Notes under the pieces: model-generated
Database searches by the model: none
Seen by the model: the letters and a program-made list of their open reading frames with translations, nothing else
Told to the model about the DNA's origin: nothing
Made by a program: the position numbers and the translations under genes
Shown: one piece after another, positions 1 to 64,000 of the stretch
Layout of the letters: each line of letters opens with the position of its first letter
How positions within the stretch are numbered: the stretch's first letter is position 1
From: Strigamia acuminata
Taxonomy: Eukaryota
Direction of reading: 5' to 3'
Assembly (NCBI GenBank): GCA_949358305.1
Contig: OX442314.1
Coordinates: forward strand, 8,370,001-8,434,000
DNA length: 64,000 nucleotides

Positions 1-403
1 TCTGCAGGATAACAATAACATTCCCTTTAATCTCCAAAATTCAAAACAAAATTTCTATAGAAAAAGGAAACTAGGAAAATAAACGCACAACAGGAAATGA
101 TTTAATCGTGAAATAAAACCAGAGATATTTCCGCATCAATTTTTTACAAAGAAATTACACAATTTTTCATAACAAATAAATAATGCAAGCAAATTATTCG
201 TTCAGTTCTTAACGCATCTTGTGCGTGCACCATCCACCGCGCATGAGCAGTGCTTTAGCCCGCCTGAACGAGGACGGCGCGCCGGCGCTACGAGGCACCA
301 CAAGTCGCACGTTTGTCCGTGCAAATACACCATAAGGATTAAGTGCACATGGCTCGTGGTTTGAGCAGCTAACAGCGCAGTTTGTTCACTAGTGCCTTTG
401 TCG

Positions 404-630
404 ATGGGCTGCTCTTTCGTCAAACAGTCGAATGAGGCAGGGGAGGAAGGGCGCAGTGCTAAATCATCCGCCGGGAAAAGCGGAGCTGCCAATGCCGTCG
501 ACACTCCCGCAGCGCCGGCTCCGGTCGATCCACGACTCCCGCTCAATGCACGACAGCTTTTCCAGATCGGGAAGTCCTGGAAAGGGATTAGTAGAGCCAT
601 GGAGTACACTGGGGTCAATATGTTTATCAA
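404..630 (+). CDS. First coding exon of a globin X-like (N-acylated, neuroglobin-like) gene
   Basis: ATG 404 gives MGCSFVKQ...PAPVDPRLPLNARQLFQIGKSWKGISRAMEYTGVNMFI(K). It has an MGC myristoylation/palmitoylation start and globin A/B-helix sequence (SW at A-helix, G..MF). It ends in a phase-2 donor AA|GTAAGT at 631, matching the conserved B12.2 globin intron. No further exon was recognised in the window. Confidence 0.85.
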
Positions 631-1924
631 GTAAGTCGTTTGTTTTCTTTTATCGATTTTTTTTTATGGTTGAAAAAAAAATCGATTTTTTTATTGTTCT
701 CGGTAGTTTTCGATATTTTTTTTTTCGATTTTTTTTCGTTTTGCTTCATTGATGGAAAAAAATCGATTTGAAAAAAAAATTAAAAAATCGATTTACAATT
801 TTTTTTAAACATCGATTTAAAAAATCGACTAATTTCTTCATTCAACAAAAAAATCCTGAAAAAACCAAAAACAAAAAAAAAAAAAAAATCCTGAAAAAAT
901 ATTGTAAAAAAAAATCGATTTTTGTTTTTATTTAAATCGATACAAAAATCGACTATATATTTCATCTTTTCTCCTCAAATTTCAATTCGATTTCCAACTC
1001 GATTCTCCGGAATCGATTTTTCTAAGTAGGCAGTATAATAACAAGCAACTCTTAACCTAATTTCAAAAGCGCACGAAAATAAAGATAACAATCGATATTT
1101 GAAAAGCCAGCAGAAATTAAAGACAAACAAACACTTGCTTAGTAATTAATTATGATGATAAAAATACATTATCACAAAACCTTGAAACCGAACCTTACTA
1201 TCAATGGAAAGCTTCAATTAATTGAGGAAATTATGTAACTTGGAACCAAATTAATTCTCCACAACACAAACACACACACATGTGACAAATTCAAATATAG
1301 AAGATGCAAAAAAAAAATCATTCCAGATTTCATTCAGCCTTGACATTCCTCCAGATATTTAAAGACACTTCCAACTTTAACTCTGAAAAAATGGCAGTTG
1401 AGGCCAATAAGCATTTGAAAACATAGAGCCAAATCGATTGCCCTCACAAACATTTCTCCAAAACTAGTGTGGTGTCTTCGCTTCCAGTTTATTGAGTTTA
1501 TCTAAATTTCTACCACATAGTGTACAATTGTGACTGGACAGACGCCGTTAATAGAAATTGACACAAGAGATTGGATTCAGGGGTTTACGGCCTTTATTTA
1601 GTGTCTAGGGGTCAGTATCTTATGTCTTTACCCATTGCTTGCCGCTTTAAACGGCATGCCACTACAGCGAGGGTTCAACAAAATTGCTGGTAAATCTGGT
1701 TTATAAGGCATTTTTACAAGCATTTTAGTGGAATTTCTAATAAGTGATATTTCCAAAAGTTGGTACTTTTACTAACAGCGGAATGCCGCATAAGGTAGGG
1801 TACCTTGCGGTTAGGGTTAAACAGCGTGGTCTGATTGCGTTGTTTAATTATGTGTTTCTGAACAATTTCTTTGATCCAAAAGCAATTTCTGGCTCATAAC
1901 CGACCATGCTGTCCATGGTTAAGT

Positions 1925-2166
1925 CTACCCAGGTAAAAAAAATCTGCAGAATTCTGCAGAAAATTTGCCAGCAGAAAAAATTCTGCAGAAAATCTTTTTT
2001 CTCTGCAGAATTCTGCAGAAAAATTGTCAGCCGAAAACATTCTGCAGAAAAGGTTAACATTTTTCTGCAGAATTCTGCAGAATTCTGCAGATTTTGGTAA
2101 TTTTTTCTGCAGAATACTTTTCTGCAGAGCATGCAGAATTCTGCAGAACGTTTTTCTCCTAGGTAT
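1925..2166. repeat. Small MITE-like repeat built of TTCTGCAGAA palindromic units
   Basis: Many copies of (A)TTCTGCAGAA bounded by TACCCAGG...CCTAGGTA. Partial relatives at ~13070-13180, 15815-15915 and 18630-18675. Confidence 0.6.
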
Positions 2167-2237
2167 GTCCCACTCAGGGTACGGTACTAGAAACGACTTA
2201 TCCCTGTTATCAGCTTTTAATGTGTACTTTAAAATAT

Positions 2238-2626
2238 CTACATCTCCAGGTGACGATAAGTGATGGTTGCATCGCCTTCTTGGGCAAGTGTGACATCCAC
2301 GATGTTCTTAAGACTTTGCGAAGGCTCTTCTTCAGCTTTCATTTTAACTGCAAGAACCACTCGGCGATTAGCTATTGCTGCCCTTCGGTCTTCGTGCAGG
2401 CTGCTGTGAGGTGCAGTTACGCTGCAAACGCCATAGCGTTGCAAACAGCTCGTCCATTACAGAGTTTGTCTATGCACTTCAAGTACATCTTGGTTTCCCG
2501 CTGCGAATCTTTTCGATACAATAATCTATCAACAAGGAACGGCCTAGAACCCTTTCGAAGACCCTTTACTGAGTTAGAGTGGAAGGGTAGCAGAGCTGTC
2601 CCTGTTAGACTTTCTCTGTGGTCCAC
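2238..2626 (-). pseudogene. Degenerate FLYWCH/Mutator-like transposase N-terminal fragment
   Basis: GLRKGS..LLYRKD..MYLKC.DKLCNGRA resembles a FLYWCH-type zinc finger, followed by LKMKAEEEPSQSLKNIVD. Interrupted by stops. Confidence 0.45.
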
Positions 2627-3345
2627 TTCTGACCCCTTTTAAAGTCCACTCTTGCAACATTCCGCCAGGCATGGTAAAGTTGTACTTGTGGGCCGTGTGT
2701 TTGTATTGACCCGTGACTGGAAAGTGGTTTCACTGCTACTAAGTATCTGTAACGATAAAGAAAGTTTGAAGAAGTAGTGAAAAAATTGCTTTCTGTCAAG
2801 ACAGTGTCTATTGACAGAAGAAATTGCTTCTGGTTCAGGTATTATGTTGACATAACGTCGACAAACCATTACAGTCAATAAAGTTTGCGGAAGAGTACTC
2901 GTGGGTTATAAAAAGTTAAGTTATAACTTTGTAACTGTAGTAGAAATTTATAGAGAAGTTTATAAATTTGTGGATTAGAAGAAATGATATGACTTGTCCG
3001 GACCAATCACATGAATAATCATTTCAGCACCGACCTCAGCAAGCCTTAGTATCCAGATACTAACAATTGACCACCTGCTGTAGACCAACTCTAATCCACT
3101 TAAGAATGTGCATAAACTTAATGAATGGTGACCTACTATCTAGCGGGCACAAAAAACACCCGTGGACAAAAAATACTTCCCTACAGTACAGCTGGTTGTA
3201 AGTTTATCCACAAAGAGACATAAACCATTGGGATTTAATTACCTCAGTCTGTCTTTTTAATACTGTGTCAAGGAAAGACAGTTAACCACATTTAGTACAG
3301 TATAAGATATGCTATTTTCTTCTGGATCGACTACTTAGTGTCTTA

Positions 3346-5093
3346 AGGTGGAAACACAAGGGAGCGGGTAAAATTTAAAAGCTTGCTTTTACTTGAAAGA
3401 CCGGCTAAAAACTCGCCCGCTTGAGCAAACACAAGCTTGCGTTTTTATTCAAAGCTTTGTTTTTGAAGCGAGCTTGTACTCACCCGCTCCGATCACACTG
3501 AGTTTGATTTACCAGCTTCGAGCTTGCTGGTGTTTTGGTCATGTGACTTTGACAGCCAATCAGAATCGTGAGGAAATTCTTGGAGGTGATTTTTTTGGCG
3601 TTATAACAAAAGTTCGTTACATCAATTTTTTTTAACACGGTGTTCTATGGTCTACCAACCAACCAAGCCATTTTTAAGTATTCGTTACAACAAAAAATTT
3701 GTTATATCGCGGTTCGTTATGACGAGGTTCGAGTATAGTTTAAATTTATACATTTGAGCAGTGCTGAGCTTTATTAGACTGCTGTCACTAATCCCATTTT
3801 AGTGAATGGACGTTCCCTAACTTTAATTTTACTAAAATCCATACTCCACTGCTAATTAGTCTCCATGGTAAATTTCCATGAATACTCTCATTGGTCAATG
3901 GCACTGTGGCATCTGTAAACATCATGATTTGTTATTCTCATCTCCTAACATTTATTTCTAGCAAAACCGACAAATTTCATCCACGGTTGACCTGGATTGG
4001 ATGCCTGTTCAATATTATAGGGAAATTAACACACTTCTCAGGTTTTATGTTCTATTTATTGTTGGTTTATATGGATTTTGTGGTTGAGAAATTATTTATT
4101 AGTCATTTATTGCACAATAAGCAATCTATTAAATGCTTTTTTTTACTATCATAAACTATTGTTAGAAATGTTCAATGAATTATTCAGTACTATACACAAA
4201 TCTATGGTCCATACTATGCTTCAATGGAAATTTAATAATGCAGGTCAGTCACTCCATGAAGAGGCTTTCAAATAATCCTCTAACTATTACTCTGGTGGTA
4301 GATACCACCTGAGTTGAGGCAATTCCATTTTGTATCAAAACTCCAGTTATAGATTTATGATTAAGATAAAACTAATGATTGTTTGCTTTCCTGCACACAG
4401 CATGTAACCTGTTTTATGGCCTACATACTCTCTATCATGTATGGCATGAATTAGAAAAACATCTATTGTTATCAATTTCTCTTTGCAAGCAGAGACACTA
4501 TTATTGATCAACAATAATATTTCTACTAGAAATTCTCCATATTTTTCTCATCTCTTGGCAATGGTTTAAAAAACCCCCACAAGATGCTGCAAATCACCAC
4601 TGACTACACTCAGTAAATTGATGTTGTCTGCTTTATAAGGAATTGGGAGAATGCCATGAGTAAAACTGCTGAGATGGCCAACTTACTCCTAAGCCGGTAA
4701 TGCCCATGGGACAGAGAATTGGCAAGCCCCAACATCTCCAGAGGGTTTTAAGTAAAATGAAACCAAAAGTAACCTTTTGGTTTTATGACATCTACCATTT
4801 TTACACCTAGCGTTCAATACTTTCTTCTCGCCCGTTCCGATCAAACTGAGTTTGATTTACCAGCTTCAAGCTAGCTGGTGTTTTGGTCATGTGACTTTGA
4901 CGGCCAATCAGAATCGTGAGGAAATTCTTGGAGGAGATTTTGGCGGGAATTTCTGGCTAGCTACCTAGCTAGCTTGAGTTTGCCAGTTAAGCTGGAAAGC
5001 CAAAAGCGGGTGAAGTGAGCTTGTAAATGACTCCCTCTTTAAACTTGTACTAGCAAGCTTTGGAATTTTACCCGCTCCCTTGTGATTCCACCT
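3346..5093. mobile_element. Non-autonomous PIF/Harbinger-type element
   Basis: TIR AGGTGGAAACACAAGGGAGCGGGTAAAATT / AATTTTACCCGCTCCCTTGTGATTCCACCT flanked by TTA on both sides. Internal direct duplication ~3480-3600 / ~4830-4945. Confidence 0.65.
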
Positions 5094-6701
5094 TTACGCA
5101 GAGTACCCGTCTGTGCAGACGTTGATGGGTCGTTGTATCAAAAAGGTTAAGGTCCTCTCTTTGTAATGAGAAAACATGTTGACTATTGTTAGTATGGTCA
5201 GATGCCCCTTTAATATTGTTCATCTGAAGTGATCCCAAAGATGAGAAGCACCACTATTGGTGTAATAACTGCAACAACTAAGTGTCTTAATAGGCTTTCA
5301 TGCGTTAGAAGCTTATGGTTTTGCCGATGCTACCATTGACACAAACTCGGAATTGCAGCCACATCTACAGTAATTAGCGTCTCGCTCCAGCCGGTTTTAC
5401 TAGAGGTACAATTAAAGGTCAACAGCCCAAAAGCAAATACAAAAACCTCTGAAAGTTATTTTATCGAACGTCTCTGTATGGTCTTTATGTCCAGACCACA
5501 CAGCTCCGGTAGAGTTATAAGTTTTCCACCATACTTATAGGCTTAACGGGGGTTTTTATAAGGGAAAAGGACTTGCCGCAAACAATTCCCCACAATTTAT
5601 TTGTGTTCTTGTTCAATTTAGACATTTATTTTGGTCAATTTAGACCCGCATTGTAAAGGTTACCGGTTTAATGGCCAATCCTGCATTTATAGTGTATATA
5701 TTTCTTTTAAAAAAAAACATTATTTTTATGTTACCGACACATCCATTCAAGCTATGCACACAGCTGGTGTTGAAGTGCTTTTTAATTACAATGCAATATG
5801 ACAAACAGTGCTATAATTAGCTCGTACTAAGAATCGGCTATGATTTTCCTGTGGGTGAGAAAAAAGAAACATAATAATTACATTAAAATTATTCTATTTT
5901 GTATCTTAAAAATGTGTTGTAAATTGAGATGAAAAGGATAAATTGAAATGTGTAGCACGCACATTCCACAAGGACGACTCGTTGAAAAATCAATAACAGC
6001 ACTGAATAAGAGGTGAAATTGAAAACAAACCTTAATTTATTTATTTCCATTCCGATTTTCAATGGCACTTGTCTCTAATTTCCTTCCACAAAATCCAACA
6101 AAACAAACACCGCTTTAACTCCCCAAAAAAAAAATATTTTCTACAAACAAAACATTTTGTGCCGAAAGGTGGAGTTTTATTTGTTTTCAAATATCTTAAC
6201 GAGGGCTAAATTAGAATGCAATCCTGTCCAAAAATCATACTGAAATACATGTTCAGTGTGATAAGATCATTCACTTCTATAGAAAAAAATAATCAACACT
6301 CTGTTGAGGGTAAAAATTGATCCAAGGCTGAGCGGGGAAGCCGCAAATCAATATTGTCAAAAAAATGTGCATAACAGGCGCCATCTGTTGTTTTAGTTTG
6401 CATCAGGAATTCATTAATGGTCAAAACTATTCCTATTTAACTGTTTGTTCTTCCTTAATTTGTCTAGAACACTTTAAAGTAAACACCTTGTATGTATATA
6501 AAATTGTATGCGTCTTTAAATGACTACAGTAATAATGTCATTAAGACAGAGCCAAATTAGAGTGCTTAATAGGCGACGATAAAAAGCCAGGCTGTTGATG
6601 AATCACATATACTCTGGCTCGTCGTAAGAGGGTACCCAGTTCCTATTGGCCGAGCCATTTCACTGGTGTAGGTATACATAAAAATAGGCCAAAATAACTG
6701 G

Positions 6702-6900
6702 ACCCTCACTCTAGGCTGGCAATTGAAATTGTGAGTATAATTTCGTGTTTTGCCACTAGGTTAAACACCAGACAGGTGTTGATACTTGCATACCCTTGTC
6801 TATATAAGTATTGTACAAGTATTATCACCTGTTGATGTCTGGTGTTTCACCTAGTGGCAAAATACAAAATTACTCACAATTTCAATTGGCAGCAAAGGGT
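6702..6900. mobile_element. Fold-back MITE (~200 bp)
   Basis: Arms CAATTGAAATTGTGAGTA..TTTTGCCACTAGGT.AAACACCAGAC and their reverse complement. Confidence 0.6.
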
Positions 6901-6975
6901 GAAGGTCAAGTTTTTTTTAACACGACTGTACGTTGTCGATCTGCCCATTGCTACATCACCATCTTTGTTGCTTGC

Positions 6976-7617
6976 AAGGTTGAATGACGTTATTAGGTTT
7001 GGCCACTTGGGCAAAATGACGTCACTTCCTTAAATCGAAGGGGCAGAGCTATTGATGCTCTGACGTCAGTGGGCGCCCATTCAAAGCGAAAAATGGCATA
7101 GTGTGGTTTTAATGGATCAGAAATCACTGAAATCACTGGTCTCCTGCCAAAAATCAGAAAATCAATAAAAAAAAATTAAAAAAAAAAATTAAAAAAAAAT
7201 TAAATTAAAAATTAAATTCCAAGTTAATTAATCCGCTTATACAGAACTAAATTTTCTAATACTTTAATTTAGCTAAGAGAAAAAATCTTGGATTGGGATG
7301 CCTTGACGATCAACTAATAATAGGCCAAATGTTGGTTTAAAGAACAATGGAACAATGGTGGATTGTGGATGATGGAGCCAAAACAAAAAACCCAAATTGA
7401 AATTCCAAACCTGAAAAATACCGGCAAAATTTGCTGAATAAATTAGATCATTAATTTGGAGTGAATTTTTGACACTTGTGGATTTGGAACTCAGTATCAA
7501 TGTTTTTCAAAGACTGATCAGCACAACTGATGCCCACTGACGTCACAATGTGAGCCAATGAGAGCTGAGTACACCTAATTCTCCAAGTGTCCAAACCTAA
7601 TAACGTTGTTCAACCTT
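6976..7617. mobile_element. MITE with terminal inverted repeats
   Basis: AAGGTTGAATGACGTTATTAGGTTTGG.CACTTGG ... CCAAGTG.CCAAACCTAATAACGTTGTTCAACCTT, plus internal inverted TGACGTCAGTGGGC. Confidence 0.6.
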
Positions 7618-8302
7618 TGTTGCTTTGGCGATCTCATTTCCTGTGGTGAGTTGTGATTGTGATGCTAGAGACGATTATTTAATGACCATGTCTGAATGGT
7701 ATCTATTCAATTGCTTAGATTATTAAATAAGAAATGAATATTAATTACACGCCATAAAATATTGTAGAGGTTTTGTATCAGAAAATAAGGCTGCACTGTG
7801 TATGAAAGATAAGAACACAACGTTTAATTCTGAGGAACATGGATGCTTAGAAACGAATACAAGTGTAAGTGACAACGGTAACTAGGCAGCAATACAATGT
7901 CCTATAAATAATAATATAAGATGCAAGTACGGTAGCACATTTGGTACACTACTAAATACACAATGGTAAATAGAAATAAACAGTGAAATACAATATTCAA
8001 AAGAGCATTAATTAAAAATCATCACTAAATCAAATATATGAACTAAGATGAACGGAGAACCAATTGTCTAACAAGTATTTTATACAATTTTATTAAATGT
8101 AATATTGATGTAATTAATACAAATGCATCCAAGGCTCAAATCACAAATTCTTAACAATCCAATAAAATAAAGAAATCAAAACATTCTACTTTTCCCTAGA
8201 CAAAATTTATCTCAGGTTTCGTCAGGTATACCGTATATTGCTGTGCTAATAATTGGCAATGCCATTCTAGTCCAATGAAACTAAAGGAAGTGTTGTGGTC
8301 TA

Positions 8303-8643
8303 TTATATGTCCACGCTTATGGTCACACTAAAAGCAACGCAAAGAAAAATGAGTAAAAATGCAGTGTCAACAAGATATGCTGAGTTACCATCTTACTTGA
8401 GATTAGGTCCACAAACACAAATATGCTGTGCATTGCAATATCCTTGTATACTTCCTGTGAGAAGAAGGCATTGAAGCTCACAGAGCAAGTCAACGCCCAA
8501 GCCACAAAGAGTCAGCTGTGCCATTGCTGCAACAAGATTTACATGTCAATACTGTGAGTGGAAAAAGTATTATTTTAAAAGTAGAATCATAACTTACCAA
8601 CACCCAAGTATGTCAAACAGAGAAAGATGATAAGAAATTTCAT
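8303..8643 (-). CDS. Defensin-like secreted peptide A (CS-alpha/beta; 3 exons 8643-8598, 8526-8397, 8327-8303; 66 aa)
   Basis: Manual splice with GT-AG introns (phase 1, phase 2): MKFLIIFLCLTYLGVAMAQLTLCGLGVDLLCELQCLLLTGSIQGYCNAQHICVCGPNLNVTISVDI*. Signal peptide plus C-x7-C-x3-C-x10-C-x5-C-x-C with GxC. Confidence 0.88.
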
Positions 8644-11007
8644 TTTGATCAACAAGTCTTTGAATCAATTCTCTATTTATACTGCAGTAATGACTGTCAA
8701 GGTCCTTGTTTACTCTTTCAGCAGTCATTTTAATCCCCAGATATGAAAGAATGCAGACTTTAATCCAAGTCTTGACCAATGGAGAGATAAATCCATATCA
8801 GTGTTGGTGGATTAACTTGAATTTCTGCTTCTTATGTGGAGCCAATGTCAGTGTCCGCCTAAAGATCACTTTCAAGCAATAATCCTAGTAACACTTTTAC
8901 ATTGGAATAACATCGTATAAATGTTGAAATGTTGACAACATGTTTTCTATTAGAAATACTATTTTAATTTTCATGTTATTGCACATTAGGCACCATCGTT
9001 TAGTGATTTTAACGGCTATTATACGAGGCAGTACGAAAAAAAAAATCAAAATTTCCCTCTCATTGTTAATATCGACTCATTATAATTTTTATTTTTATAT
9101 TGTTTAGGGCTATTTTACATGTAGATTTCAAATAAAAAATTAATTTTGCCATCAGTTTGGTCCTTCTATAAAATATCAAGTGGTCAAAAAAATTTGACCT
9201 GGAGTGTATATTCATTTCAAATGGGCTTGCGGATACTCTGAAAAATCCATAGATTGATTCATACAGATATCGGAGTTGCAATATTTTTAACAGCACTTAT
9301 CCATTTTGCAATTCTTTTAAAAGGATCTCATGTTTATCCCCGAGTCTTATTATTTACATTTATTCAGTCTCCGCCTCTCAAAATGCTTCACTCAACAACA
9401 TTTAGCTTTTTATCTCCATAGCAACACGAACTGTGTTCATCAGTTCAATTCCATACCCATTACTGTTCTTTTTGTCTCATTTCTCAGAGAGATAGGGAAA
9501 AAAAAGTAGAAAAATAGGATTGCATGCGTTTGCAATTTATCACAAGGATTAATTCAAGTGACATTTTTTTCCATCTAGTTTCAAGTCATCAAATTGCAAA
9601 TTTAAAAATAATCTTGCAAGTCAAATTAAATGGAATAAGCCTAACTCCCATAAGAACTGCACAAAATAATTTATGCAGTTGGAAAAAAATAAAGTTTTTA
9701 AATATGCAATTTTAATGAAATGCAGTGGATAATTTAAAACCAAAAAAAAAAGTTGGAAAATATCCCTAAAAACCATTTTATATCATCATATTTGTTTTTC
9801 TTCATTAATTTGAATAAAATTGTGCTAAAAATCGATTTTTCTAATGTAAAACCAACCCAAAGCTCTATGAATTCTAATACATGGCTCAGACTAAAATGAA
9901 GTGCTGGAGAATGGATTGTGGCATTCAAAATTCAAAATATATCTTAAAAAAATTTTTTTGGTATGATATATGCTTGTATTCCTTCCAGTTTTAAGGTTTT
10001 ACTGAATAAACTTTATATTTGCCCACAGAATTCACAAATTCTCATTGGTCAGAGGGAAAATTACACCTGGAAAAAATTCCCAATAATTTATTCGCTTTGT
10101 TGAAAGAGGGCTCTGATTACACTGAAGCGCTCCTGAAAAGAGCCGCGACAACTTGTTCACTTTATTGAAAGAGGGCGCTGATCACATTTAGAAAGCAAAC
10201 TTTTAGAGATTATTCCAAAGGTGAATTTCAAATTTGTTTCTTTTAAATTTATTCCAATTGAAAGAATAAACTTTTTTTTAACTTATTCCGGTTGAAAGCC
10301 GCCTTAAAATTTGGTATCAGTGATACACTTGAGGATTTTTGGAATAATGACAGGATATAAGAGTGTGATTTGCAAGAATCAGAGTTTATAAGATTACCCA
10401 AAGTGCCTCAGAGACTAAACAACATATAGATTTGCAAAATTTCTCTATTGTGGGAATTGTAAATTGCAACTTTCTTTCCAATGCATATCATGTTTTTTGT
10501 TGGAGATGAAACACAAACTCAAATCAAGATCCAAAACCAAGACATAGAATTTTTGTTTGCTTTTGTTTTCAATCAATGTCTGTGCAGTCAAAAATCACTT
10601 GCAGGTTGTCAATATGATTCCACAGTAATGTCATCCTGTTCAAACCCAATTGCAAGTGCACTCCAACTATTGCTCTTGTTATTTACCCTTAAAGCTGCAA
10701 TTCCCATTGTTTTAAGGCTCTTTCATCTAAAGTCTTAAAATAAATTGTATTTATGTTATAATCAAACAAAAATCAAACTGTGTGGACAATAATGATTGGC
10801 CTTTTAAGCCTTTCCAGCTATTTGCATATAAACTTGCTTTATTTATGGTGAAAACAAGATACAACAACAAAATCCAAATTATGCAAATCACCCTCTACTG
10901 AAGACTTATTTTAAATTAACCTATACCCTTATAATGACAACAACTCAAGTATCATTTTGATTCATTCTAGATTCAAGTGCTTTAGGTGTAAGGTGTAACA
11001 TTGTAGT

Positions 11008-11343
11008 CTACCGTCGGTTCATGTTTGTGTTCTCGCTGTATGAACACAAGGAAAAATCAGTAAAATGCAACACACAAAACATATTGAGGGTTAATCTCTT
11101 ACATGGAACGATCTTCACAAATACAATCCTGACTTTCATCACAATATCCAACGAAACGTCGAGTGTTAATGCGGCATTGGAGTCTACAGGGCATGTCACC
11201 ACCCAGTACACAAGGCAGATCAATTGCCATTGCTGCAACAAGAAACATGTCAAAACTACAATTGGAAACAATTATTCTTTTTTAAACAAGAAACATAACG
11301 TACCAACATGTATCAAACAGAATAAGATGATTAGGGATTTCAT
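11008..11343 (-). CDS. Defensin-like secreted peptide B (exons 11343-11304, 11232-11103, 11035-11008; 65 aa)
   Basis: MKSLIILFCLIHVAMAIDLPCVLGGDMPCRLQCRINTRRFVGYCDESQDCICEDRSIENTNMNRR*. Same exon phases and Cys spacing. 3' UTR (~10800-11000) is homologous to the other copies and has AATAAA. Confidence 0.88.
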
Positions 11344-11516
11344 GTCTGGTCAACTTGTTAGCCTGATACCACTTGTTTGTTTGTACTTTCCCACTGAAAT
11401 TTCATTCTTTTAAACCATCAGTGCAACTCGTCTGGCTTTTGTTGTGTCATGTGTGGTTAACCATCTGAAACAAACGATCAAAAATGAGAATTAAATTCAA
11501 ACTGAATATTGCTTAA

Positions 11517-12822
11517 AGGTCATGGGAAGAGAAATGAAAAATTTCTCTCAAGTCTTTGAAATACCCTTAAAAAACGTTATGGAACCATTTTAGTTGACTA
11601 ACTTACGAAATAATAAAGAATTTGTCGTTTTACCTGATGAAATCTTGTTATCGTCATTTCAAAAAGGGAACCATTTTGTGAAATGCATTGTGGGATTGCT
11701 ACGTCATCGACGACATGTTTTGAAAACAACAACACCACACGTACATTCGAAGTAGTGTTACGCTCATTGATTCAATTGTTACCAGCCAATTTTAGGCCAA
11801 AAAACATTGATTTTAGAAGTTCCGACTCCAGGGAAATTTTAAAAAATAACTGGTGCCAGCATATTTTGGGCAAAACACATGGCTTTTAGAGGTTCCAACC
11901 TCCGAATATTTTTTTTGTATAAAACAGTACCGATCGATTTTTACACCAAATCCAGCCAAACACCTGTCGCATTTGTGCGATCGAATGCGGCGGGTGTTTG
12001 GCTGCATTCGATCGCGCAAATGCGACGGGTGTTTGGCCGCATTCGATCGCGCAAATGCGGCATGTGTTTGGCTGCATTTGCGCGATCGAATGCGGCCAAA
12101 CACCCGCCGCATTCAATCGCACAAATGCGGGCGCTGTTTGGTCGATTCTCAGGTCTTAAATAAATAAATAATGATAAATAATAATCAAAAACTTGATTAT
12201 AGAATCGGTTTTTTATTGTAAAGTGTCGTTTTAGCTGCATAGTGTAGCACAACACCACCACCCATTCCAAACCGCTAAGGTTTTTACTGCCAGTCTATCA
12301 CCGCTAAAATGATACACTAAATCCTAAAACCGTCAATTTTTTTTTGTTATTGGCTGTTCTTTCCTATTTTTTTTGGAAATTTTTGATGATTTTCTGTTAT
12401 TTTCGGTAATTTTTTAATGTTTTTTGGGGTTACTTTTGGTCATTTTGATAATTTTCGGCTATTTTTATTTTTTAAAAATTTTTAGTTGCTGGTATTTTTT
12501 ATTATTTGCTGTGATTTTTTGTTATTTGCTGTGATTTTCTATTTTTTCTGGTAATTTTCACTAAAAAACATGCTGAAAACGCGAATAGGTGCTGGAATTC
12601 TCGTGCTTGTTTGTCGTCGATGACGTAAAAATAATGCCACCTAGTGGCGGTATCTATAAACTTTGGAAAATCGTAATGGCGGAACAATTACTGCTCGGTT
12701 CGAATTTCAACAGTGGTTTTTAACAATATCAGGTAAGTTAGTGAACTAAACTGGTTACATAACGTTTTTTAAGAGTATTTCAAAGACTTGAGAGAAATTT
12801 TTCATTTCTCTTCCCATGACCT
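11517..12822. mobile_element. Non-autonomous Kolobok-type DNA transposon
   Basis: TTAA|AGGTCATGGGAAGAGAAATGAAAAATTTCTCTCAAGTCTTTGAAATAC ... reverse complement CCCATGACCT|TTAA. ~90-bp TIRs, TTAA TSD with AG termini. Internal palindromic CGATCG/GCGGC repeats at 11950-12140. Confidence 0.8.
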
Positions 12823-13530
12823 TTAAACGTTTCAAACTTCTCTGTACCCTGATTGCACATGTTTGTTTGTACTTTCCTTGTGGGATTTAATTCATTTAAA
12901 CCATCAGTGCAGATCTCCAGTTGGCTTCTGTTGCATTGTACATGTCGTCAGTCGTCTGTGTCAAGTGAGTCATCTGATCATAAACGCAGCAATAAATTGC
13001 AACGTTCGTTGCGGCAATCACCAATGCATCGTTTTGCTGTATTTTAATTCAGGGATAGGACTACTTTGAATTCTCAAAGTTCTGCAGCAATTTGTTAACC
13101 TTTCCTGCACAATTCTGGAGAAAAACCTTTTTTTTTGCATGCAGGTTTTTCTGCAGATTTTTGCAGATTTTTTTCCTGGGGGGGGGGGGGGGGGCAACAA
13201 TAATAGGACTCAATGAATCTTGATAATAAATAAAGTTCTTTCCAGTTATTTGCATATGAACTTGGTTTATTCATGGTCAAAACAATGATAAAACACTATC
13301 CCATCATACCCCAATTACCCTCCACCAAAGACGTATTTTAAATTAACCCATACCCTTACAAAGACAACATCTCATGTATCATCTTGATTCAAAAAAACAA
13401 GCATTGTTAACTTAGTTTCAGGATGCAATTGATGTCAAGTGCTGAACAGAGCCAAATAGAAGTGATTTTTGTGAAAATAATTGCCGATGCCTTAATGTCG
13501 TACTGTAGTCCAATTCCGGTGGAAAGCTAA

Positions 13531-13753
13531 TGCCTTGTTCACACTTAAACCACTTTTGTAGAAGTTCAGGCTAATTTCGATAAGTATACTTCAGAGCTGT
13601 CATACTTTTTGTACAAATTAGCGACGTTTTTAACAAGAAGTGACGTCAAAAGTGACTTTTTCAACTTGAAGTTGTACAAAGCCATTACAAATGTGAATAA
13701 CAGAGTTTCTAAAAGCTGTCTAGAAGAAAATAAGTTGAAGTGTGAACAAGGCA
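13531..13753. mobile_element. Harbinger-type MITE in the defensin 3' UTR (also ~16447-16669, ~36728-36949, ~42862-43078, ~47353-47589)
   Basis: TAA|TGCCTTGTTCACACTT ... AAGTGTGAACAAGGCA|TAA. Absent from paralogs A and B. Confidence 0.75.
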
Positions 13754-13775
13754 TAAGAGAGACATTGTAGTCTAG

Positions 13776-14484
13776 TTAGTCGTCACTATAGGAAACACAA
13801 GAAAATATGAGTTAAAAGCAATGCAGATGTGAACAAGATATGTTGTTAAGCCTAGTTCACATATATGCATTAATGCATGCGTTAGCGCACCACAGCTGTT
13901 AGAATTTACACAATTGGTTCTCCGGTTTACCTGTGATAATTGTACCGTACTTACTTCATCATATAACTGTCTGTATAGTAAGGTACCAAATACTTGGATC
14001 TTTTACGTTGTTATATCTCACCTTTTAAGTTTTACTAGGTGTTCTCTCTACCCGGTTACTATATAAATTTTCCACTTCTTCTCATCTTGTTTGCAACCGT
14101 GCGTTGGCCGAAGCGCCTTGTGACTTCGTGCGATATAACGCACGACGGATGAAGTTGAAATATTTCAACTTTACGCTTGCGCGTTTAAGCTGATGCAACA
14201 ACGCATACCATGTGAACTAGCCTTTAGTTGCATAAGTTCTTACTTGGAGATGAAACAGATACAATCGTCCTGGTCATCACACGCTCCGGCAAAATGTCCA
14301 GTTGATATTAAGCAAGCTGATTTACAACCAAAGTCGCCACCTAGCTTACAAGATAAACTTGTTGCTGTAAAAAAGATACAGATCAATACTTACGAGTGTA
14401 AAAACTACAATTTTTAAACCAAAAACAAAACTTACCAACAACATGGATTAAACAGAATAAGCTTAAAATTATTAGAAATTTCAT
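13776..14484 (-). CDS. Defensin-like secreted peptide C (exons 14484-14436, 14364-14244, 13785-13776; 59 aa)
   Basis: MKFLIILSLFCLIHVVATSLSCKLGGDFGCKSACLISTGHFAGACDDQDDCICFISNDD*. GTAAG donors and TACAG/TATAG acceptors. TATATAAAAAG lies upstream on the minus strand (~14547-14557). Confidence 0.92.
13849..14223. mobile_element. Harbinger-type MITE in intron 2 of the tandem defensin units
   Basis: TTA|AGCCTAGTTCACAT ... ATGTGAACTAGCCT|TTA. Present at the same position in the later units. Confidence 0.65.
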
Positions 14485-15086
14485 TTTTTTATGGTTGCTC
14501 TTGCGGTAGAAAGAGAGAAACTAACGAAGAGCAGATGAAGAACCTTCTTTTTATATATGTTGCTGATGTGGGTGGCAGCGATACTGTATGTATTCATATG
14601 TTTGCCAATCATCACATGACGCGTGCTTGGTGACAGGCAAAATGGCGGATGGTTTTTACGTGACCGTGCAGTGTATTGTAGATCAGCGATTGCTTAGCAA
14701 CACGTTCAAAATTTAAATTTAAATTTAATTAAATTTAATTAAAATTTTCTAATAAAAATATACATTTTTTTTTTTTTTTTTTTGTATGCCGCTTGTATAA
14801 TGCCCACCCCCACTTCACAGTGGTGTTTTGGGGTTATGGGGTTTTTTGGGTTATACATGAGTACATAGCTATCTTATTTCATTATTTTGTTCGTTGTTTA
14901 TTAACAAACACAGAAAAATATATATTCTGGTTAAACAGGCTCTTCCAAACTATAAACATCTGCTGAACGTTTTATTCCAAACTATAATCGTCTGCTGAAT
15001 GTTTTATTATGTACCGGCTTTGTTGCTGTCTCCAACACACCTGCTGTACCGTAGCTTTTATTTCGGTACTTTTTTTAAACTTTCTA

Positions 15087-15490
15087 ATGACAAACAATTA
15101 TTTCGACTACTTTCAAGGACTGAATGACAATGCTAAGCATCGATATATCGAAAAACTTAAACTTATCAGTGCTGTAGATGCCTCCGTAATTCTGCCTGAA
15201 CTTCTGGTACACAAATTCACCAAAAACACTGCTGTTTTGACTGGTTCCCCACAGCCCAAATTGACTGATACCCATTCCACATTAACCGATAATTCACCAT
15301 CAGTACCGACAAATACTCCACTACCAGTCACCCAATGGCAAATTGTGGTGTACTTGCCAGAAAGACATATGTAGGTGGTATATTGATTGGCTGTGATAAC
15401 AGCTCATGTAAAGTTGAATGGTTTCATAAAAAATGTGTAAATGTTAAGACAGTTCCCAAGGGCAAATGATATTGTCCAGCATGTAAAAGC
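15087..15490 (+). pseudogene. Internally deleted transposon accessory-gene relic ending in an ING-type PHD finger (ISL2EU/Kolobok-like)
   Basis: N-terminus MTNNYFDYFQGLNDNAKHRYIEKLKLISAVDA, then IGCDNSSCKVEWFHKKCVNVKTVPKGK*YCPACK with a stop and a frameshift. Repeated at ~18160-18580, 23736 and 42204 as part of the duplicated unit. Confidence 0.6.
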
Positions 15491-16693
15491 AGTATGCTAC
15501 CATACATTGGTCACTTTCAGAAACGCCAGTTTTCACACTTTACAACTAATAACACTGCAAAAATTGGCTACAACCTCTGACCGAAGTTGACTGTCTCTTT
15601 CGTACTCTCTACACACTCTTATGTCCAACATGTGTGCGAAAATCTCGAGCCACGACGACATCATCGCCTCACTTCGCCTGCCACAACGTGCGCCTCTGTC
15701 CTCCGTCCCGCCTCTACTACAATAGCCCAACACTGAAATAAAGACCCAAAATAAAGACAAAAAGTTTTTCTTTAATTTTATTTCTAAGATATGCTCGGTA
15801 GAAAATAATCAACAGAGCTCTGCAGCAATTTGTTAACCTTTTCTGTACAATTCTGGAAAAAAACAATTTTTTTGCAGTTTTTTTGGCATGCAGGTTTTTC
15901 TGCAGAATTTTGCAGTGGAGTAGATAACAATAATAGGACTCAAATGTTGTATATATTCGTGCAATAATACAATGCAAAAGTTGTATGACTAAATTATTGT
16001 TGTAAAATTAAAGTTTTTATTGTCTGTGTTCGGTTGCAGCTGATATGGAGTAGTGAACGTTTTTCCCAACATGGGATGTTCCCAACATTTGACCAACATC
16101 AAAGAATCTTGATGATGAATAAAGTTCTTTCCAGTTATTTGCATATGAACTTGGTTTATTCGTGGTGAAAACAAGAATGTACACCAAAGAAATCAAAACA
16201 ATGATATAACACTATCCCATCATACCCCAATTACCCTCAACCAAAGACTTATTTTAAATTAACCCATACCCTTACAAAGACAACATCTCATGTATCATCT
16301 TGATTCAAAAAAACAAGCATTGTTAACTTAGTTTCAGGATGCAATTGATGTCAAGTGCTGAACAGAGCCAAATAGAAGTGATTTTTGTGGAAATAATTGA
16401 CGATGTCTCAATGTTGTACTATAGTCCAATTCCGGTGGAAAAATAATGCCTTGTTCACACTTAAACCACTTTTGTAGAAGTTATGGCTAATTTCGGTAAA
16501 TATACTTCAGACCTGTCATACTTTTTGTACAAATTAGTTACGTTTTTAACAAGAAGTGACGTCAAAAGTGACTTTTTCAACTTCAAGTTGTACAAAACCA
16601 TAACAAATGTGAATAACAGAGTTTCTAAAAGCTGTCTGGAAGAAAAGTGGTTAAAGTGGGAACAAGGCATAAGAGACACATTATATTCCATAG

Positions 16694-17408
16694 TTAGTCG
16701 TCACTATAGGAAACATAAGAAAAAAATGAGTTAAAAGCAATGCAGATGTGAACAAAATATGTTGTTAAGCCTAGTTTACATACATGCATTGACGCATGCG
16801 TTAGCGCACCAAAGCTGTTAGAATTTACACAATTGGTTCTCCGGTTTCGCTGTGATAATTGTACTTACTTTATCATATAACTGTCTGTATAGTAAGGTAT
16901 CAAATAGGCTGCCTTACTTGGATATTTTACGTGGCTGTCATTTTGTTATATCTCACCTTTTAAGTTTTACCAGGTTTTCTCTCTACCCGGTTACTATGTA
17001 AAATTTACACTTCTTCTCAGGTTGTTTACCACCGCGCGTTGGCCGAAGCATCTTGTGACTTCTTGCAATATAACGCACCACGCATGAAGTTGAAATATTT
17101 CAACTTTATGCTTGCGCGTTGAAGGTGATGCAACAACGCATGCATGTGAACTAACATTTAGTTACATAAGTTCTTACTTGAAACAGATACAATCGTTCTG
17201 GTTATTACACATTCCCTGAAAATGTCCAGTTTCTACAAAGCAACTTGCTCTACAAGCTAAGTCGCCAGCTAGCTCACAAGACAAACTTGTTGCTGTAAAA
17301 AAGATACAGATCAATAGTTACGTAAAAATTACAAATTTTAAACCAAAAACAAAACTTACCAACAGCATGGATTAAACAGAATAAGCTTAAAATGATTAGA
17401 AATTTCAT
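16694..17408 (-). CDS. Defensin-like secreted peptide D (exons 17408-17360, 17292-17178, 16703-16694; 57 aa)
   Basis: MKFLIILSLFCLIHAVATSLSCELAGDLACRASCFVETGHFQGMCNNQNDCICFNDD*. Canonical splice sites, TATA upstream. Confidence 0.92.
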
Positions 17409-18433
17409 TTTTTTATGGATGCTCTTGCGGTAGAAAGAGAGAAACTAACGACGAGCAGATGAAGAACCTTCTTTTTATATATGTTGCTGATGTGGGTGGC
17501 ACGGTGGCAGCGATACTGTATGTATTTATATGTTTACCAATCATCACATGACGCGTGCTTGGTGTACAGGCAAAATGGCGGATGGTTATCACGTGACCGT
17601 GCAGTGTATTGTAGATCAGCGATTGCTTAGCAACACGTTCAAAATTTAAATTTAAATTTAATTTAAATTAATTTAATTTAATTTAAATTTTCTAATAAAA
17701 ATATACATTCATGTAAAAAATCTGCACAAATAACATGTAATAATTATTTTTTTAAATTTTCTAATAAAAATTTAATTAACGTACATACTCGTGTATAGCG
17801 CGCACCCCCAACTTTTCCACTGAAAATTTGACCCAAAATGGTGAATGCATGTATAATGCGCACCCATAAATCATGTTCCATAAAAATACAAATTTTGGCT
17901 ATTCCGGGGCTACGGTATACATGAGTACATAGCTGTCTTATTTCATTATTTTGTTCGTTGTTTATTTAAGTAACAAACACATAAAAATATATATTCTGGT
18001 TAAACAGGCTCTTCCAAACTGTAAACATCTGCTGAACGTTTTATTCCAAACTATAATCGTCTGCTGAATGTTTTATTATCTACCGGCTTTGTTGCTGTCT
18101 CCAACACACCTGCTGTACCGTAGCTTTTATTTCGGTACCTTTTTTAAACTTTCTAATAACAAACAATTATTATTCTGATTACTTTCAAGGAATGACAATG
18201 CTAAGCATCGATACATCGAAAAACTTAAACGTATCAGTGCTGTAGATGCCTATGCACTAAACTGCATCAAACCAAAGGTTCAGACATTTTTTACCTATGT
18301 AATTCTGGTACACAAATTCACCAAAAACACTGCCTGTTTTGACTGGTTCCCCACAGCCCAAATTGACTGATACCCATTCCACAATAATTCACCATCAGTA
18401 CAAATACTCCATAACCAGTCACCCAATGGCAAA

Positions 18434-18577
18434 TTGAGGTGTACTTGCCCGAAAGACATCGGTGGTATATTGATTGGCTGTGATATCAGCTCATGTAAAG
18501 TTGAATGGTTTCATAAAAAATGTGTAAATGTTAATAGAGAGTTCCCAAGGGCAAATGGTATTGTCCAGCATGTAAAA
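18434..18577 (+). pseudogene. PHD finger relic (second copy)
   Basis: CTCPKDIGGILIGCDISSCKVEWFHKKCVNV, then a frameshift to PKGKWYCPACK. Confidence 0.6.
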
Positions 18578-19076
18578 GTAGTATGCAACCATACCTTTGT
18601 CGCCGTCATAAACGCCAGTTTTCACACTTTTTTGCAGTTTTTTTTGGCATGCAGGTTTTTCTGCAGAATTTTGCAGTGGAGTGGACAACAGTAATAGGAC
18701 TCAAATGTTAGGTATATTCGTGCAATAATACAACGCAAAAGTTGTATGACTAAATTATTGTTGTAAAATTAAAGTTTTTATTATCTGTGTTCGGTTGCAG
18801 CTGATATGGAGTAGTGAACGTTTTTCCCAACATGGGATTTTCCCAACATTTGACCAACATCAAAGAATCTTGATAATGAATAAAGTTCTTTCCAGTTATT
18901 TCAATATGAACTTGGTTTATTCATGGTGAAAACAAGAATGTACACCAAAGTGATCAAAACAATGATATACAGTAACACTATCCCATCATACCCCAATTAC
19001 CCTCAACCAACGACATATTTTAAATTAACCCATACCCTTACAAAGACAACATCTCGTGTATCGTTGTAGTCCATAG

Positions 19077-19755
19077 TTAGCCGTTACTATAAGGAACACA
19101 AGAAAAAATGAATTAAAAGCAACGCAGATGTGAACAAGGTGTGTTGGTCACTGAGTGGGTTTTATTTATTTCTGACAGAGCCTAATAAAAGAATATTTTT
19201 CATGTTAAAAAAAAATAAAATTTGGGCCTTTACCACTGTTTAATAACAATTGAAAAACTTGATGGTTGTTGGCTGGATGACCTACGTCATTAGTTCGGTG
19301 GTGGTCTTGTTGCGCATGCGCAACAGACTAAGCATGCGAAGACGTCAGTTTTCAGTCTCGTAATACAATTACAATTTCAATCGAGATTTACTTGTATGAT
19401 AGTTAAAAAGTGCTTATTGTGTAAAAGTAAGAGCAATAAAAACAAAAACCGTTCTTTTTATGGATTTCCAACCAATCCTATCATCAGAAAACAATGGATT
19501 GATTGGATTGTTAACATATTTGGCCAGGAGAATGTGCAGGTGAATCAAGGTCAGCCATTATGGATCCAACCTAAGCTCAGAACTAGTTTCAGGTCCTGGA
19601 CCGGGACCGCGTTCCCTGTACGCGGTACACGGTGGACCGCGGACCGGGAACGCGGTCCCGGTCCAGGGACCGCGGTTCTTTTTAGCTGCCGGAACAGGAC
19701 CGCCGACCGCGCACAACACTGGGATTAAACAGAATAAAATGATAAGAAATTTCAT
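19077..19755 (-). pseudogene. Defensin-like pseudogene E (exon 1 truncated, exon 2 deleted, exon 3 remnant)
   Basis: ATG 19755 MKFLIILFCLI is cut at 19721 by a hAT MITE end. The Cys-rich exon is absent. Exon-3/UTR homology at ~18870-19090. Confidence 0.75.
19396..19545 (+). pseudogene. THAP-domain N-terminal fragment of a Kolobok-type transposase
   Basis: MIVKKCLLCKSKSNKNKNRSFYGFPTNPIIRKQWIDWI has the C2, FP and W THAP pattern. It lies inside sequence homologous to the TTAA-flanked element at 43177-43633. Confidence 0.7.
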
Positions 19756-19953
19756 TTTTAATGGATGGTCTGGCGGTAGAAAGAGAGAAACTAACGAACA
19801 GCAGATGAAGGACCTTGTCTTTACTAGTATCTGTTGCTGATGTGGCAGCGATACTGTATGTATTCATATGACGCGTGCTTGGTGTACAGGCAAAATGGCG
19901 GATGGTTATCACGTGACTGTGCAGTGTATTGTGGATCAGCGATTGCTTGGCAA

Positions 19954-20440
19954 CAGTGTTGTGCGCGGTCCGCGGTCCTGGTACCGCGGTCCTGTTCCGG
20001 CAGCTAAAAAGAACCGCGGTCCCGGTCCGCGGTCCACCGTGTACCGCGTACAGGGAACGCGGTCCCGGTCCAGGACCGGGACGCAGGACCGCATTTTTGC
20101 GGTACATCTCGCAGTCCACGAGAAAACACGAGATCTCGTGTTTTCTCGTGGATCGCGAGATATACCGCAAAATACTAGAATCTCGTCGTTTTCAAAATGC
20201 GGCAGGTACTAGAATCTTTCTAGTATTTTGCGGTATTTTGCGGAAAACACGAGATCTCGTGTTTTCCCGTGGACCGCGAGATGTACAGCAAAAGCGGTCC
20301 GCGGTCCACGGAATTTTTAAAGGAACGCGGTCCTGGTCTGCGGTCCAGGACCGGCCTTTTAAAAGTACCGCGGTCCCGGTCCGTACCTGCCGCAAAAGGA
20401 ACGCGGTCCCGGTCCCGGTCCGGGACCGCGCACAACACTG
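19954..20440. mobile_element. hAT-type MITE
   Basis: 8-bp TSD CTTGGCAA (19946-19953, 20441-20448). TIR CAGTGTTGTGCGCGGTCC. GGACCGCGG subterminal repeats. An inverted partial copy lies at ~19592-19721. Confidence 0.88.
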
Positions 20441-21440
20441 CTTGGCAACACGTTCGAATATATATTAATGCAAAAAATCTTCAGAAATAACATGTTATAA
20501 TTTTTTTTATATTATATACATTCATGTAAAAAATCTTCACAAATAACATAAATTAAAATAAATAAAATGACATAAATCTTATAAACTCTCAATTTATCAA
20601 ATAAAAAAAAAATTTAATTTCAACTAATAAAACCAACACCTGATAACATAACAACCCCACATTCATCAAACTGCTACAACCCATTAAAAATAATATTTAT
20701 AAAAAAAAAATTACAATTAAACAGTGCTGGGCACGGTACTGGTACTTCTGGTGACCTGCGGTACACGGGAAAACGCAAGAAAACACGAGATTTTCGTGTT
20801 ACAAACATCAATAATTTATAAAATGCCTAAAATACTATTCAAAGTTTATTAATAATAAACTTTTAATTGGTTTTTATTAATTTTAAAGTTTATTTCTTTT
20901 TTGTAGCCAAAATTAAAACTCTAAAAGTAATAAAAACCAATTAAAAGTTTATTAATAAACTTTTAATACTGTAGTATTTTAGGCATTTTATAAATTATTG
21001 ATGTCTATTAACATCAAATTTTTACAATTAAAGTGGAAAACGGGAAAAAACACAACAATTTTGTGTTTTCTCGCGTTTTCCCGTGTACCGCGAGATGTAC
21101 CGCAAAATCTCGGTACCGGAATTGTACCGGGACCGCGGTACTTTGAGCAGAAGCGCCTTGTACCGCGTACCGGTACAGCGGTACAGTGCTAGGTACCGCG
21201 TACCGGGACCACAGTATGTAAATGTGGGATGTCAATTGTCCGCCATTTGCCCGCAAAAAGTTTTAACAATACAACGACAGATTGCTCCTTCTTCGCATTT
21301 GTACGGGACAACTTAGATCACAAAAAAATGGCGGATGTGAAGTCCTGTAGGTAATCGTCGTCCTAGGCGCACCAAAGCTGTTAGAATTTACACAATTGGT
21401 TCTCCAGTTTCCCTGTGATAATTGTACTTACTTTATTATA

Positions 21441-22655
21441 CAGGGTGGAACAAAAGTCTGTTCCCCTCAAATATTTCCTCAGCAATTGCATCTAGGCCAA
21501 CTTTGATGAAGCGATCGTATAGGAAGTTGGGTGAGAGCAATCCAATGATCTCATCAAATTTGACCTTGACGACCATTTTCAAGGATATTCACTTGCTAAC
21601 TTCTAAACCAATCAGGTTAGAGCAAAAAAGTCAATTACAAAGTTGTAGAGCACCATCAAATTAGTACTATCCAACTTATCTTAGTGATCTTAAGTTAAAT
21701 GTTTTCCTTTTAAAAAGGAGACAAATCAGCTGAAATAAAGCTAGCCATTGTGACAAAACTTAAATTTCTATCACAAAAATACTAAATTACTTAAATAAAC
21801 GTATTCAAATGTGCATCATTATGCAAGTAAACAAGAAAAACCACTGCCTTTTTTAATGCCTCAATAATTATTTTATCACAAGATTAACCCTTGGCTACAC
21901 GGATTTATGGACAAGCTTTTTCTTGAATAGAAAAATTTTTTTTCCTATAAATTTTTTCTGCTGAAAATTTGTGACTTTGTTTATCTGATAATAAAGTAAA
22001 TCTCAGGTGAAATTTGTAATGATTCATCATTTATTTAAATATTCAACTTAGAAATTTTCTGCCCCTTAAAACTCCAGCATAACTTTTAAGCTGGCTTTGC
22101 TGTATTTGTAAACAGCGCTTCAGTGAACAGCTTTTTGCATTTACCAGTAGTGATTAAAACCACCTCCAGATGGCTCAAATCTATTTATTTTTATTGTTTA
22201 GGCATTACGTCCTCAATAAAATTAGTTCCGAACTAATAACAAACTAAATAACGCTTTAACCAATCGACTTAAAAATTGTCCATAAATCCGTAATGGCTTA
22301 ACCAGAACGGCACATTTTATCCTTATGCCTCCGAGGGTTAAAAAATTTCACTTTGCTAATTTTTTTGTGATTTGTCTCCTTTTTAAAAAGAAAACATTTA
22401 ACTTAAGATCACTAAGATAAGTTGGATAGTACTAATTTGATGGTGCTCTACAACTTTGTAATTGACCTTTTTGCTCTAACCTGATTGGTTTAGAAGTTAG
22501 CAAGTGAATAACCTTGAAAATGGTCGTCAAGGTCAAATTTGATGAGATCATTGGATTGCTCTCACCCAACTTCCTATACGATTGCTTCATCAAAGTTGGC
22601 CTAGATGCAATTGCTGAGGAAATATTTGAGGGGAATAGACTTTTGTTCCACCCTG
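21441..22655. mobile_element. Tc1/mariner-type MITE with ~290-bp TIRs
   Basis: TA|CAGGGTGGAACAAAAGTC ... GACTTTTGTTCCACCCTG|TA. The ORF-track entries at 21422 and 22432 are the mirrored arms. Confidence 0.85.
21888..22337. mobile_element. piggyBac-type MITE nested in the Tc1-like element
   Basis: TTAA|CCCT ... AGGG|TTAA with subterminal inverted ACGGATTTATGGACAA. Related to 58897-59544. Confidence 0.7.
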
Positions 22656-22793
22656 TATAACTGTCTGTATAGTAAGGTACCAAATAGGCTGCCTTACTTG
22701 GATGTTTTACGTTGAAATATTTCAACTTTATGCTTGCGCGTTGAAGCTGATGCAACAACGCATGCATGTGAACTAGCCTACATAAGTTCTTAC

Positions 22794-23012
22794 TTGGATG
22801 ATGAACAGATACAATCCTTCTGGTCATCACACGCTACCTGAAAATGTCCATCGGATGTATAGCAATAACTTGCTGCACAAGCTAAGTCACCACCTAAGTG
22901 ACAAGACTAACTTGTTACTGTAAAAATATACAGATCAATACTTATGAGTGTAGTAAAAACATAACTTGCCAGCAACATGTATTAAACAGAATAAAATAAT
23001 TAAAAATTTCAT
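22794..23012 (-). pseudogene. Defensin-like pseudogene F
   Basis: MKFLIILFCLIHVA / VTS*SCHLGGDLACAASYCYTSDGHFQVACDDQKDCICSSS. In-frame TAG at 22907-22909, GC donor, altered Cys spacing, no exon 3 found. Confidence 0.82.
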
Positions 23013-24240
23013 TTTTGATGGATGGTCTTGCAGCAGATCTGCTGCAAGACCATTCATCAAAAATGAAATTTCTACAATGAAATTTCTACAATGCTTGCTT
23101 TTATACAGTATGTTGCTGGTGTGGCAGCGATACTGTATGTATTCATATGTTTACCAAGCGTCATATGACTTGTGCTTGGTGTACAGGCAAAATGACGGAT
23201 GGTTATCACGTGACTGTACAGTGCATTGTAGATCAGCGATTGCTTGGCAACACGTTCAAATATACTGTATATTAATGCAACAAATCTTAAAAAATAGCAT
23301 GTTAAATTTTATTTTTTTGTTAATTTTCTAATAAAAATATACATTCATGTAAAAATCTTCATAAATAACATGTAATAATTATATTACAGCTAGGCAATAA
23401 ATGTTGTTAACTATAGGCTTGTCCAATTTAATTAATAAAAACTAGTACTTTAAAGAAAAAATACCTGCGGGAGGGCTTGACCTTTACCCCCGGTCTAGCC
23501 CGAGACCTGATCCCCAGTCCAATTTTACTAGCCAAGCTTTTTGCACGCGTTTTCGCGTTCATTAAGTTTTTTGGCTATTTTTATCGTTTTTTCCGTCTTC
23601 TACGCTTTTCAACCTACCACATAAATAAATAGGCTCTTCCAAACTGTCACACGTTTTATTTTATTTTATTTTATAGCTTTTGTTGTCGTCTCCAACACAC
23701 CTGCTGCTTTTTCCCTATTATTTTTAAACCCTCTAATGGCAAACAATTATTCCGATTTCTTTCAAGGACTAAATGACAATGCTATGCACCGATATGTCGA
23801 AAAAATTAAACTTATCACTACCGAAAATGCTTCTAACCAAAGGTTCGGACATTTTTTACCTCTGAAATTCTGCCTGAACTTCTGGTACACAAATCCACCA
23901 AATACACTGCCTGTTTTGAATGGTTACCCACAGCCCAAATGGGCTGATACCCAATCCACATTAACCAATGCCTCACCATCAGTTCTGACAAATACACTTT
24001 TACAAAGAAATGAAATGCGGAGTTTCTGCTCTTTATTTTCCTAAATGATTATAAATGAATAAAGTTCTCTCCAGTTATTTGCATTTAAACTTGGTTTATT
24101 CATGGTGAAAACAAGAAAACACAGCAAAGTGATCAAAACAATGATATAACACTATCCCATAATACCCCAATTACCCTCAACAAAAGACATATTTTAAAAT
24201 AACCCATACCCTTACAAAGACAACATCTCATGTATCATCT

Positions 24241-25199
24241 TGTGGTGATCTCAAAATATTCACCAACTTAGAAGATTAAATTAATTATCTTCTAATTAAT
24301 TTGACTGTGGCACACGCCAAGTCAGATCATGTGACCGAGGGGAGAAATCCTCTCTAGGCACATATCACCCCAGGTTGTCCGGGGTGAAAACGGTTATTAG
24401 CCGTTATGGTGCAATATGGTGTAATAACCACTAGTTGCACCCATTTGAGCTAAGTGCGCAGGTTTTCTGCGCAATATTGAAGCGTGCTGGGCTCGCGTCT
24501 TGGCTCAAATCGGCACTCTGAAAAATACAACAACAACCTCAACATCACTGCGATATCTGCTCCGACAATACGTATTGATAGAGGACCGTTGTAACTCAGT
24601 TTCACCTGCTATCTTTGTGCCACCCAAAGCACAAAGCCAGCAATTCTGCTTGAATTAGCCGTAGCTAATTCCAGCAAACGAGAAGAAGAAGTTTCCCGAC
24701 GATCGTGAACCATCGCCGTCGCTGCCGCGCGAACGACAGCCACCGCCATCGTACGAGAGCCGGACGCCTACAGCCGTCAACCACCGCCGCCGAGCCGTCG
24801 CACGAGCCGTAGAAGGAGCCCACGAGAACCATCGTCTTCGACCATCGTTCGTGAGTTCAGCAAACGAAGACAATTCGCCTTCGCCTAACAACTGTGTGTT
24901 GTTTAAGCGCCATTTTAGCGCTTTGTAGCTTGCAACAGTCGTTGCAAGCCCTTCCATTGTTCCCGCTCATTTCATTTCGCGACTTGTCGCCATTGTGATA
25001 TTTTTAACTAGTCATTGTAATTTAAACGAATAAATACATATTTGTGATTTTTATTAATAAAACTGTCTTTTTATTTCTTTTCCTTAAACTTAACCCCTAG
25101 ATAATTTAAGGCCGCCGATTGTAAGTCTTTTATAGCATTCACCTGCGGTTTCTGCTTAATTTATTAGAAATTAAGTGGATAAAAACCCGGATCGCAGCA
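24241..25199 (+). repeat. 5' LTR (959 bp)
   Basis: TGTGGTGATC...GATCGCAGCA. No difference from the 3' LTR seen by eye. AATAAA at ~25029. Confidence 0.97.
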
Positions 25200-25201
25200 C
25201 G

Positions 25202-25219
25202 TGGGGGCCCGTCCGGGAT
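25202..25219 (+). promoter_or_regulatory. Primer-binding site, tRNA-Pro type
   Basis: TGGGGGCCCGTCCGGGAT versus the canonical tRNA-Pro PBS TGGGGGCTCGTCCGGGAT (17/18), 2 nt after the LTR. Confidence 0.9.
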
Positions 25220-25310
25220 AGTCATTGTATAACTTTGTTAGTTAAAATTTACCCGCCATTTTTATCTTGCTTATCTTTCTTCTCTATCCTTTCTTTATCC
25301 TCATTGAAAA

Positions 25311-28300
25311 ATGGCGACTCCTTCAGAGAAGAGACCGAGAGGAAGGCCGGCGAAGAGACGAGTGGCGATCGATCTACCAGTCGTGGATCAAGAAGTGACT
25401 GAGTCACAAGAATTGTTTGAAGCCATGGATCAAACAGCTAACTGTAACTCGGCACAGTTAATCGTGAATGAATTCACGCAAGCGTTGGAGCGACAACAGC
25501 CATCCCCGCCCAGCGGCCAGTTGGACTTAAACAATCCAACTGGAAGTGGCCGTTCCAAGTCGCAAAACGATGATTTGAATTTACGAATTCAATCATCAAG
25601 TGCAGAGCACTCGCTGAATTCATCACCGGTTCAAGGTGCAGCACAACAAGATTCTGAGAACTCCAATATGGAAGTTTCTCATTCTCCCGTGCGTGTTACC
25701 ATGATGGACGCACTCCGTGAGCAAGCTAGGCTCGAGGGAGTAATAGTCACTAGCGAAATGACTGTGGAACAAATCCACAAAGCTATGGTTCGCAAACAAA
25801 GTCAAAAAGACGTTGAAATCGTCAGAACAAGCTTGCAAGCAGAGTTCGAGCGAATGCGTGCAGAAATGCATCAGCAAAATGCCGAACTAAAACAACAACG
25901 TGCGAATGACCATGTTAAGTTGTTACAATTAGAGCAGGAAAAAGCTTCCTGGCTAATTACTGACGAAGAGCAACAACAAAGGCTCGAGCAACTAAATCAA
26001 GCCCAAAAAGATTTAGAAATTGCTAATGAAAATTTGAGATTGGCCAACGCAAATTTGCGAGAAGCCAACACGAATTTAATGACTGCCGAACTAACCGCCC
26101 CAGTTCGAGCGAGGGAAGAAATTCCCTCCACTTCTCGAAATTACGAGAATCATGCTGCAGAGCAAGCAGCAAGAGCTAAGAGATTAGCACAACGAGAAAA
26201 CGAAGTATTTCTCGCTCGACAGCAGTCCGTAATTGATGCTGGTCAAGCCGCCAAAAGTCAAAGTACTGCAGAGCAGTTATTACGTGCCGACTTAGCTGCG
26301 CAAGCTCGTGAAAACGAAATTCTTCGCGCAGATCTGTTGACGGTACAAGAGAACTTTGCAGTAGTCGTACAAAAAGTACAAGACGTTTGCGGCGAAGATA
26401 ATTTTGCAAAGCCAGCCCCAGTTTTGCAAAAAGGTGCTTCCAAATCACCTGAGTTGATTGATTTAACATCAGCTAAACCAAAAGTCAGTCGACAATCAAG
26501 TTGGACTGACAGCGATGACTCACGCAGTAGTCGTGGAAGCCGTAATAGTCATCACAGTCGCAAAAAGAGAAAGCGACAACCAGACCCGACCGAATATCAT
26601 TCCCCAAAAGTTCCGCAAAATTCGGATAGATTCTTTAGCAATAGTGACCAATTAATTGGATTGCTGGCGAAAAAGAATAAAGAACGTGAGAAACCACACG
26701 ATCGTGGACGGTCACACGATAATCCGCGAGAAGGCTCACCAAAACGAGATTGTCACAACGACATCCGTGATGGGCCGAGATACCGTGGAAATCCGCCAGG
26801 TGGTGACCCACCAGGTGGAGACAGTTCAGATGGACATGGAGGTGGCCACTCACGTGACCACAATTCGAATGGCAATCGAAATGGAAGGGGACCACCAAAT
26901 GGAGACCGTCGTCCGCCAGATGGCGACGATCCTCCGGACCCTGATCCGCCGCCAAATCCGAATCATGAATCTGCGTCAGATACAGATTCCTCACGTCCCA
27001 GTGTGAGAGGGCGATCTCGTCACAGAACACGTAGTAGAACTCAAAGACCCGATTTTTACACGAAAGATGAGATTGACCAGTTGTTGAGGCAAAATGCTCA
27101 ACAACAGCGAAAAAGCAGAAGGGATAAAATTATTTTGCAAAAAATAAGTGAATTTACTTCTGATAAATGGACTCATCAAACAACAGATGAAAAGTTCATT
27201 AGATGGGATCGAGTTATCCCACATGCCTATAATGGAAATTGGCAAGCAGGGTCAAACCTCTTGCTGGAAATATTCGAACTAGGCAAAGTTCACAGTTTTA
27301 GCTGTGAAGGTGCATTGGCCCATCTAGTACCAAGAATACTAGTTGGCGGTGTCAAGGAGTGGTTTCGCAGGAAAGACTTCACGAAGTGGGATGACTTCGT
27401 TAAACAATTTATGTTTAAATTTGGTGAATCGAGCGAAGACATCAAGACGCTTTGGAGATGTCTTAAGCAACGAAAAGGCGAAAGCTTACATTCGTACATG
27501 CTAAGAGCAGAGAATCTGCTTGGCAGAATGCCACATGCTGTTACTGATGCAACAGCAGATGATCAGTTTAGAGCTGGCCTCACAGAATATAGTAAAAATA
27601 TTCTGATGATGTCGGACGCTCCCGACCCGGGGAAATTCTCCGAGTTAAACGAATTCATGGAAGTCAATCAATTGCGCATTGACGAAAAGTACAAAGCTTA
27701 CCTTACAGAAAGCGAAAGGTCAGCGTACTTAAAGCGAGAGAAAAGACTCGCTGAGCAAAACAATGAAACCTTTAATGGTTTGAAATTGTTGCAGCCACCT
27801 AGTTACGAAGACTTTCTAGACGAAGTGGATGAGAAGAGTTCGAAAAAAGAATCTTCCAAAAAGGACGTCAAAAATCCTCATTCAGTTCCTAAGTTACATG
27901 CAAATATAACAGGAGCTGAAACTCCGTCGTCTGAAGCTGAAGAAGCTGAAGAGGAGGAGGAAGCAGGAGATGAGACGTTGGCTTTATTAGCCAAAGCAGC
28001 GGCGCTGTTAGCAAAAAATAACCCCGTTGCAGGCAAATGGAAGCCAAAAATGAAACCAAAAAATGTTTCATTTGACGCATCAAAGGTGAATACCGAAAGG
28101 AATTCAAAATCACCCGCGGTGTCGCCAGAGCGCCGGTCTGACGCTCGTTCTCGTTCTGCCTCACCAGCAGCAACGAAAAAGAAATCGCCTGCCACTGATC
28201 CATGCAATTTATGCAAAAAATTAGGGCATTGGCAAAAAGACTGCCCATCCTCTAAAAAGGACAAACCAGTGTCAACAGCTGAGTTTGAAAAAGCAGTCAA

Positions 28301-28334
28301 GATCATAACTGACATGTTTCGAAAAAACTTGTAG
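25311..28334 (+). CDS. gag: Gag polyprotein (1007 aa)
   Basis: Long ORF after the PBS. Coiled coil, retrotransposon capsid region (WF...WDDFVKQF..KF; KQRKGESLHSY) and CCHC knuckle CNLCKKLGHWQKDC. N-terminal KRPRGRP AT-hook-like motif. Confidence 0.95.
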   Translation: MATPSEKRPRGRPAKRRVAIDLPVVDQEVTESQELFEAMDQTANCNSAQLIVNEFTQALERQQPSPPSGQLDLNNPTGSGRSKSQNDDLNLRIQSSSAEHSLNSSPVQGAAQQDSENSNMEVSHSPVRVTMMDALREQARLEGVIVTSEMTVEQIHKAMVRKQSQKDVEIVRTSLQAEFERMRAEMHQQNAELKQQRANDHVKLLQLEQEKASWLITDEEQQQRLEQLNQAQKDLEIANENLRLANANLREANTNLMTAELTAPVRAREEIPSTSRNYENHAAEQAARAKRLAQRENEVFLARQQSVIDAGQAAKSQSTAEQLLRADLAAQARENEILRADLLTVQENFAVVVQKVQDVCGEDNFAKPAPVLQKGASKSPELIDLTSAKPKVSRQSSWTDSDDSRSSRGSRNSHHSRKKRKRQPDPTEYHSPKVPQNSDRFFSNSDQLIGLLAKKNKEREKPHDRGRSHDNPREGSPKRDCHNDIRDGPRYRGNPPGGDPPGGDSSDGHGGGHSRDHNSNGNRNGRGPPNGDRRPPDGDDPPDPDPPPNPNHESASDTDSSRPSVRGRSRHRTRSRTQRPDFYTKDEIDQLLRQNAQQQRKSRRDKIILQKISEFTSDKWTHQTTDEKFIRWDRVIPHAYNGNWQAGSNLLLEIFELGKVHSFSCEGALAHLVPRILVGGVKEWFRRKDFTKWDDFVKQFMFKFGESSEDIKTLWRCLKQRKGESLHSYMLRAENLLGRMPHAVTDATADDQFRAGLTEYSKNILMMSDAPDPGKFSELNEFMEVNQLRIDEKYKAYLTESERSAYLKREKRLAEQNNETFNGLKLLQPPSYEDFLDEVDEKSSKKESSKKDVKNPHSVPKLHANITGAETPSSEAEEAEEEEEAGDETLALLAKAAALLAKNNPVAGKWKPKMKPKNVSFDASKVNTERNSKSPAVSPERRSDARSRSASPAATKKKSPATDPCNLCKKLGHWQKDCPSSKKDKPVSTAEFEKAVKIITDMFRKNL

Positions 28335-28368
28335 ACGCAGATCCATCAGGTCTAGTGGACGCTGCGTC
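28322..28368 (+). promoter_or_regulatory. -1 ribosomal frameshift signal (A AAA AAC plus stem-loop)
   Basis: Heptamer 28322-28328 is in the gag frame just before TTG TAG. The pol frame is -1 and open across it. Hairpin GACGCAG(28334-40)/CTGCGTC(28362-68) with inner TCCA/TGGA. Confidence 0.85.
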
Positions 28369-31300
28369 ACCTCCGAAATCGGAATCAGAGAATGAAAATC
28401 TGAAGATAATGGAAGATGTTGGAGAAGTTATTGATGAATTAATTCGTCAAACAGAACTAAAAGAAAAAGGATCTCTTGATGTAAAAAAGGAGATTGTCGG
28501 CGAAACTCCGACTGAAGAAGACACTTCCAATATTAAAGATAAAGTTGAAGTTAAAGACGATAGACCAAGCTCAGTTCCAGAGACACCTGGAATTGAGGAG
28601 TGCATTAAGTTATTTGCAGCTACAACTCTTGATACCAATGAGTTATTAGATGAATTGCCTTTGGAGCCTCCAATTACAATTCCTCATAAATTGCGCAAGT
28701 TTGAGTGCAAAGTGGCTGGAATACCAAACAGCCAAGACCTTCCGACGTTAAAGTTAGAAACGTTAAAAGGTGTAATAACCGGAATGTTGGACTCAGGAGC
28801 AAATAAAAGCTTCCTAGCCACTTCAGTTATTAATCAATTAGGTCTAGAAAAATATCTACGACCTATCGGACCTGGTGTCAGAGTCACGACGGCAAGTGAA
28901 GAAGTCACTCCAGATGGAACCATTCATCTTTCATTTCGATGGACACATGGCACGTTACGTCATCCGTTCATCGTAATACCAAATAAGTATCCAATGGTAC
29001 TATTGGGTTGCGATTTTATGAATAAATTAAAAATCCAACCTAATCCACAGACGATGTCTTGGAATTTCACGCAACCTGTGGATGCAGATTTACCCTACAT
29101 TCCACAAGCGTTGCTGGATCGTTATTTGGAGAAAATAGAGGAACCCGATTCCTCATTTGTGACCTTTGCAAAAGCTTACGCTGCAAGTGTAACTCAAAGC
29201 AAAATTGATGAAGAGAATTTCATCCAAAAGTTAGTCAAAGAAGCTAACTTAAATTTGGAGCAATCCAAATTATTAGAAAAGATGTTATCCAAACATAAAA
29301 GGATTATTTCTAAAGATCCAGGTAAAACACACCTGGTTAAGCACAAAATTGAGCTTGACACGGAGAAACCCATCCGTGTCCCCTTTAAGAGCATAAACCC
29401 TCAAAAAAGGGAAATAATCAGACAACTTTGTCAAGACATGATTGACAAAGGCGTAGTCGTCAAAGCTGAAGGCGATTACGGAATGAGGCCAGTCCTAGTC
29501 ATGCGACCAGGAAACGACCCACGCTTGTGCATTGATTTTCGCCCCATCAATACACATACTAAGTACAACCCACCTCAAATGCCAACAATTGAGGAAATTC
29601 TGCGAGAAATCGGAGAATTCGAGTGGGTCAGTACTATAGATCTGACCAAGGGATATTGGCAGATAGAATTGCGCCCTGAAGACAGAGAAAAAACTGCCTT
29701 CTGGAGCCCAATGGGAAGACTAATGTTTTTAGTCATGCCTTTCGGATTAGTAAACGCACCAACTACCTTCCAAGAATTGATGGAAAAAGTTTTGGGTGAC
29801 GTTTACAGAAAATTTGCATGGGCATATTTGGATGACATAATTGTTGTATCTAAATCGTTCGAAGAACACATTAAACATTTAGATATAGTGTTTAAAAAAT
29901 TGGCAGAAGCTAATTTACATGCGCATCCTGGCAAGACGCATCTCTGTAGAAAGGAATTAATTTTTCTAGGCTACAAAGTAGGAGTAGAAGGACTTGCAGT
30001 AGACCCTAAAAAAGTCGCTGCAATTACGCAATTTCCGGCTCCTACCAATCTTAAGGAATTACAAAGATTTCTAGGCATGGTGAATTTCTTTCACCGCCTA
30101 ATCAAGAATTTGGCCACAGTGGCAGAACCACTAAGGCCACTCTTGAAGAAAGATGCGGAGTTCGATTGGGAACTGCATCATCAAGCAGCATTCGACGCAA
30201 TAAAAGACCTGCTTACGAATGCTGAAACAATGAAGATGCCTGACTTGTACATGCCATTTATTGTTCATACTGACGCCAGTAAACAAGGGTTGGGTGCAGC
30301 CCTTACACAAAAGAAAATTGTGGATGGCCAAGAAGTCGAAATGCCATGCGTGTATGCAAGCAGAAGCTTGCAACCCGCTGAAAAGAATTATACTGTGACA
30401 GAATTAGAATGTCTCGCAGTAGTATGGGGATTACGCAAATTTCGCCCATACTTAGAGTACACTACATTCACTGTACAAACGGATCACCAAGCACTTAAGT
30501 GGTTGATGTCGTTATCTGACCCGTCGGGCAGATTAGCTCGTTGGCAAATGGAGCTAATGGCGTATTCGTTCGAAATACAATACGTCAAAGGTCCGCTGAA
30601 TGTAATAGCAGACGCATTGTCACGTGCACCTGTCAGCGCACCTGACGAACCAGAAGACGATGGCGATAATGATGATTTATTATCATATTGTCCATCTCCT
30701 TGCCGAAGTTGGCAAATGGGAAAATTGAACGAATTACCCAAGTCAATAATAGTTAATGACGACGATCAAGCATTAATTAATTTTTGTATTAACATGCATG
30801 ATCCGTCAGGAACCCCTGACGTCGAATTAAGAGCTATGATGGCTAAAAAATTCGAGCTGCCAACAACAAATGTTTTAATTAAAGCATTTGCAGCTAAAAT
30901 TGCGAAGCAATTAGAATGTGATCCTCCAACGAGAGATGACATTATTGCAGCGCAAAAAGCAGACGAATTTTGCCAACATATTCGCAATTACTTGCTAAAC
31001 AAGCAATATCCAAGTTACATAGTAACTCATCTTCAAAGAAGAAACTTTGAAAGACACGCGAGTACTTATCTCATTGAAGAAGATATGCTACTCCATTATC
31101 ATCCTACCTCCACCGATGAATTGGGAGAGGATGGTAGGGCACTTAAAGTTGTTGTGCCAAGAAAATTGATTTATAAAATCATTTGGTTGATGCACGGACA
31201 TCCACTGTCCGGCCACCCAGGCATTGCGAGGACAATGTACCGAACTCGAAGAGTTTATACCTGGAAAGGTATGAAACGTGATATTACACGTTTTATTCAA

Positions 31301-32581
31301 CATTGTCAAGGATGTCAGGCATGTAAGCCGAGATCAAAGACCGAAATTGAAGGCGCTCAAATTGGACCATTTGGACCATTTGACTGCCTCAGTGTGGATT
31401 TGTCTGGTCCCAAACCAAGAACCAGAAAAAACAATACCCACATTTGCGTCATCGTAGATGTCGCTACACATTGGCCCGAATTATTTCCAATGTGTAATCC
31501 AACGGCAATAAAAGTTGCCAACACAATTTATCACTTATCAATGACTTTCGGATTTCCGAGACAAATCATAAGTGATAATGGACCACAATTTCGATCACAG
31601 GTCTATAAAGAATTTTGCAAAAAATTCGACATGTCGCGAACACCGACATCGATTTATCATCCACAAAGCAATCCTGTGGAGAGAACCAATCGAGATATTA
31701 AATATTTAGTTTCGATTTATTTAGATATTCATGACCAATGGGATGAGTATCTACGCGAATTTGCATTCAGTTTGAGAACAACTGTAACAAGAGGCAGAGA
31801 TTATTCTCCTGCTTTCTTAAATTTTTTCCGAGAATTAAGAATTCCTTGGGATCCAAGAATTCCGGAAGGAATTTTAGTCATTGATCCAAAAAATCCGCAT
31901 TTATATGTTCAGAAATTAGAAACAATAATTGCAGAGACGTATCAGCATATGATGTCTCACGTCTTAGATTTGAGACGCCGTGTCGAAGCTGAAAAATCAG
32001 ATAAGAAATTCGACAACTTCAGACAAAATGATTTAGTCTGGCGAGAGTCTCATATTCTCTCAAATGCCGCTAAAGGAATAGCAGCAGGCATTTCACCGAA
32101 AAGGAATGGGCCTTATGTAATTATCAAAAGGTTACAAGGAGGCGCCTTTCAACTTCGACGGCTGAGTGATAATAAAATTTATCCAGCTGTTCACGGCACT
32201 GAATTAATGCCGTACTTTCCCGTTTTCAACCAAGAAATTTGGCTGGAAGGGGAGGAAGTGGGTCAAAAAACAAAGAATATTGTTAATACCTTGGATGATG
32301 CTAAATTATCCAAAATTCCTGTCGAAAACACGGAATCGAGTAAAAAATCGAAACTCAAAAATAACGAAGTCGATGAAATAAACCAGCGACTTGAAAATGT
32401 TTCTCTTGATGAAAATCTAGAAAAGGAAATGTTTTTAGAAAAAGAGAAAATTTCAAACAATGAAGTATATAACTCATCTGACATTGGAGACGATGCTGAT
32501 GACAATCTAAACAAGTTGGATTGTACTTCGCGAAAGTCAAAGTACAACTTGAGATCTCGCGTTCCGCGAGCCAAGACATAG
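28322..32581 (+). CDS. pol: Pol polyprotein (protease, RT, RNase H, integrase), expressed as Gag-Pol
   Basis: LDSGA protease, YLDD RT, TDAS..GLGA/ELECLAVVW RNase H, HHCC plus D,D,E integrase (VDL, SDNG, VER) and GPY motif. Confidence 0.97.
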   Translation, partial: KKLVDADPSGLVDAASPPKSESENENLKIMEDVGEVIDELIRQTELKEKGSLDVKKEIVGETPTEEDTSNIKDKVEVKDDRPSSVPETPGIEECIKLFAATTLDTNELLDELPLEPPITIPHKLRKFECKVAGIPNSQDLPTLKLETLKGVITGMLDSGANKSFLATSVINQLGLEKYLRPIGPGVRVTTASEEVTPDGTIHLSFRWTHGTLRHPFIVIPNKYPMVLLGCDFMNKLKIQPNPQTMSWNFTQPVDADLPYIPQALLDRYLEKIEEPDSSFVTFAKAYAASVTQSKIDEENFIQKLVKEANLNLEQSKLLEKMLSKHKRIISKDPGKTHLVKHKIELDTEKPIRVPFKSINPQKREIIRQLCQDMIDKGVVVKAEGDYGMRPVLVMRPGNDPRLCIDFRPINTHTKYNPPQMPTIEEILREIGEFEWVSTIDLTKGYWQIELRPEDREKTAFWSPMGRLMFLVMPFGLVNAPTTFQELMEKVLGDVYRKFAWAYLDDIIVVSKSFEEHIKHLDIVFKKLAEANLHAHPGKTHLCRKELIFLGYKVGVEGLAVDPKKVAAITQFPAPTNLKELQRFLGMVNFFHRLIKNLATVAEPLRPLLKKDAEFDWELHHQAAFDAIKDLLTNAETMKMPDLYMPFIVHTDASKQGLGAALTQKKIVDGQEVEMPCVYASRSLQPAEKNYTVTELECLAVVWGLRKFRPYLEYTTFTVQTDHQALKWLMSLSDPSGRLARWQMELMAYSFEIQYVKGPLNVIADALSRAPVSAPDEPEDDGDNDDLLSYCPSPCRSWQMGKLNELPKSIIVNDDDQALINFCINMHDPSGTPDVELRAMMAKKFELPTTNVLIKAFAAKIAKQLECDPPTRDDIIAAQKADEFCQHIRNYLLNKQYPSYIVTHLQRRNFERHASTYLIEEDMLLHYHPTSTDELGEDGRALKVVVPRKLIYKIIWLMHGHPLSGHPGIARTMYRTRRVYTWKGMKRDITRFIQHCQGCQACKPRSKTEIEGAQIGPFGPFDCLSVDLSGPKPRTRKNNTHICVIVDVATHWPELFPMCNPTAIKVANTIYHLSMTFGFPRQIISDNGPQFRSQVYKEFCKKFDMSRTPTSIYHPQSNPVERTNRDIKYLVSIYLDIHDQWDEYLREFAFSLRTTVTRGRDYSPAFLNFFRELRIPWDPRIPEGILVIDPKNPHLYVQKLETIIAETYQHMMSHVLDLRRRVEAEKSDKKFDNFRQNDLVWRESHILSNAAKGIAAGISPKRNGPYVIIKRLQGGAFQLRRLSDNKIYPAVHGTELMPYFPVFNQEIWLEGEEVGQKTKNIVNTLDDAKLSKIPVENTESSKKSKLKNNEVDEINQRLENVSLDENLEKEMFLEKEKISNNEVYNSSDIGDDADDNLNKLDCTSRKSKYNLRSRVPRAKT

Positions 32582-32629
32582 TGTTGTCTTTCACCTTTTG
32601 GGTTTACCCAAAAGATCCGAGAAAGCAAT

Positions 32630-32750
32630 CTCGTGACGTCATTCGTAGTACCCGCTCGAATGACAACGTTAATCATACGTTATAATTAGTGACGTCACAA
32701 AGCGTCTCTAATCCAAGTTCGTGTTTGCAATCAACGAACTTAGTCACTTT
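32630..32750 (+). promoter_or_regulatory. Candidate internal promoter for ORF3
   Basis: Two TGACGTCA (CRE) palindromes (~32634, ~32690), TATAAT (~32682) and Inr-like TTAGTC (~32740), just upstream of ATG 32771. Confidence 0.4.
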
Positions 32751-32770
32751 TTCAAAAGTTTCGAGAGTGT

Positions 32771-35566
32771 ATGCATCGCATCGCCTACGTTACGACCCGA
32801 ATAGTTCGACAACCTGATCGTAAGTAATTTTTCTGTATGAAAAATTTGATAAAACATAAGATTTATGTATTATTTCTCTTTCAAGACGAAAGAATTTCCG
32901 AAATTACCGGAAAACGAAAGAGAATGGACGAGGAAGCGATCCAACTCCAGGCGGACGGAGAAATGCCCATGGAAGGGGCAAATGAAGACGTTCAATTGAC
33001 GCTTCAACAACGGGTAAATTATTAGAATAAATTTTTACCAAGTGTTTAAGTCAGAAAAATTGAGTAATTTCACTTTTCCTGACTTCAAACACAAGCCGCT
33101 AAAAAATAAAAATGGCGGCTATAAAAGTCACGTGCTTCAAGCATGTGCGAAGGGAGTTGCCATGACAACCAACATCCCTTAGTGACTCACAGCCACAAGC
33201 GCTAAGCTTAAAAAATATTTCAAATAAGAAATTATTTGTTTATTTTTAAATAAACTAATTTATTTATTTTTCTTCGAATATAGATCGAGAGGGATCGAGA
33301 AACACCATTCGCGCTTCCCGATCACGTGCCGACTCAGCACCCGCTGATTTTTCGAGCGGCATTGCCCGAAAAAATCAGAAGACTGAAGACGGCAAACAAT
33401 ACCTGGTGGAAGTTGCGCCACGACTTCAGCAGATCAGCGCTGCAAGGATTTGGTGCAAAAGGAAGATTCATCGAGCGCCTTCACGTGGACGGTGTCGACG
33501 AAATCGAGTGGACGCTCGACGAGAGCCCCCCAGGACCGCTTGCAGCAGAGTTGCTGCACAACCAGTGGCCAGTGACGCCACGAGAGCGTCACGAGCGCAG
33601 AAGAGCGCTAAAGAGTACCGGAATTAATTACGGTGCTCTAACCCAATTGAGGAAGAACCTCAAGACGACACAACGCGAAGTCGTTAAACGGTATCGCAAA
33701 TCCGTTCGTGACGGGAACCCACAACTTCCCGTCACACAAACCGAGCTCCACCAGTTGGCGCTCGCCGGGTGTTTTAACGATTTTCCGGGATTTTTCCCGT
33801 CCAAAGCACTCCGAGCTGCCGCGGTGCAGCTTCGCGTCGACGAAAATCGACAACTGGCTCGAGAACACGAGGCAGAGGAGCAAGCGCGTTGCGCTCTCCC
33901 TTTTTATCAAGAAGATGAAATTCCGGCCCCAGCGGCCATCAATCCTCCGCCGCAAGACGAGGATTTGAGGGTGGGGCAACTCCCTCCGCCGGTTCCAGTC
34001 CGACCGATGTTCCGCGAATCAAGCCGCGATCGAGAGGAACGTCAGAGGCGATCACGCCCATATTCGACTGACGCGCAGCCATCACGCCCGCAGTCGCGAC
34101 GAGGACGGACACCAGAGTCGTTTGGCTCGTCGTCTTCGCTGAGTTTCGAATCGGACTCCACAATTAAGTCCGCCCGAAGTAGCCGAACCGCCTCCACGTT
34201 CAAAGTGGACAACCCGGCTACTCCATACGCCATGAGACGTGTCGTCGGTGATATTTCTCCCGACTGTAGTGTGCCTGTACCTGGACACGCTAGCCGCTTG
34301 CCCGAACAAGGTTATGTTTCCCGCTTGCCGGCTGGAGTTAGCAACCTGCAACTCCGGCCATTTTTCAGTGAGTCGTTCGGCCCACAATGGACCTGCTACG
34401 AGCAGCAACCCATTAGAGCGCAGCAGGAAGTGCTCCAGAAGCTGGACGCATACCAAAGCGCCCAGATCGCCGAGTCACAGAAGGACTGGCAGAGACTAGC
34501 TGAAAGGCTAGAAGTCTCCGACATCAATACCATTGATGATCCCCGCCTGATGGATTTTCAGCGTCAGCTAATTCCGGGGATGACTAGGGTGTTGTACCCT
34601 GGTGTTCTTCCTTCGCCAGGACAGGCGTTAGCGGCCATTACGTACCTTTGGACCGCGCCGATGGGCCTGTCGGAGAAGAAAGTCGAGCTGTGGTACCACC
34701 TCAGGCTCGACCCGCCTACGATCTTAGCCGAGCTAATAAAGCAAGTCGTAGCAAACGGTGAGACCGAAGAAGAGGCCGCCGTTCGGTTGCGAACCGAGTG
34801 GTCCTTTGCGAAGGCCACGGCGCGAATGACCGGAAGACCACCGCTTCCAGTTACAAGCGCCACAGCAGCTGCGTCACTGGCTGTTTTCCAGTCGGCTCAA
34901 GAGGGCGCTGGATGTTCATTTTGGCCAGAGAACGCCGGAAGTTCTCAAACTCCAGCCGGAGTTCAACGGGTAGTCGAAACCCGTCAGCTCCCCGGTGTGG
35001 GTCGAGCACCGGGACGAGGCGTCACACCCTCGTCAACCTCCGCACCCGCGTTGGTTTTCTTGGGCCCGCAGTGCCATTTTGACGATGCCACGACGGAAGA
35101 CTCACGTCCGCCGCCGCCGCCGCCAGCCAAGCCGGAGACGAAGGTCAAGCCGCTGAAAAAAGAGTCGGCTTTCAAGACCCTGATGCGCCTGTATCCGCAC
35201 TTCTATTTGACGCCGGATACGCGAACACTGCTTAGCAACAACCACAAGTTGTCGAGGCAGGTGTTTATGTGGCTCGAGGACCACATCCGGGTGTTAAGCC
35301 CACCATCAGTGCTCCACGATCGACTCCTGAGAGCACGATTGGCGCCAGAGGATCCCATAGAGTTTGCGGCGCTAGGATTTTTCAACCGAGCGAACTCGGC
35401 GAGAATCATCCAGGTTTGGCTTCATGTCAACCCTGGAATGGTCTCCGGACCAAACGCAGGTCGCGACCTGTGTACGGTTAACGAGCGGTCCAACCCGAGG
35501 GACGACACCACGGATATGATGCGCCCGTTGACGCCTGAGCGAACTCAGACCATGGACGAATCATAA
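32771..35566 (+). CDS. Spliced non-env accessory gene (ORF3) of the Gypsy element (exons 32771-32819, 32886-33013, 33284-35566; ~819 aa), function unknown
   Basis: Donors C|GTAAGT (32820) and CGG|GTAAAT (33014). Acceptors TTTCTCTTTCAAG (32885) and TTTTCTTCGAATATAG (33283). AT-rich introns; both junctions keep frame: MHRIAYVTTRIVRQPDH-ERISEITGKRKRMDEE...LQQR-IERDRETPF...PTQHPL... No signal peptide or TM segment evident. Confidence 0.8.
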
Positions 35567-35605
35567 ATTGGTTCGTTCATTTTCTCTCCATGTAAGATTC
35601 GTCTT

Positions 35606-35618
35606 AAATGGGGGGATG
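35606..35618 (+). other. Polypurine tract
   Basis: AAATGGGGGGATG immediately before the 3' LTR. Confidence 0.8.
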
Positions 35619-36577
35619 TGTGGTGATCTCAAAATATTCACCAACTTAGAAGATTAAATTAATTATCTTCTAATTAATTTGACTGTGGCACACGCCAAGT
35701 CAGATCATGTGACCGAGGGGAGAAATCCTCTCTAGGCACATATCACCCCAGGTTGTCCGGGGTGAAAACGGTTATTAGCCGTTATGGTGCAATATGGTGT
35801 AATAACCACTAGTTGCACCCATTTGAGCTAAGTGCGCAGGTTTTCTGCGCAATATTGAAGCGTGCTGGGCTCGCGTCTTGGCTCAAATCGGCACTCTGAA
35901 AAATACAACAACAACCTCAACATCACTGCGATATCTGCTCCGACAATACGTATTGATAGAGGACCGTTGTAACTCAGTTTCACCTGCTATCTTTGTGCCA
36001 CCCAAAGCACAAAGCCAGCAATTCTGCTTGAATTAGCCGTAGCTAATTCCAGCAAACGAGAAGAAGAAGTTTCCCGACGATCGTGAACCATCGCCGTCGC
36101 TGCCGCGCGAACGACAGCCACCGCCATCGTACGAGAGCCGGACGCCTACAGCCGTCAACCACCGCCGCCGAGCCGTCGCACGAGCCGTAGAAGGAGCCCA
36201 CGAGAACCATCGTCTTCGACCATCGTTCGTGAGTTCAGCAAACGAAGACAATTCGCCTTCGCCTAACAACTGTGTGTTGTTTAAGCGCCATTTTAGCGCT
36301 TTGTAGCTTGCAACAGTCGTTGCAAGCCCTTCCATTGTTCCCGCTCATTTCATTTCGCGACTTGTCGCCATTGTGATATTTTTAACTAGTCATTGTAATT
36401 TAAACGAATAAATACATATTTGTGATTTTTATTAATAAAACTGTCTTTTTATTTCTTTTCCTTAAACTTAACCCCTAGATAATTTAAGGCCGCCGATTGT
36501 AAGTCTTTTATAGCATTCACCTGCGGTTTCTGCTTAATTTATTAGAAATTAAGTGGATAAAAACCCGGATCGCAGCA
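35619..36577 (+). repeat. 3' LTR (959 bp)
   Basis: Direct repeat of 24241-25199 (offset 11378). Confidence 0.97.
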
Positions 36578-36974
36578 ATCTTAATTCAAAAAAACAAGCA
36601 TTGTTAACTTAGTTTCAGGATGCAATTGATGTCAAGCGCTGAACAGAGCCAAATAGAAGTGATTTTTGTGGAAATAATTGCCGATGTCTAAATGTCGTAC
36701 TGTAGTCCAATTCCGGTGGAAAACTAATGCCTTGTTCACACTTAAACCACTTTTGTAGAAGTTACGGCTTATTTCGATAAGTATACTTCAGACCTGTTAT
36801 ACTTTTTATACAAATTAGTGACGTTTTTAACAAGAACTGACGTCAAAAGTGACTTTCTCAACTTCAAGTTGTACAAAGCCATTACAAATGTGAATAACGG
36901 AGTTTCTACAAGCTGTCTGAAAGAAAAGTGGTTAAAGTGTCAACAAGGCATAAGACACACATTGTAGTCTATAG

Positions 36975-39900
36975 TTAGTCAACCCTATAGAAAACACAAG
37001 AAAAAATGTGTTAAAAGCAACGCAGATGTGAACAAGGTGTGTTGTTAATGGTCAAGTGCACCGAGTGGGTTTTATTTTTTTTTGACAGAGCCTAATAAAA
37101 AATTGTTATTAAACAATGATAAAGGCCCAAATTTTATTTTTTTTTAACATGAAATACATTTTATCATTAGGTTCTATCAGAAAAAAATAAATCTCACTCG
37201 GTGTGCTTGAATTTTAAGCCTAGTTCACATAGGTGTAGGACCACATTTGCGATCGCCAAATTTGCGATCGTGAAAATTGGTGTCAAAATTGCGACGTTCT
37301 GAATTTGCGACGAATTAAAAAAAATAAAAATAAAAAAATAAAATAAAATAAGAAATGATCCCAAATTTGCGATGGACCACATTTGCGACGTCCCAAATTT
37401 GCGACGTCCTAAATTTGCGACGTCTCAAATTTGCGACGAGTTTTAGCTTCGTTTCTGCCGTATCATTGTTTCTGCTGTATCATTGTTTTTGCCGTACCAT
37501 TGTCTCTGCCGTATCATTGTTGCATTCGCCTTTACCGCTGTTGCACCGTGATCGTTTCCTATCGTTTTTCGCGTCGACCTCGTAATTGTTTCCTAGGTAA
37601 ATATTCGGAATTTGGTATTCGGTAAATGGCAGTGTTTACGATTAAGTCATTATGACGAAAACAAGACACAAACATAAACAACTTTCACTCGTTTTGAAAG
37701 AATTTTCATAACTTTTTACACATTTTGAAAAATTTTTCACCACTTTTTGCTCGTTTTGAATGATTTTCACCACTTTTTGCTCGTTTTGAGTGATTTTCAC
37801 TACTTTTAAATCGTTTTGAATGATTTTCACAACTTTTTGCTCGTTTTGAATGATTTTCACAACTTTTAAATCGTTTTGAATGATTTTCACAACTTTTAAA
37901 TCGTTTTGAATGATTTTTCACAACTTTTTACATTGTATCGGAAATTCTAAGTTGTTTGTGTTTGCTTATACCCATCATCATGACGTCATTCGTAAACTTT
38001 TCCATTTAATAAATTATTCAGTGCACCACTAATTTGTATCTATTCTTGAAAGATGGCTTCCTCCTTAACACGAATTCCTTCCCACGCTAAAATCGATTCT
38101 CGACAATGGTACGACGGTCAGAAATTTATATTTCGGGAAGATAAGCTGTTTGTTGAGGATGACAACTTAATGTTAATGCGATGCTGTGTGCAAACTTGCC
38201 GTAGTCGCGGACGTCTCGATCTGACCACTCATGAGTTTAATATGACTACTGCGCACTCTCATGGCACAACTCCACTCGTTGTGAACACCAAATTATTTGC
38301 GTACGAACTCGTCAGTAACTGCAAAAAACTTAACCCATCAGCGTCAAAGAAACCCGAATATGATAAGCTGTGCGTAAAGTACCCGGACGTTGCGTCGGCG
38401 AAGCCCTATACGCGTTTCAAGTCTATGCTGAGTAGACTATGCAGAAGAGATATCCCAAAGCTTGATAGCATGAAGGAATTTTACAAATTCTTTGAAATGC
38501 AGAAGCACGAAGTTGTCCTCGAGGAGCGGATTTCGTACATCTATGACACAACATTGATTGCAGCAGACGGCTCAATCAGTGTTTTTTTTATTAACCGCGA
38601 ACTGTGTGCACAAATACAGCCAAAGTGTAAGGAGTATCATACTGACGCAACGTTTAAGGTGGTGCCGCAATTTGCCAATGCTGCCAACGGTTCTTTCACC
38701 CAGTTTCTCACTGTTCAGGGCATGGTCGGAAAGAAACTAATTCCATTTTGCTTCTGTCTCATGACTAGGAAGTCTGCTTGTGCGTACGAGCGGTTATTCG
38801 GACACTTGGCTGTAATCATGGATTCTATTATAGCTGGTAGCACATTCATGACAGATTTTGAGCCTGCATTGTATAAATCAATTGAATCAGCATTCCCGTT
38901 GTGTCAAGTTGTGCACTGCAGTTTTCACTTTTGTGAATCACTTCGCCGCAAGGCAATGAAGCTCGGCCTGCAACCGTTCTACAGCACCAACGAATATGCG
39001 TGGGCGGCGATTCACTTAGTCATGGCTATAGTGTACCTACCGGCTGCGAGGGCGGAGATAGCACTCGAAGTTGTGGAGACATACTGGAACTCAGCGGCGC
39101 GGGTGGGCAGATTAGCTGATCTTATGTCGGAATTTTTTGCCTACTTTCGACAGTACTGGTTGGTGGAAGTCACAGCCACACGTTTCAGCGTTTTTGGTTT
39201 GGCACATCGGACGAACAACAGTCTCGAGTCGTGGCATTCATCTCTTCCTGCAACGCTTGGAAAACATACACTCCCTGTCCACTTTGTAGTCGCCTTATCG
39301 CAAGTCGACCACACAGCCACGGTTAATTTTGCACAAGAGATGCGTGATCTGGAAACGCAACAGCCGCAATGCAAGTCGTACTTGCTGAATGATACGTGTA
39401 TAAAGAATCTAATGGCCAAGTTTGAAGACCGTACGCTAAACGAACTCGAGTTCCTGAAGGCCATGGCCTACCGTGTTTCCATGATGAGGGAAGGTTTTTC
39501 TTTGGATTGCAACGGCGCGATCCCTAATGGTTTGCTGGCCGCACCACCCGTTGAGCCGCGAATCCCACAGGTGAACGTCACTGGTCGGTATGTTCGCCCA
39601 GTCCTGCCCGCAGACCCACCACAGTTCAATCTAGATGACGCCCTCGCAGCAGCAACCGCACAAACGGCAGTTGCACGGACGACAACTCGCAACCCAAATC
39701 CACCGGCACGTCGCCGTGGCCGCCCGCGTATTCACCCGCTGCCAACCACTGCCAACCGGCCCCCTGTGCAACTCCGACGCTCTCCACGCAACCGACTGTC
39801 CGAGCCACAACCAGAAGCTGCTGAACGACGTAGCAGATCACCGAACGACGATATTTTAGAGCCGCCTGTCCAACTCCGACGCTCTCCACGCAACCGACTG

Positions 39901-41530
39901 CCCGAGCCACAACCAGAAGTTGCTGAACGACGTAGCAGATCACCGATCAACGATATTTTAGAGCCCCCTGTCCAACTCCGACACACTACACGAAACCTAG
40001 CTGCACGTATTCCACAGGCAATACCTGTACCACAGGTAATAACTGTTGGAGAAGATTCGGATGATGAATTGGGTATTGCACCGGATGTGTGGCACAGAAT
40101 TGGAGAACAGCAACGCTTACAGCGCATTCAGCGCTTACCCGTAGAAGTCCACACATTGGCAACAGAGTTGGTTGAGTTCTTGACTCAAGCGGTCGAAAAC
40201 TTAATTGCCACCAGAGAACCAAATGACTTCACTTGCCAGCTGTGTAGCACAAACCAGTGCAACATCTCATACAGGTGCGGTCACATGGTTTGTGCAGCCT
40301 GTGCAAAAAAGGCAGTGTTAGTAAATGTGGAGTTGAAATGTCACGTGTGTCGAATAACGGTCACGAAGCGGGAAGATCTGCATAGACTGTTTGCTAACTA
40401 AACACTTCTTTTCAAATAAGTTCCATTTCAATAAACAATTTTTTATAAATATAATTAATACATTTTTATTTCCTTATTACATTCTGTTCAAAAACGTACC
40501 GAAAATCACTGAAAATGATCAGAAATGAACAAAACCACCCAAAAATGACCACAAAACCATCCAAAAATGACCGAAAACCACCAAATAATAACCAAAACCT
40601 TGCCCACAACTTTAATCTTAATCATTAAAAAATTTCACACTTGATTCGCTGTTATTTTCTGTTATGTTCGATACATTTACGTCCATTTTAGTTATTTTTG
40701 GTTGGTTTTTGGTAACATTTTCGTGATTTTTGTTCAATTCCGATCATTTTCAGTCGTTTTTTGTTCAATTCCGATCATTTTCAGTCGTTTTTTGTTCAAT
40801 TCCAATCATTTTCAGTCGTTTTTTGTTCAATTCCAATCATTTTCAGTCTAATTTGGGAGGTCGCATTGTTGGGAGCTTACTCAATTATCGTGCGCTTAAA
40901 AACTTTTATTCGTCGCAAATTTGAGAGGTCGCATTGTTGGGAGAGATTTAATAATAATGTGCGTCGCAAATTTGGGACGTCGCAAATTTGGTCCGCGCAA
41001 ATTTGGTCCGCGCAAATTTAGGATCGCAATTTTAGCGATCGCAAATTTGACGATCGCAAATTTGAACCCCGCCCGTTCACATACATGCATTAACGCATGC
41101 ATTTTGCGCACCAAAACTGCTTAGTTCACATGCACGCTTTACTACCGTGCGTTGGCCGAAGCGCCTTGTGACTTCGTGCGATATAACGCACGACGGATGA
41201 AATTGAAATATTTCAACTTTACGCTTGCGCGTTTAAGCTGATGCAACAACGCACACATGTGAACTAGCCTTTAGTTACATAAGTTCTCACTTGGAATATG
41301 TACAAATACAATCATTCTGGTCATTACACGCTCCCGCAAAATATCCAGTTGAAAAACGACAACTTTCTTTACAACCAAAGTCGCCATCTAGCTTACAAGA
41401 TAAACTTGTTGCTGTAAAAAAGATACAGATCAATACTCATGTAGTAAAAACTACAATTTTTAAACCAAAAACAAAACTTACCAACAACATGGATTAAACA
41501 GAACAAGCTTAAAATGAATAGAAATTTCAT
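36975..41530 (-). CDS. Defensin-like secreted peptide G (exons 41530-41482, 41411-41291, 36984-36975; 59 aa); MULE in intron 2, Gypsy in 3' UTR
   Basis: MKFLFILSLFCLIHVVATSLSCKLDGDFGCKESCRFSTGYFAGACNDQNDCICTYSKVD*. GTAAG and GTGAG donors. Confidence 0.88.
37232..41074 (+). mobile_element. Autonomous-looking Mutator-like element (MULE), 3843 bp
   Basis: 9-bp TSD GTTCACATA (37223-37231, 41075-41083). Imperfect G-starting TIRs with AAATTTGCGA(T)CG repeats. Subterminal ~30-bp minisatellites (37720-37930, 40725-40850). Single intact ORF. Confidence 0.92.
38053..40401 (+). CDS. MULE DDE transposase with FLYWCH-like N-terminus, AT-hook and C-terminal RING finger (782 aa)
   Basis: TDATFK, MTDFE, CSFH and RTNNSLESWHS MULE motifs. 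RRRGRPR. Repeated PPVQLRRSPRNRL. C3HC4 CQLC..CGHMVCAAC..CHVCR. Confidence 0.92.
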   Translation: MASSLTRIPSHAKIDSRQWYDGQKFIFREDKLFVEDDNLMLMRCCVQTCRSRGRLDLTTHEFNMTTAHSHGTTPLVVNTKLFAYELVSNCKKLNPSASKKPEYDKLCVKYPDVASAKPYTRFKSMLSRLCRRDIPKLDSMKEFYKFFEMQKHEVVLEERISYIYDTTLIAADGSISVFFINRELCAQIQPKCKEYHTDATFKVVPQFANAANGSFTQFLTVQGMVGKKLIPFCFCLMTRKSACAYERLFGHLAVIMDSIIAGSTFMTDFEPALYKSIESAFPLCQVVHCSFHFCESLRRKAMKLGLQPFYSTNEYAWAAIHLVMAIVYLPAARAEIALEVVETYWNSAARVGRLADLMSEFFAYFRQYWLVEVTATRFSVFGLAHRTNNSLESWHSSLPATLGKHTLPVHFVVALSQVDHTATVNFAQEMRDLETQQPQCKSYLLNDTCIKNLMAKFEDRTLNELEFLKAMAYRVSMMREGFSLDCNGAIPNGLLAAPPVEPRIPQVNVTGRYVRPVLPADPPQFNLDDALAAATAQTAVARTTTRNPNPPARRRGRPRIHPLPTTANRPPVQLRRSPRNRLSEPQPEAAERRSRSPNDDILEPPVQLRRSPRNRLPEPQPEVAERRSRSPINDILEPPVQLRHTTRNLAARIPQAIPVPQVITVGEDSDDELGIAPDVWHRIGEQQRLQRIQRLPVEVHTLATELVEFLTQAVENLIATREPNDFTCQLCSTNQCNISYRCGHMVCAACAKKAVLVNVELKCHVCRITVTKREDLHRLFAN

Positions 41531-41874
41531 TTTTGATGGATGCTCCTGCGGTAGAAATAGAGAAACTAACGAATAGCAGATGAAGGAACTGGTCTTTACT
41601 AGTATGTGTTGCTGATGTGGCAGCGATACTGTATGTATTCATATGTTTACCAAGCGTCATACGACGCGTGCTTGGTGTACAGGCAAAATGACGGATGGTT
41701 ATCACGTGACTGTACAGAGCATTGTAGATCAGCGATTGCTTGGCAACACGTTCAAATATATATTAATGCGACAAATCTTAAAAAATAACATGTTATAATT
41801 TTATTTTTTTGTTAATTTTCTAATAAAAATATAGTGTCATGTAAAAAATCTTCATAAATAACATGTAATAATTA

Positions 41875-42128
41875 TTTTGTTCTATATTTATTTAAGTACC
41901 GTAACAAAGATATAAAAATATATACATAAATAAATAGCTATTTATTTATGTATATATTTTTATATCTTTGTTACGGTACTTAAATAAATATAGAACAAAA
42001 CTTGTGACAGAATAAAACTTGTGAAGAATAACCTGTGAAGAATAACCTGTGAAGAATAACTTGTGTAGAATAAAACTTGTGACAGTTTGGAAGAGCCTAG
42101 GCTCTTCCAAACTGTCACAAGTTTTATT
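41875..42128. repeat. Two perfect spacer-less palindromes (41875-42000, 126 bp; 42069-42128, 60 bp) separated by short tandem repeats
   Basis: Centres TAG|CTA (41937/8) and GCCT|AGGC (42098/9). GTGAAGAATAACCT repeats lie between them. Confidence 0.9.
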
Positions 42129-43102
42129 TTATTTTATTTTATAGCTTTTGTTGTCGTCTCCAACACACCTGCTGCTTTTTCCCTATTATTTTTAAACTCT
42201 CGAATGGCAAACAATTATTACGATTACTTTCAAGGACTAAATGACAATGCTATGCACCGACATGTTGAAAAAATTAAACTTATCACTACCGAAAAATGCT
42301 TCTAACCAAAGGTTCAGACATTTTTTACCTCTGAAATTCCGCCTGAACTTCTGGTCCGCTGTTACACAAATCCACCAAATACACTGCCTGTTTTGACTGG
42401 TTCCCCACAGCCCAAATTGACTGATACCCAATCCACATTAACCAATGATTCACCATCAGTTCTGACAAATACACTATTACAAAGAAATGAAATACGGAGT
42501 TTCTGCTCTTTATTTTCCTAAATTATCATAAATGAATAAAGTTCTTTCCAGTTATTTGTATATGAACTTGGTTTATTCATGGTGAAAACAAGAAAACACA
42601 GCAAAGTGATCAAAACAATGATATAACACTATCACATCATATCCCAATTACCCTCAACCAAAGACCTATTTTAAAATAACCCATACCCTTACAAGACAAC
42701 ATCTCACGTATCATCTTGATGCAAAAAAACAAGCATTATTAACTTAGTTTCAGGATGCAATTGATGTCAAGTGCTGAACAGAGCCAAATAGAAGTGATTT
42801 TTGTGGAAATAATTGCCGATGTCTCAATGTCGTACTATAGTCCAATTCCGGTGGAAATGAATGCCTTGTTCACACTTAAACCACTTTTGTAGAAGTTATG
42901 GCTTATGTCGATAAGTATACTTCAGAGCTGTCATACGTTTTGTACAAATTAGCGACGTTTTTAACAAGAAGTGACGTCAAAAGTGACTTTTTCAACTTAT
43001 ACAAAGCCATTACAAATGTGAATAACAGCGTTTCTAAAAGCTGTCTAGAAGAAAAGTGGTTAAAGTGTAAACAAGGCATAAGAGACACATCGTAGCTAAT
43101 AG

Positions 43103-44111
43103 TTAGTCGTCCCTATAGGAAACACAAGAAAAAATGAGTTAAAAGCAACGCAGATGTGAACAAAGTGCGTTGTTAAAGGTCAAGTGCACTGAGTGGGTTT
43201 TATTTTTTTTCTGATAGAGCCTAATAAAAAAATATTTTTCATGTTAAAAAAAATAAAATTTGGGCCTTTATCAATTGAAAAACTTGACTTTTTCAATGTG
43301 ATGCATGATGGTTGTTGGCTGGATGACCTACGTCATCAGTTCGGCGGTGGTTGGTAGTGGTGGTGTTGCGCATGCGCAGTGAACAGTTTTCACTCCCGCA
43401 ATCAAGGTCAACCAATATGAATCCGACCTAAGCTCAGAACAAGTTCCAGGTCAACTGAACTAGAGAACTGACAACGTCATACTCCCATGATTCTTTGCCT
43501 TGTCAACACCCGATATTGCGATTGTTATTAAACAATGATAAAAACCCAAATTTTATTTTTTTTTAACATGAAAAATATTTTTTCATTAGGCTCTATCAGA
43601 AAAAAAATAAAACTCACTCAGTGCACTTGACTTTTAAGCCTAGTTCACATACAAGCATTAACGCATGCGTTTTGTGCACCAAAGCTGCTTAGTTCACATG
43701 CACGCTTTACTACCGCACGTTGGCCGAAGCGCTTTGTGACTTCGTGCGATATAACGCACGACGGATGATGTTGAAATATTTCAACTTTAAGCCTGCGCGT
43801 TGAAGCTGATGCAACAAGGCATGCATGTGAACTGGCCTTTAGTTAAATAAGTTCTTACTTGGGAGATGAACAGATACAATCCTTCTTGTCATCACAATGT
43901 CCCTCAAAACGTCCAGTTGATGCTACGCAAGTTGCTTTACAACCAATGTCGCGAATATTAATATTAGCCAGACAAGCCAAACTTATTGCTGTAAAAAAGA
44001 TACAGATCAATACTTATGAGTGTAAAAACTACAATTTTTAAACCTAAAACAAAACTTACCAACAACATGATGGATTAAACAGAATAAGCTTAAAATGATT
44101 AGAAATTTCAT
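43103..44111 (-). CDS. Defensin-like secreted peptide H (exons 44111-44060, 43988-43859, 43112-43103; 63 aa)
   Basis: MKFLIILSLFCLIHHVVAISLACLANINIRDIGCKATCVASTGRFEGHCDDKKDCICSSPKDD*. First loop is C-x10-C. Confidence 0.92.
43177..43633. mobile_element. Non-autonomous Kolobok-type element in intron 2 (shorter versions ~37049-37212 and 47694-47859; THAP-bearing partial at ~19145-19590)
   Basis: TTAA|AGGTCAAGTGCACTGAGTG ... CACTCAGTGCACTTGACTT|TTAA with ~95-bp TIRs. Confidence 0.78.
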
Positions 44112-44341
44112 TTTTGATGGATGGTCTTGCGGTAGAAAGAGAGGAACTAACGAAGAGCAGATGAAGGACCTTGTCTTTACTAGTATGTGTTGCTGATGTG
44201 GCAGCGATACTGTATGTATTCATATGTTTACCAAGCGTCATATGACGCGTGCTTGGTGTACAGGCAAAATGGCGGATGGTTATCACGTGACCGTGCAGTG
44301 AATTGTGGATCAGCGATTGCTTGGCAACAAGTTCGAATATA

Positions 44342-45280
44342 CAGGGTGTCCTAAAAGTCTGGTTCCCTCCAAATATTTCCTGAGCAATTGCATCTAGGCC
44401 AACTTTGATGAAGCCATCCTATAGGAAGTTGGGTGAGAGCAATCCAATGAAGACATCAAATTTGACCTTGAAGGTCATTTTCAAGGTTATTCATTTGCTA
44501 ACTTTTAAACCGTTTAAGATACAGCAAAATTTCCAATTACAAAGTTGTAGAGCACCATCAAATTAGTACTATCCAACTTATCTTAGTTATCTTAAGTTAA
44601 ATTTTTCAGAACGCGCGATATCGCAATAACGCATAGCAGTGCTATTCATATGCGCGACCACCCGTGTAAGAATTATTCTTACATGTTGCGCGTACGAATA
44701 TTGCACATATTATGGATCACCAGGATAATAATTGGGTGGGAGGGAGTGTGGGTAGATAGTTGGTAGTTGGTTTGGCTGTACAGAACTCAATCAAATGTCT
44801 AGCTGCCGAAGGACAACACATCGAACAACTCCTTAAGTGATACCTAGAAACAGACTACCAACCCATCCACTGACACTCCCTCCCATCCAATCATTATCCC
44901 GGTTATCCATAATATGCGCAATATTTGTACGCGCGACATGTAAGAATAATTCTCACACCCGATGTCGTGCGTATGAATAGCTCTGCCATCCGTTACTGCA
45001 ATATCGCCTGTTATGAAACATTTAACTTAAGATATCTAAGATAAGTTGGATAGTACTAATTTGATGGTGCTCTACAACTTTGTAATTGGAAATCTTGCTC
45101 TATCTTAAACGGTTTAAAAGTTAGCAAGTGAATGACCTTGAAAATGACCTTCAAGGTCAAATTTGATGACGTCATTGGATTGCTCTCACCCAACTTCCTA
45201 TAGAATGGCTTCATCAAAGTTGGCCTAGATGCAATTGCTCAGGAAATATTTGGAGGGAACCAGACTTTTAGGACACCCTG
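44342..45280. mobile_element. Tc1/mariner-type fold-back MITE
   Basis: TA|CAGGGTGTCCTAAAAGTC ... GACTTTTAGGACACCCTG|TA. Nearly the whole element is self-complementary. Confidence 0.85.
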
Positions 45281-46217
45281 TATATTAATGCAAAAAATCT
45301 TAAAAAATACTCCGTAACATGTTATAATTTTTTTTGTATAATATACATTCATGTATAAAATCTTCATACATAACATAAATTAAAATAAATAAAATAACAT
45401 AAATCTTATAAAAACTCTCAAATTATCAATTTAAAAAAAAAAATTTAATTTCAACTAATAAAACCAACACCTGATAACATAACAACACCACATTCATCAA
45501 ACTGCTCCAACCTATTAAAAATAACATTTACCAAAAAAAAAAATACAATTAAACAGTGTTGGGTACGGTATTCGGTACTGTACCGGAAGTACAGTACCGT
45601 CGATACCGGTACTTCCGGTAACCTGCATTACATCTCGCGGTACACGGGAAATCGCGAGAAAACACGAGATTCTCGTGTTATAAACATCAATAATTTATAA
45701 AATGCCTAAAATACTATTAAAAGTTTATTAATAATAAGCTTTTAATTGGTTTTTATTAATTTTAAAGTTTATTTCTTTTTTGTAGCCAAAATTAAAACTT
45801 TCAAAGGAAGAAAACCCAATTAAAAGTTTATTATTAATAAACTTTTAATAGTATTTTAGGCATTTTATAAATTATTGATGTCTATAACATCAACTTTTTA
45901 CAATTAAAGTGGAAAACGGGAGAATCACGAGAATTTCGTGTTTTCTCGCGTTTTCCCGTGTACCACGAGATGTACCGCAAAATCCCGGTTCCAGAATTGT
46001 ACCGGGACCGCGGTAAAGTGCTAGGTACCGCGTACCGGGACCGCAGAACTTTTCAGCACCTGCGCAAGTACCGCGTACTTGTACCGTGGTAGTGGTTCCC
46101 CACAGCCCAAATTGACTGATACCCAATCCACATTAACCAATGATTTACCATCAGTTCTGACAAATACTTGTACACTATTACAAAGAAATGAAATACGGAG
46201 TAATACATACCGGTATA

Positions 46218-46988
46218 CAGGGTGTCCCAAAAGTCTGAACCACCCTAAATATTTCGTGAACAATTGCATCTAGGCCAACTTTGATGAAGCAATCGTACAG
46301 AAAGTTGGGTGAGAGCAATCCAATGATGTCATCAAATTTGACCTTGAAGGCCGTTTTCAAGGTCATTCACTTGCTAACTTCTAAACCAATCAGGTTACAG
46401 AAAAATTTCCAATTACAAAGTTGCAGAGCGCCATCTAATTAGTCTAGAACTGTTCTTAAAAAAATTATCTCTTACTGAAAAGTTTTGAGAAAAAAAGGTT
46501 TGAAACATTGGTCTACTCAGCTTTGTAACTCAGCTTTGTAAACTAAAACTATTGAGGCAACCAAGCTAATCCTCAATTAGGACACTTTATTGGGTCATAC
46601 TTGTAAGTAGAAGAGAGGAAACACAAAAGAAAGGAACTAATTTATTTTGGAAATACATTCCACATGATAGTGTTAGGTTACAAAGCTGAGTAGACTAACA
46701 TTTAAACCTTTTTTTCTCAAAACGTTTCAGTTATAGATAATTTTTTGAAGAACAGTTCTAGACTAATTAGATGGTGCTCTACAACTTTGTAATTGAAAAT
46801 TTTTCTCTAACCTGTTGGTTTAGAAGTTAGCACAAATGAATGACCTTGAAAATGGCCTTCAAGGTCAAATTTGATGACATCATTGGATTGCTCTCACCCA
46901 ACTTCCTATACGATCGCTTCATCAAAGTTGGCCTAGATGCAATTGCTCAGGAAATATTTAGGGTGGTTCAGACTTTTGGGACACACTG
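46218..46988. mobile_element. Tc1/mariner-type fold-back MITE
   Basis: TA|CAGGGTGTCCCAAAAGTC ... GACTTTTGGGACACACTG|TA. Same outer TIR family as 21441 and 44342, different core. Confidence 0.85.
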
Positions 46989-47619
46989 TATATAGAATGA
47001 CAGCCTGTTTCTGCTCTTTATTTTCCTAAATTATCATAAAATGAATAAAGTTCTTTCCAGTTATTTGCATATGAACTTGGTTTATTCGTGGTGAAAACAA
47101 GAAAACACAGCAAAATGATCAAAACAATGATAAAACACTATTCCATCATATCCCAATTACCCTCAACCAAAGACATATTTTAAATTAACCCATACCCTTA
47201 CAAAGACAACATCTCATGTATCATCTTGATTCAAAAAAACAAGCATTATTAACTTAGTTTCAAGATGCAATTGATGTCAAGTGCTGAACAGAGCCAAATA
47301 GAAGTGATTTTTGTGGAAATAATTGCCGATGTCTAAATGTCGTACTGTAGTCCAATTCCGGTGGAAAACTAATGCCTTGTTCACACTTAAACCACTTTTG
47401 TAGAAGTTATGGTTAATTTCGATAAGTATACTTCAGAGCAGTCATACTTTTAGTACAAATTAGCGACGTTTTTAACAAGAAGTGACGTCAAAAGTGACTT
47501 TTTCAACTTGTACAAAGCCATTCCAAATGTGAATAACAGAGTTTCTAAAAGCTGTCTGGACGAAAAGTGGTTAAAGTGTGAACTAGGCATAAACTTAAGA
47601 GACACGTTGTAGTCTATAG

Positions 47620-48339
47620 TTAGTCGTCCCTATAGGAAACACAAGAAAAAATAAGTTAAAAGCAACGCAGATGTGAACAAGGTGCGTTGTTAAAGGTCAA
47701 CTGCACTGAGTGGGTTTTATTTTTTTTCTGACAGAGCCTAATAAAAAATTGTTATTAAACAATGATAAAGGCCCAAATTTTATTTTTTTTAACATGAAAA
47801 ATATTTTTTCATTAGGCTCTATCAGAAAAAAAATAAAACTCACTCGGTGCACTTGACTTTTAAGCCTAATTCACATACATGCATTAACGCATGCGTTTTG
47901 CGCAACAAAGCTGTTTAGTTCACTTGCACGCTTTACTACCGCGCGTTGGCCGAAGCGCCTTGTGACTATTCATGCGCTATAACACACGACGGATGAAGTT
48001 GAAATATTTCAACTTTAAACTTGCGCATTGAAGCTGATGCAACAACACATACATGTGAACTAGCCTTTAGTTACATAAGTTCTTACTTGAACTGTGTACA
48101 AATACAATTCTTCTTGTCATCACATTTTCCCGCAAAACGTCCAGTTGATGCTGCGCAAGTTGATTCACAACCAAAGTCACGGTTGCCAGCACTTAGCATA
48201 CAAGCCAAACTTGTTGCTGTAAAAAAGATACAGATCAATACTTATGAGTGTAAAAACTACAATTTTTAAACCTAAAACGAAACTTACCAACAACATGATG
48301 GATTAAACAGAATAAGCTTAAAATGATTAAAAATTTCAT
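47620..48339 (-). CDS. Defensin-like secreted peptide I (exons 48339-48288, 48216-48087, 47629-47620; 63 aa)
   Basis: MKFLIILSLFCLIHHVVATSLACMLSAGNRDFGCESTCAASTGRFAGKCDDKKNCICTQFKDD*. Confidence 0.92.
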
Positions 48340-48824
48340 TTTTGATGGATGGTCTTGCTGTAGAAAGAGAGAAACTAACGAAGAGCAGATGAAGGACCTT
48401 GTCTTTTACTAGTATGTGTTGCTGATGTGGCAGCGATACTGTATGTACTGTATTTATATGTTTACCAAGCGTCATATGATGCGTGCTTGGTGTACAGGCA
48501 AAATCGTCACCGTGCAGTGTATTGTGGATCAGCGATTGCTTGGCAACACGTTCGAATATATATTAATGCAAAAAATCTTAAAAAATAACATGTTATAATT
48601 TTTTTTATATAATATACATTCGTGTATAAAATCTTCATAGATAACATAAATTAAAATAAATAAAATAACATAAATCTTATAAACTCTCAATTTATCAATT
48701 TCAACTAATAATAATTAATAATTTCAACTAATAAAACCAACACCTGATAACATAGCAACGCCACATTCATCAAACTGCTCCAACCCATTAAAAATAATAT
48801 CTACAAAAAAAAATTACAATTAAA

Positions 48825-49188
48825 CAGTGTTGGGCATGGTACTGGTACTTTCGGCGACCTGTGGTACATCTTGCGAGAAAACACGAGATTTTCGTGTTAT
48901 AAACATCAATAATTTATAAAATGCCTAAAATACTATTAAAAGTTTATTATTAATAATAATTTATAAAATGCCTAAAATACTATTAAAAGTTTATTATTAA
49001 TAATAATTTATAAAATGCCTAAAATACAATTAAAAGTTTATTATTAATAATAATTTATAAAATGCCTAAAATACTACTAAAAGTATATACCGCGGTACAG
49101 TGCTAGGTACCGCGGTACTTTCCAGCACCTGCGCAAGTACCGCGTACTTGTACCGTGGTACACGTCGGGTGTACCACGCCCAACACTG
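48825..49188. mobile_element. hAT-type MITE (right-truncated copies start at ~20722 and ~45554)
   Basis: 8-bp TSD CAATTAAA. TIR CAGTGTTGGGC.TGGTAC / GTACCACGCCCAACACTG. Confidence 0.85.
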
Positions 49189-51480
49189 CAATTAAAACTT
49201 TACGATTAAAATAAAATATTTAACATCGTAGCTATTTTATTTTACTTTATTACCGAAAAATACCGATTTACAGGTTTTTTGAATATTGAATACCGAAATA
49301 CCGGTTTTACCAAAAGTCTCGATTTGGAGAAACCCTACTCTCAACACTCTTAAATCAACTGTACAAACTTCTGGATGTAAGTCAGGAAATCAATGATGGA
49401 CTATAGTTCTAAATTTATTTTTATGTCTTATTTAGGCGACTAAAAAAGTACAGCAAAATACAGCAAAAAAAAAAGCATTTTTAGATTTATTTTCCCGAGC
49501 ATTACCATATAGTTTGGTTTTGGCCTTTCGCTCTTCTTGACAAACTCCTTCAACCTACAAATGGATTTTTTTTTCCAAACTTGATAACCAATTTTCTTCC
49601 TTTTAAACATGTGAAACTGGTGGTTGCAAATCTTGCAGGAAAAAAAGAAATTCACTTTACGTAACCATGGCAACTGACAGCTTCGCTTGATGCTACCAAT
49701 GGTGAGTGGCGAATTTAGCAAATCGAATAACAATTTCAATCCTTTAAACTCGTCCCACTTCAAAAACTCCATTCAAATTGAAGGTCTGACTTGCATTGCA
49801 TGAAACTGATAAAAGAAAAATTTCTTTTCTCCTTATTTTTTTTTTTTTTTGGAAAAAGCGCTTCTAACATCGGACTGCACATTTCAAGCAGTTCATTTTT
49901 ATCTCCTTCGCCATTATCTAATTTTGCTACATTTTTATGACACTTATAAATTTTTTTGTGCTATTTCCCACTCTTATGGGCAAAAAGCCAATAAAATCTA
50001 AAAATAATGCAAACTTTAATCAATTAAAATACTTATGAAGCCCAACCCCACCCTCTGCTTTATCCAATCATCTAAATCACTTAAATCTAATAAAAGATTA
50101 TAAAAATTAGTTTATAAAAGGTAATGTCTACCCACAGATTTTTATTGGTCCACTTCAAACCAAATCTGATATTTACATGATTTAAAATTGCCAAAGACCA
50201 TTCTATAGACCGGGCAAAACTCCGATTCTCTCAAATTCTCTAGAATTAGTTGCAAACCTGCACAAATGTTAATTTATACATTACAAATGAATACTAACTG
50301 AGCTCTAACAGATTCTGAAGAAAGAAATTCAAATTAGCAAAAGTGAGCGGTTGGCGTATAGTTGACGGAACATTAGAAAACCGTGGTTTATTCTAGTTCT
50401 AACAGAATCCAAATTACCAAACTTTGGGTACAAACAATACAAACCATGACTAACTTACTACAAATTTTTCTGCCATGTCTGCTGTAATGTCTGTCGACTA
50501 CACGCACGGATTATCGAAAACCCGATTCTGTAATCCAAGTGTGGGGTGAATTCTTTGGATTTTGACCCGATTTCAACATGTTTTCTGTTGACCGTATTGA
50601 AATTGAACAAGTTAATTTAACTCCTTCAAAGTTAAAAACCAATTCTATAACCAAGTTTTTATAATAATTTTTTTTTATGATTTTGAGTTTAACGCATCTT
50701 GAGACCCAAATCCTTTGAATGGCCTGCAATGACCCAGAACAAAAATACACTTAGATTGAAAAAAAAGACTTCCTAAAATACAAATTAACTGTGTGAAATT
50801 GTCTTTAGCTGACAAAAATAGAAGAAAAAAATTAGATTCATTACATTTGGCACCTTTGTGTCCAATAGTTTGTTCCAACTGACAGGTTTTTGGGTCACTT
50901 CATCTAACCTCCTCTGCCAAGAGATGATTTCAAACTCCACCAGTCTGTCTGAGTGGAAGTGTGGAATTGGCCCCGGTTGACTAAAATGTCAACTTTCTGA
51001 AGATTGGCTAGAATAAACTGTTTCGCAGAGATCATGGTGAAGTGGGCTTTTCTCATCACAAAACTGGATGAACAAACTCATTGATGAAACACAAGCAATA
51101 AATTACTAGCACACATCCAGAAAGTTTTGAAGGGGGTAACTGAAATTTTTTTGGAAATTTTAGCCACAATAAAACATGCTAACCGTGGTTTAAGAGTTAC
51201 CGTAATAACTAATGTGAGATACATTCTCTGCAGCATAATTATTACCCTGTTTACATGTAGTACTCAGTTGTCCCGAAAAGGTAAAATCCGCATTTTATTT
51301 ATCCGAATAACCGTGTGCGTTTACATGTCCCTAGTTTTCTAGTAAACATGATGCCACACATAAATTACCCATAATTCATTTTGATTATCTGGAACAACAA
51401 AATGGTTGTTGATCTATTTTAGCCCCTAAACAAATCAAATTCTGACCGCGGAAATCGTGTTTTTGGCGCATTTCACATTA

Positions 51481-51902
51481 GGTGCGTTCAATCTTAAATT
51501 GATTTCCGAAATCGTGATTTTCTTGATTTTCAGAAATAAAGTAAACCTGATTTCAACTTCGAACGGCCTTAAAATTTCCCAAAATCCAACTGTTGCACAT
51601 GCGCAATTAGAACTGTTGGATAACTTCCTGTTTGCAATTTCAGCCGTTAGATCAACTTACTGTTTCGACATTTAAACAGCCAAAATATCGCGATTTGAGA
51701 GAGCTGAAATCCACTTTGAAATCAAGAAAAGCCACTCGATACTCTAGTTGCAGTCAAAAAGGCACTTTAGACTCTGTAGTCCCATTTTCTGAAATCAGAT
51801 TGCGTTCTTATGACGTAAAAATTGTCATTTCCGGTCTCCTGAAATCAAGAAAATCAAGAAAATCAGCGAAATCAAAGAAATCTATTTAAGATTAAACGCA
51901 CC
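51481..51902. mobile_element. MITE
   Basis: GGTGCGTTCAATCTTAAAT.GATTTC ... GAAATC.ATTTAAGATTAAACGCACC inverted termini. Confidence 0.65.
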
Positions 51903-54840
51903 TATTGTTTCAATACTAAATGTCGTTGGTACCTCGGTCTAACGTATCGTTACTACGACGATTCGACGATCAAAGTTCTTAATTTTCGCACGCACAGTTT
52001 TCAACGTGCAAAACTCTCATAATCTACCTCGCACAACCGGAATTTAGTTTTCCAATAAGTCTTTCTTTTCTGGAAAACTCTTCGTTTACGTGATCAGTTT
52101 TCCAGAAAAGAAAAATTCGCATTTTCACTTATCTAGATAACTGGGTACATTTAAACACGGTAAAGATAAATTCATGAAATACTCAATCGGCGAAGAATAT
52201 GCAGTGAAGCCTACCCACCTAAAACACACTGGTTCTTCTTTAAATCTAAAGATTTTCCGTTTAGTTTCCCATCAACGCACAAAAGAAAAAAAAGATTTCA
52301 TTTCACAAAGGCAAGCGAAAACACTCAGTAAAGGTTCGTTTGCCTCGAGCAACATATGGCGTCTACATAACCGCGTTTCAAATTGTTTGTCACAAATCCC
52401 GGGCAACATTTACACGACAAAAATTGGAGCTTCGATTCCTTCCCACAACAACATCATTATAATTTCATTTTTCATGCACCAGGCTTGAAAACCGATATTT
52501 CCTTTCTCCCTTCTGCTGGATAAATATTTAGATAATTCGTAAATCTCTCTTTTCTCCTGAGAAAACCACACGCAATTTATCGCAGAGTGAAGATGGATGT
52601 TGTAACTGCAGGTGTGGACTGAATAAATGAAATGTTTGGCCTTGGAGTTTGTTTATTGCTGTTTCTAACGCGACTGTGCGTTCCGTATGTTTTGGGATAA
52701 AATTGCGATATCTTATTTAGTCAACAGGTAAATATTGATGGATAGCAAGCTGGTGATGATCCATTCATTTAGCAGCCACTCTGGTGGCCACAAATGAAAA
52801 CACTCATTTCAAAATCATGATGCAAGCGACAATTTTTATGACCGCTATTGAACATCTGAAACCTACCGTTAACTACGACTCAGAGGCGGATTTATGGTTT
52901 GATGGGCCCTTATTGCAACTTTTTTTGGAAAAATAATATCTAAAAATATAATAAATAATTTTCAGATATTATTTTTAACTTCAACATAAAATATAAATTT
53001 AGCACTTTATAATATCCTATAAAAATATAAATTTGGGATGTCCGTTGTCTGCCATTTGTCCGCAAAATAACGACATTTTGTGTCGTTTTGGTCGGATGGC
53101 GCTACAAGCACAAGACAGAATCGCATTACCGTCTAACAATCTGAAGTCCTGTAGTTGATCGTCCTAGGTTCTCATAAGCACTTTCCTGTGGCAGAAATCA
53201 GTCTGTCAATAGAAATTCTGTCAACAGATAAAACTGGTACTCACAAATTTCATTTCCAGCTTTGGAAATGTTTGTCCTCTGCTCACTCACTGGGGAGAGT
53301 TTTGTAAACAATAAAAATGGATGATTAACTCATTGCCATTTCAATTTGGCTTGTGCATTCCAACACATTTCACCATTAAATTTGCCATTAATAATTTAAT
53401 AAATGGGAGTTGGTTTGGTGCATTTAAACCTGAAAGCCTCAAAATGGTGCCAACATAACACACAACAACAATCATTACATTCTAACATGTAGAAAAATAA
53501 TTGGAATAAATTTAATCTCAGTTCCCTACTGCACAAAATCAATATTTCATGGCCCTTTTATAGTTCCAATTTCAAATATCCTCCTTAAAGTGCTAACAAA
53601 ACTGCCAGAATAGTAACAATTTATGAAAGCTGCTGTGACCAGATTAAGAGGAACTAGAACTCCAATAAAGTTTCTTTTACAGGAGACATCTTCAATTCCA
53701 CTCATATCTCTTAATTAAAAATGTTGGAGCAGCAAATAAAAGTAGAGAATCCAAATTGGAAAGTGACCAAAGGTGAGATTTACTTCAACTGAGGAGATTG
53801 ATGGCACACACTACATCAGCAGTGATTGGACATTCACCAATTAGTTAAGGTTCACTAATGTCTTCAACCAGATAACAGATATTGATGAGCCATTTTAAAA
53901 GTAATCTTTGACCTTGGCTTCAAGGTTAACCATTTTCTCTGCCCAGTAAGTAGAATTATAGAAGGGTAAGACCTTACCTCGAGGGTCGTTCCTCAGCCAG
54001 AAGTGACTAATGCTGTTTCTTGGTTTTTCGCGTGTTCTTGGGTTTTTTCTTAACAAGGGGGGCCAGCACCCCACCTTAACTTTTTTTTTTAATGTAATGG
54101 AAAATTGGGCACTTATTTAGTCGCGGTATGGTTAGCACGCATTAGTCATTCCTGGTTTGTGTCTGTAATTTCATTGGTCGGAGCCCCCGAATCTTCAAAA
54201 CTTTGCTCCGTTATTACCGCTGTCTTTGTAATTTATTTATTTGTTTTTCTTTTCTGTTTCAAACTTTTGATTACTTTATGTTATCCATTTCCTTCGGGCT
54301 TCATCCTTTCATTTCCGGGGCGAATCTCTCCCATGATCTTTGATTCAGCGAAACCAGCAATACTGCTTATGACAGGTTAAGTGCCAACTTCCGGAAAGGA
54401 AATTACCCAAATTGAAAACAAAGAAGCTTATCTTTAATTGCCAATTCTCCTCAGCCAATCGCTATATTTTCATCCTACCACACTCCTATGCTTGCAACAA
54501 CTAACAAATTCGTGCCTGTACATTTGTATTCACATAAGGCACCCTTTCAAGAGTAATGGCAACTTGTGATGTCCTAATAAAAACCCACACAACTGGAAAT
54601 TTATTCACACAGGATAGGAAATTGCTAGGTTTCTAGCCAACCTGTTGGAAGTTCCCATCACCAGCAACCATAAAATAGCTTCAAAAAGCCAGCTAATCAA
54701 ATTCAGTGTACACCCACTGATGTTACTAGAAAATTCATCGTATTTATATCCAGAATTCTAAATTTCTAGTTGAATAGACAAAAAAGCGTGAACTTGTAGA
54801 AGTCCGGAGCTTGGAGTAAAAAAAAATCAATTAATTTCTA

Positions 54841-54945
54841 ATTTTTACGTATAAAAATCGAAAAACTCACATTTTTACGTATAAAAATCGAAAAACTCAC
54901 ATTTTTACGTATAAAAATCGAAAAACTCACATTTTTAAGTTAAAA
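54841..54945. repeat. 30-bp minisatellite
   Basis: ATTTTTACGTATAAAAATCGAAAAACTCAC x3 plus a degenerate copy. Confidence 0.9.
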
Positions 54946-56635
54946 AATAGATAACTTTGCGTTTTTATGTTTAAAAAATGTCATTCAATGTGCCACTATC
55001 GCAGTTGCCCCTAACGGAAGAAACCGGTACTAATACCGAACTAAAGACTGTATTCGGTATACCACAAACTACCAGACCCTTCATCCCCTGGTTTCCCAAC
55101 TAAATATTTACCAAAGCTAAATTTTTCATCAAGCATGCCTTTTATAAATAAAGGCCCATAACCCCGGCTCCGGAACCCACCACAGTTGGAGCGCTTTATG
55201 TAATCAGCACCCTCTTTTAATAAAATGCACAATTTGTCGGCCTCGCTGCTGGAGCACTAGCAGACTGGTTTAAAAAATACAAACAAGTTTAAATGACTTT
55301 AGGAATGTAAAATGTATTGATTATTACGCCATCTAGTATTCTTTGTACTCATTATTATGTATCTGTGTTCGAGGCTATGTATCACTGCCGATGATTAAAC
55401 TTGTTACAAATTCAACCAACATGGCGTCTCTCGCCTCGTGATTTCAAGATACGACAGAATGCGTCTATACTCTGTCCATGTGTAACTTGGGCCTATTTCC
55501 GATTGGCTAAGCCTTTTTACTTGTGTAGGGATTCCAAAAATAGATTCGAATACAACACGATCCAGTACTATTCGGGTGAAGACGGTAGTAGTAATTTGCC
55601 GGCTAACCAATGAGAATTAGCGGATTCTCTGGCCGCATAGTTTAGAATCCATTAAAATATTGAATAAATTTTTTATCAAAATTAATAAACCAAAAGCCAC
55701 CAATTCCTGGAAGCTAGAAATTGATTTTTAACAACAAGTGATTATAATTTCATAATAAATGCTCATACAATTTTAATGCCATTTTTCAATCCAATTTCCT
55801 AATTTTAAACTTGACTAGTGAAATCACTTTTGAAGCTAATAAGAATTTAATTCAACCAATTAAGTTAACTAAATTAAAAAAGTAGCATTAGTAACACAAT
55901 CTAAATATCAAATTTCGACTGTTAATTTAAAATTCATCCTTTAATAAACTTGACAAAGCGGAGTCCTCTTTTTTGCTTTTCGCTCGACGAATTAATTTAA
56001 AGTGACACTTTTGCAACACTTTGGGGAGTTTCTCTCATTTCATTAGACAATTAACATTTGTTGAATCAATTACCATCACCAGAACAATCACATAAATATA
56101 AAAAAAATAAAAAATATTGCTTGTGGTTGTTTATTTGCACACGTGTGGAATAAATGACTCCCACAATACTAAAAGAAGAAGAAAAAAAAGAGGAAACAAC
56201 ATTACTTACTTCATCAATTGTCCTGGGTGTTGAAGTGCTGAATTAAGTAGATTGCAGAGCAAAACAACTTGCAACAAACAACAATGGTATTTACAAGTGT
56301 AATTAGGGAATGGATTTGAGAGTAGTGACAATCATTTGTGAGTTATTGGAGTGAGTTTTTATTTTTTATTTTATTGTGATTGATGTGTTGGATGGGTATT
56401 GTGGGTTAAAGGGGCTTTGTTGGTGTTGGAAATGTTCAAGTGGGTTTTTTTTTTTAAAGTGGCTTTACAAATCACACCTGCATTTGATGAGTGTTTGCAC
56501 AAGACTTGACTTTGACAACTGTTCAGTTTGAAATTCAGGTTTGTGAATATTTTTTTTTTAAATTGTAAAGGAAAAAAAGTTATTATATTATTCTTCCAAA
56601 AATTGCCTGAATTTGTATATTTTTTCAAAATTTTC

Positions 56636-56953
56636 AAAATTTATACATTTTCGTATAAAATTTTCTAAATTTATACATTTTCATACAAAAATTGTCTAAA
56701 TTTATACATTTTCATACAAAAATTGTCTAAATTTATACATCTTCATACAAAAATTGTCTAAATTTATACATTTTCATATAAAAATTGTCTAAATTTATAC
56801 ATCTTCATACAAAAATTGTCTAAATTTATACATTTTCATACAAAAATTGTTTAAATTTATACATTTTCATACAAAAATTGTCTAAATTTATACATTTTCA
56901 TACAAAAATTGTCTAAATTTATACATTTTCATACAAAAATTGTCTACATTTAT
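56636..56953. repeat. 31-bp minisatellite (~10 copies)
   Basis: AAATTTATACATTTTCATACAAAAATTGTCT tandem units. Confidence 0.92.
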
Positions 56954-58896
56954 AAAGAAAATTAGCCAGGCTAACCATACCTTGTCATATCTTCAAATTT
57001 ATTGATTTTACCAAAGATAACGAGTCCGATATCGCTCCCAAAACAGTTGAACCAAAATCTAAAATAAAAATTAAATTTATTTTTCAAACTAAAATGTCCA
57101 CAAGAACAAATAAATTATAATTTACTCGATAAATCATTTCGCCCATAATGCTAACTAAGCTGACAATAACTTAATAACAAGCTCCAAAAAATAAAACTTT
57201 GCCAACATTAACTTATATTTTACTACCTTTATAAACCAGCTGTCTTCATCATTTTACAAGCAAACCAAACACTCCAAACTTAATGATTTTGGACTTCTAA
57301 TCTAACATTTGTTTACCTGTCTACCCAGTAGCCATTTCGATAGTATGACATCACAAATGTAATTTAGGAACACTTTAACAGCGATGACATTAATGACTAA
57401 TTATTGCAACAGATGGCACTTTTAGCTTTTATAGGTAAAAGTTATAAGTTACAACCGAGTTACAACAGTATGCAATCGCAAAATGAATGAACTTATAACT
57501 TATAGCTCATAAATCTATAAGTTATAAGTTATAAAAGTATACTCATAAAAAGTGCAATTGCAAAACCTCCATTATACCAGGTGGCCCGAATAAAACCGGC
57601 CCGACAATACAGGGTGTCTGAAAAAAATATTTAAACTGTTCAATTAAATATACATTAATCATTATTCATGGGCAGTGTCGTTTAATTAACGTTTCTGGTG
57701 CAGGTTTTTCCGTTCTTTCATTTGTTGTTTAGTTTTTAACGATCCGAGCTTTCGTTCCTGAGACATTTACGTTTTTAATCAATTATTTAGCTTCTGTGTC
57801 CATTTATAATTTAATATTTGGGTTTCACAAGTACACGGCGATTATCAGATGATCAGTTTTAAAGACGAAAAATGAATAAACTCCTTTGGTGATTTAGCGA
57901 ACAATTCAAATCAGTTCAGTTCAGCTATTGTACACCTAAACAGACATCATTTTCACACTCGTTATTGCTCAAACCAAAACCGCCCCTTTAAAAGTACTGA
58001 ATCAATCTACTCTCGTTGGAGTAGACCACTTCCACTCCTCCACTCTCGTCTCGCTAGAGATTTTCCATTATCTCGTTAGTGTTAATGGTCAATGCTTGTA
58101 CGATCAAACCACTTTGAGCGTTAGATTAAAGCATGAGATAATTTCTTCCAGGATAAAATTTGTCTCCGGTAGTACCTCGACACCAAATTAGCATTCCCCA
58201 ATCCCAAGCTGCCGTACGTTTCCGGGTTCCAAAACCGAGGCGGATTCCTCAAAGAAAACGAAGAAGGCCTTTAATAGCGACGCTAAGAAGAGCGTCGCTT
58301 GTAAGAGCGATCTTGTAAAGCCGACGGCTGAAAAGAGCGACGCTGAAAAGAGCGACGTTGAGAAGACGGATGGCTAAGAAGAGCGACGCTGAGAAGACGG
58401 TTGGCTGAGAAGATGGATGACTAAAAAGAGCGACGCTGAAAAGAGCGACGCAGGAAAGTGATCCTCTAATGATCCTCTAAATGATCCGCCATGGTTGCAG
58501 TCGTTGCAGTTGTTGTAATTGTGGTGAATCGTCCCTAGTTATATACTAGGGTGGCAAAGCGACACGTAAGAACAACGTTACGTGACACCGACGCACGTTA
58601 GAGCGACGTTACAAGTATGGCGTCGTTCTTTTGTAACGTCGCTTATACGTGCGTCGGTCTTCAGCGGGGTCGGTGTTACATGCGACGCACTTCCAAGGCG
58701 TCGCTCTTATTAGGCGTCGCTAATGCCAGCGACGCTTAAATGAAACGAAATTAACGCTGAAAATAGCGACGTCGCTCTTTTCAGCGTCGCTAATGTGGTG
58801 TTTTCCGAAGAAAACGTTTAAAACCGATGCAAAAAGTTACGTTTTTGCGACGTTTTCATCATCAAACATGGTGAACGCGAACTTCGTTCAAGTTAA

Positions 58897-59544
58897 CCCT
58901 CAGATGGTCAACCCTATACCAATTTTGGGACAACACTCTTCTTGAATAGGAAAACTTTTTTTTGGTTTAATATAATTTTCTGAAAATTTCTGACTTTGTT
59001 CACACAACAATAAAGTTTGTCTAAAAAAAAATTTGGAGTGTTCTGTACGTTATTTATTTATTTATTCACCTTTTAAAATTCTGCCCCTTAAAAATCCCAG
59101 CTTAAATTTAAGTTGGCTTTTCCCAATCATATAAAAGCGCTTCAACTTAGTGCTTCCATTTTTTACCAGCTGACGCCGTATGGCGCTAGTAGTCCAACAC
59201 ATGTGATTACGGTATGATTACGGTTCCATTTCTGGCTAAAATATACATTTAAAATAAAAGTTTTCAAGACAAATTAAACTTTTTCACTTAAAATTAATTT
59301 TTTTAGGATAAATTAAACTTTTTCAATTAAAATTAAATTTTTTAGGATAAATTAAACTTTTTCACTTAAAATTAATTTTCTTAGCTTAAAATTAATTTCA
59401 ACAACAGTAGCGCCAAGTGCGACAATTTTTCGCATTACCCTAACAGCGCTTAAGCTAAAGGCCTTCCAGATTTAATTATTTTGTCCCAAATTTGGTACAT
59501 TATGGGCACCAAAGTGTCGTCTTTGGAGATTGTCCATCTGAGGG
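58897..59544. mobile_element. piggyBac-type MITE
   Basis: TTAA|CCCTCAGATGG.CAA ... TTGTCCATCTGAGGG|TTAA. Subterminal inverted TACCAA.TTTGGGACAA. Confidence 0.8.
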
Positions 59545-60912
59545 TTAAAAGTGAACTAAGTTCATTTTTTGCATTCAATTGTAAAAGTGAACTAGTTCGC
59601 GATCTTAGTTCGCAAACGCAAACTAATAGTTCACTAATAGTTCACACTGCCTAGACCGAACTAAACCTTACCCATCCTAAATGGGGCAATATTTTCCGTG
59701 ACATTAGACATCTGCTTTTATGATTTGTATTACTGTACGAACTTCATCGTGGTCGTTTGGAGTTGTTTGTAATTTATTGACATATTTGGTAGGCTCGATT
59801 TGAACCATTAGTTAAGCGTTTCAATATCATCCGACAGCTTTAAAAATAATTACTTTAAGAATTTTCATATAAAAATTTCATCTTTTGACATTTAAAATGC
59901 AATTTCATCAAAATTTACACGGTAGTGGCTGACATCCTACTTTTGTGACATAAATTTTGTTGAAACCCACTGAATTACCTAATTAGCCACCATCAAGGGT
60001 ACTAATTGAACAAGGCAGCTCTTTTCTCATAAAAATTAAATGAGATCATCCAAGAATCCCAGACAACCATAATTCAACACTTCACATTTATACCAACATC
60101 TTCGTCCTTAATGAATTTATTTCCTTGACATTGTTGACAAAGTTAGGATCATCTGACTTAGACAATTCTTACTTTCATGGGTGAAAAATTACTGTAAGGA
60201 GTTTAAGTATTGGCTTCCGTAAACATCCATTGTTCGCTATCTTGTTTGACCTTAATAAATCATCTTTCGCTGTTCTCTAACATTCACGTACGTAACTGAC
60301 TCACACACACAAAAAATGTGCCAAATGTGCGCAATGTAATTTGCATTGATGAATGATGCGTGAACCTAAATTAATACTTTGTTCATCCAGGCCTGTGGTA
60401 ACGTCTTTATGTTCCAACATCATTTATTTTTCAAAGTGGCTGAAAAAAGGAAACTGCCTGAGCCCTGGAGGAGTCGACATTACTCGAGCAAAACTATCGA
60501 CACTCCCACGAGTCCTCAAGCCTGATTCACTAATGATTTTAATCAAGAGAGTTTATCCAACCCGTTGTTGTCGTGTGTAAATTTAGACGATCCTGAGCAA
60601 CCTCCAGAGGTGGCTCAGGCCTAACTGAACTTATGAAAATTAATACATTTGGATTAATTAGCATCTGATGAAGGAAATTACGTTACAAACAGTGCAATAT
60701 AGCCTGGTTTAAAAATATAAACAAGTTTAAATGACTAACTATCCGCTTACACAATTTTACTATCCGTAAACAGTGTTGTATGCGTTACTGAAATTTGGTA
60801 ACTAGTTACCGTTACCTTTACCTGGCCCAAAAAGTAACTAGTTACCAACCGTTACCGTTACATTTTTGACAACTCAGTTACCATTATCGTTACATTACCG
60901 TTATCGTTACCA

Positions 60913-61377
60913 TAAGGGGTTACATTAAATGAGCGATTATTGTGATTAGTTGATTATTGCAATAATCGTAATCACTCAATTATTGAGGGCCTAACAAAAA
61001 TCTGATTATGTGATTATTGCTCCGATGGGCGGAATTGTTTAAATTGTAACCTAAATACGTTTCAATTGTTAAAAAAAAGTTTCTACAACTACCTAACGGT
61101 TTCATGTGTTCGGTTTAACCTAAACTGAACAGACTTTGTTATATTATGACCTTGTGTAGTTGAAGCGGGTCTGGCACCGCCATGTTGGTTTCAGTTGAGA
61201 GAGCACTTATAATCGGCCCAAGTCAGCAGAAATCATGGTTGGGGTGATTACTTGATTAGTTGCTTAGTTGCTTATTTGATGAAATGATTATTTTCGGGAT
61301 TGGTTGAATCCACATAACACATCAAGTACTCGACTAATCAAGTAATCAACTAATCGCTCATTTAATGAAACTCCTTA
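60913..61377. mobile_element. MITE nested in a GTTACC-repeat element
   Basis: TAAGG.GTT.CATTAAATGAGCGATTA ... TAATCGCTCATTTAATGAAACTCCTTA inverted termini. Confidence 0.6.
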
Positions 61378-62790
61378 TTACCGTTACATTCCGTTACGTT
61401 ACCGTTACATAATTGAAAAAAACCAATTTCTACTCTTTTGGTTTGAAGTTGTGGTTTCTTAGTTTATTTTTGTGAAACCAACTTTGAATAATTTTCAATT
61501 AATATTTTAATTCTTCAACAGTTTTGCGCCTTAAATTGACAAATTGACCTTTGTATGTTCAAGTGTGGTTTGTTCCACTTTGTTCCACTTTGTTCTTTTG
61601 TTTTGTTGGGCAATCTTGTTGTGTAAGCTTAGACATTGCTTTTCATTCAGCTAAGATAAGAGTAATGGTTAATTTCACCAGCATTGACTTAAGAGCCACT
61701 GGTAATTGCATATGACATTAACTGTCCTAAACTGTCAGGCAGCCAGATGTGGTTTATATTCTCTCATGAAGCTTTTATCTGTCATCTTTATATTTAAAGC
61801 TGAAAAATGCATATCATACAGGCTGAAAACTCGTTAAGTCTCATCTCTCCTGCTCATTACTTTTGCACACCTACACCTTTATTTATTCACATCGCATGAA
61901 TTTTTACAATCTTTTTAGAAGATTGTTTTAAAAATTTGTTATTCCAGAATTACTTCCTTGCTAGATAAGATTCACTGCTTGCTCAAAGTGTCAAATAAAC
62001 AAATTGGAAGTTTGCCATCTAGTGAGAAAATGTAGCAAAACTGCTTAAAGGACTTGAGTTAATGTATTTTCATGTAAAATGTAAAATCATTCTGTGATTA
62101 AAAGTAAATAAATAATACACAGTTATGATACTTAGCGATTTTGCACAAAGTATTCAGTATCGAGCAGTGCATAGCCAGCGGTACCAAACGACGAGTGTTG
62201 ATCGATTGTCCAGGTCTGGAAAAATAAGCAAATGTACAATAATTTAACGGTAGTTTTACAAGATTTCTAGAACATAAAATGTATTTTAAAGTATGGATTT
62301 ATGGATTTATTATTGCAATTTGATAGCGGAATAAACAAGCATCCTTCTAAATGATTACAATCAGTTTGCTTATGCCGGCCGCAGTAGTGGCGAGAGTCGC
62401 CTCGCCGACTTTGGTATTTATTCAAAAATTCTTGCGGTGGAAATCCGTTGCTCGAGTCGAAAATTAGAACATCAAATTTTCCACTTGAATCCATTTTGGA
62501 AAAAGAAGAGAGGAAAGAAAAAAAATTAAAGAAACCGCAAATGTATTCCACGTCTCTTAAATATCGATCCAAGCCAATCGATAATCGGAAATGACCTCGC
62601 AAATGTCGAGGACCTTTACATTTCGTTCGAAGCCGCGACCCGATGCATTTTTCAATGGCATGTGCACGGTGGAAAATTCGGCTCTTTAATAGTTACCATT
62701 ACTGTTCCAAAAAGAAGAAATGGCTTGTTATTTCTGTTACCGTTACTTCTTCAGAAACACTAGCGATTCTTTTTGCGCACAATGTAAATA

Positions 62791-63090
62791 AGGTGCGCAC
62801 CATAAGTATAGAATAATCAGTTTTTTTGAAATATTTCTTTTTGCGCTTCATCTGGAATCAAACCAATTTTTTAATAAATGTATTTTGTCATTGGAATTCA
62901 TTTAAAATTAACAGGTTTATAAGTTTTGTAGAAAAATAAAATTGGCAGTAATTTTACATAAAAACGGGGATGACATAAGTATAGAATATTTTAGGTTTGA
63001 CGCAAAAAATTGGATAAAATTAACTTCACGTAACATGCCTTTGTCTTATTAGAAAAAAAACTGATTATTCTATACTTATGGCGCGCACCT
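62791..63090. mobile_element. MITE (~300 bp)
   Basis: AGGTGCGCACCATAAGTATAGAATAATCAGTTTTTTT and its reverse complement ending GCGCGCACCT. Confidence 0.75.
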
Positions 63091-63754
63091 TACCATGGCA
63101 TAACTCAAGTAACACAATAAATGATTTAACATCGCATCTAGATGGATGAGATGCGATGTTTAATATTCTATCAACGTACAGTTCGCGCTGGGTGTCTTGA
63201 TGCTAAATTCGTACTGAGCATCCCATTCTGCGCAGACGATTTTCTAATTCCAGTTGTTATTTAGCAGTATTAGGCCTAATATTAGGCCTAATAATTTATA
63301 TTGTTTTTAATGTTTGATTTTACCTGATAATAATATTTGCAGGGATTTATTTTCTTTTGGAAAAGTTGTAAGGATTTATCGAGCAGTAAAACAGCTTATT
63401 TATTCTGCCTGTTGCAATAAAGTTAATGCAAGATGTACACCTTGCTCCAATTGCCTGATGTTCTGTACATTGCCTGGGAAATGGGATTTTCTTTTGTTTT
63501 CTTCGAGAAATAAGAAAAAATAAGTTAAGCTTTAATACATTTCTTCAAAGGGAAGTGAAAATCCCTTGTTCTATTTGAAATGGAATCATTTTTCTATTTT
63601 TCATCAGAAATACATTTTTATAAAGATTTTAAGTGGTCTAGAAATTTTTATAAAAACTCTCAGAAAACCATTAGAAATTCTAAAAGTTGTTTCCAAATTC
63701 TAGAAACTGTTTCAAAATTCAAGAACTAATTAGACATGTACAGATCATAAAAAA

Positions 63755-64000
63755 ACCTTTAAATCCCTATAAATCCTTTAAAAATCCCTTAAACACTTTA
63801 AAATCCCTTAAATACTTTAAAATCCCTAAAAGACATTAAAATCCTTTAAATACTTTTAAAATCCCTAAAAGACATTAAAATCCTTTAAATACTTTTAAAA
63901 TCCCTAAAATACATTTTTAAAAAATCTCTTAAAACCATTAAAAATCCCTTAAATCCTTTAAAAATCCCATAAATCTTTTGAAATCCTTAAAATCCTGAAT
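63755..64000. repeat. Degenerate AAAATCCC/TTTA tandem repeat
   Basis: Repeated AAATCC(C/T)T(T/A)AAA units to the window end. Confidence 0.8.

What the first reader, a model, noticed from the sequence alone, without database searches (positions are those of the whole stretch)
8303..48339. Hidden tandem family of nine three-exon defensin-fold peptide genes with hypervariable mature domains
Seen: nine minus-strand copies (7 intact, 2 pseudogenes) share one architecture: signal-peptide exon / phase-1 intron / Cys-core exon / phase-2 intron / tiny tail exon. All intact copies have C-x7-10-C-x3-C-x10-C-x5-C-x-C with GxC. None appears in the ORF track. Signal exons, introns and 3' UTRs of copies C-I are highly similar, while inter-Cys residues differ extensively, including a 3-codon loop insertion in H and I. 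Knowledge: this spacing is the cysteine-stabilised alpha/beta scaffold of invertebrate defensins and scorpion-type toxins. Inference: an unannotated effector family under birth-and-death evolution and diversifying selection.
Basis: partly seen in the sequence, partly recalled or inferred. Interest (0 to 1): 0.9.

Follow-up and report, generated by a model that had tools for sequence, protein, structure and literature searches.

The report
Fast-evolving arthropod defensin-like peptide cluster
This stretch of an arthropod genome, likely a centipede's, holds a row of seven intact and two broken copies of a small gene predicted to make secreted defensin-shaped peptides whose business end changes about three times faster than the DNA around it, likely because they are host-defence molecules in an arms race; it is a new example of a familiar kind of gene cluster.

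Summary
Seven intact minus-strand copies (A-D, G-I) have a signal exon, a phase-1 intron, an exon with C-x7/10-C-x3-C-x10-C-x5-C-x-C, a conserved phase-2 donor and a short tail exon. E and F are fragments. No RNA run was available, so splicing is predicted, but splice-site conservation and a centipede homologue's tail support it. AlphaFold models give a helix plus hairpin; structural matches are CS-alpha/beta peptides, though none is significant alone. Among C, D, G, H and I, exon 2 differs by 23% against 6-8% in flanks, intron 1 and 3' UTR. A codon site test supports positive selection at about 30% of sites; whole-exon dN/dS (1.3) is not significantly above 1. The cores are neutral to acidic, lack a propeptide, and none has the scorpion K-C-x-N signature. 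The best-scoring named relative is from the centipede Strigamia maritima. The architecture has precedents in wasp nasonins and navidefensins; centipede SLPTX02 is a candidate family I could not test. Verdict: a real, fast-evolving defensin-like cluster, a new member of a known kind, with untested function.

The parts
8303..8643 (-). Copy A, intact: exon 1 8643-8598, exon 2 8526-8397, exon 3 coding 8327-8303; introns 71 and 69 nt; old lineage, resembles Strigamia T1JFM8
11008..11343 (-). Copy B, intact: exon 1 11343-11304, exon 2 11232-11103, exon 3 coding 11035-11008; introns 71 and 67 nt
13776..14484 (-). Copy C, intact: exon 1 14484-14436, exon 2 14364-14244, exon 3 coding 13785-13776; AATAAA about 514 nt after acceptor 2
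16694..17408 (-). Copy D, intact: exon 1 17408-17360, exon 2 17292-17178, exon 3 coding 16703-16694
18880..19755 (-). Copy E, pseudogene: promoter and first 33 or so nt of exon 1, cut by an insertion; no exon 2; exon 3 acceptor at 19086 and a shortened 3' UTR
22794..23012 (-). Copy F, pseudogene: exon 1 23012-22970 with GC donor, exon 2 22917-22794 with an in-frame stop at 22909-22907; no exon 3 of its own found
36975..41530 (-). Copy G, coding-intact: exon 1 41530-41482, exon 2 41411-41291, exon 3 coding 36984-36975; intron 2 is 4306 nt; the 3' UTR continues at 36974-36578 and, beyond the gypsy element, at about 24240-24059
43103..44111 (-). Copy H, intact, with 3-codon n-loop insertion: exon 1 44111-44060, exon 2 43988-43859, exon 3 coding 43112-43103
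47620..48339 (-). Copy I, intact, with 3-codon n-loop insertion: exon 1 48339-48288, exon 2 48216-48087, exon 3 coding 47629-47620
24241..36577 (+). Ty3/gypsy-type LTR retrotransposon inserted in the 3' UTR of copy G; two 959-bp LTRs with 0 mismatches and a 4-bp target duplication, so recent
37232..41074 (+). Mutator-like DNA transposon (MULE domain ORF 38050-40401) inside intron 2 of copy G, 9-bp target duplication
13850..14222 (.). Short inverted-repeat element (MITE-like) that entered intron 2 of the C-I ancestor (coordinates for copy C, approximate); without it intron 2 of C and D is 85-86 nt, against 67-69 nt in A and B

Best explanation
The cluster is a tandem family of genes predicted to encode small secreted six-cysteine CS-alpha/beta (cis-defensin-fold) peptides, likely host-defence effectors of a myriapod-like arthropod, expanded by local duplication and diversified by likely positive selection on non-cysteine residues. 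Shown: seven open three-part reading frames with conserved splice signals, invariant Cys, Asp, Thr and Gly, two decayed copies, and exon 2 diverging about three times faster than its own introns and flanks. Inferred: exon 1 supplies the signal peptide; cleavage leaves a 40-50 residue peptide with three disulfides, no propeptide and a short, mostly acidic tail; the fixed scaffold displays variable helix and strand positions. The cores carry net charge -3 to +1, so they would most likely act by binding a specific microbial or parasite target rather than by cationic membrane disruption, each paralogue covering different target variants.
For: Motif, gene models and chance control. Donor 2 hexamer kept across lineages A, B and C-I while flanks share only 4 of 9 and 3-5 of 12 bases; 21 of 2961 TAA/TGA triplets on that strand have this context. 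Exon 3 of A matches the tail of Strigamia T1JFM8; only 1 of 2145 stop-free post-AG peptides from the window, a set that includes A's own, scores as high (post hoc). Models: pLDDT 78 and 77, helix then two strands. Pfam Defensin_2 in 5 of 7 copies, best E 0.0012; copy A hits lucifensin, sapecin and defensin A at E 0.003-0.007. Profile search: 21 hits, 19 with the motif, best named one Strigamia T1ISR3, annotated 'invertebrate defensins family profile'. Divergence: exon 2 p = 0.234 vs 0.055-0.076 for 5' flank, exon 1, intron 1, the end of intron 2 and 3' UTR; minimum changes per column 45/74 at codon positions 1+2 vs 136/839 non-coding. M1a vs M2a LRT 28.1 and 16.7 under two frequency models, about 30% of sites at omega 5-9; 14.3 on gap-free columns, 11.0 up to the last Cys, 0 of 57 null simulations above 4.3. 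Relatives with the same spacing occur in rotifers, a nematode and a firefly, and with a longer loop in Mortierella, none known to me as venomous. Wasp nasonin-1, with the same precursor type, kills Gram-negative bacteria (PMC2853521, passages).
Against: No expression, induction or activity data. No copy reaches the Pfam Defensin_2 cut-off, and C and D have no Pfam hit. No fold match is significant alone (Foldseek best E 0.39 and 0.87, VIA best Z 3.8), and the top rows are scorpion toxins as often as defensins; the Atlas's best hits are scorpion short-toxin clusters at 0.82-0.83, a lead only. PMC5116183 (passages) states that six-cysteine spacing cannot tell a toxin from an antimicrobial peptide. 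Most insect defensins are cationic with a dibasic propeptide (PMC5506212, passages); these are not. A simple kappaB-like pattern found 0 sites in 500 nt upstream of each of the 7 genes (crude pattern). Whole-exon omega is not significantly above 1. Synonymous differences in amino-acid-identical codons (20 of 139 pairwise sites) are above the 6-8% flank level, so gene conversion or local mutation may add to the contrast. 74 of 385 pairwise codon comparisons differ at 2-3 positions, which can inflate site tests and was not in the null simulation.
Confidence: 0.55

Rival explanations
1. The peptides are venom or defensive-gland components: a defensin-fold family recruited into a secretion and diversifying against prey or predator targets such as ion channels.
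For: Conserved signal and introns with a hypervariable mature exon is typical of toxin families (general knowledge). Top structural and Atlas rows are scorpion short toxins. [quoted passage not shown] The closest named relatives are centipede proteins.
Against: 0 of 7 copies carry the complete K-C-x-N scorpion-toxin signature, and the n-loop is 7-10 residues (signature from PMC5004176 and PMC5116183). Most SLPTX02 tips are labelled trunk, anterior, whole-body or without tissue, not venom gland, and none is from Strigamia (supplementary figure S41 text). Relatives occur in non-venomous taxa. The host is not identified with certainty.
Confidence: 0.2
2. The peptides are non-lytic ligands (reproductive, symbiont-controlling or other recognition signals) built on the CS-alpha/beta scaffold and coevolving with a receptor.
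For: Neutral to acidic cores; rapid site-specific change; plant receptor-ligand peptides of the same fold appear among the structural rows (5gyy and 5yah).
Against: No receptor gene or expression evidence in the window. The same acidic scaffold occurs in rotifers and fungi, which fits a general defence role better. Anionic insect defensins with antibacterial activity are reported (PMC5506212, passages).
Confidence: 0.15
3. The genes are real but the apparent acceleration of exon 2 is largely non-adaptive: gene conversion homogenises flanks and introns, or exon 2 mutates faster, while inter-cysteine residues drift neutrally.
For: Whole-exon omega 1.33, not different from 1. Pairwise synonymous divergence in exon 2 is above flank level. 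The 3' region gives a star-like tree with weak support, unlike the 5' region. Many codons have multiple hits.
Against: Synonymous changes at the 14 invariant codons number 3 against 2.3 expected at the non-coding rate, whereas second codon positions show 20 changes against 6 expected. Divergence drops at both exon-2 borders. The site test exceeds all 57 null simulations.
Confidence: 0.1

Closest known systems
Strigamia maritima unreviewed proteins T1ISR3 (two defensin-profile domains) and T1JFM8
   Same: Near-identical cysteine spacing (7-3-10-5-1 twice; 6-3-10-5-1), similar loop motif, no cationic bias; copy A is 57% identical to T1JFM8 over 37 residues, groups with it at 95/89 support and has a similar signal and tail.
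   Different: T1ISR3 has two domains in one chain; all window copies are single-domain. Neither protein has a tested function that I could find, and their gene structure could not be fetched.
Centipede SLPTX02 (scoloptoxin family 2; defensin-like, six cysteines, C-C-C-C-CxC)
   Same: Six-cysteine CS-alpha/beta peptides with many paralogues across all five centipede orders, with non-metazoan homologues, activity unknown (PMC4379518 table; PMC6878950 supplement; PMC7864903 methods).
   Different: Many SLPTX02 transcripts are multidomain, and no genomic cluster or selection analysis was seen in these papers. The sequences were not in the stored part of the supplement, so homology is untested.
Nasonia nasonins and navidefensin1-1 / honeybee defensin1
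   Same: Nasonins: no propeptide, short n-loop, tandem duplication, phase-1 intron after the signal peptide. Navidefensin1-1 and amdefensin1: phase-2 intron at a lysine after the CXC motif (PMC2853521, passages).
   Different: That study detected no positive selection within the defensin or nasonin families. Navidefensins have a propeptide. The two intron features are described there in different subfamilies but occur together here. No sequence-level orthology shown.
Classical insect defensins (Pfam Defensin_2: sapecin, lucifensin, defensin A)
   Same: Cysteine array C-x(4-16)-C-x3-C..GxC..CxC; weak sequence hits.
   Different: Below the Pfam cut-off in 7 of 7; no dibasic propeptide; net core charge -3 to +1 against a typical +3/+4 (PMC5506212).
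Scorpion short-chain potassium-channel toxins (alpha-KTx)
   Same: Fold and size; top Foldseek and Atlas rows.
   Different: Complete K-C-x-N signature in 0 of 7, longer n-loop, not cationic.

Membership tests
CS-alpha/beta (cis-defensin) superfamily | Cysteine array with CxxxC, GxC and CxC (C2-C4, C6, C8, C9 of the reference array in PMC5116183) | tested here: met
   7 of 7 intact copies (definition)
CS-alpha/beta (cis-defensin) superfamily | Helix followed by a two-stranded sheet | tested here: met
   Predicted only: AlphaFold models of copy I (H12-24, E29-31, E37-39; pLDDT 78) and copy A (H12-23, E28-30, E35-38; pLDDT 77); the top 20 VIA rows are defensins or scorpion-type peptides (by title or recall) but best Z is 3.8
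CS-alpha/beta (cis-defensin) superfamily | Disulfide pairing C1-C4, C2-C5, C3-C6 | not testable with these tools
   Model coordinates are not exposed; needs mass spectrometry or NMR
CS-alpha/beta (cis-defensin) superfamily | Secreted precursor with signal peptide | tested here: inconclusive
   Exon 1 encodes Met-Lys plus a hydrophobic run (9-residue hydropathy 3.1-3.3); no signal-peptide predictor was available and splicing is unconfirmed
Classical insect-type defensin (Pfam PF01097) | Score above the Pfam gathering cut-off (20.4 bits) | tested here: not met
   Best 19.1 bits (copy A); 5 of 7 weak hits, 2 of 7 none
Classical insect-type defensin (Pfam PF01097) | Propeptide ending in a dibasic site | tested here: not met
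   Only 4-6 residues of exon 2 precede Cys1, with no dibasic pair; feature from PMC5506212
Classical insect-type defensin (Pfam PF01097) | Cationic mature peptide (typical, not absolute) | tested here: not met
   Core charge -2, 0, -3, -3, -2, 0, +1 for A, B, C, D, G, H, I, histidine not counted
Classical insect-type defensin (Pfam PF01097) | Antimicrobial activity and immune induction | not testable with these tools
   No assay; no RNA run listed
Nasonin-type defensin-like peptides | No propeptide, short n-loop, phase-1 intron after the signal peptide, tandem array | tested here: met
   an architectural match only, descent not shown
Nasonin-type defensin-like peptides | Sequence clustering with nasonins | not tested
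   No nasonin sequence was returned by the sequence searches; nasonin-1M appears only at Z 2.0
Centipede SLPTX02 | Six cysteines in the pattern C-C-C-C-CxC | tested here: met
   Pattern from the PMC4379518 table; met by 7 of 7, but not specific to the family
Centipede SLPTX02 | Phylogenetic grouping with SLPTX02 sequences | not testable with these tools
   Sequences lie beyond the stored part of the PMC6878950 supplement; the 2014 source paper is not held
Centipede SLPTX02 | Host is a centipede | tested here: inconclusive
   The globin exon points to an arthropod; best named relatives are from Strigamia, but unnamed hits score higher
Scorpion alpha-KTx toxins | K-C-x-N toxin signature at the GxC cysteine | tested here: not met
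   0 of 7 complete; signature from PMC5004176 and PMC5116183, which also note partial signatures can retain some channel activity

The most novel reading that the evidence does not exclude
[quoted passage not shown] Its members do not attack membranes by charge but bind a specific enemy target; in centipedes this branch is the missing antimicrobial-effector repertoire and the reservoir from which SLPTX02 venom peptides were recruited twice. The C-I radiation then records an ongoing arms race on a mapped binding surface.
Probability: 0.25. Interest if true: 0.7.

Novelty: new member of a known kind. Interest (0 to 1): 0.45.

Why it matters
The Strigamia genome paper reports finding no antimicrobial peptide homologues (PMC4244043, passages), and an arthropod-wide survey found the Defensin2 domain only in Ixodes and Mesobuthus (PMC4833078, passages). 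A clean, positively selected cluster of sub-threshold defensin-fold genes in a likely myriapod shows what such annotations miss. It provides seven natural variants on one scaffold with candidate selected sites, which makes it testable whether myriapod defensin-like peptides are immune effectors or venom precursors, and how acidic defensins act. It does not add a new kind of system.

Tried and rejected
No whole genome is held for this window, so family size outside the window is unknown. Sequencing runs: no RNA holder listed, which says nothing about expression. The two holders X1 and X2 (one study) cover all 30 bins of 8200-17500 including intergenic DNA, and no listed joint matches a predicted intron (15 of 22 joints shown); they behave as DNA and do not test splicing. 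Allele and paralogue counts in those runs stay open. The word-index homologue search with the seven exons alone found nothing; with seven homologues added it gave 25 hits, 6 of them members of the query alignment and most named others from rotifers. Two of the 21 profile hits (P0016, P0017) are long repeat proteins and were dropped. A weak tblastn hit at 12189-11989 lies in a repeat and is not a tenth copy; tblastn with 8 homologues and blastn with gene parts found no further copy. My first label of F as frameshifted was wrong; it is an in-frame stop. The tree of 39 short domains (7 window copies plus 32 domains from 28 of the 82 proteins held) has 38 columns and 5 well-supported forks of 35, so it neither shows nor rejects monophyly of the window's copies. 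The Atlas gave only hits under 0.9. Earlier scan findings: nothing in 3 look-ups. Literature searches for a myriapod defensin cluster returned no paper describing one, judged from listings and the passages read; the library lacks most subscription journals, the 2014 paper that named SLPTX2 is not held, and the 2019 Structure paper on centipede CS-alpha/beta toxins was seen only as a reference.
Full report
What is there. A six-frame scan of the 64-kb window finds a six-cysteine motif 7 times, all on the minus strand; 100 triplet shuffles give the strict motif 0 times. Each motif sits in the same gene layout: ATG-AAA, a 40-52 nt hydrophobic exon ending in phase 1, a 67-71 nt intron, a 115-130 nt exon holding the whole cysteine core, a GT(A/G)AGA donor in phase 2, and an acceptor followed by a 3-9 residue tail. 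Spacing is 7-3-10-5-1 in A, B, C, D and G and 10-3-10-5-1 in H and I. Nine positions are invariant: six Cys, one Asp, one Thr and the Gly of GxC. E lacks exon 2 and has a cut exon 1; F has an in-frame stop in exon 2, a GC donor and no exon 3 of its own. No tenth copy was found.

Is the third exon real? Splicing could not be tested directly. The donor overlaps an in-frame stop, so sequence alone allows a two-exon reading. Three things favour splicing. The hexamer is kept across A, B and C-I while the bases around it have diverged, and only 21 of 2961 TAA/TGA triplets on that strand have this context. All 7 intact copies, and fragment E, keep a pyrimidine-rich acceptor, and intron 2 of C and D shrinks to 85-86 nt once a MITE-like insert is set aside, against 67-69 nt in A and B. 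The tail of A matches the tail of Strigamia T1JFM8 better than all but 1 of 2145 control peptides, a set that contains A itself (a post hoc test). A phase-2 intron at a lysine after CXC is also described for navidefensin1-1 and honeybee defensin1 (PMC2853521, passages). AATAAA occurs inside intron 2 of G, H and I, so intron-retaining forms are possible; they would differ by 2-3 residues.

Fold. AlphaFold gave a helix and two short strands for copy I (7-sequence alignment, pLDDT 78) and copy A (single sequence, pLDDT 77). Foldseek and VIA rows are dominated by defensins and scorpion-type peptides, but none is significant alone (best E 0.39 and 0.87, best Z 3.8). Pfam Defensin_2 hits 5 of 7 copies, all under the cut-off; copy A hits three insect defensins in the PDB at E 0.003-0.007. 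[quoted passage not shown]

Relatives and host. A profile search of 1.84 billion representatives gave 21 hits at E up to 0.001, 19 with the motif. Of the top 10 only one is named, Strigamia maritima T1ISR3. Named hits among nine further ones looked up are Strigamia T1JFM8, a firefly, a nematode, Mortierella and bdelloid rotifers. Copy A is 57% identical to T1JFM8 over 37 residues and pairs with it at 95/89. Of 32 homologous domains examined, 21 have the exact 7-3-10-5-1 spacing and 25 are net negative; the search profile biases both counts. An exon at 404-630 on the plus strand is 49% identical to Daphnia neuroglobin-like proteins. The host is therefore an arthropod and likely a myriapod (inference, about 0.7).

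Selection. Among the five young intact copies (C, D, G, H, I), mean pairwise difference is 0.234 in exon 2 against 0.076 (5' flank), 0.061 (exon 1), 0.055 (intron 1), 0.075 (end of intron 2) and 0.070 (3' UTR). The start of intron 2 gives 0.134, inflated by a misaligned last block; its other blocks are 0.06-0.12. Minimum changes per column are 45 of 74 at codon positions 1+2 against 136 of 839 in non-coding DNA, while the 14 invariant codons carry 3 synonymous changes against 2.3 expected. Pairwise dN/dS is at or above 1 in 9 of 10 pairs (0.57-3.9). In my own implementation of codon models, one-ratio omega is 1.33 and not different from 1 (p = 0.37), whereas M2a beats M1a by 28.1 or 16.7 depending on codon frequencies, with about 30% of sites at omega 5-9: helix positions, the two residues flanking the Gly of GxC, and the residues after the last Cys. 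On gap-free columns the statistic is 14.3, and 0 of 57 simulations under M1a exceeded 4.3. Against this: only five sequences; 74 of 385 pairwise codon comparisons differ at two or three positions; synonymous differences in amino-acid-identical codons are 20 of 139; the null had neither multi-nucleotide changes nor gene conversion.

Turnover. A and B are old lineages with saturating divergence from C-I. C-I descend from one copy that had gained the intron-2 insert. E and F have decayed. G has taken a Mutator element in intron 2 and a gypsy element with identical 959-bp LTRs in its 3' UTR, so it may be impaired. Contigs of two public runs differ from the window by a 1331-bp segment between B and C and by scattered substitutions, including in exon 1 of B and exon 2 of D in one run, so the region is likely polymorphic.

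How it likely works. Exon 1 would route the product to secretion; signal cleavage would release a three-disulfide peptide with no propeptide, as in nasonins. The cores carry charge -3 to +1, whereas about half of insect defensins carry +3 or +4 and act largely through surface charge, with rare anionic exceptions (PMC5506212, passages). None has the complete K-C-x-N channel-toxin signature (PMC5004176, abstract and passages). I therefore favour target-specific host-defence peptides (0.55) over venom or gland toxins (0.2), non-lytic ligands (0.15) and non-adaptive divergence (0.1). The placement of selected sites on exposed faces is inferred from general CS-alpha/beta geometry, not measured.

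Comparison with what is known. Tandem CS-alpha/beta families with these intron phases are described in Nasonia, where no selection signal was found within them. In centipedes, SLPTX02 is a six-cysteine defensin-like family of unknown activity (PMC4379518, table and passages), found across all five orders and in the venom proteomes of two species (PMC6878950, passages and parts of the supplement), and judged ancient from its wide homologues (PMC7864903, passages). Its alignment lies in the part of the supplement that was cut, so membership is untested and could lower novelty further. The Strigamia genome paper found no antimicrobial peptide homologues, and a domain survey found Defensin2 only in a tick and a scorpion. 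PMC10051947 and PMC7232367 (passages) added nothing decisive. My searches turned up no description of a myriapod defensin gene cluster in the held library.

Verdict. This is a new member of a known kind: real, likely under positive selection, probably in a poorly studied lineage, function untested. Interest 0.45.

Noticed in passing
window 404-630 (+): First coding exon of a globin gene with an N-terminal Met-Gly-Cys extension, 49% identical to Daphnia neuroglobin-like proteins and ending in a phase-2 donor. No further globin exon was found in the window, so the whole peptide cluster may lie antisense inside an intron of more than 63 kb, or the exon is a fragment.
   Followed up: partly
window 24241-36577 (+): Very recent gypsy-type element: gag-like ORF 25308-28334, pol 28313-32581, and a third 760-codon ORF 33284-35566 with no Pfam hit and no clear transmembrane segment. 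The sequence after the 5' LTR resembles a tRNA-Pro primer site (recalled, not tested).
   Followed up: partly
window 37232-41074: Mutator-like element with a 783-codon ORF (MULE domain; C-terminal cysteine cluster seen by eye) inserted into the terminal repeat of the MITE in intron 2 of copy G, with a 9-bp target duplication.
   Followed up: partly
window 11517-12849: A 1331-bp segment bounded by 94-bp inverted repeats is skipped in contigs of runs X1 and X2: a likely polymorphic insertion just upstream of copy B.
   Followed up: no
window 21436-22660, 44336-45286, 46214-46993: Three copies of one foldback element family with 160-420 bp inverted arms, one in intron 2 of F, one just upstream of H and one between H and I.
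   Followed up: no
window 56595-57016, 37684-37953, 63732-63996: Tandem repeats with units of 31, 30 and about 10 or 19 bases.
   Followed up: no
window 41875-42000: A perfect 126-bp palindrome upstream of copy G.
   Followed up: no
proteins P0008, P0021, P0066-P0070: Bdelloid rotifers carry a conserved family with the same 7-3-10-5-1 spacing and an acidic tail of about 22 residues; its relation to arthropod and fungal members was not resolved.
   Followed up: partly

Follow-up and report, generated by a model that had tools for sequence, protein, structure and literature searches.

Can a retrotransposon that is copied through RNA carry introns in one of its own genes, and what would the product of such a gene do? 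The question is raised by a locus of Strigamia acuminata within a window of 64,000 nt (assembly GCA_949358305.1, contig OX442314.1, positions 8,370,001 to 8,434,000); the window is the whole stretch of DNA analysed, and positions below count from its first letter. The element at 24241-36577 is an intact, recently inserted Ty3/Gypsy LTR retrotransposon, with the following features.

24241..36577, + strand: whole element, from the paired LTRs and a 4-bp target duplication
24241..25199, + strand: 5′ LTR, 959 bp, TG...CA, 100% identity with the 3′ LTR
25201..25218, + strand: primer-binding site, tRNA-Pro-like, in the sequence adjoining the 5′ LTR
25311..28334, + strand: gag, 1007 aa, with a CCHC knuckle at the C-terminus (ORF, Pfam)
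28313..32581, + strand: pol, with Pfam domains in the order PR-RT-RNase H-IN; it overlaps the end of gag in another frame
35603..35618, + strand: polypurine tract, in the sequence preceding the 3′ LTR
35619..36577, + strand: 3′ LTR, 959 bp, identical to the 5′ LTR

The assignment to Ty3/Gypsy is based on the domain order PR-RT-RNase H-IN, the TG...CA LTRs, the target duplication, the primer-binding site, the polypurine tract and the presence of gag upstream. The duplicated sequence ATCT flanks the element on both sides, and the insertion site is inside a host repeat. The primer-binding site at 25201..25218 we take to be of the tRNA-Pro type. Among the 120 matches listed for the RT-RH region the best identity is 46%, and in an RT-RH tree of 118 rows the element sits on a terminal branch of 0.8; named pol matches are from a pseudoscorpion, insects, a tick and rotifers. 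The zf-CCHC match of gag in Pfam has an E value of 0.0009, just below the curated cut-off. No capsid family in Pfam was matched by gag, and no clear relative of it was detected in the sequence sets searched, including 80 gypsy loci. Gag is unusually long, its N-terminal half being extended, Gln/Ala-rich and helical-looking, and its Arg/Ser-rich tracts contain 21 RS/SR pairs.

The surrounding DNA is rich in repeats. Dense nests of dispersed and inverted, MITE-like repeats are found at 10800-24240 and 36578-49000, and it is one such repeat into which the element has inserted. An intact MULE transposase ORF of 782 aa (38053-40401) has a repeat region rich in Pro and Arg and, at the C-terminus, a weak RING-like motif. 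It is flanked by inverted tandem arrays, near 37250-37440 on one side and near 40870-41070 on the other; other tandem arrays are at 37684-37953, 56595-57016 and 63732-63996. At 404-630 there is a 75-codon host exon that ends at a GTAAGT donor. It shows no Pfam match, and presumably resembles the N-terminus of an invertebrate globin.

Downstream of pol and ahead of the 3′ LTR, at the env position, is a long open reading frame, here termed ORF3. Its predicted layout is as follows.

32771..32819, + strand: predicted exon 1, 49 nt, beginning with ATG 32771 in a weak context (sequence)
32820..32885, + strand: predicted intron 1, 66 nt, GTAAGT...TTCAAG, GT-AG type, 20% GC
32886..33013, + strand: predicted exon 2, 128 nt, encoding KRKR followed by in-frame ATG 32924 in a strong context; the single open frame of the three is the in-phase one
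33014..33283, + strand: predicted intron 2, 270 nt, GTAAAT...ATATAG, GT-AG type, 30% GC
33120 (TATAAAA), 33109 (YY1-like), 33156-33169 (X-box-like palindrome), 33183 (AP-1-like) and 33255 (branch-like CTAAT), + strand: motifs within intron 2, from a motif scan
33284..35566, + strand: exon 3, an ORF of 760 codons, first Met at codon 242, encoding three predicted helical regions with Ser/Arg/Pro-rich linkers

When joined, the predicted exons form 2460 nt, i.e., 819 aa plus a stop, with no internal stops. The 760-codon frame is not a chance product, since 2000 shuffles of exon 3 yielded no ORF longer than 365 codons; the other five frames of this region contain 19-31 stops each. The exon 3 frame has its first Met at codon 242 and extends upstream as far as a stop, the TAG of the acceptor itself. 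Thus codons 1-241 need upstream exons, and the chance that exons 1 and 2 are both stop-free and in phase is about 2%. The predicted acceptors, the first of which ends in AAG, come second and third among 805 AG on a T-rich score devised ad hoc. Only three GTAA[AG]T sites occur in 11.4 kb of sense strand, and the predicted donors are two of them; they are termed moderate here because they rank 15 and 7 of 524 GT with a generic matrix. The sense strand of the element is short of strong donors compared with the antisense strand: the best sense score is 4.4, whereas seven antisense sites reach at least 4.5.

From reading frames and splice-site ranks, ORF3 is likely to be spliced as predicted. We consider it very unlikely that the two intervals are not introns, with translation starting at Met 242 of exon 3 or the frame going unused. 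The moderate donors would fit such a reading, as would the predicted nature of the junctions; however, 241 open codons that include the best-predicted helical region lie 5′ of Met 242, and the in-phase open exon 2, the top-ranked acceptors and the branch-like motif also speak against it. An earlier note on this DNA had described a 760-codon exon preceded by two short exons, with introns of 66 and 270 bp and a product of about 819 aa; the layout found here matches and all coordinates check. The note had also called ORF3 more GC-rich than pol, which is the case (57% vs 40%). Codon use follows a similar division, with a GC3 of 0.60 in ORF3 vs 0.38 and 0.34 in gag and pol, and RSCU correlations of -0.04 and -0.10 between ORF3 and gag or pol compared with 0.76 between gag and pol. 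Codon use so unlike that of gag and pol fits an mRNA that is handled separately.

Other copies were read from DNA contigs of three public runs aligned to the element; these runs contain the stretch, and none of the three is recorded as RNA. They represent a diverse multi-copy family, which is young and of high copy number. In run X1 a contig of 486 nt spans 32593-33078 with a single difference and has a depth of 5964, vs about 100-125 for low-depth pieces. By this ratio, which is a rough one as depth is not copy number, dozens of copies keep intron 1 and donor 2. If the intervals are introns, the RNA that was copied must then be unspliced, and the proposal in the earlier note that packaged RNA stays unspliced follows on the same condition. 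No processed copies were seen among the 15 joints listed of 45, none of which falls on the predicted junctions. A dip in depth at 32620-33060 was considered as a loss of the region, and this was rejected since one long high-depth contig covers it. Two contigs of run X3 begin to match exactly where intron 1 begins, with other letters replacing exon 1, and a low-depth joint at 32753-33440 has an unaligned middle section. Thus the 5′ exons differ in some copies.

Variants among the copies also bear on selection. Of 572 variants, 40 rows were listed, 28 of them coding. Among those listed, 5/8 are synonymous in ORF3, 5/8 in gag and 9/12 in pol, vs 21-28% expected; the ORF3 excess, with its eight listed variants, has a P of 0.03-0.05. 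ORF3 has no indels among the 12 listed of 73, and a 273-nt piece with 33 differences shows no gap. A comparison of substitutions among copies, which the earlier note had suggested, hence shows ORF3 leaning towards synonymous change within the listed set.

The translated ORF3 sequence is rich in Arg, Pro, Ala, Leu, Glu and Ser and has a pI of 9.0. KRKR is at residues 26-29, and long low-complexity linkers have alternating acidic and basic blocks. If translation began at ATG 32924 (residue 30), the product would have 790 aa and lack KRKR. Only two loose matches to an export signal are present. The seven Cys residues are scattered (222, 262, 387, 430, 603, 656 and 789), and there is one N-glycosylation sequon. 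The hydropathy scan of the 819 aa showed no membrane segment, with a maximum over 19 residues of 1.0. By the same measure, six post-pol ORFs from other gypsy loci, used as controls, have maxima of 1.95-2.62 in five cases and 1.3 in the sixth; the Baculo_F-positive one among them reaches 2.54. Single-sequence models (pLDDT 41 and 43) display three helical regions and linkers, with low confidence.

These properties allowed several candidates to be set aside. An env or errantivirus-type fusogen was rejected, as ORF3 has neither a hydrophobic anchor nor a Cys-rich glycosylated ectodomain and does not match Pfam at E up to 1. A fusogen of the sORF2/FAST type, a short protein with one transmembrane segment, was rejected on the length of 819 aa and the lack of a hydrophobic segment. 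A captured enzyme of the GDSL or DEDDy type was rejected because the Pfam scan that was blank for ORF3 detected GDSL and RNase_T at other gypsy loci. Taken with the selection data, ORF3 is very probably a real, selected, non-env third gene. The earlier note had inferred a non-env protein from the absence of a signal peptide and a transmembrane anchor, and the maximum hydropathy, the seven Cys, the single sequon and the lack of a Pfam family bear this out.

Searches for relatives of ORF3 were blank. No Pfam family was matched at E up to 1, and no match was found in a set of 5.8 billion sequences (near lengths), among PDB sequences, in viral contigs, in metagenome contigs or in the 80 gypsy loci fetched with the RT; nor did HMMER detect a homologue among 1.84 billion cluster representatives. 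The whole of exon 3 found no match in the ESM Atlas, and residues 1-215 gave only F-box leads that score below 0.8 and are at chance level. An Rfam scan returned one match, also at chance level (E 0.62). With models of pLDDT 41-43, Foldseek gave no match at E 0.001 or better, and in a wide fold search the best Z was 6.2, on a helical hairpin. Thus a protein family that the earlier note did not recognise, and for which it had suggested a fold search, has no match in Pfam, in the sequence sets or by fold. It should be noted that the orphan status is in part a matter of sampling, since the RT of the element is only 46% identical to the nearest match listed. The blank searches are therefore weak evidence of novelty.

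One predicted feature, of RNA structure, is common to gag, pol and ORF3. In folding predictions, the RNA of 24241-36577 forms a close succession of short, small-looped stems along its length. In 150-nt windows compared with dinucleotide shuffles, the mean z is -3.2 in gag, -3.0 in pol and -2.1 in ORF3; the same test gave -0.1 in the MULE ORF, -0.5 to -1.1 in three host stretches and -0.4 to +0.9 in 10 other gypsy RT regions. Synonymous-codon shuffles show a folding excess of 31% in gag, 48% in pol and 21% in ORF3 (z -7 to -12; ORF3 z -10), vs 0% in the neighbouring MULE ORF and -14 to +8% in six other post-pol ORFs. By codon shuffles the RT-RH region of the element has 32.5%, vs -10 to +17% in 22 other gypsy RT-RH regions. 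The folding excess is 46% on the sense strand vs 33% on the antisense strand. The strongest folding is at the start of U3 (24241-24400, z -8.6; 35641-35790, z -11.2). At 29 variant sites the mean pairing is 0.50 vs 0.61 overall, a weak trend (P 0.07). In the mostly open-access literature surveyed, no paper was found that describes ordered RNA structure along the whole length of an LTR retrotransposon.

That ORF3 has the predicted folding excess of the element argues for its long residence there, and this bears on whether ORF3 is a host gene recently captured with its introns and carried as cargo. A GC3 of 0.60 is host-like, as in the host exon at 404-630, the AT-rich introns look cellular and the codon use is unlike that of gag and pol. 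However, the neighbouring MULE ORF is without the folding excess that ORF3 displays, and 1.84 billion cluster representatives contain no homologue. In addition, gene capture through RNA normally drops introns, so that capture by this route would normally have lost them. We give recent capture very little credence.

The role of ORF3 may lie in the handling of the element's own RNA. Sites relevant to its expression are listed below.

24420..25310, + strand: ATG-free leader, 891 nt, 0 ATG vs 13 expected
24596, + strand: Inr-like TCAGTT, likely start region (motif; a putative start site)
25029 and 25056, + strand: AATAAA (motif scan)
25121..25126, + strand: candidate major 5′ splice donor GTAAGT in U5, one of the three sense GTAA[AG]T sites, rank 8 of 524; putative use
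32634..32697, + strand: two TGACGTCA palindromes (at 32634 and 32690) upstream of exon 1, a possible internal promoter
32743..32758, + strand: candidate acceptor 13 nt 5′ of the ORF3 ATG, rank 13 of 805 AG; putative use

The transcript start is placed near the Inr-like motif at 24596 because the 891-nt stretch leading up to the gag start codon is free of ATG. If the U5 donor at 25121 were joined to the acceptor at 32758, the first ATG met would be that at 32771. We propose that a transcript started in the 5′ LTR would be spliced by default, from donor 25121 to acceptor 32758 and then at both small introns. The ORF3 protein would enter the nucleus through KRKR, and its Arg-rich helices would bind element RNA. 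As ORF3 builds up, full-length RNA would be exported, translated into Gag and Pol, and packaged, and by way of that packaged RNA the introns would survive reverse transcription. The dense predicted hairpins may help, either because they make cryptic splice sites less active or because they label the RNA for ORF3. Masking of cryptic sites is unsupported, since three of the four predicted splice sites also pair above the mean of 0.61 (0.65-0.69, with acceptor 2 at 0.38); the strong cryptic donors pair at 0.66 and 0.86, a third at 0.55, and the top cryptic acceptor at 0.82. By analogy, then, ORF3 would be a nuclear RNA-handling protein of the CERV/Rev type, made from a multiply spliced mRNA and letting unspliced genomic RNA leave the nucleus. 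We hold this reading tentatively, at somewhat short of even chances: the donors are moderate, ATG 32771 is in a weak context, the Cys are scattered, the protein has 819 aa and the export signals are loose. ORF3 has no recognised RNA-binding family in Pfam.

The analogy is with Cer1, a Gypsy/Ty3 element of C. elegans. As described in the available text, CERV is made from a five-exon spliced mRNA, the last part of which is a non-env ORF at the env position (PMC10309623). CERV is nuclear and is required for export of unspliced Cer1 RNA (PMC10309623, PMC3315495), and production of Cer1 capsids needs the skipping of consensus splice sites (PMC3315495). CERV has 517 aa, a KRKK motif, and three domains with linkers (PMC10309623). 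The earlier note had suggested a spliced accessory mRNA alongside an unspliced genome, as in complex retroviruses. A selected non-env gene fits that suggestion; the arrangement is however not new for gypsy elements, judging from what these sources give on Cer1 and CERV (PMC10309623, PMC3315495).

The differences from Cer1, as far as the published sections describe it, are considerable. Exons 1-3 of CERV are in the gag frame, so that its N-terminal exons are common to gag, whereas the predicted ORF3 exons are dedicated ones after pol, with their own ATG there and two small AT-rich introns; a further exon derived from gag is conceivable. Gag and pol are in different frames here and in one frame in Cer1. 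ORF3 has 819 aa vs the 517 of CERV. An essential Cys-rich loop is found in the middle domain of CERV, whereas the Cys of ORF3 form no cluster, and the G-protein-like domain of CERV has no evident counterpart in the all-helical, low-confidence ORF3 model. The function of CERV is demonstrated, and that of ORF3 is proposed from sequence. ORF3 may work like CERV, but nothing makes it a member of the CERV family. The likeness to HIV Rev, proposed for ORF3, is that what a spliced mRNA encodes licenses unspliced RNA for export, with Arg-rich helices, on what the accessible text reports (PMC10309623). The element is unlike the Rev system in not being a retrovirus and in that no single response element was located. 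The ORF3 protein is also much larger, the size of Rev being far below 819 aa.

A spliced transcript from the LTR is not the only means by which ORF3 could be expressed. Its mRNA may start in the stretch from pol to exon 1, or within intron 2, and be spliced like that of a cellular gene, with the genomic RNA staying unspliced via its own structure. This alternative concerns expression, and is compatible with any function of ORF3. The earlier note left an internal promoter out of its scheme. In the portions of the source available, the Tor elements of Oikopleura express a third gene by LTR splicing or from an internal promoter after pol, Tor3b/4b env being the precedent (PMC4402516). The Tor ORF3 is a membrane glycoprotein, and for the internal-promoter mRNAs evidence of splicing was lacking (PMC4402516). 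In the present element, the two TGACGTCA sites and an Inr-like motif at 32634-32697, the TATA, YY1-like, X-box-like and AP-1-like motifs of intron 2, and the element-wide predicted hairpins are consistent with an internal start. However, the TGACGTCA evidence is weak because 10 more copies occur outside the element, the promoter motifs were chosen after the fact, and a short upstream ATG at 32660 precedes ORF3. A start in intron 2 would meet a 6-codon frame only, and then no Met until codon 242. We rate an internal start as somewhat unlikely. The section 33100-33190 of intron 2 holds a cluster of TATA, YY1-like, E-box, exact X-box-like and AP-1-like sequences that may be an enhancer or promoter; the YY1-like, X-box-like and AP-1-like names are our own assignments. 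The one other X-box-like site of the window, with one mismatch, is at 49661; the expectation is 0.13 matches at one mismatch.

The function of ORF3 may also be other than RNA export. If spliced as predicted, it could be a nuclear transcription activator or an anti-silencing factor that acts on the LTR or on host silencing. KRKR, the basic helices, the long linkers with alternating acidic and basic blocks and the helical model would suit such a protein, as would the high copy number and the identical LTRs. On the other hand, Pfam shows no DNA-binding or chromatin family match in ORF3, and the export of intron-bearing RNA would be left unexplained; the idea is doubtful, at about the same weight as an internal start. 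Quite unlikely, in our judgement, is a cytoplasmic, particle-associated or movement factor that replaces env without a membrane anchor. The env position of ORF3 would agree with it, and sORF2, as outlined in the text available, is a precedent for env-less transmission. Yet that source gives sORF2 a transmembrane segment (PMC11952523), whereas ORF3 has none (maximum 1.0) and carries KRKR. The preferred reading thus continues to be a CERV/Rev-like protein.

Third ORFs that are not env are common in Gypsy-like elements, e.g., the bdelloid Juno and Vesta (PMC5408684). The ORF3s of these, in the part of that paper available, can be recognised as enzymes of the GDSL or DEDDy type or as proteins of membranes, whereas the ORF3 described here is without a Pfam family; the word “intron” is absent from the main text of that paper (PMC5408684). 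In our own set of other gypsy loci with at least 1.5 kb after the integrase, 21 of 32 have a further long ORF, some of which belong to neighbouring elements or genes. At two of the loci (L009:7329-10189 and L078:4835-7596) a GDSL lipase ORF 3′ of the integrase overlaps a Cys-rich hydrophobic ORF of about 715 aa with no Pfam family. Long post-integrase ORFs with C2H2 zinc fingers are found at L076:3692-5179 and L007:3419-4258, and an orphan ORF followed by an RNase_T exonuclease at L048:7268-10371; membership in the element is uncertain for these three. In the mostly open-access literature surveyed, no report was found of an animal gypsy element whose stand-alone, non-env ORF3 contains small introns.

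A stronger version of the proposal is that a gypsy lineage far from Cer1 independently built the switch of complex retroviruses, from a stand-alone three-exon gene, a new RNA-binding family and a genome of hairpins from end to end. By analogy with the systems above this is conceivable, and we think it unlikely. If it is true, the hairpin string would be the cis half of the system, with ORF3 as its reader, and would protect the genome against splicing and perhaps also against silencing by small RNAs. Independently of what ORF3 does, the hairpin excess offers a definite candidate mechanism, open to test, by which the RNA might escape default splicing. The export of intron-bearing genomic RNA has been solved for few retrotransposons, and in the literature surveyed CERV is the sole demonstrated case of an export factor that a gypsy element itself encodes. 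If confirmed, another export protein, unrelated to CERV and encoded by a gene with introns, would mean that this solution evolves repeatedly.
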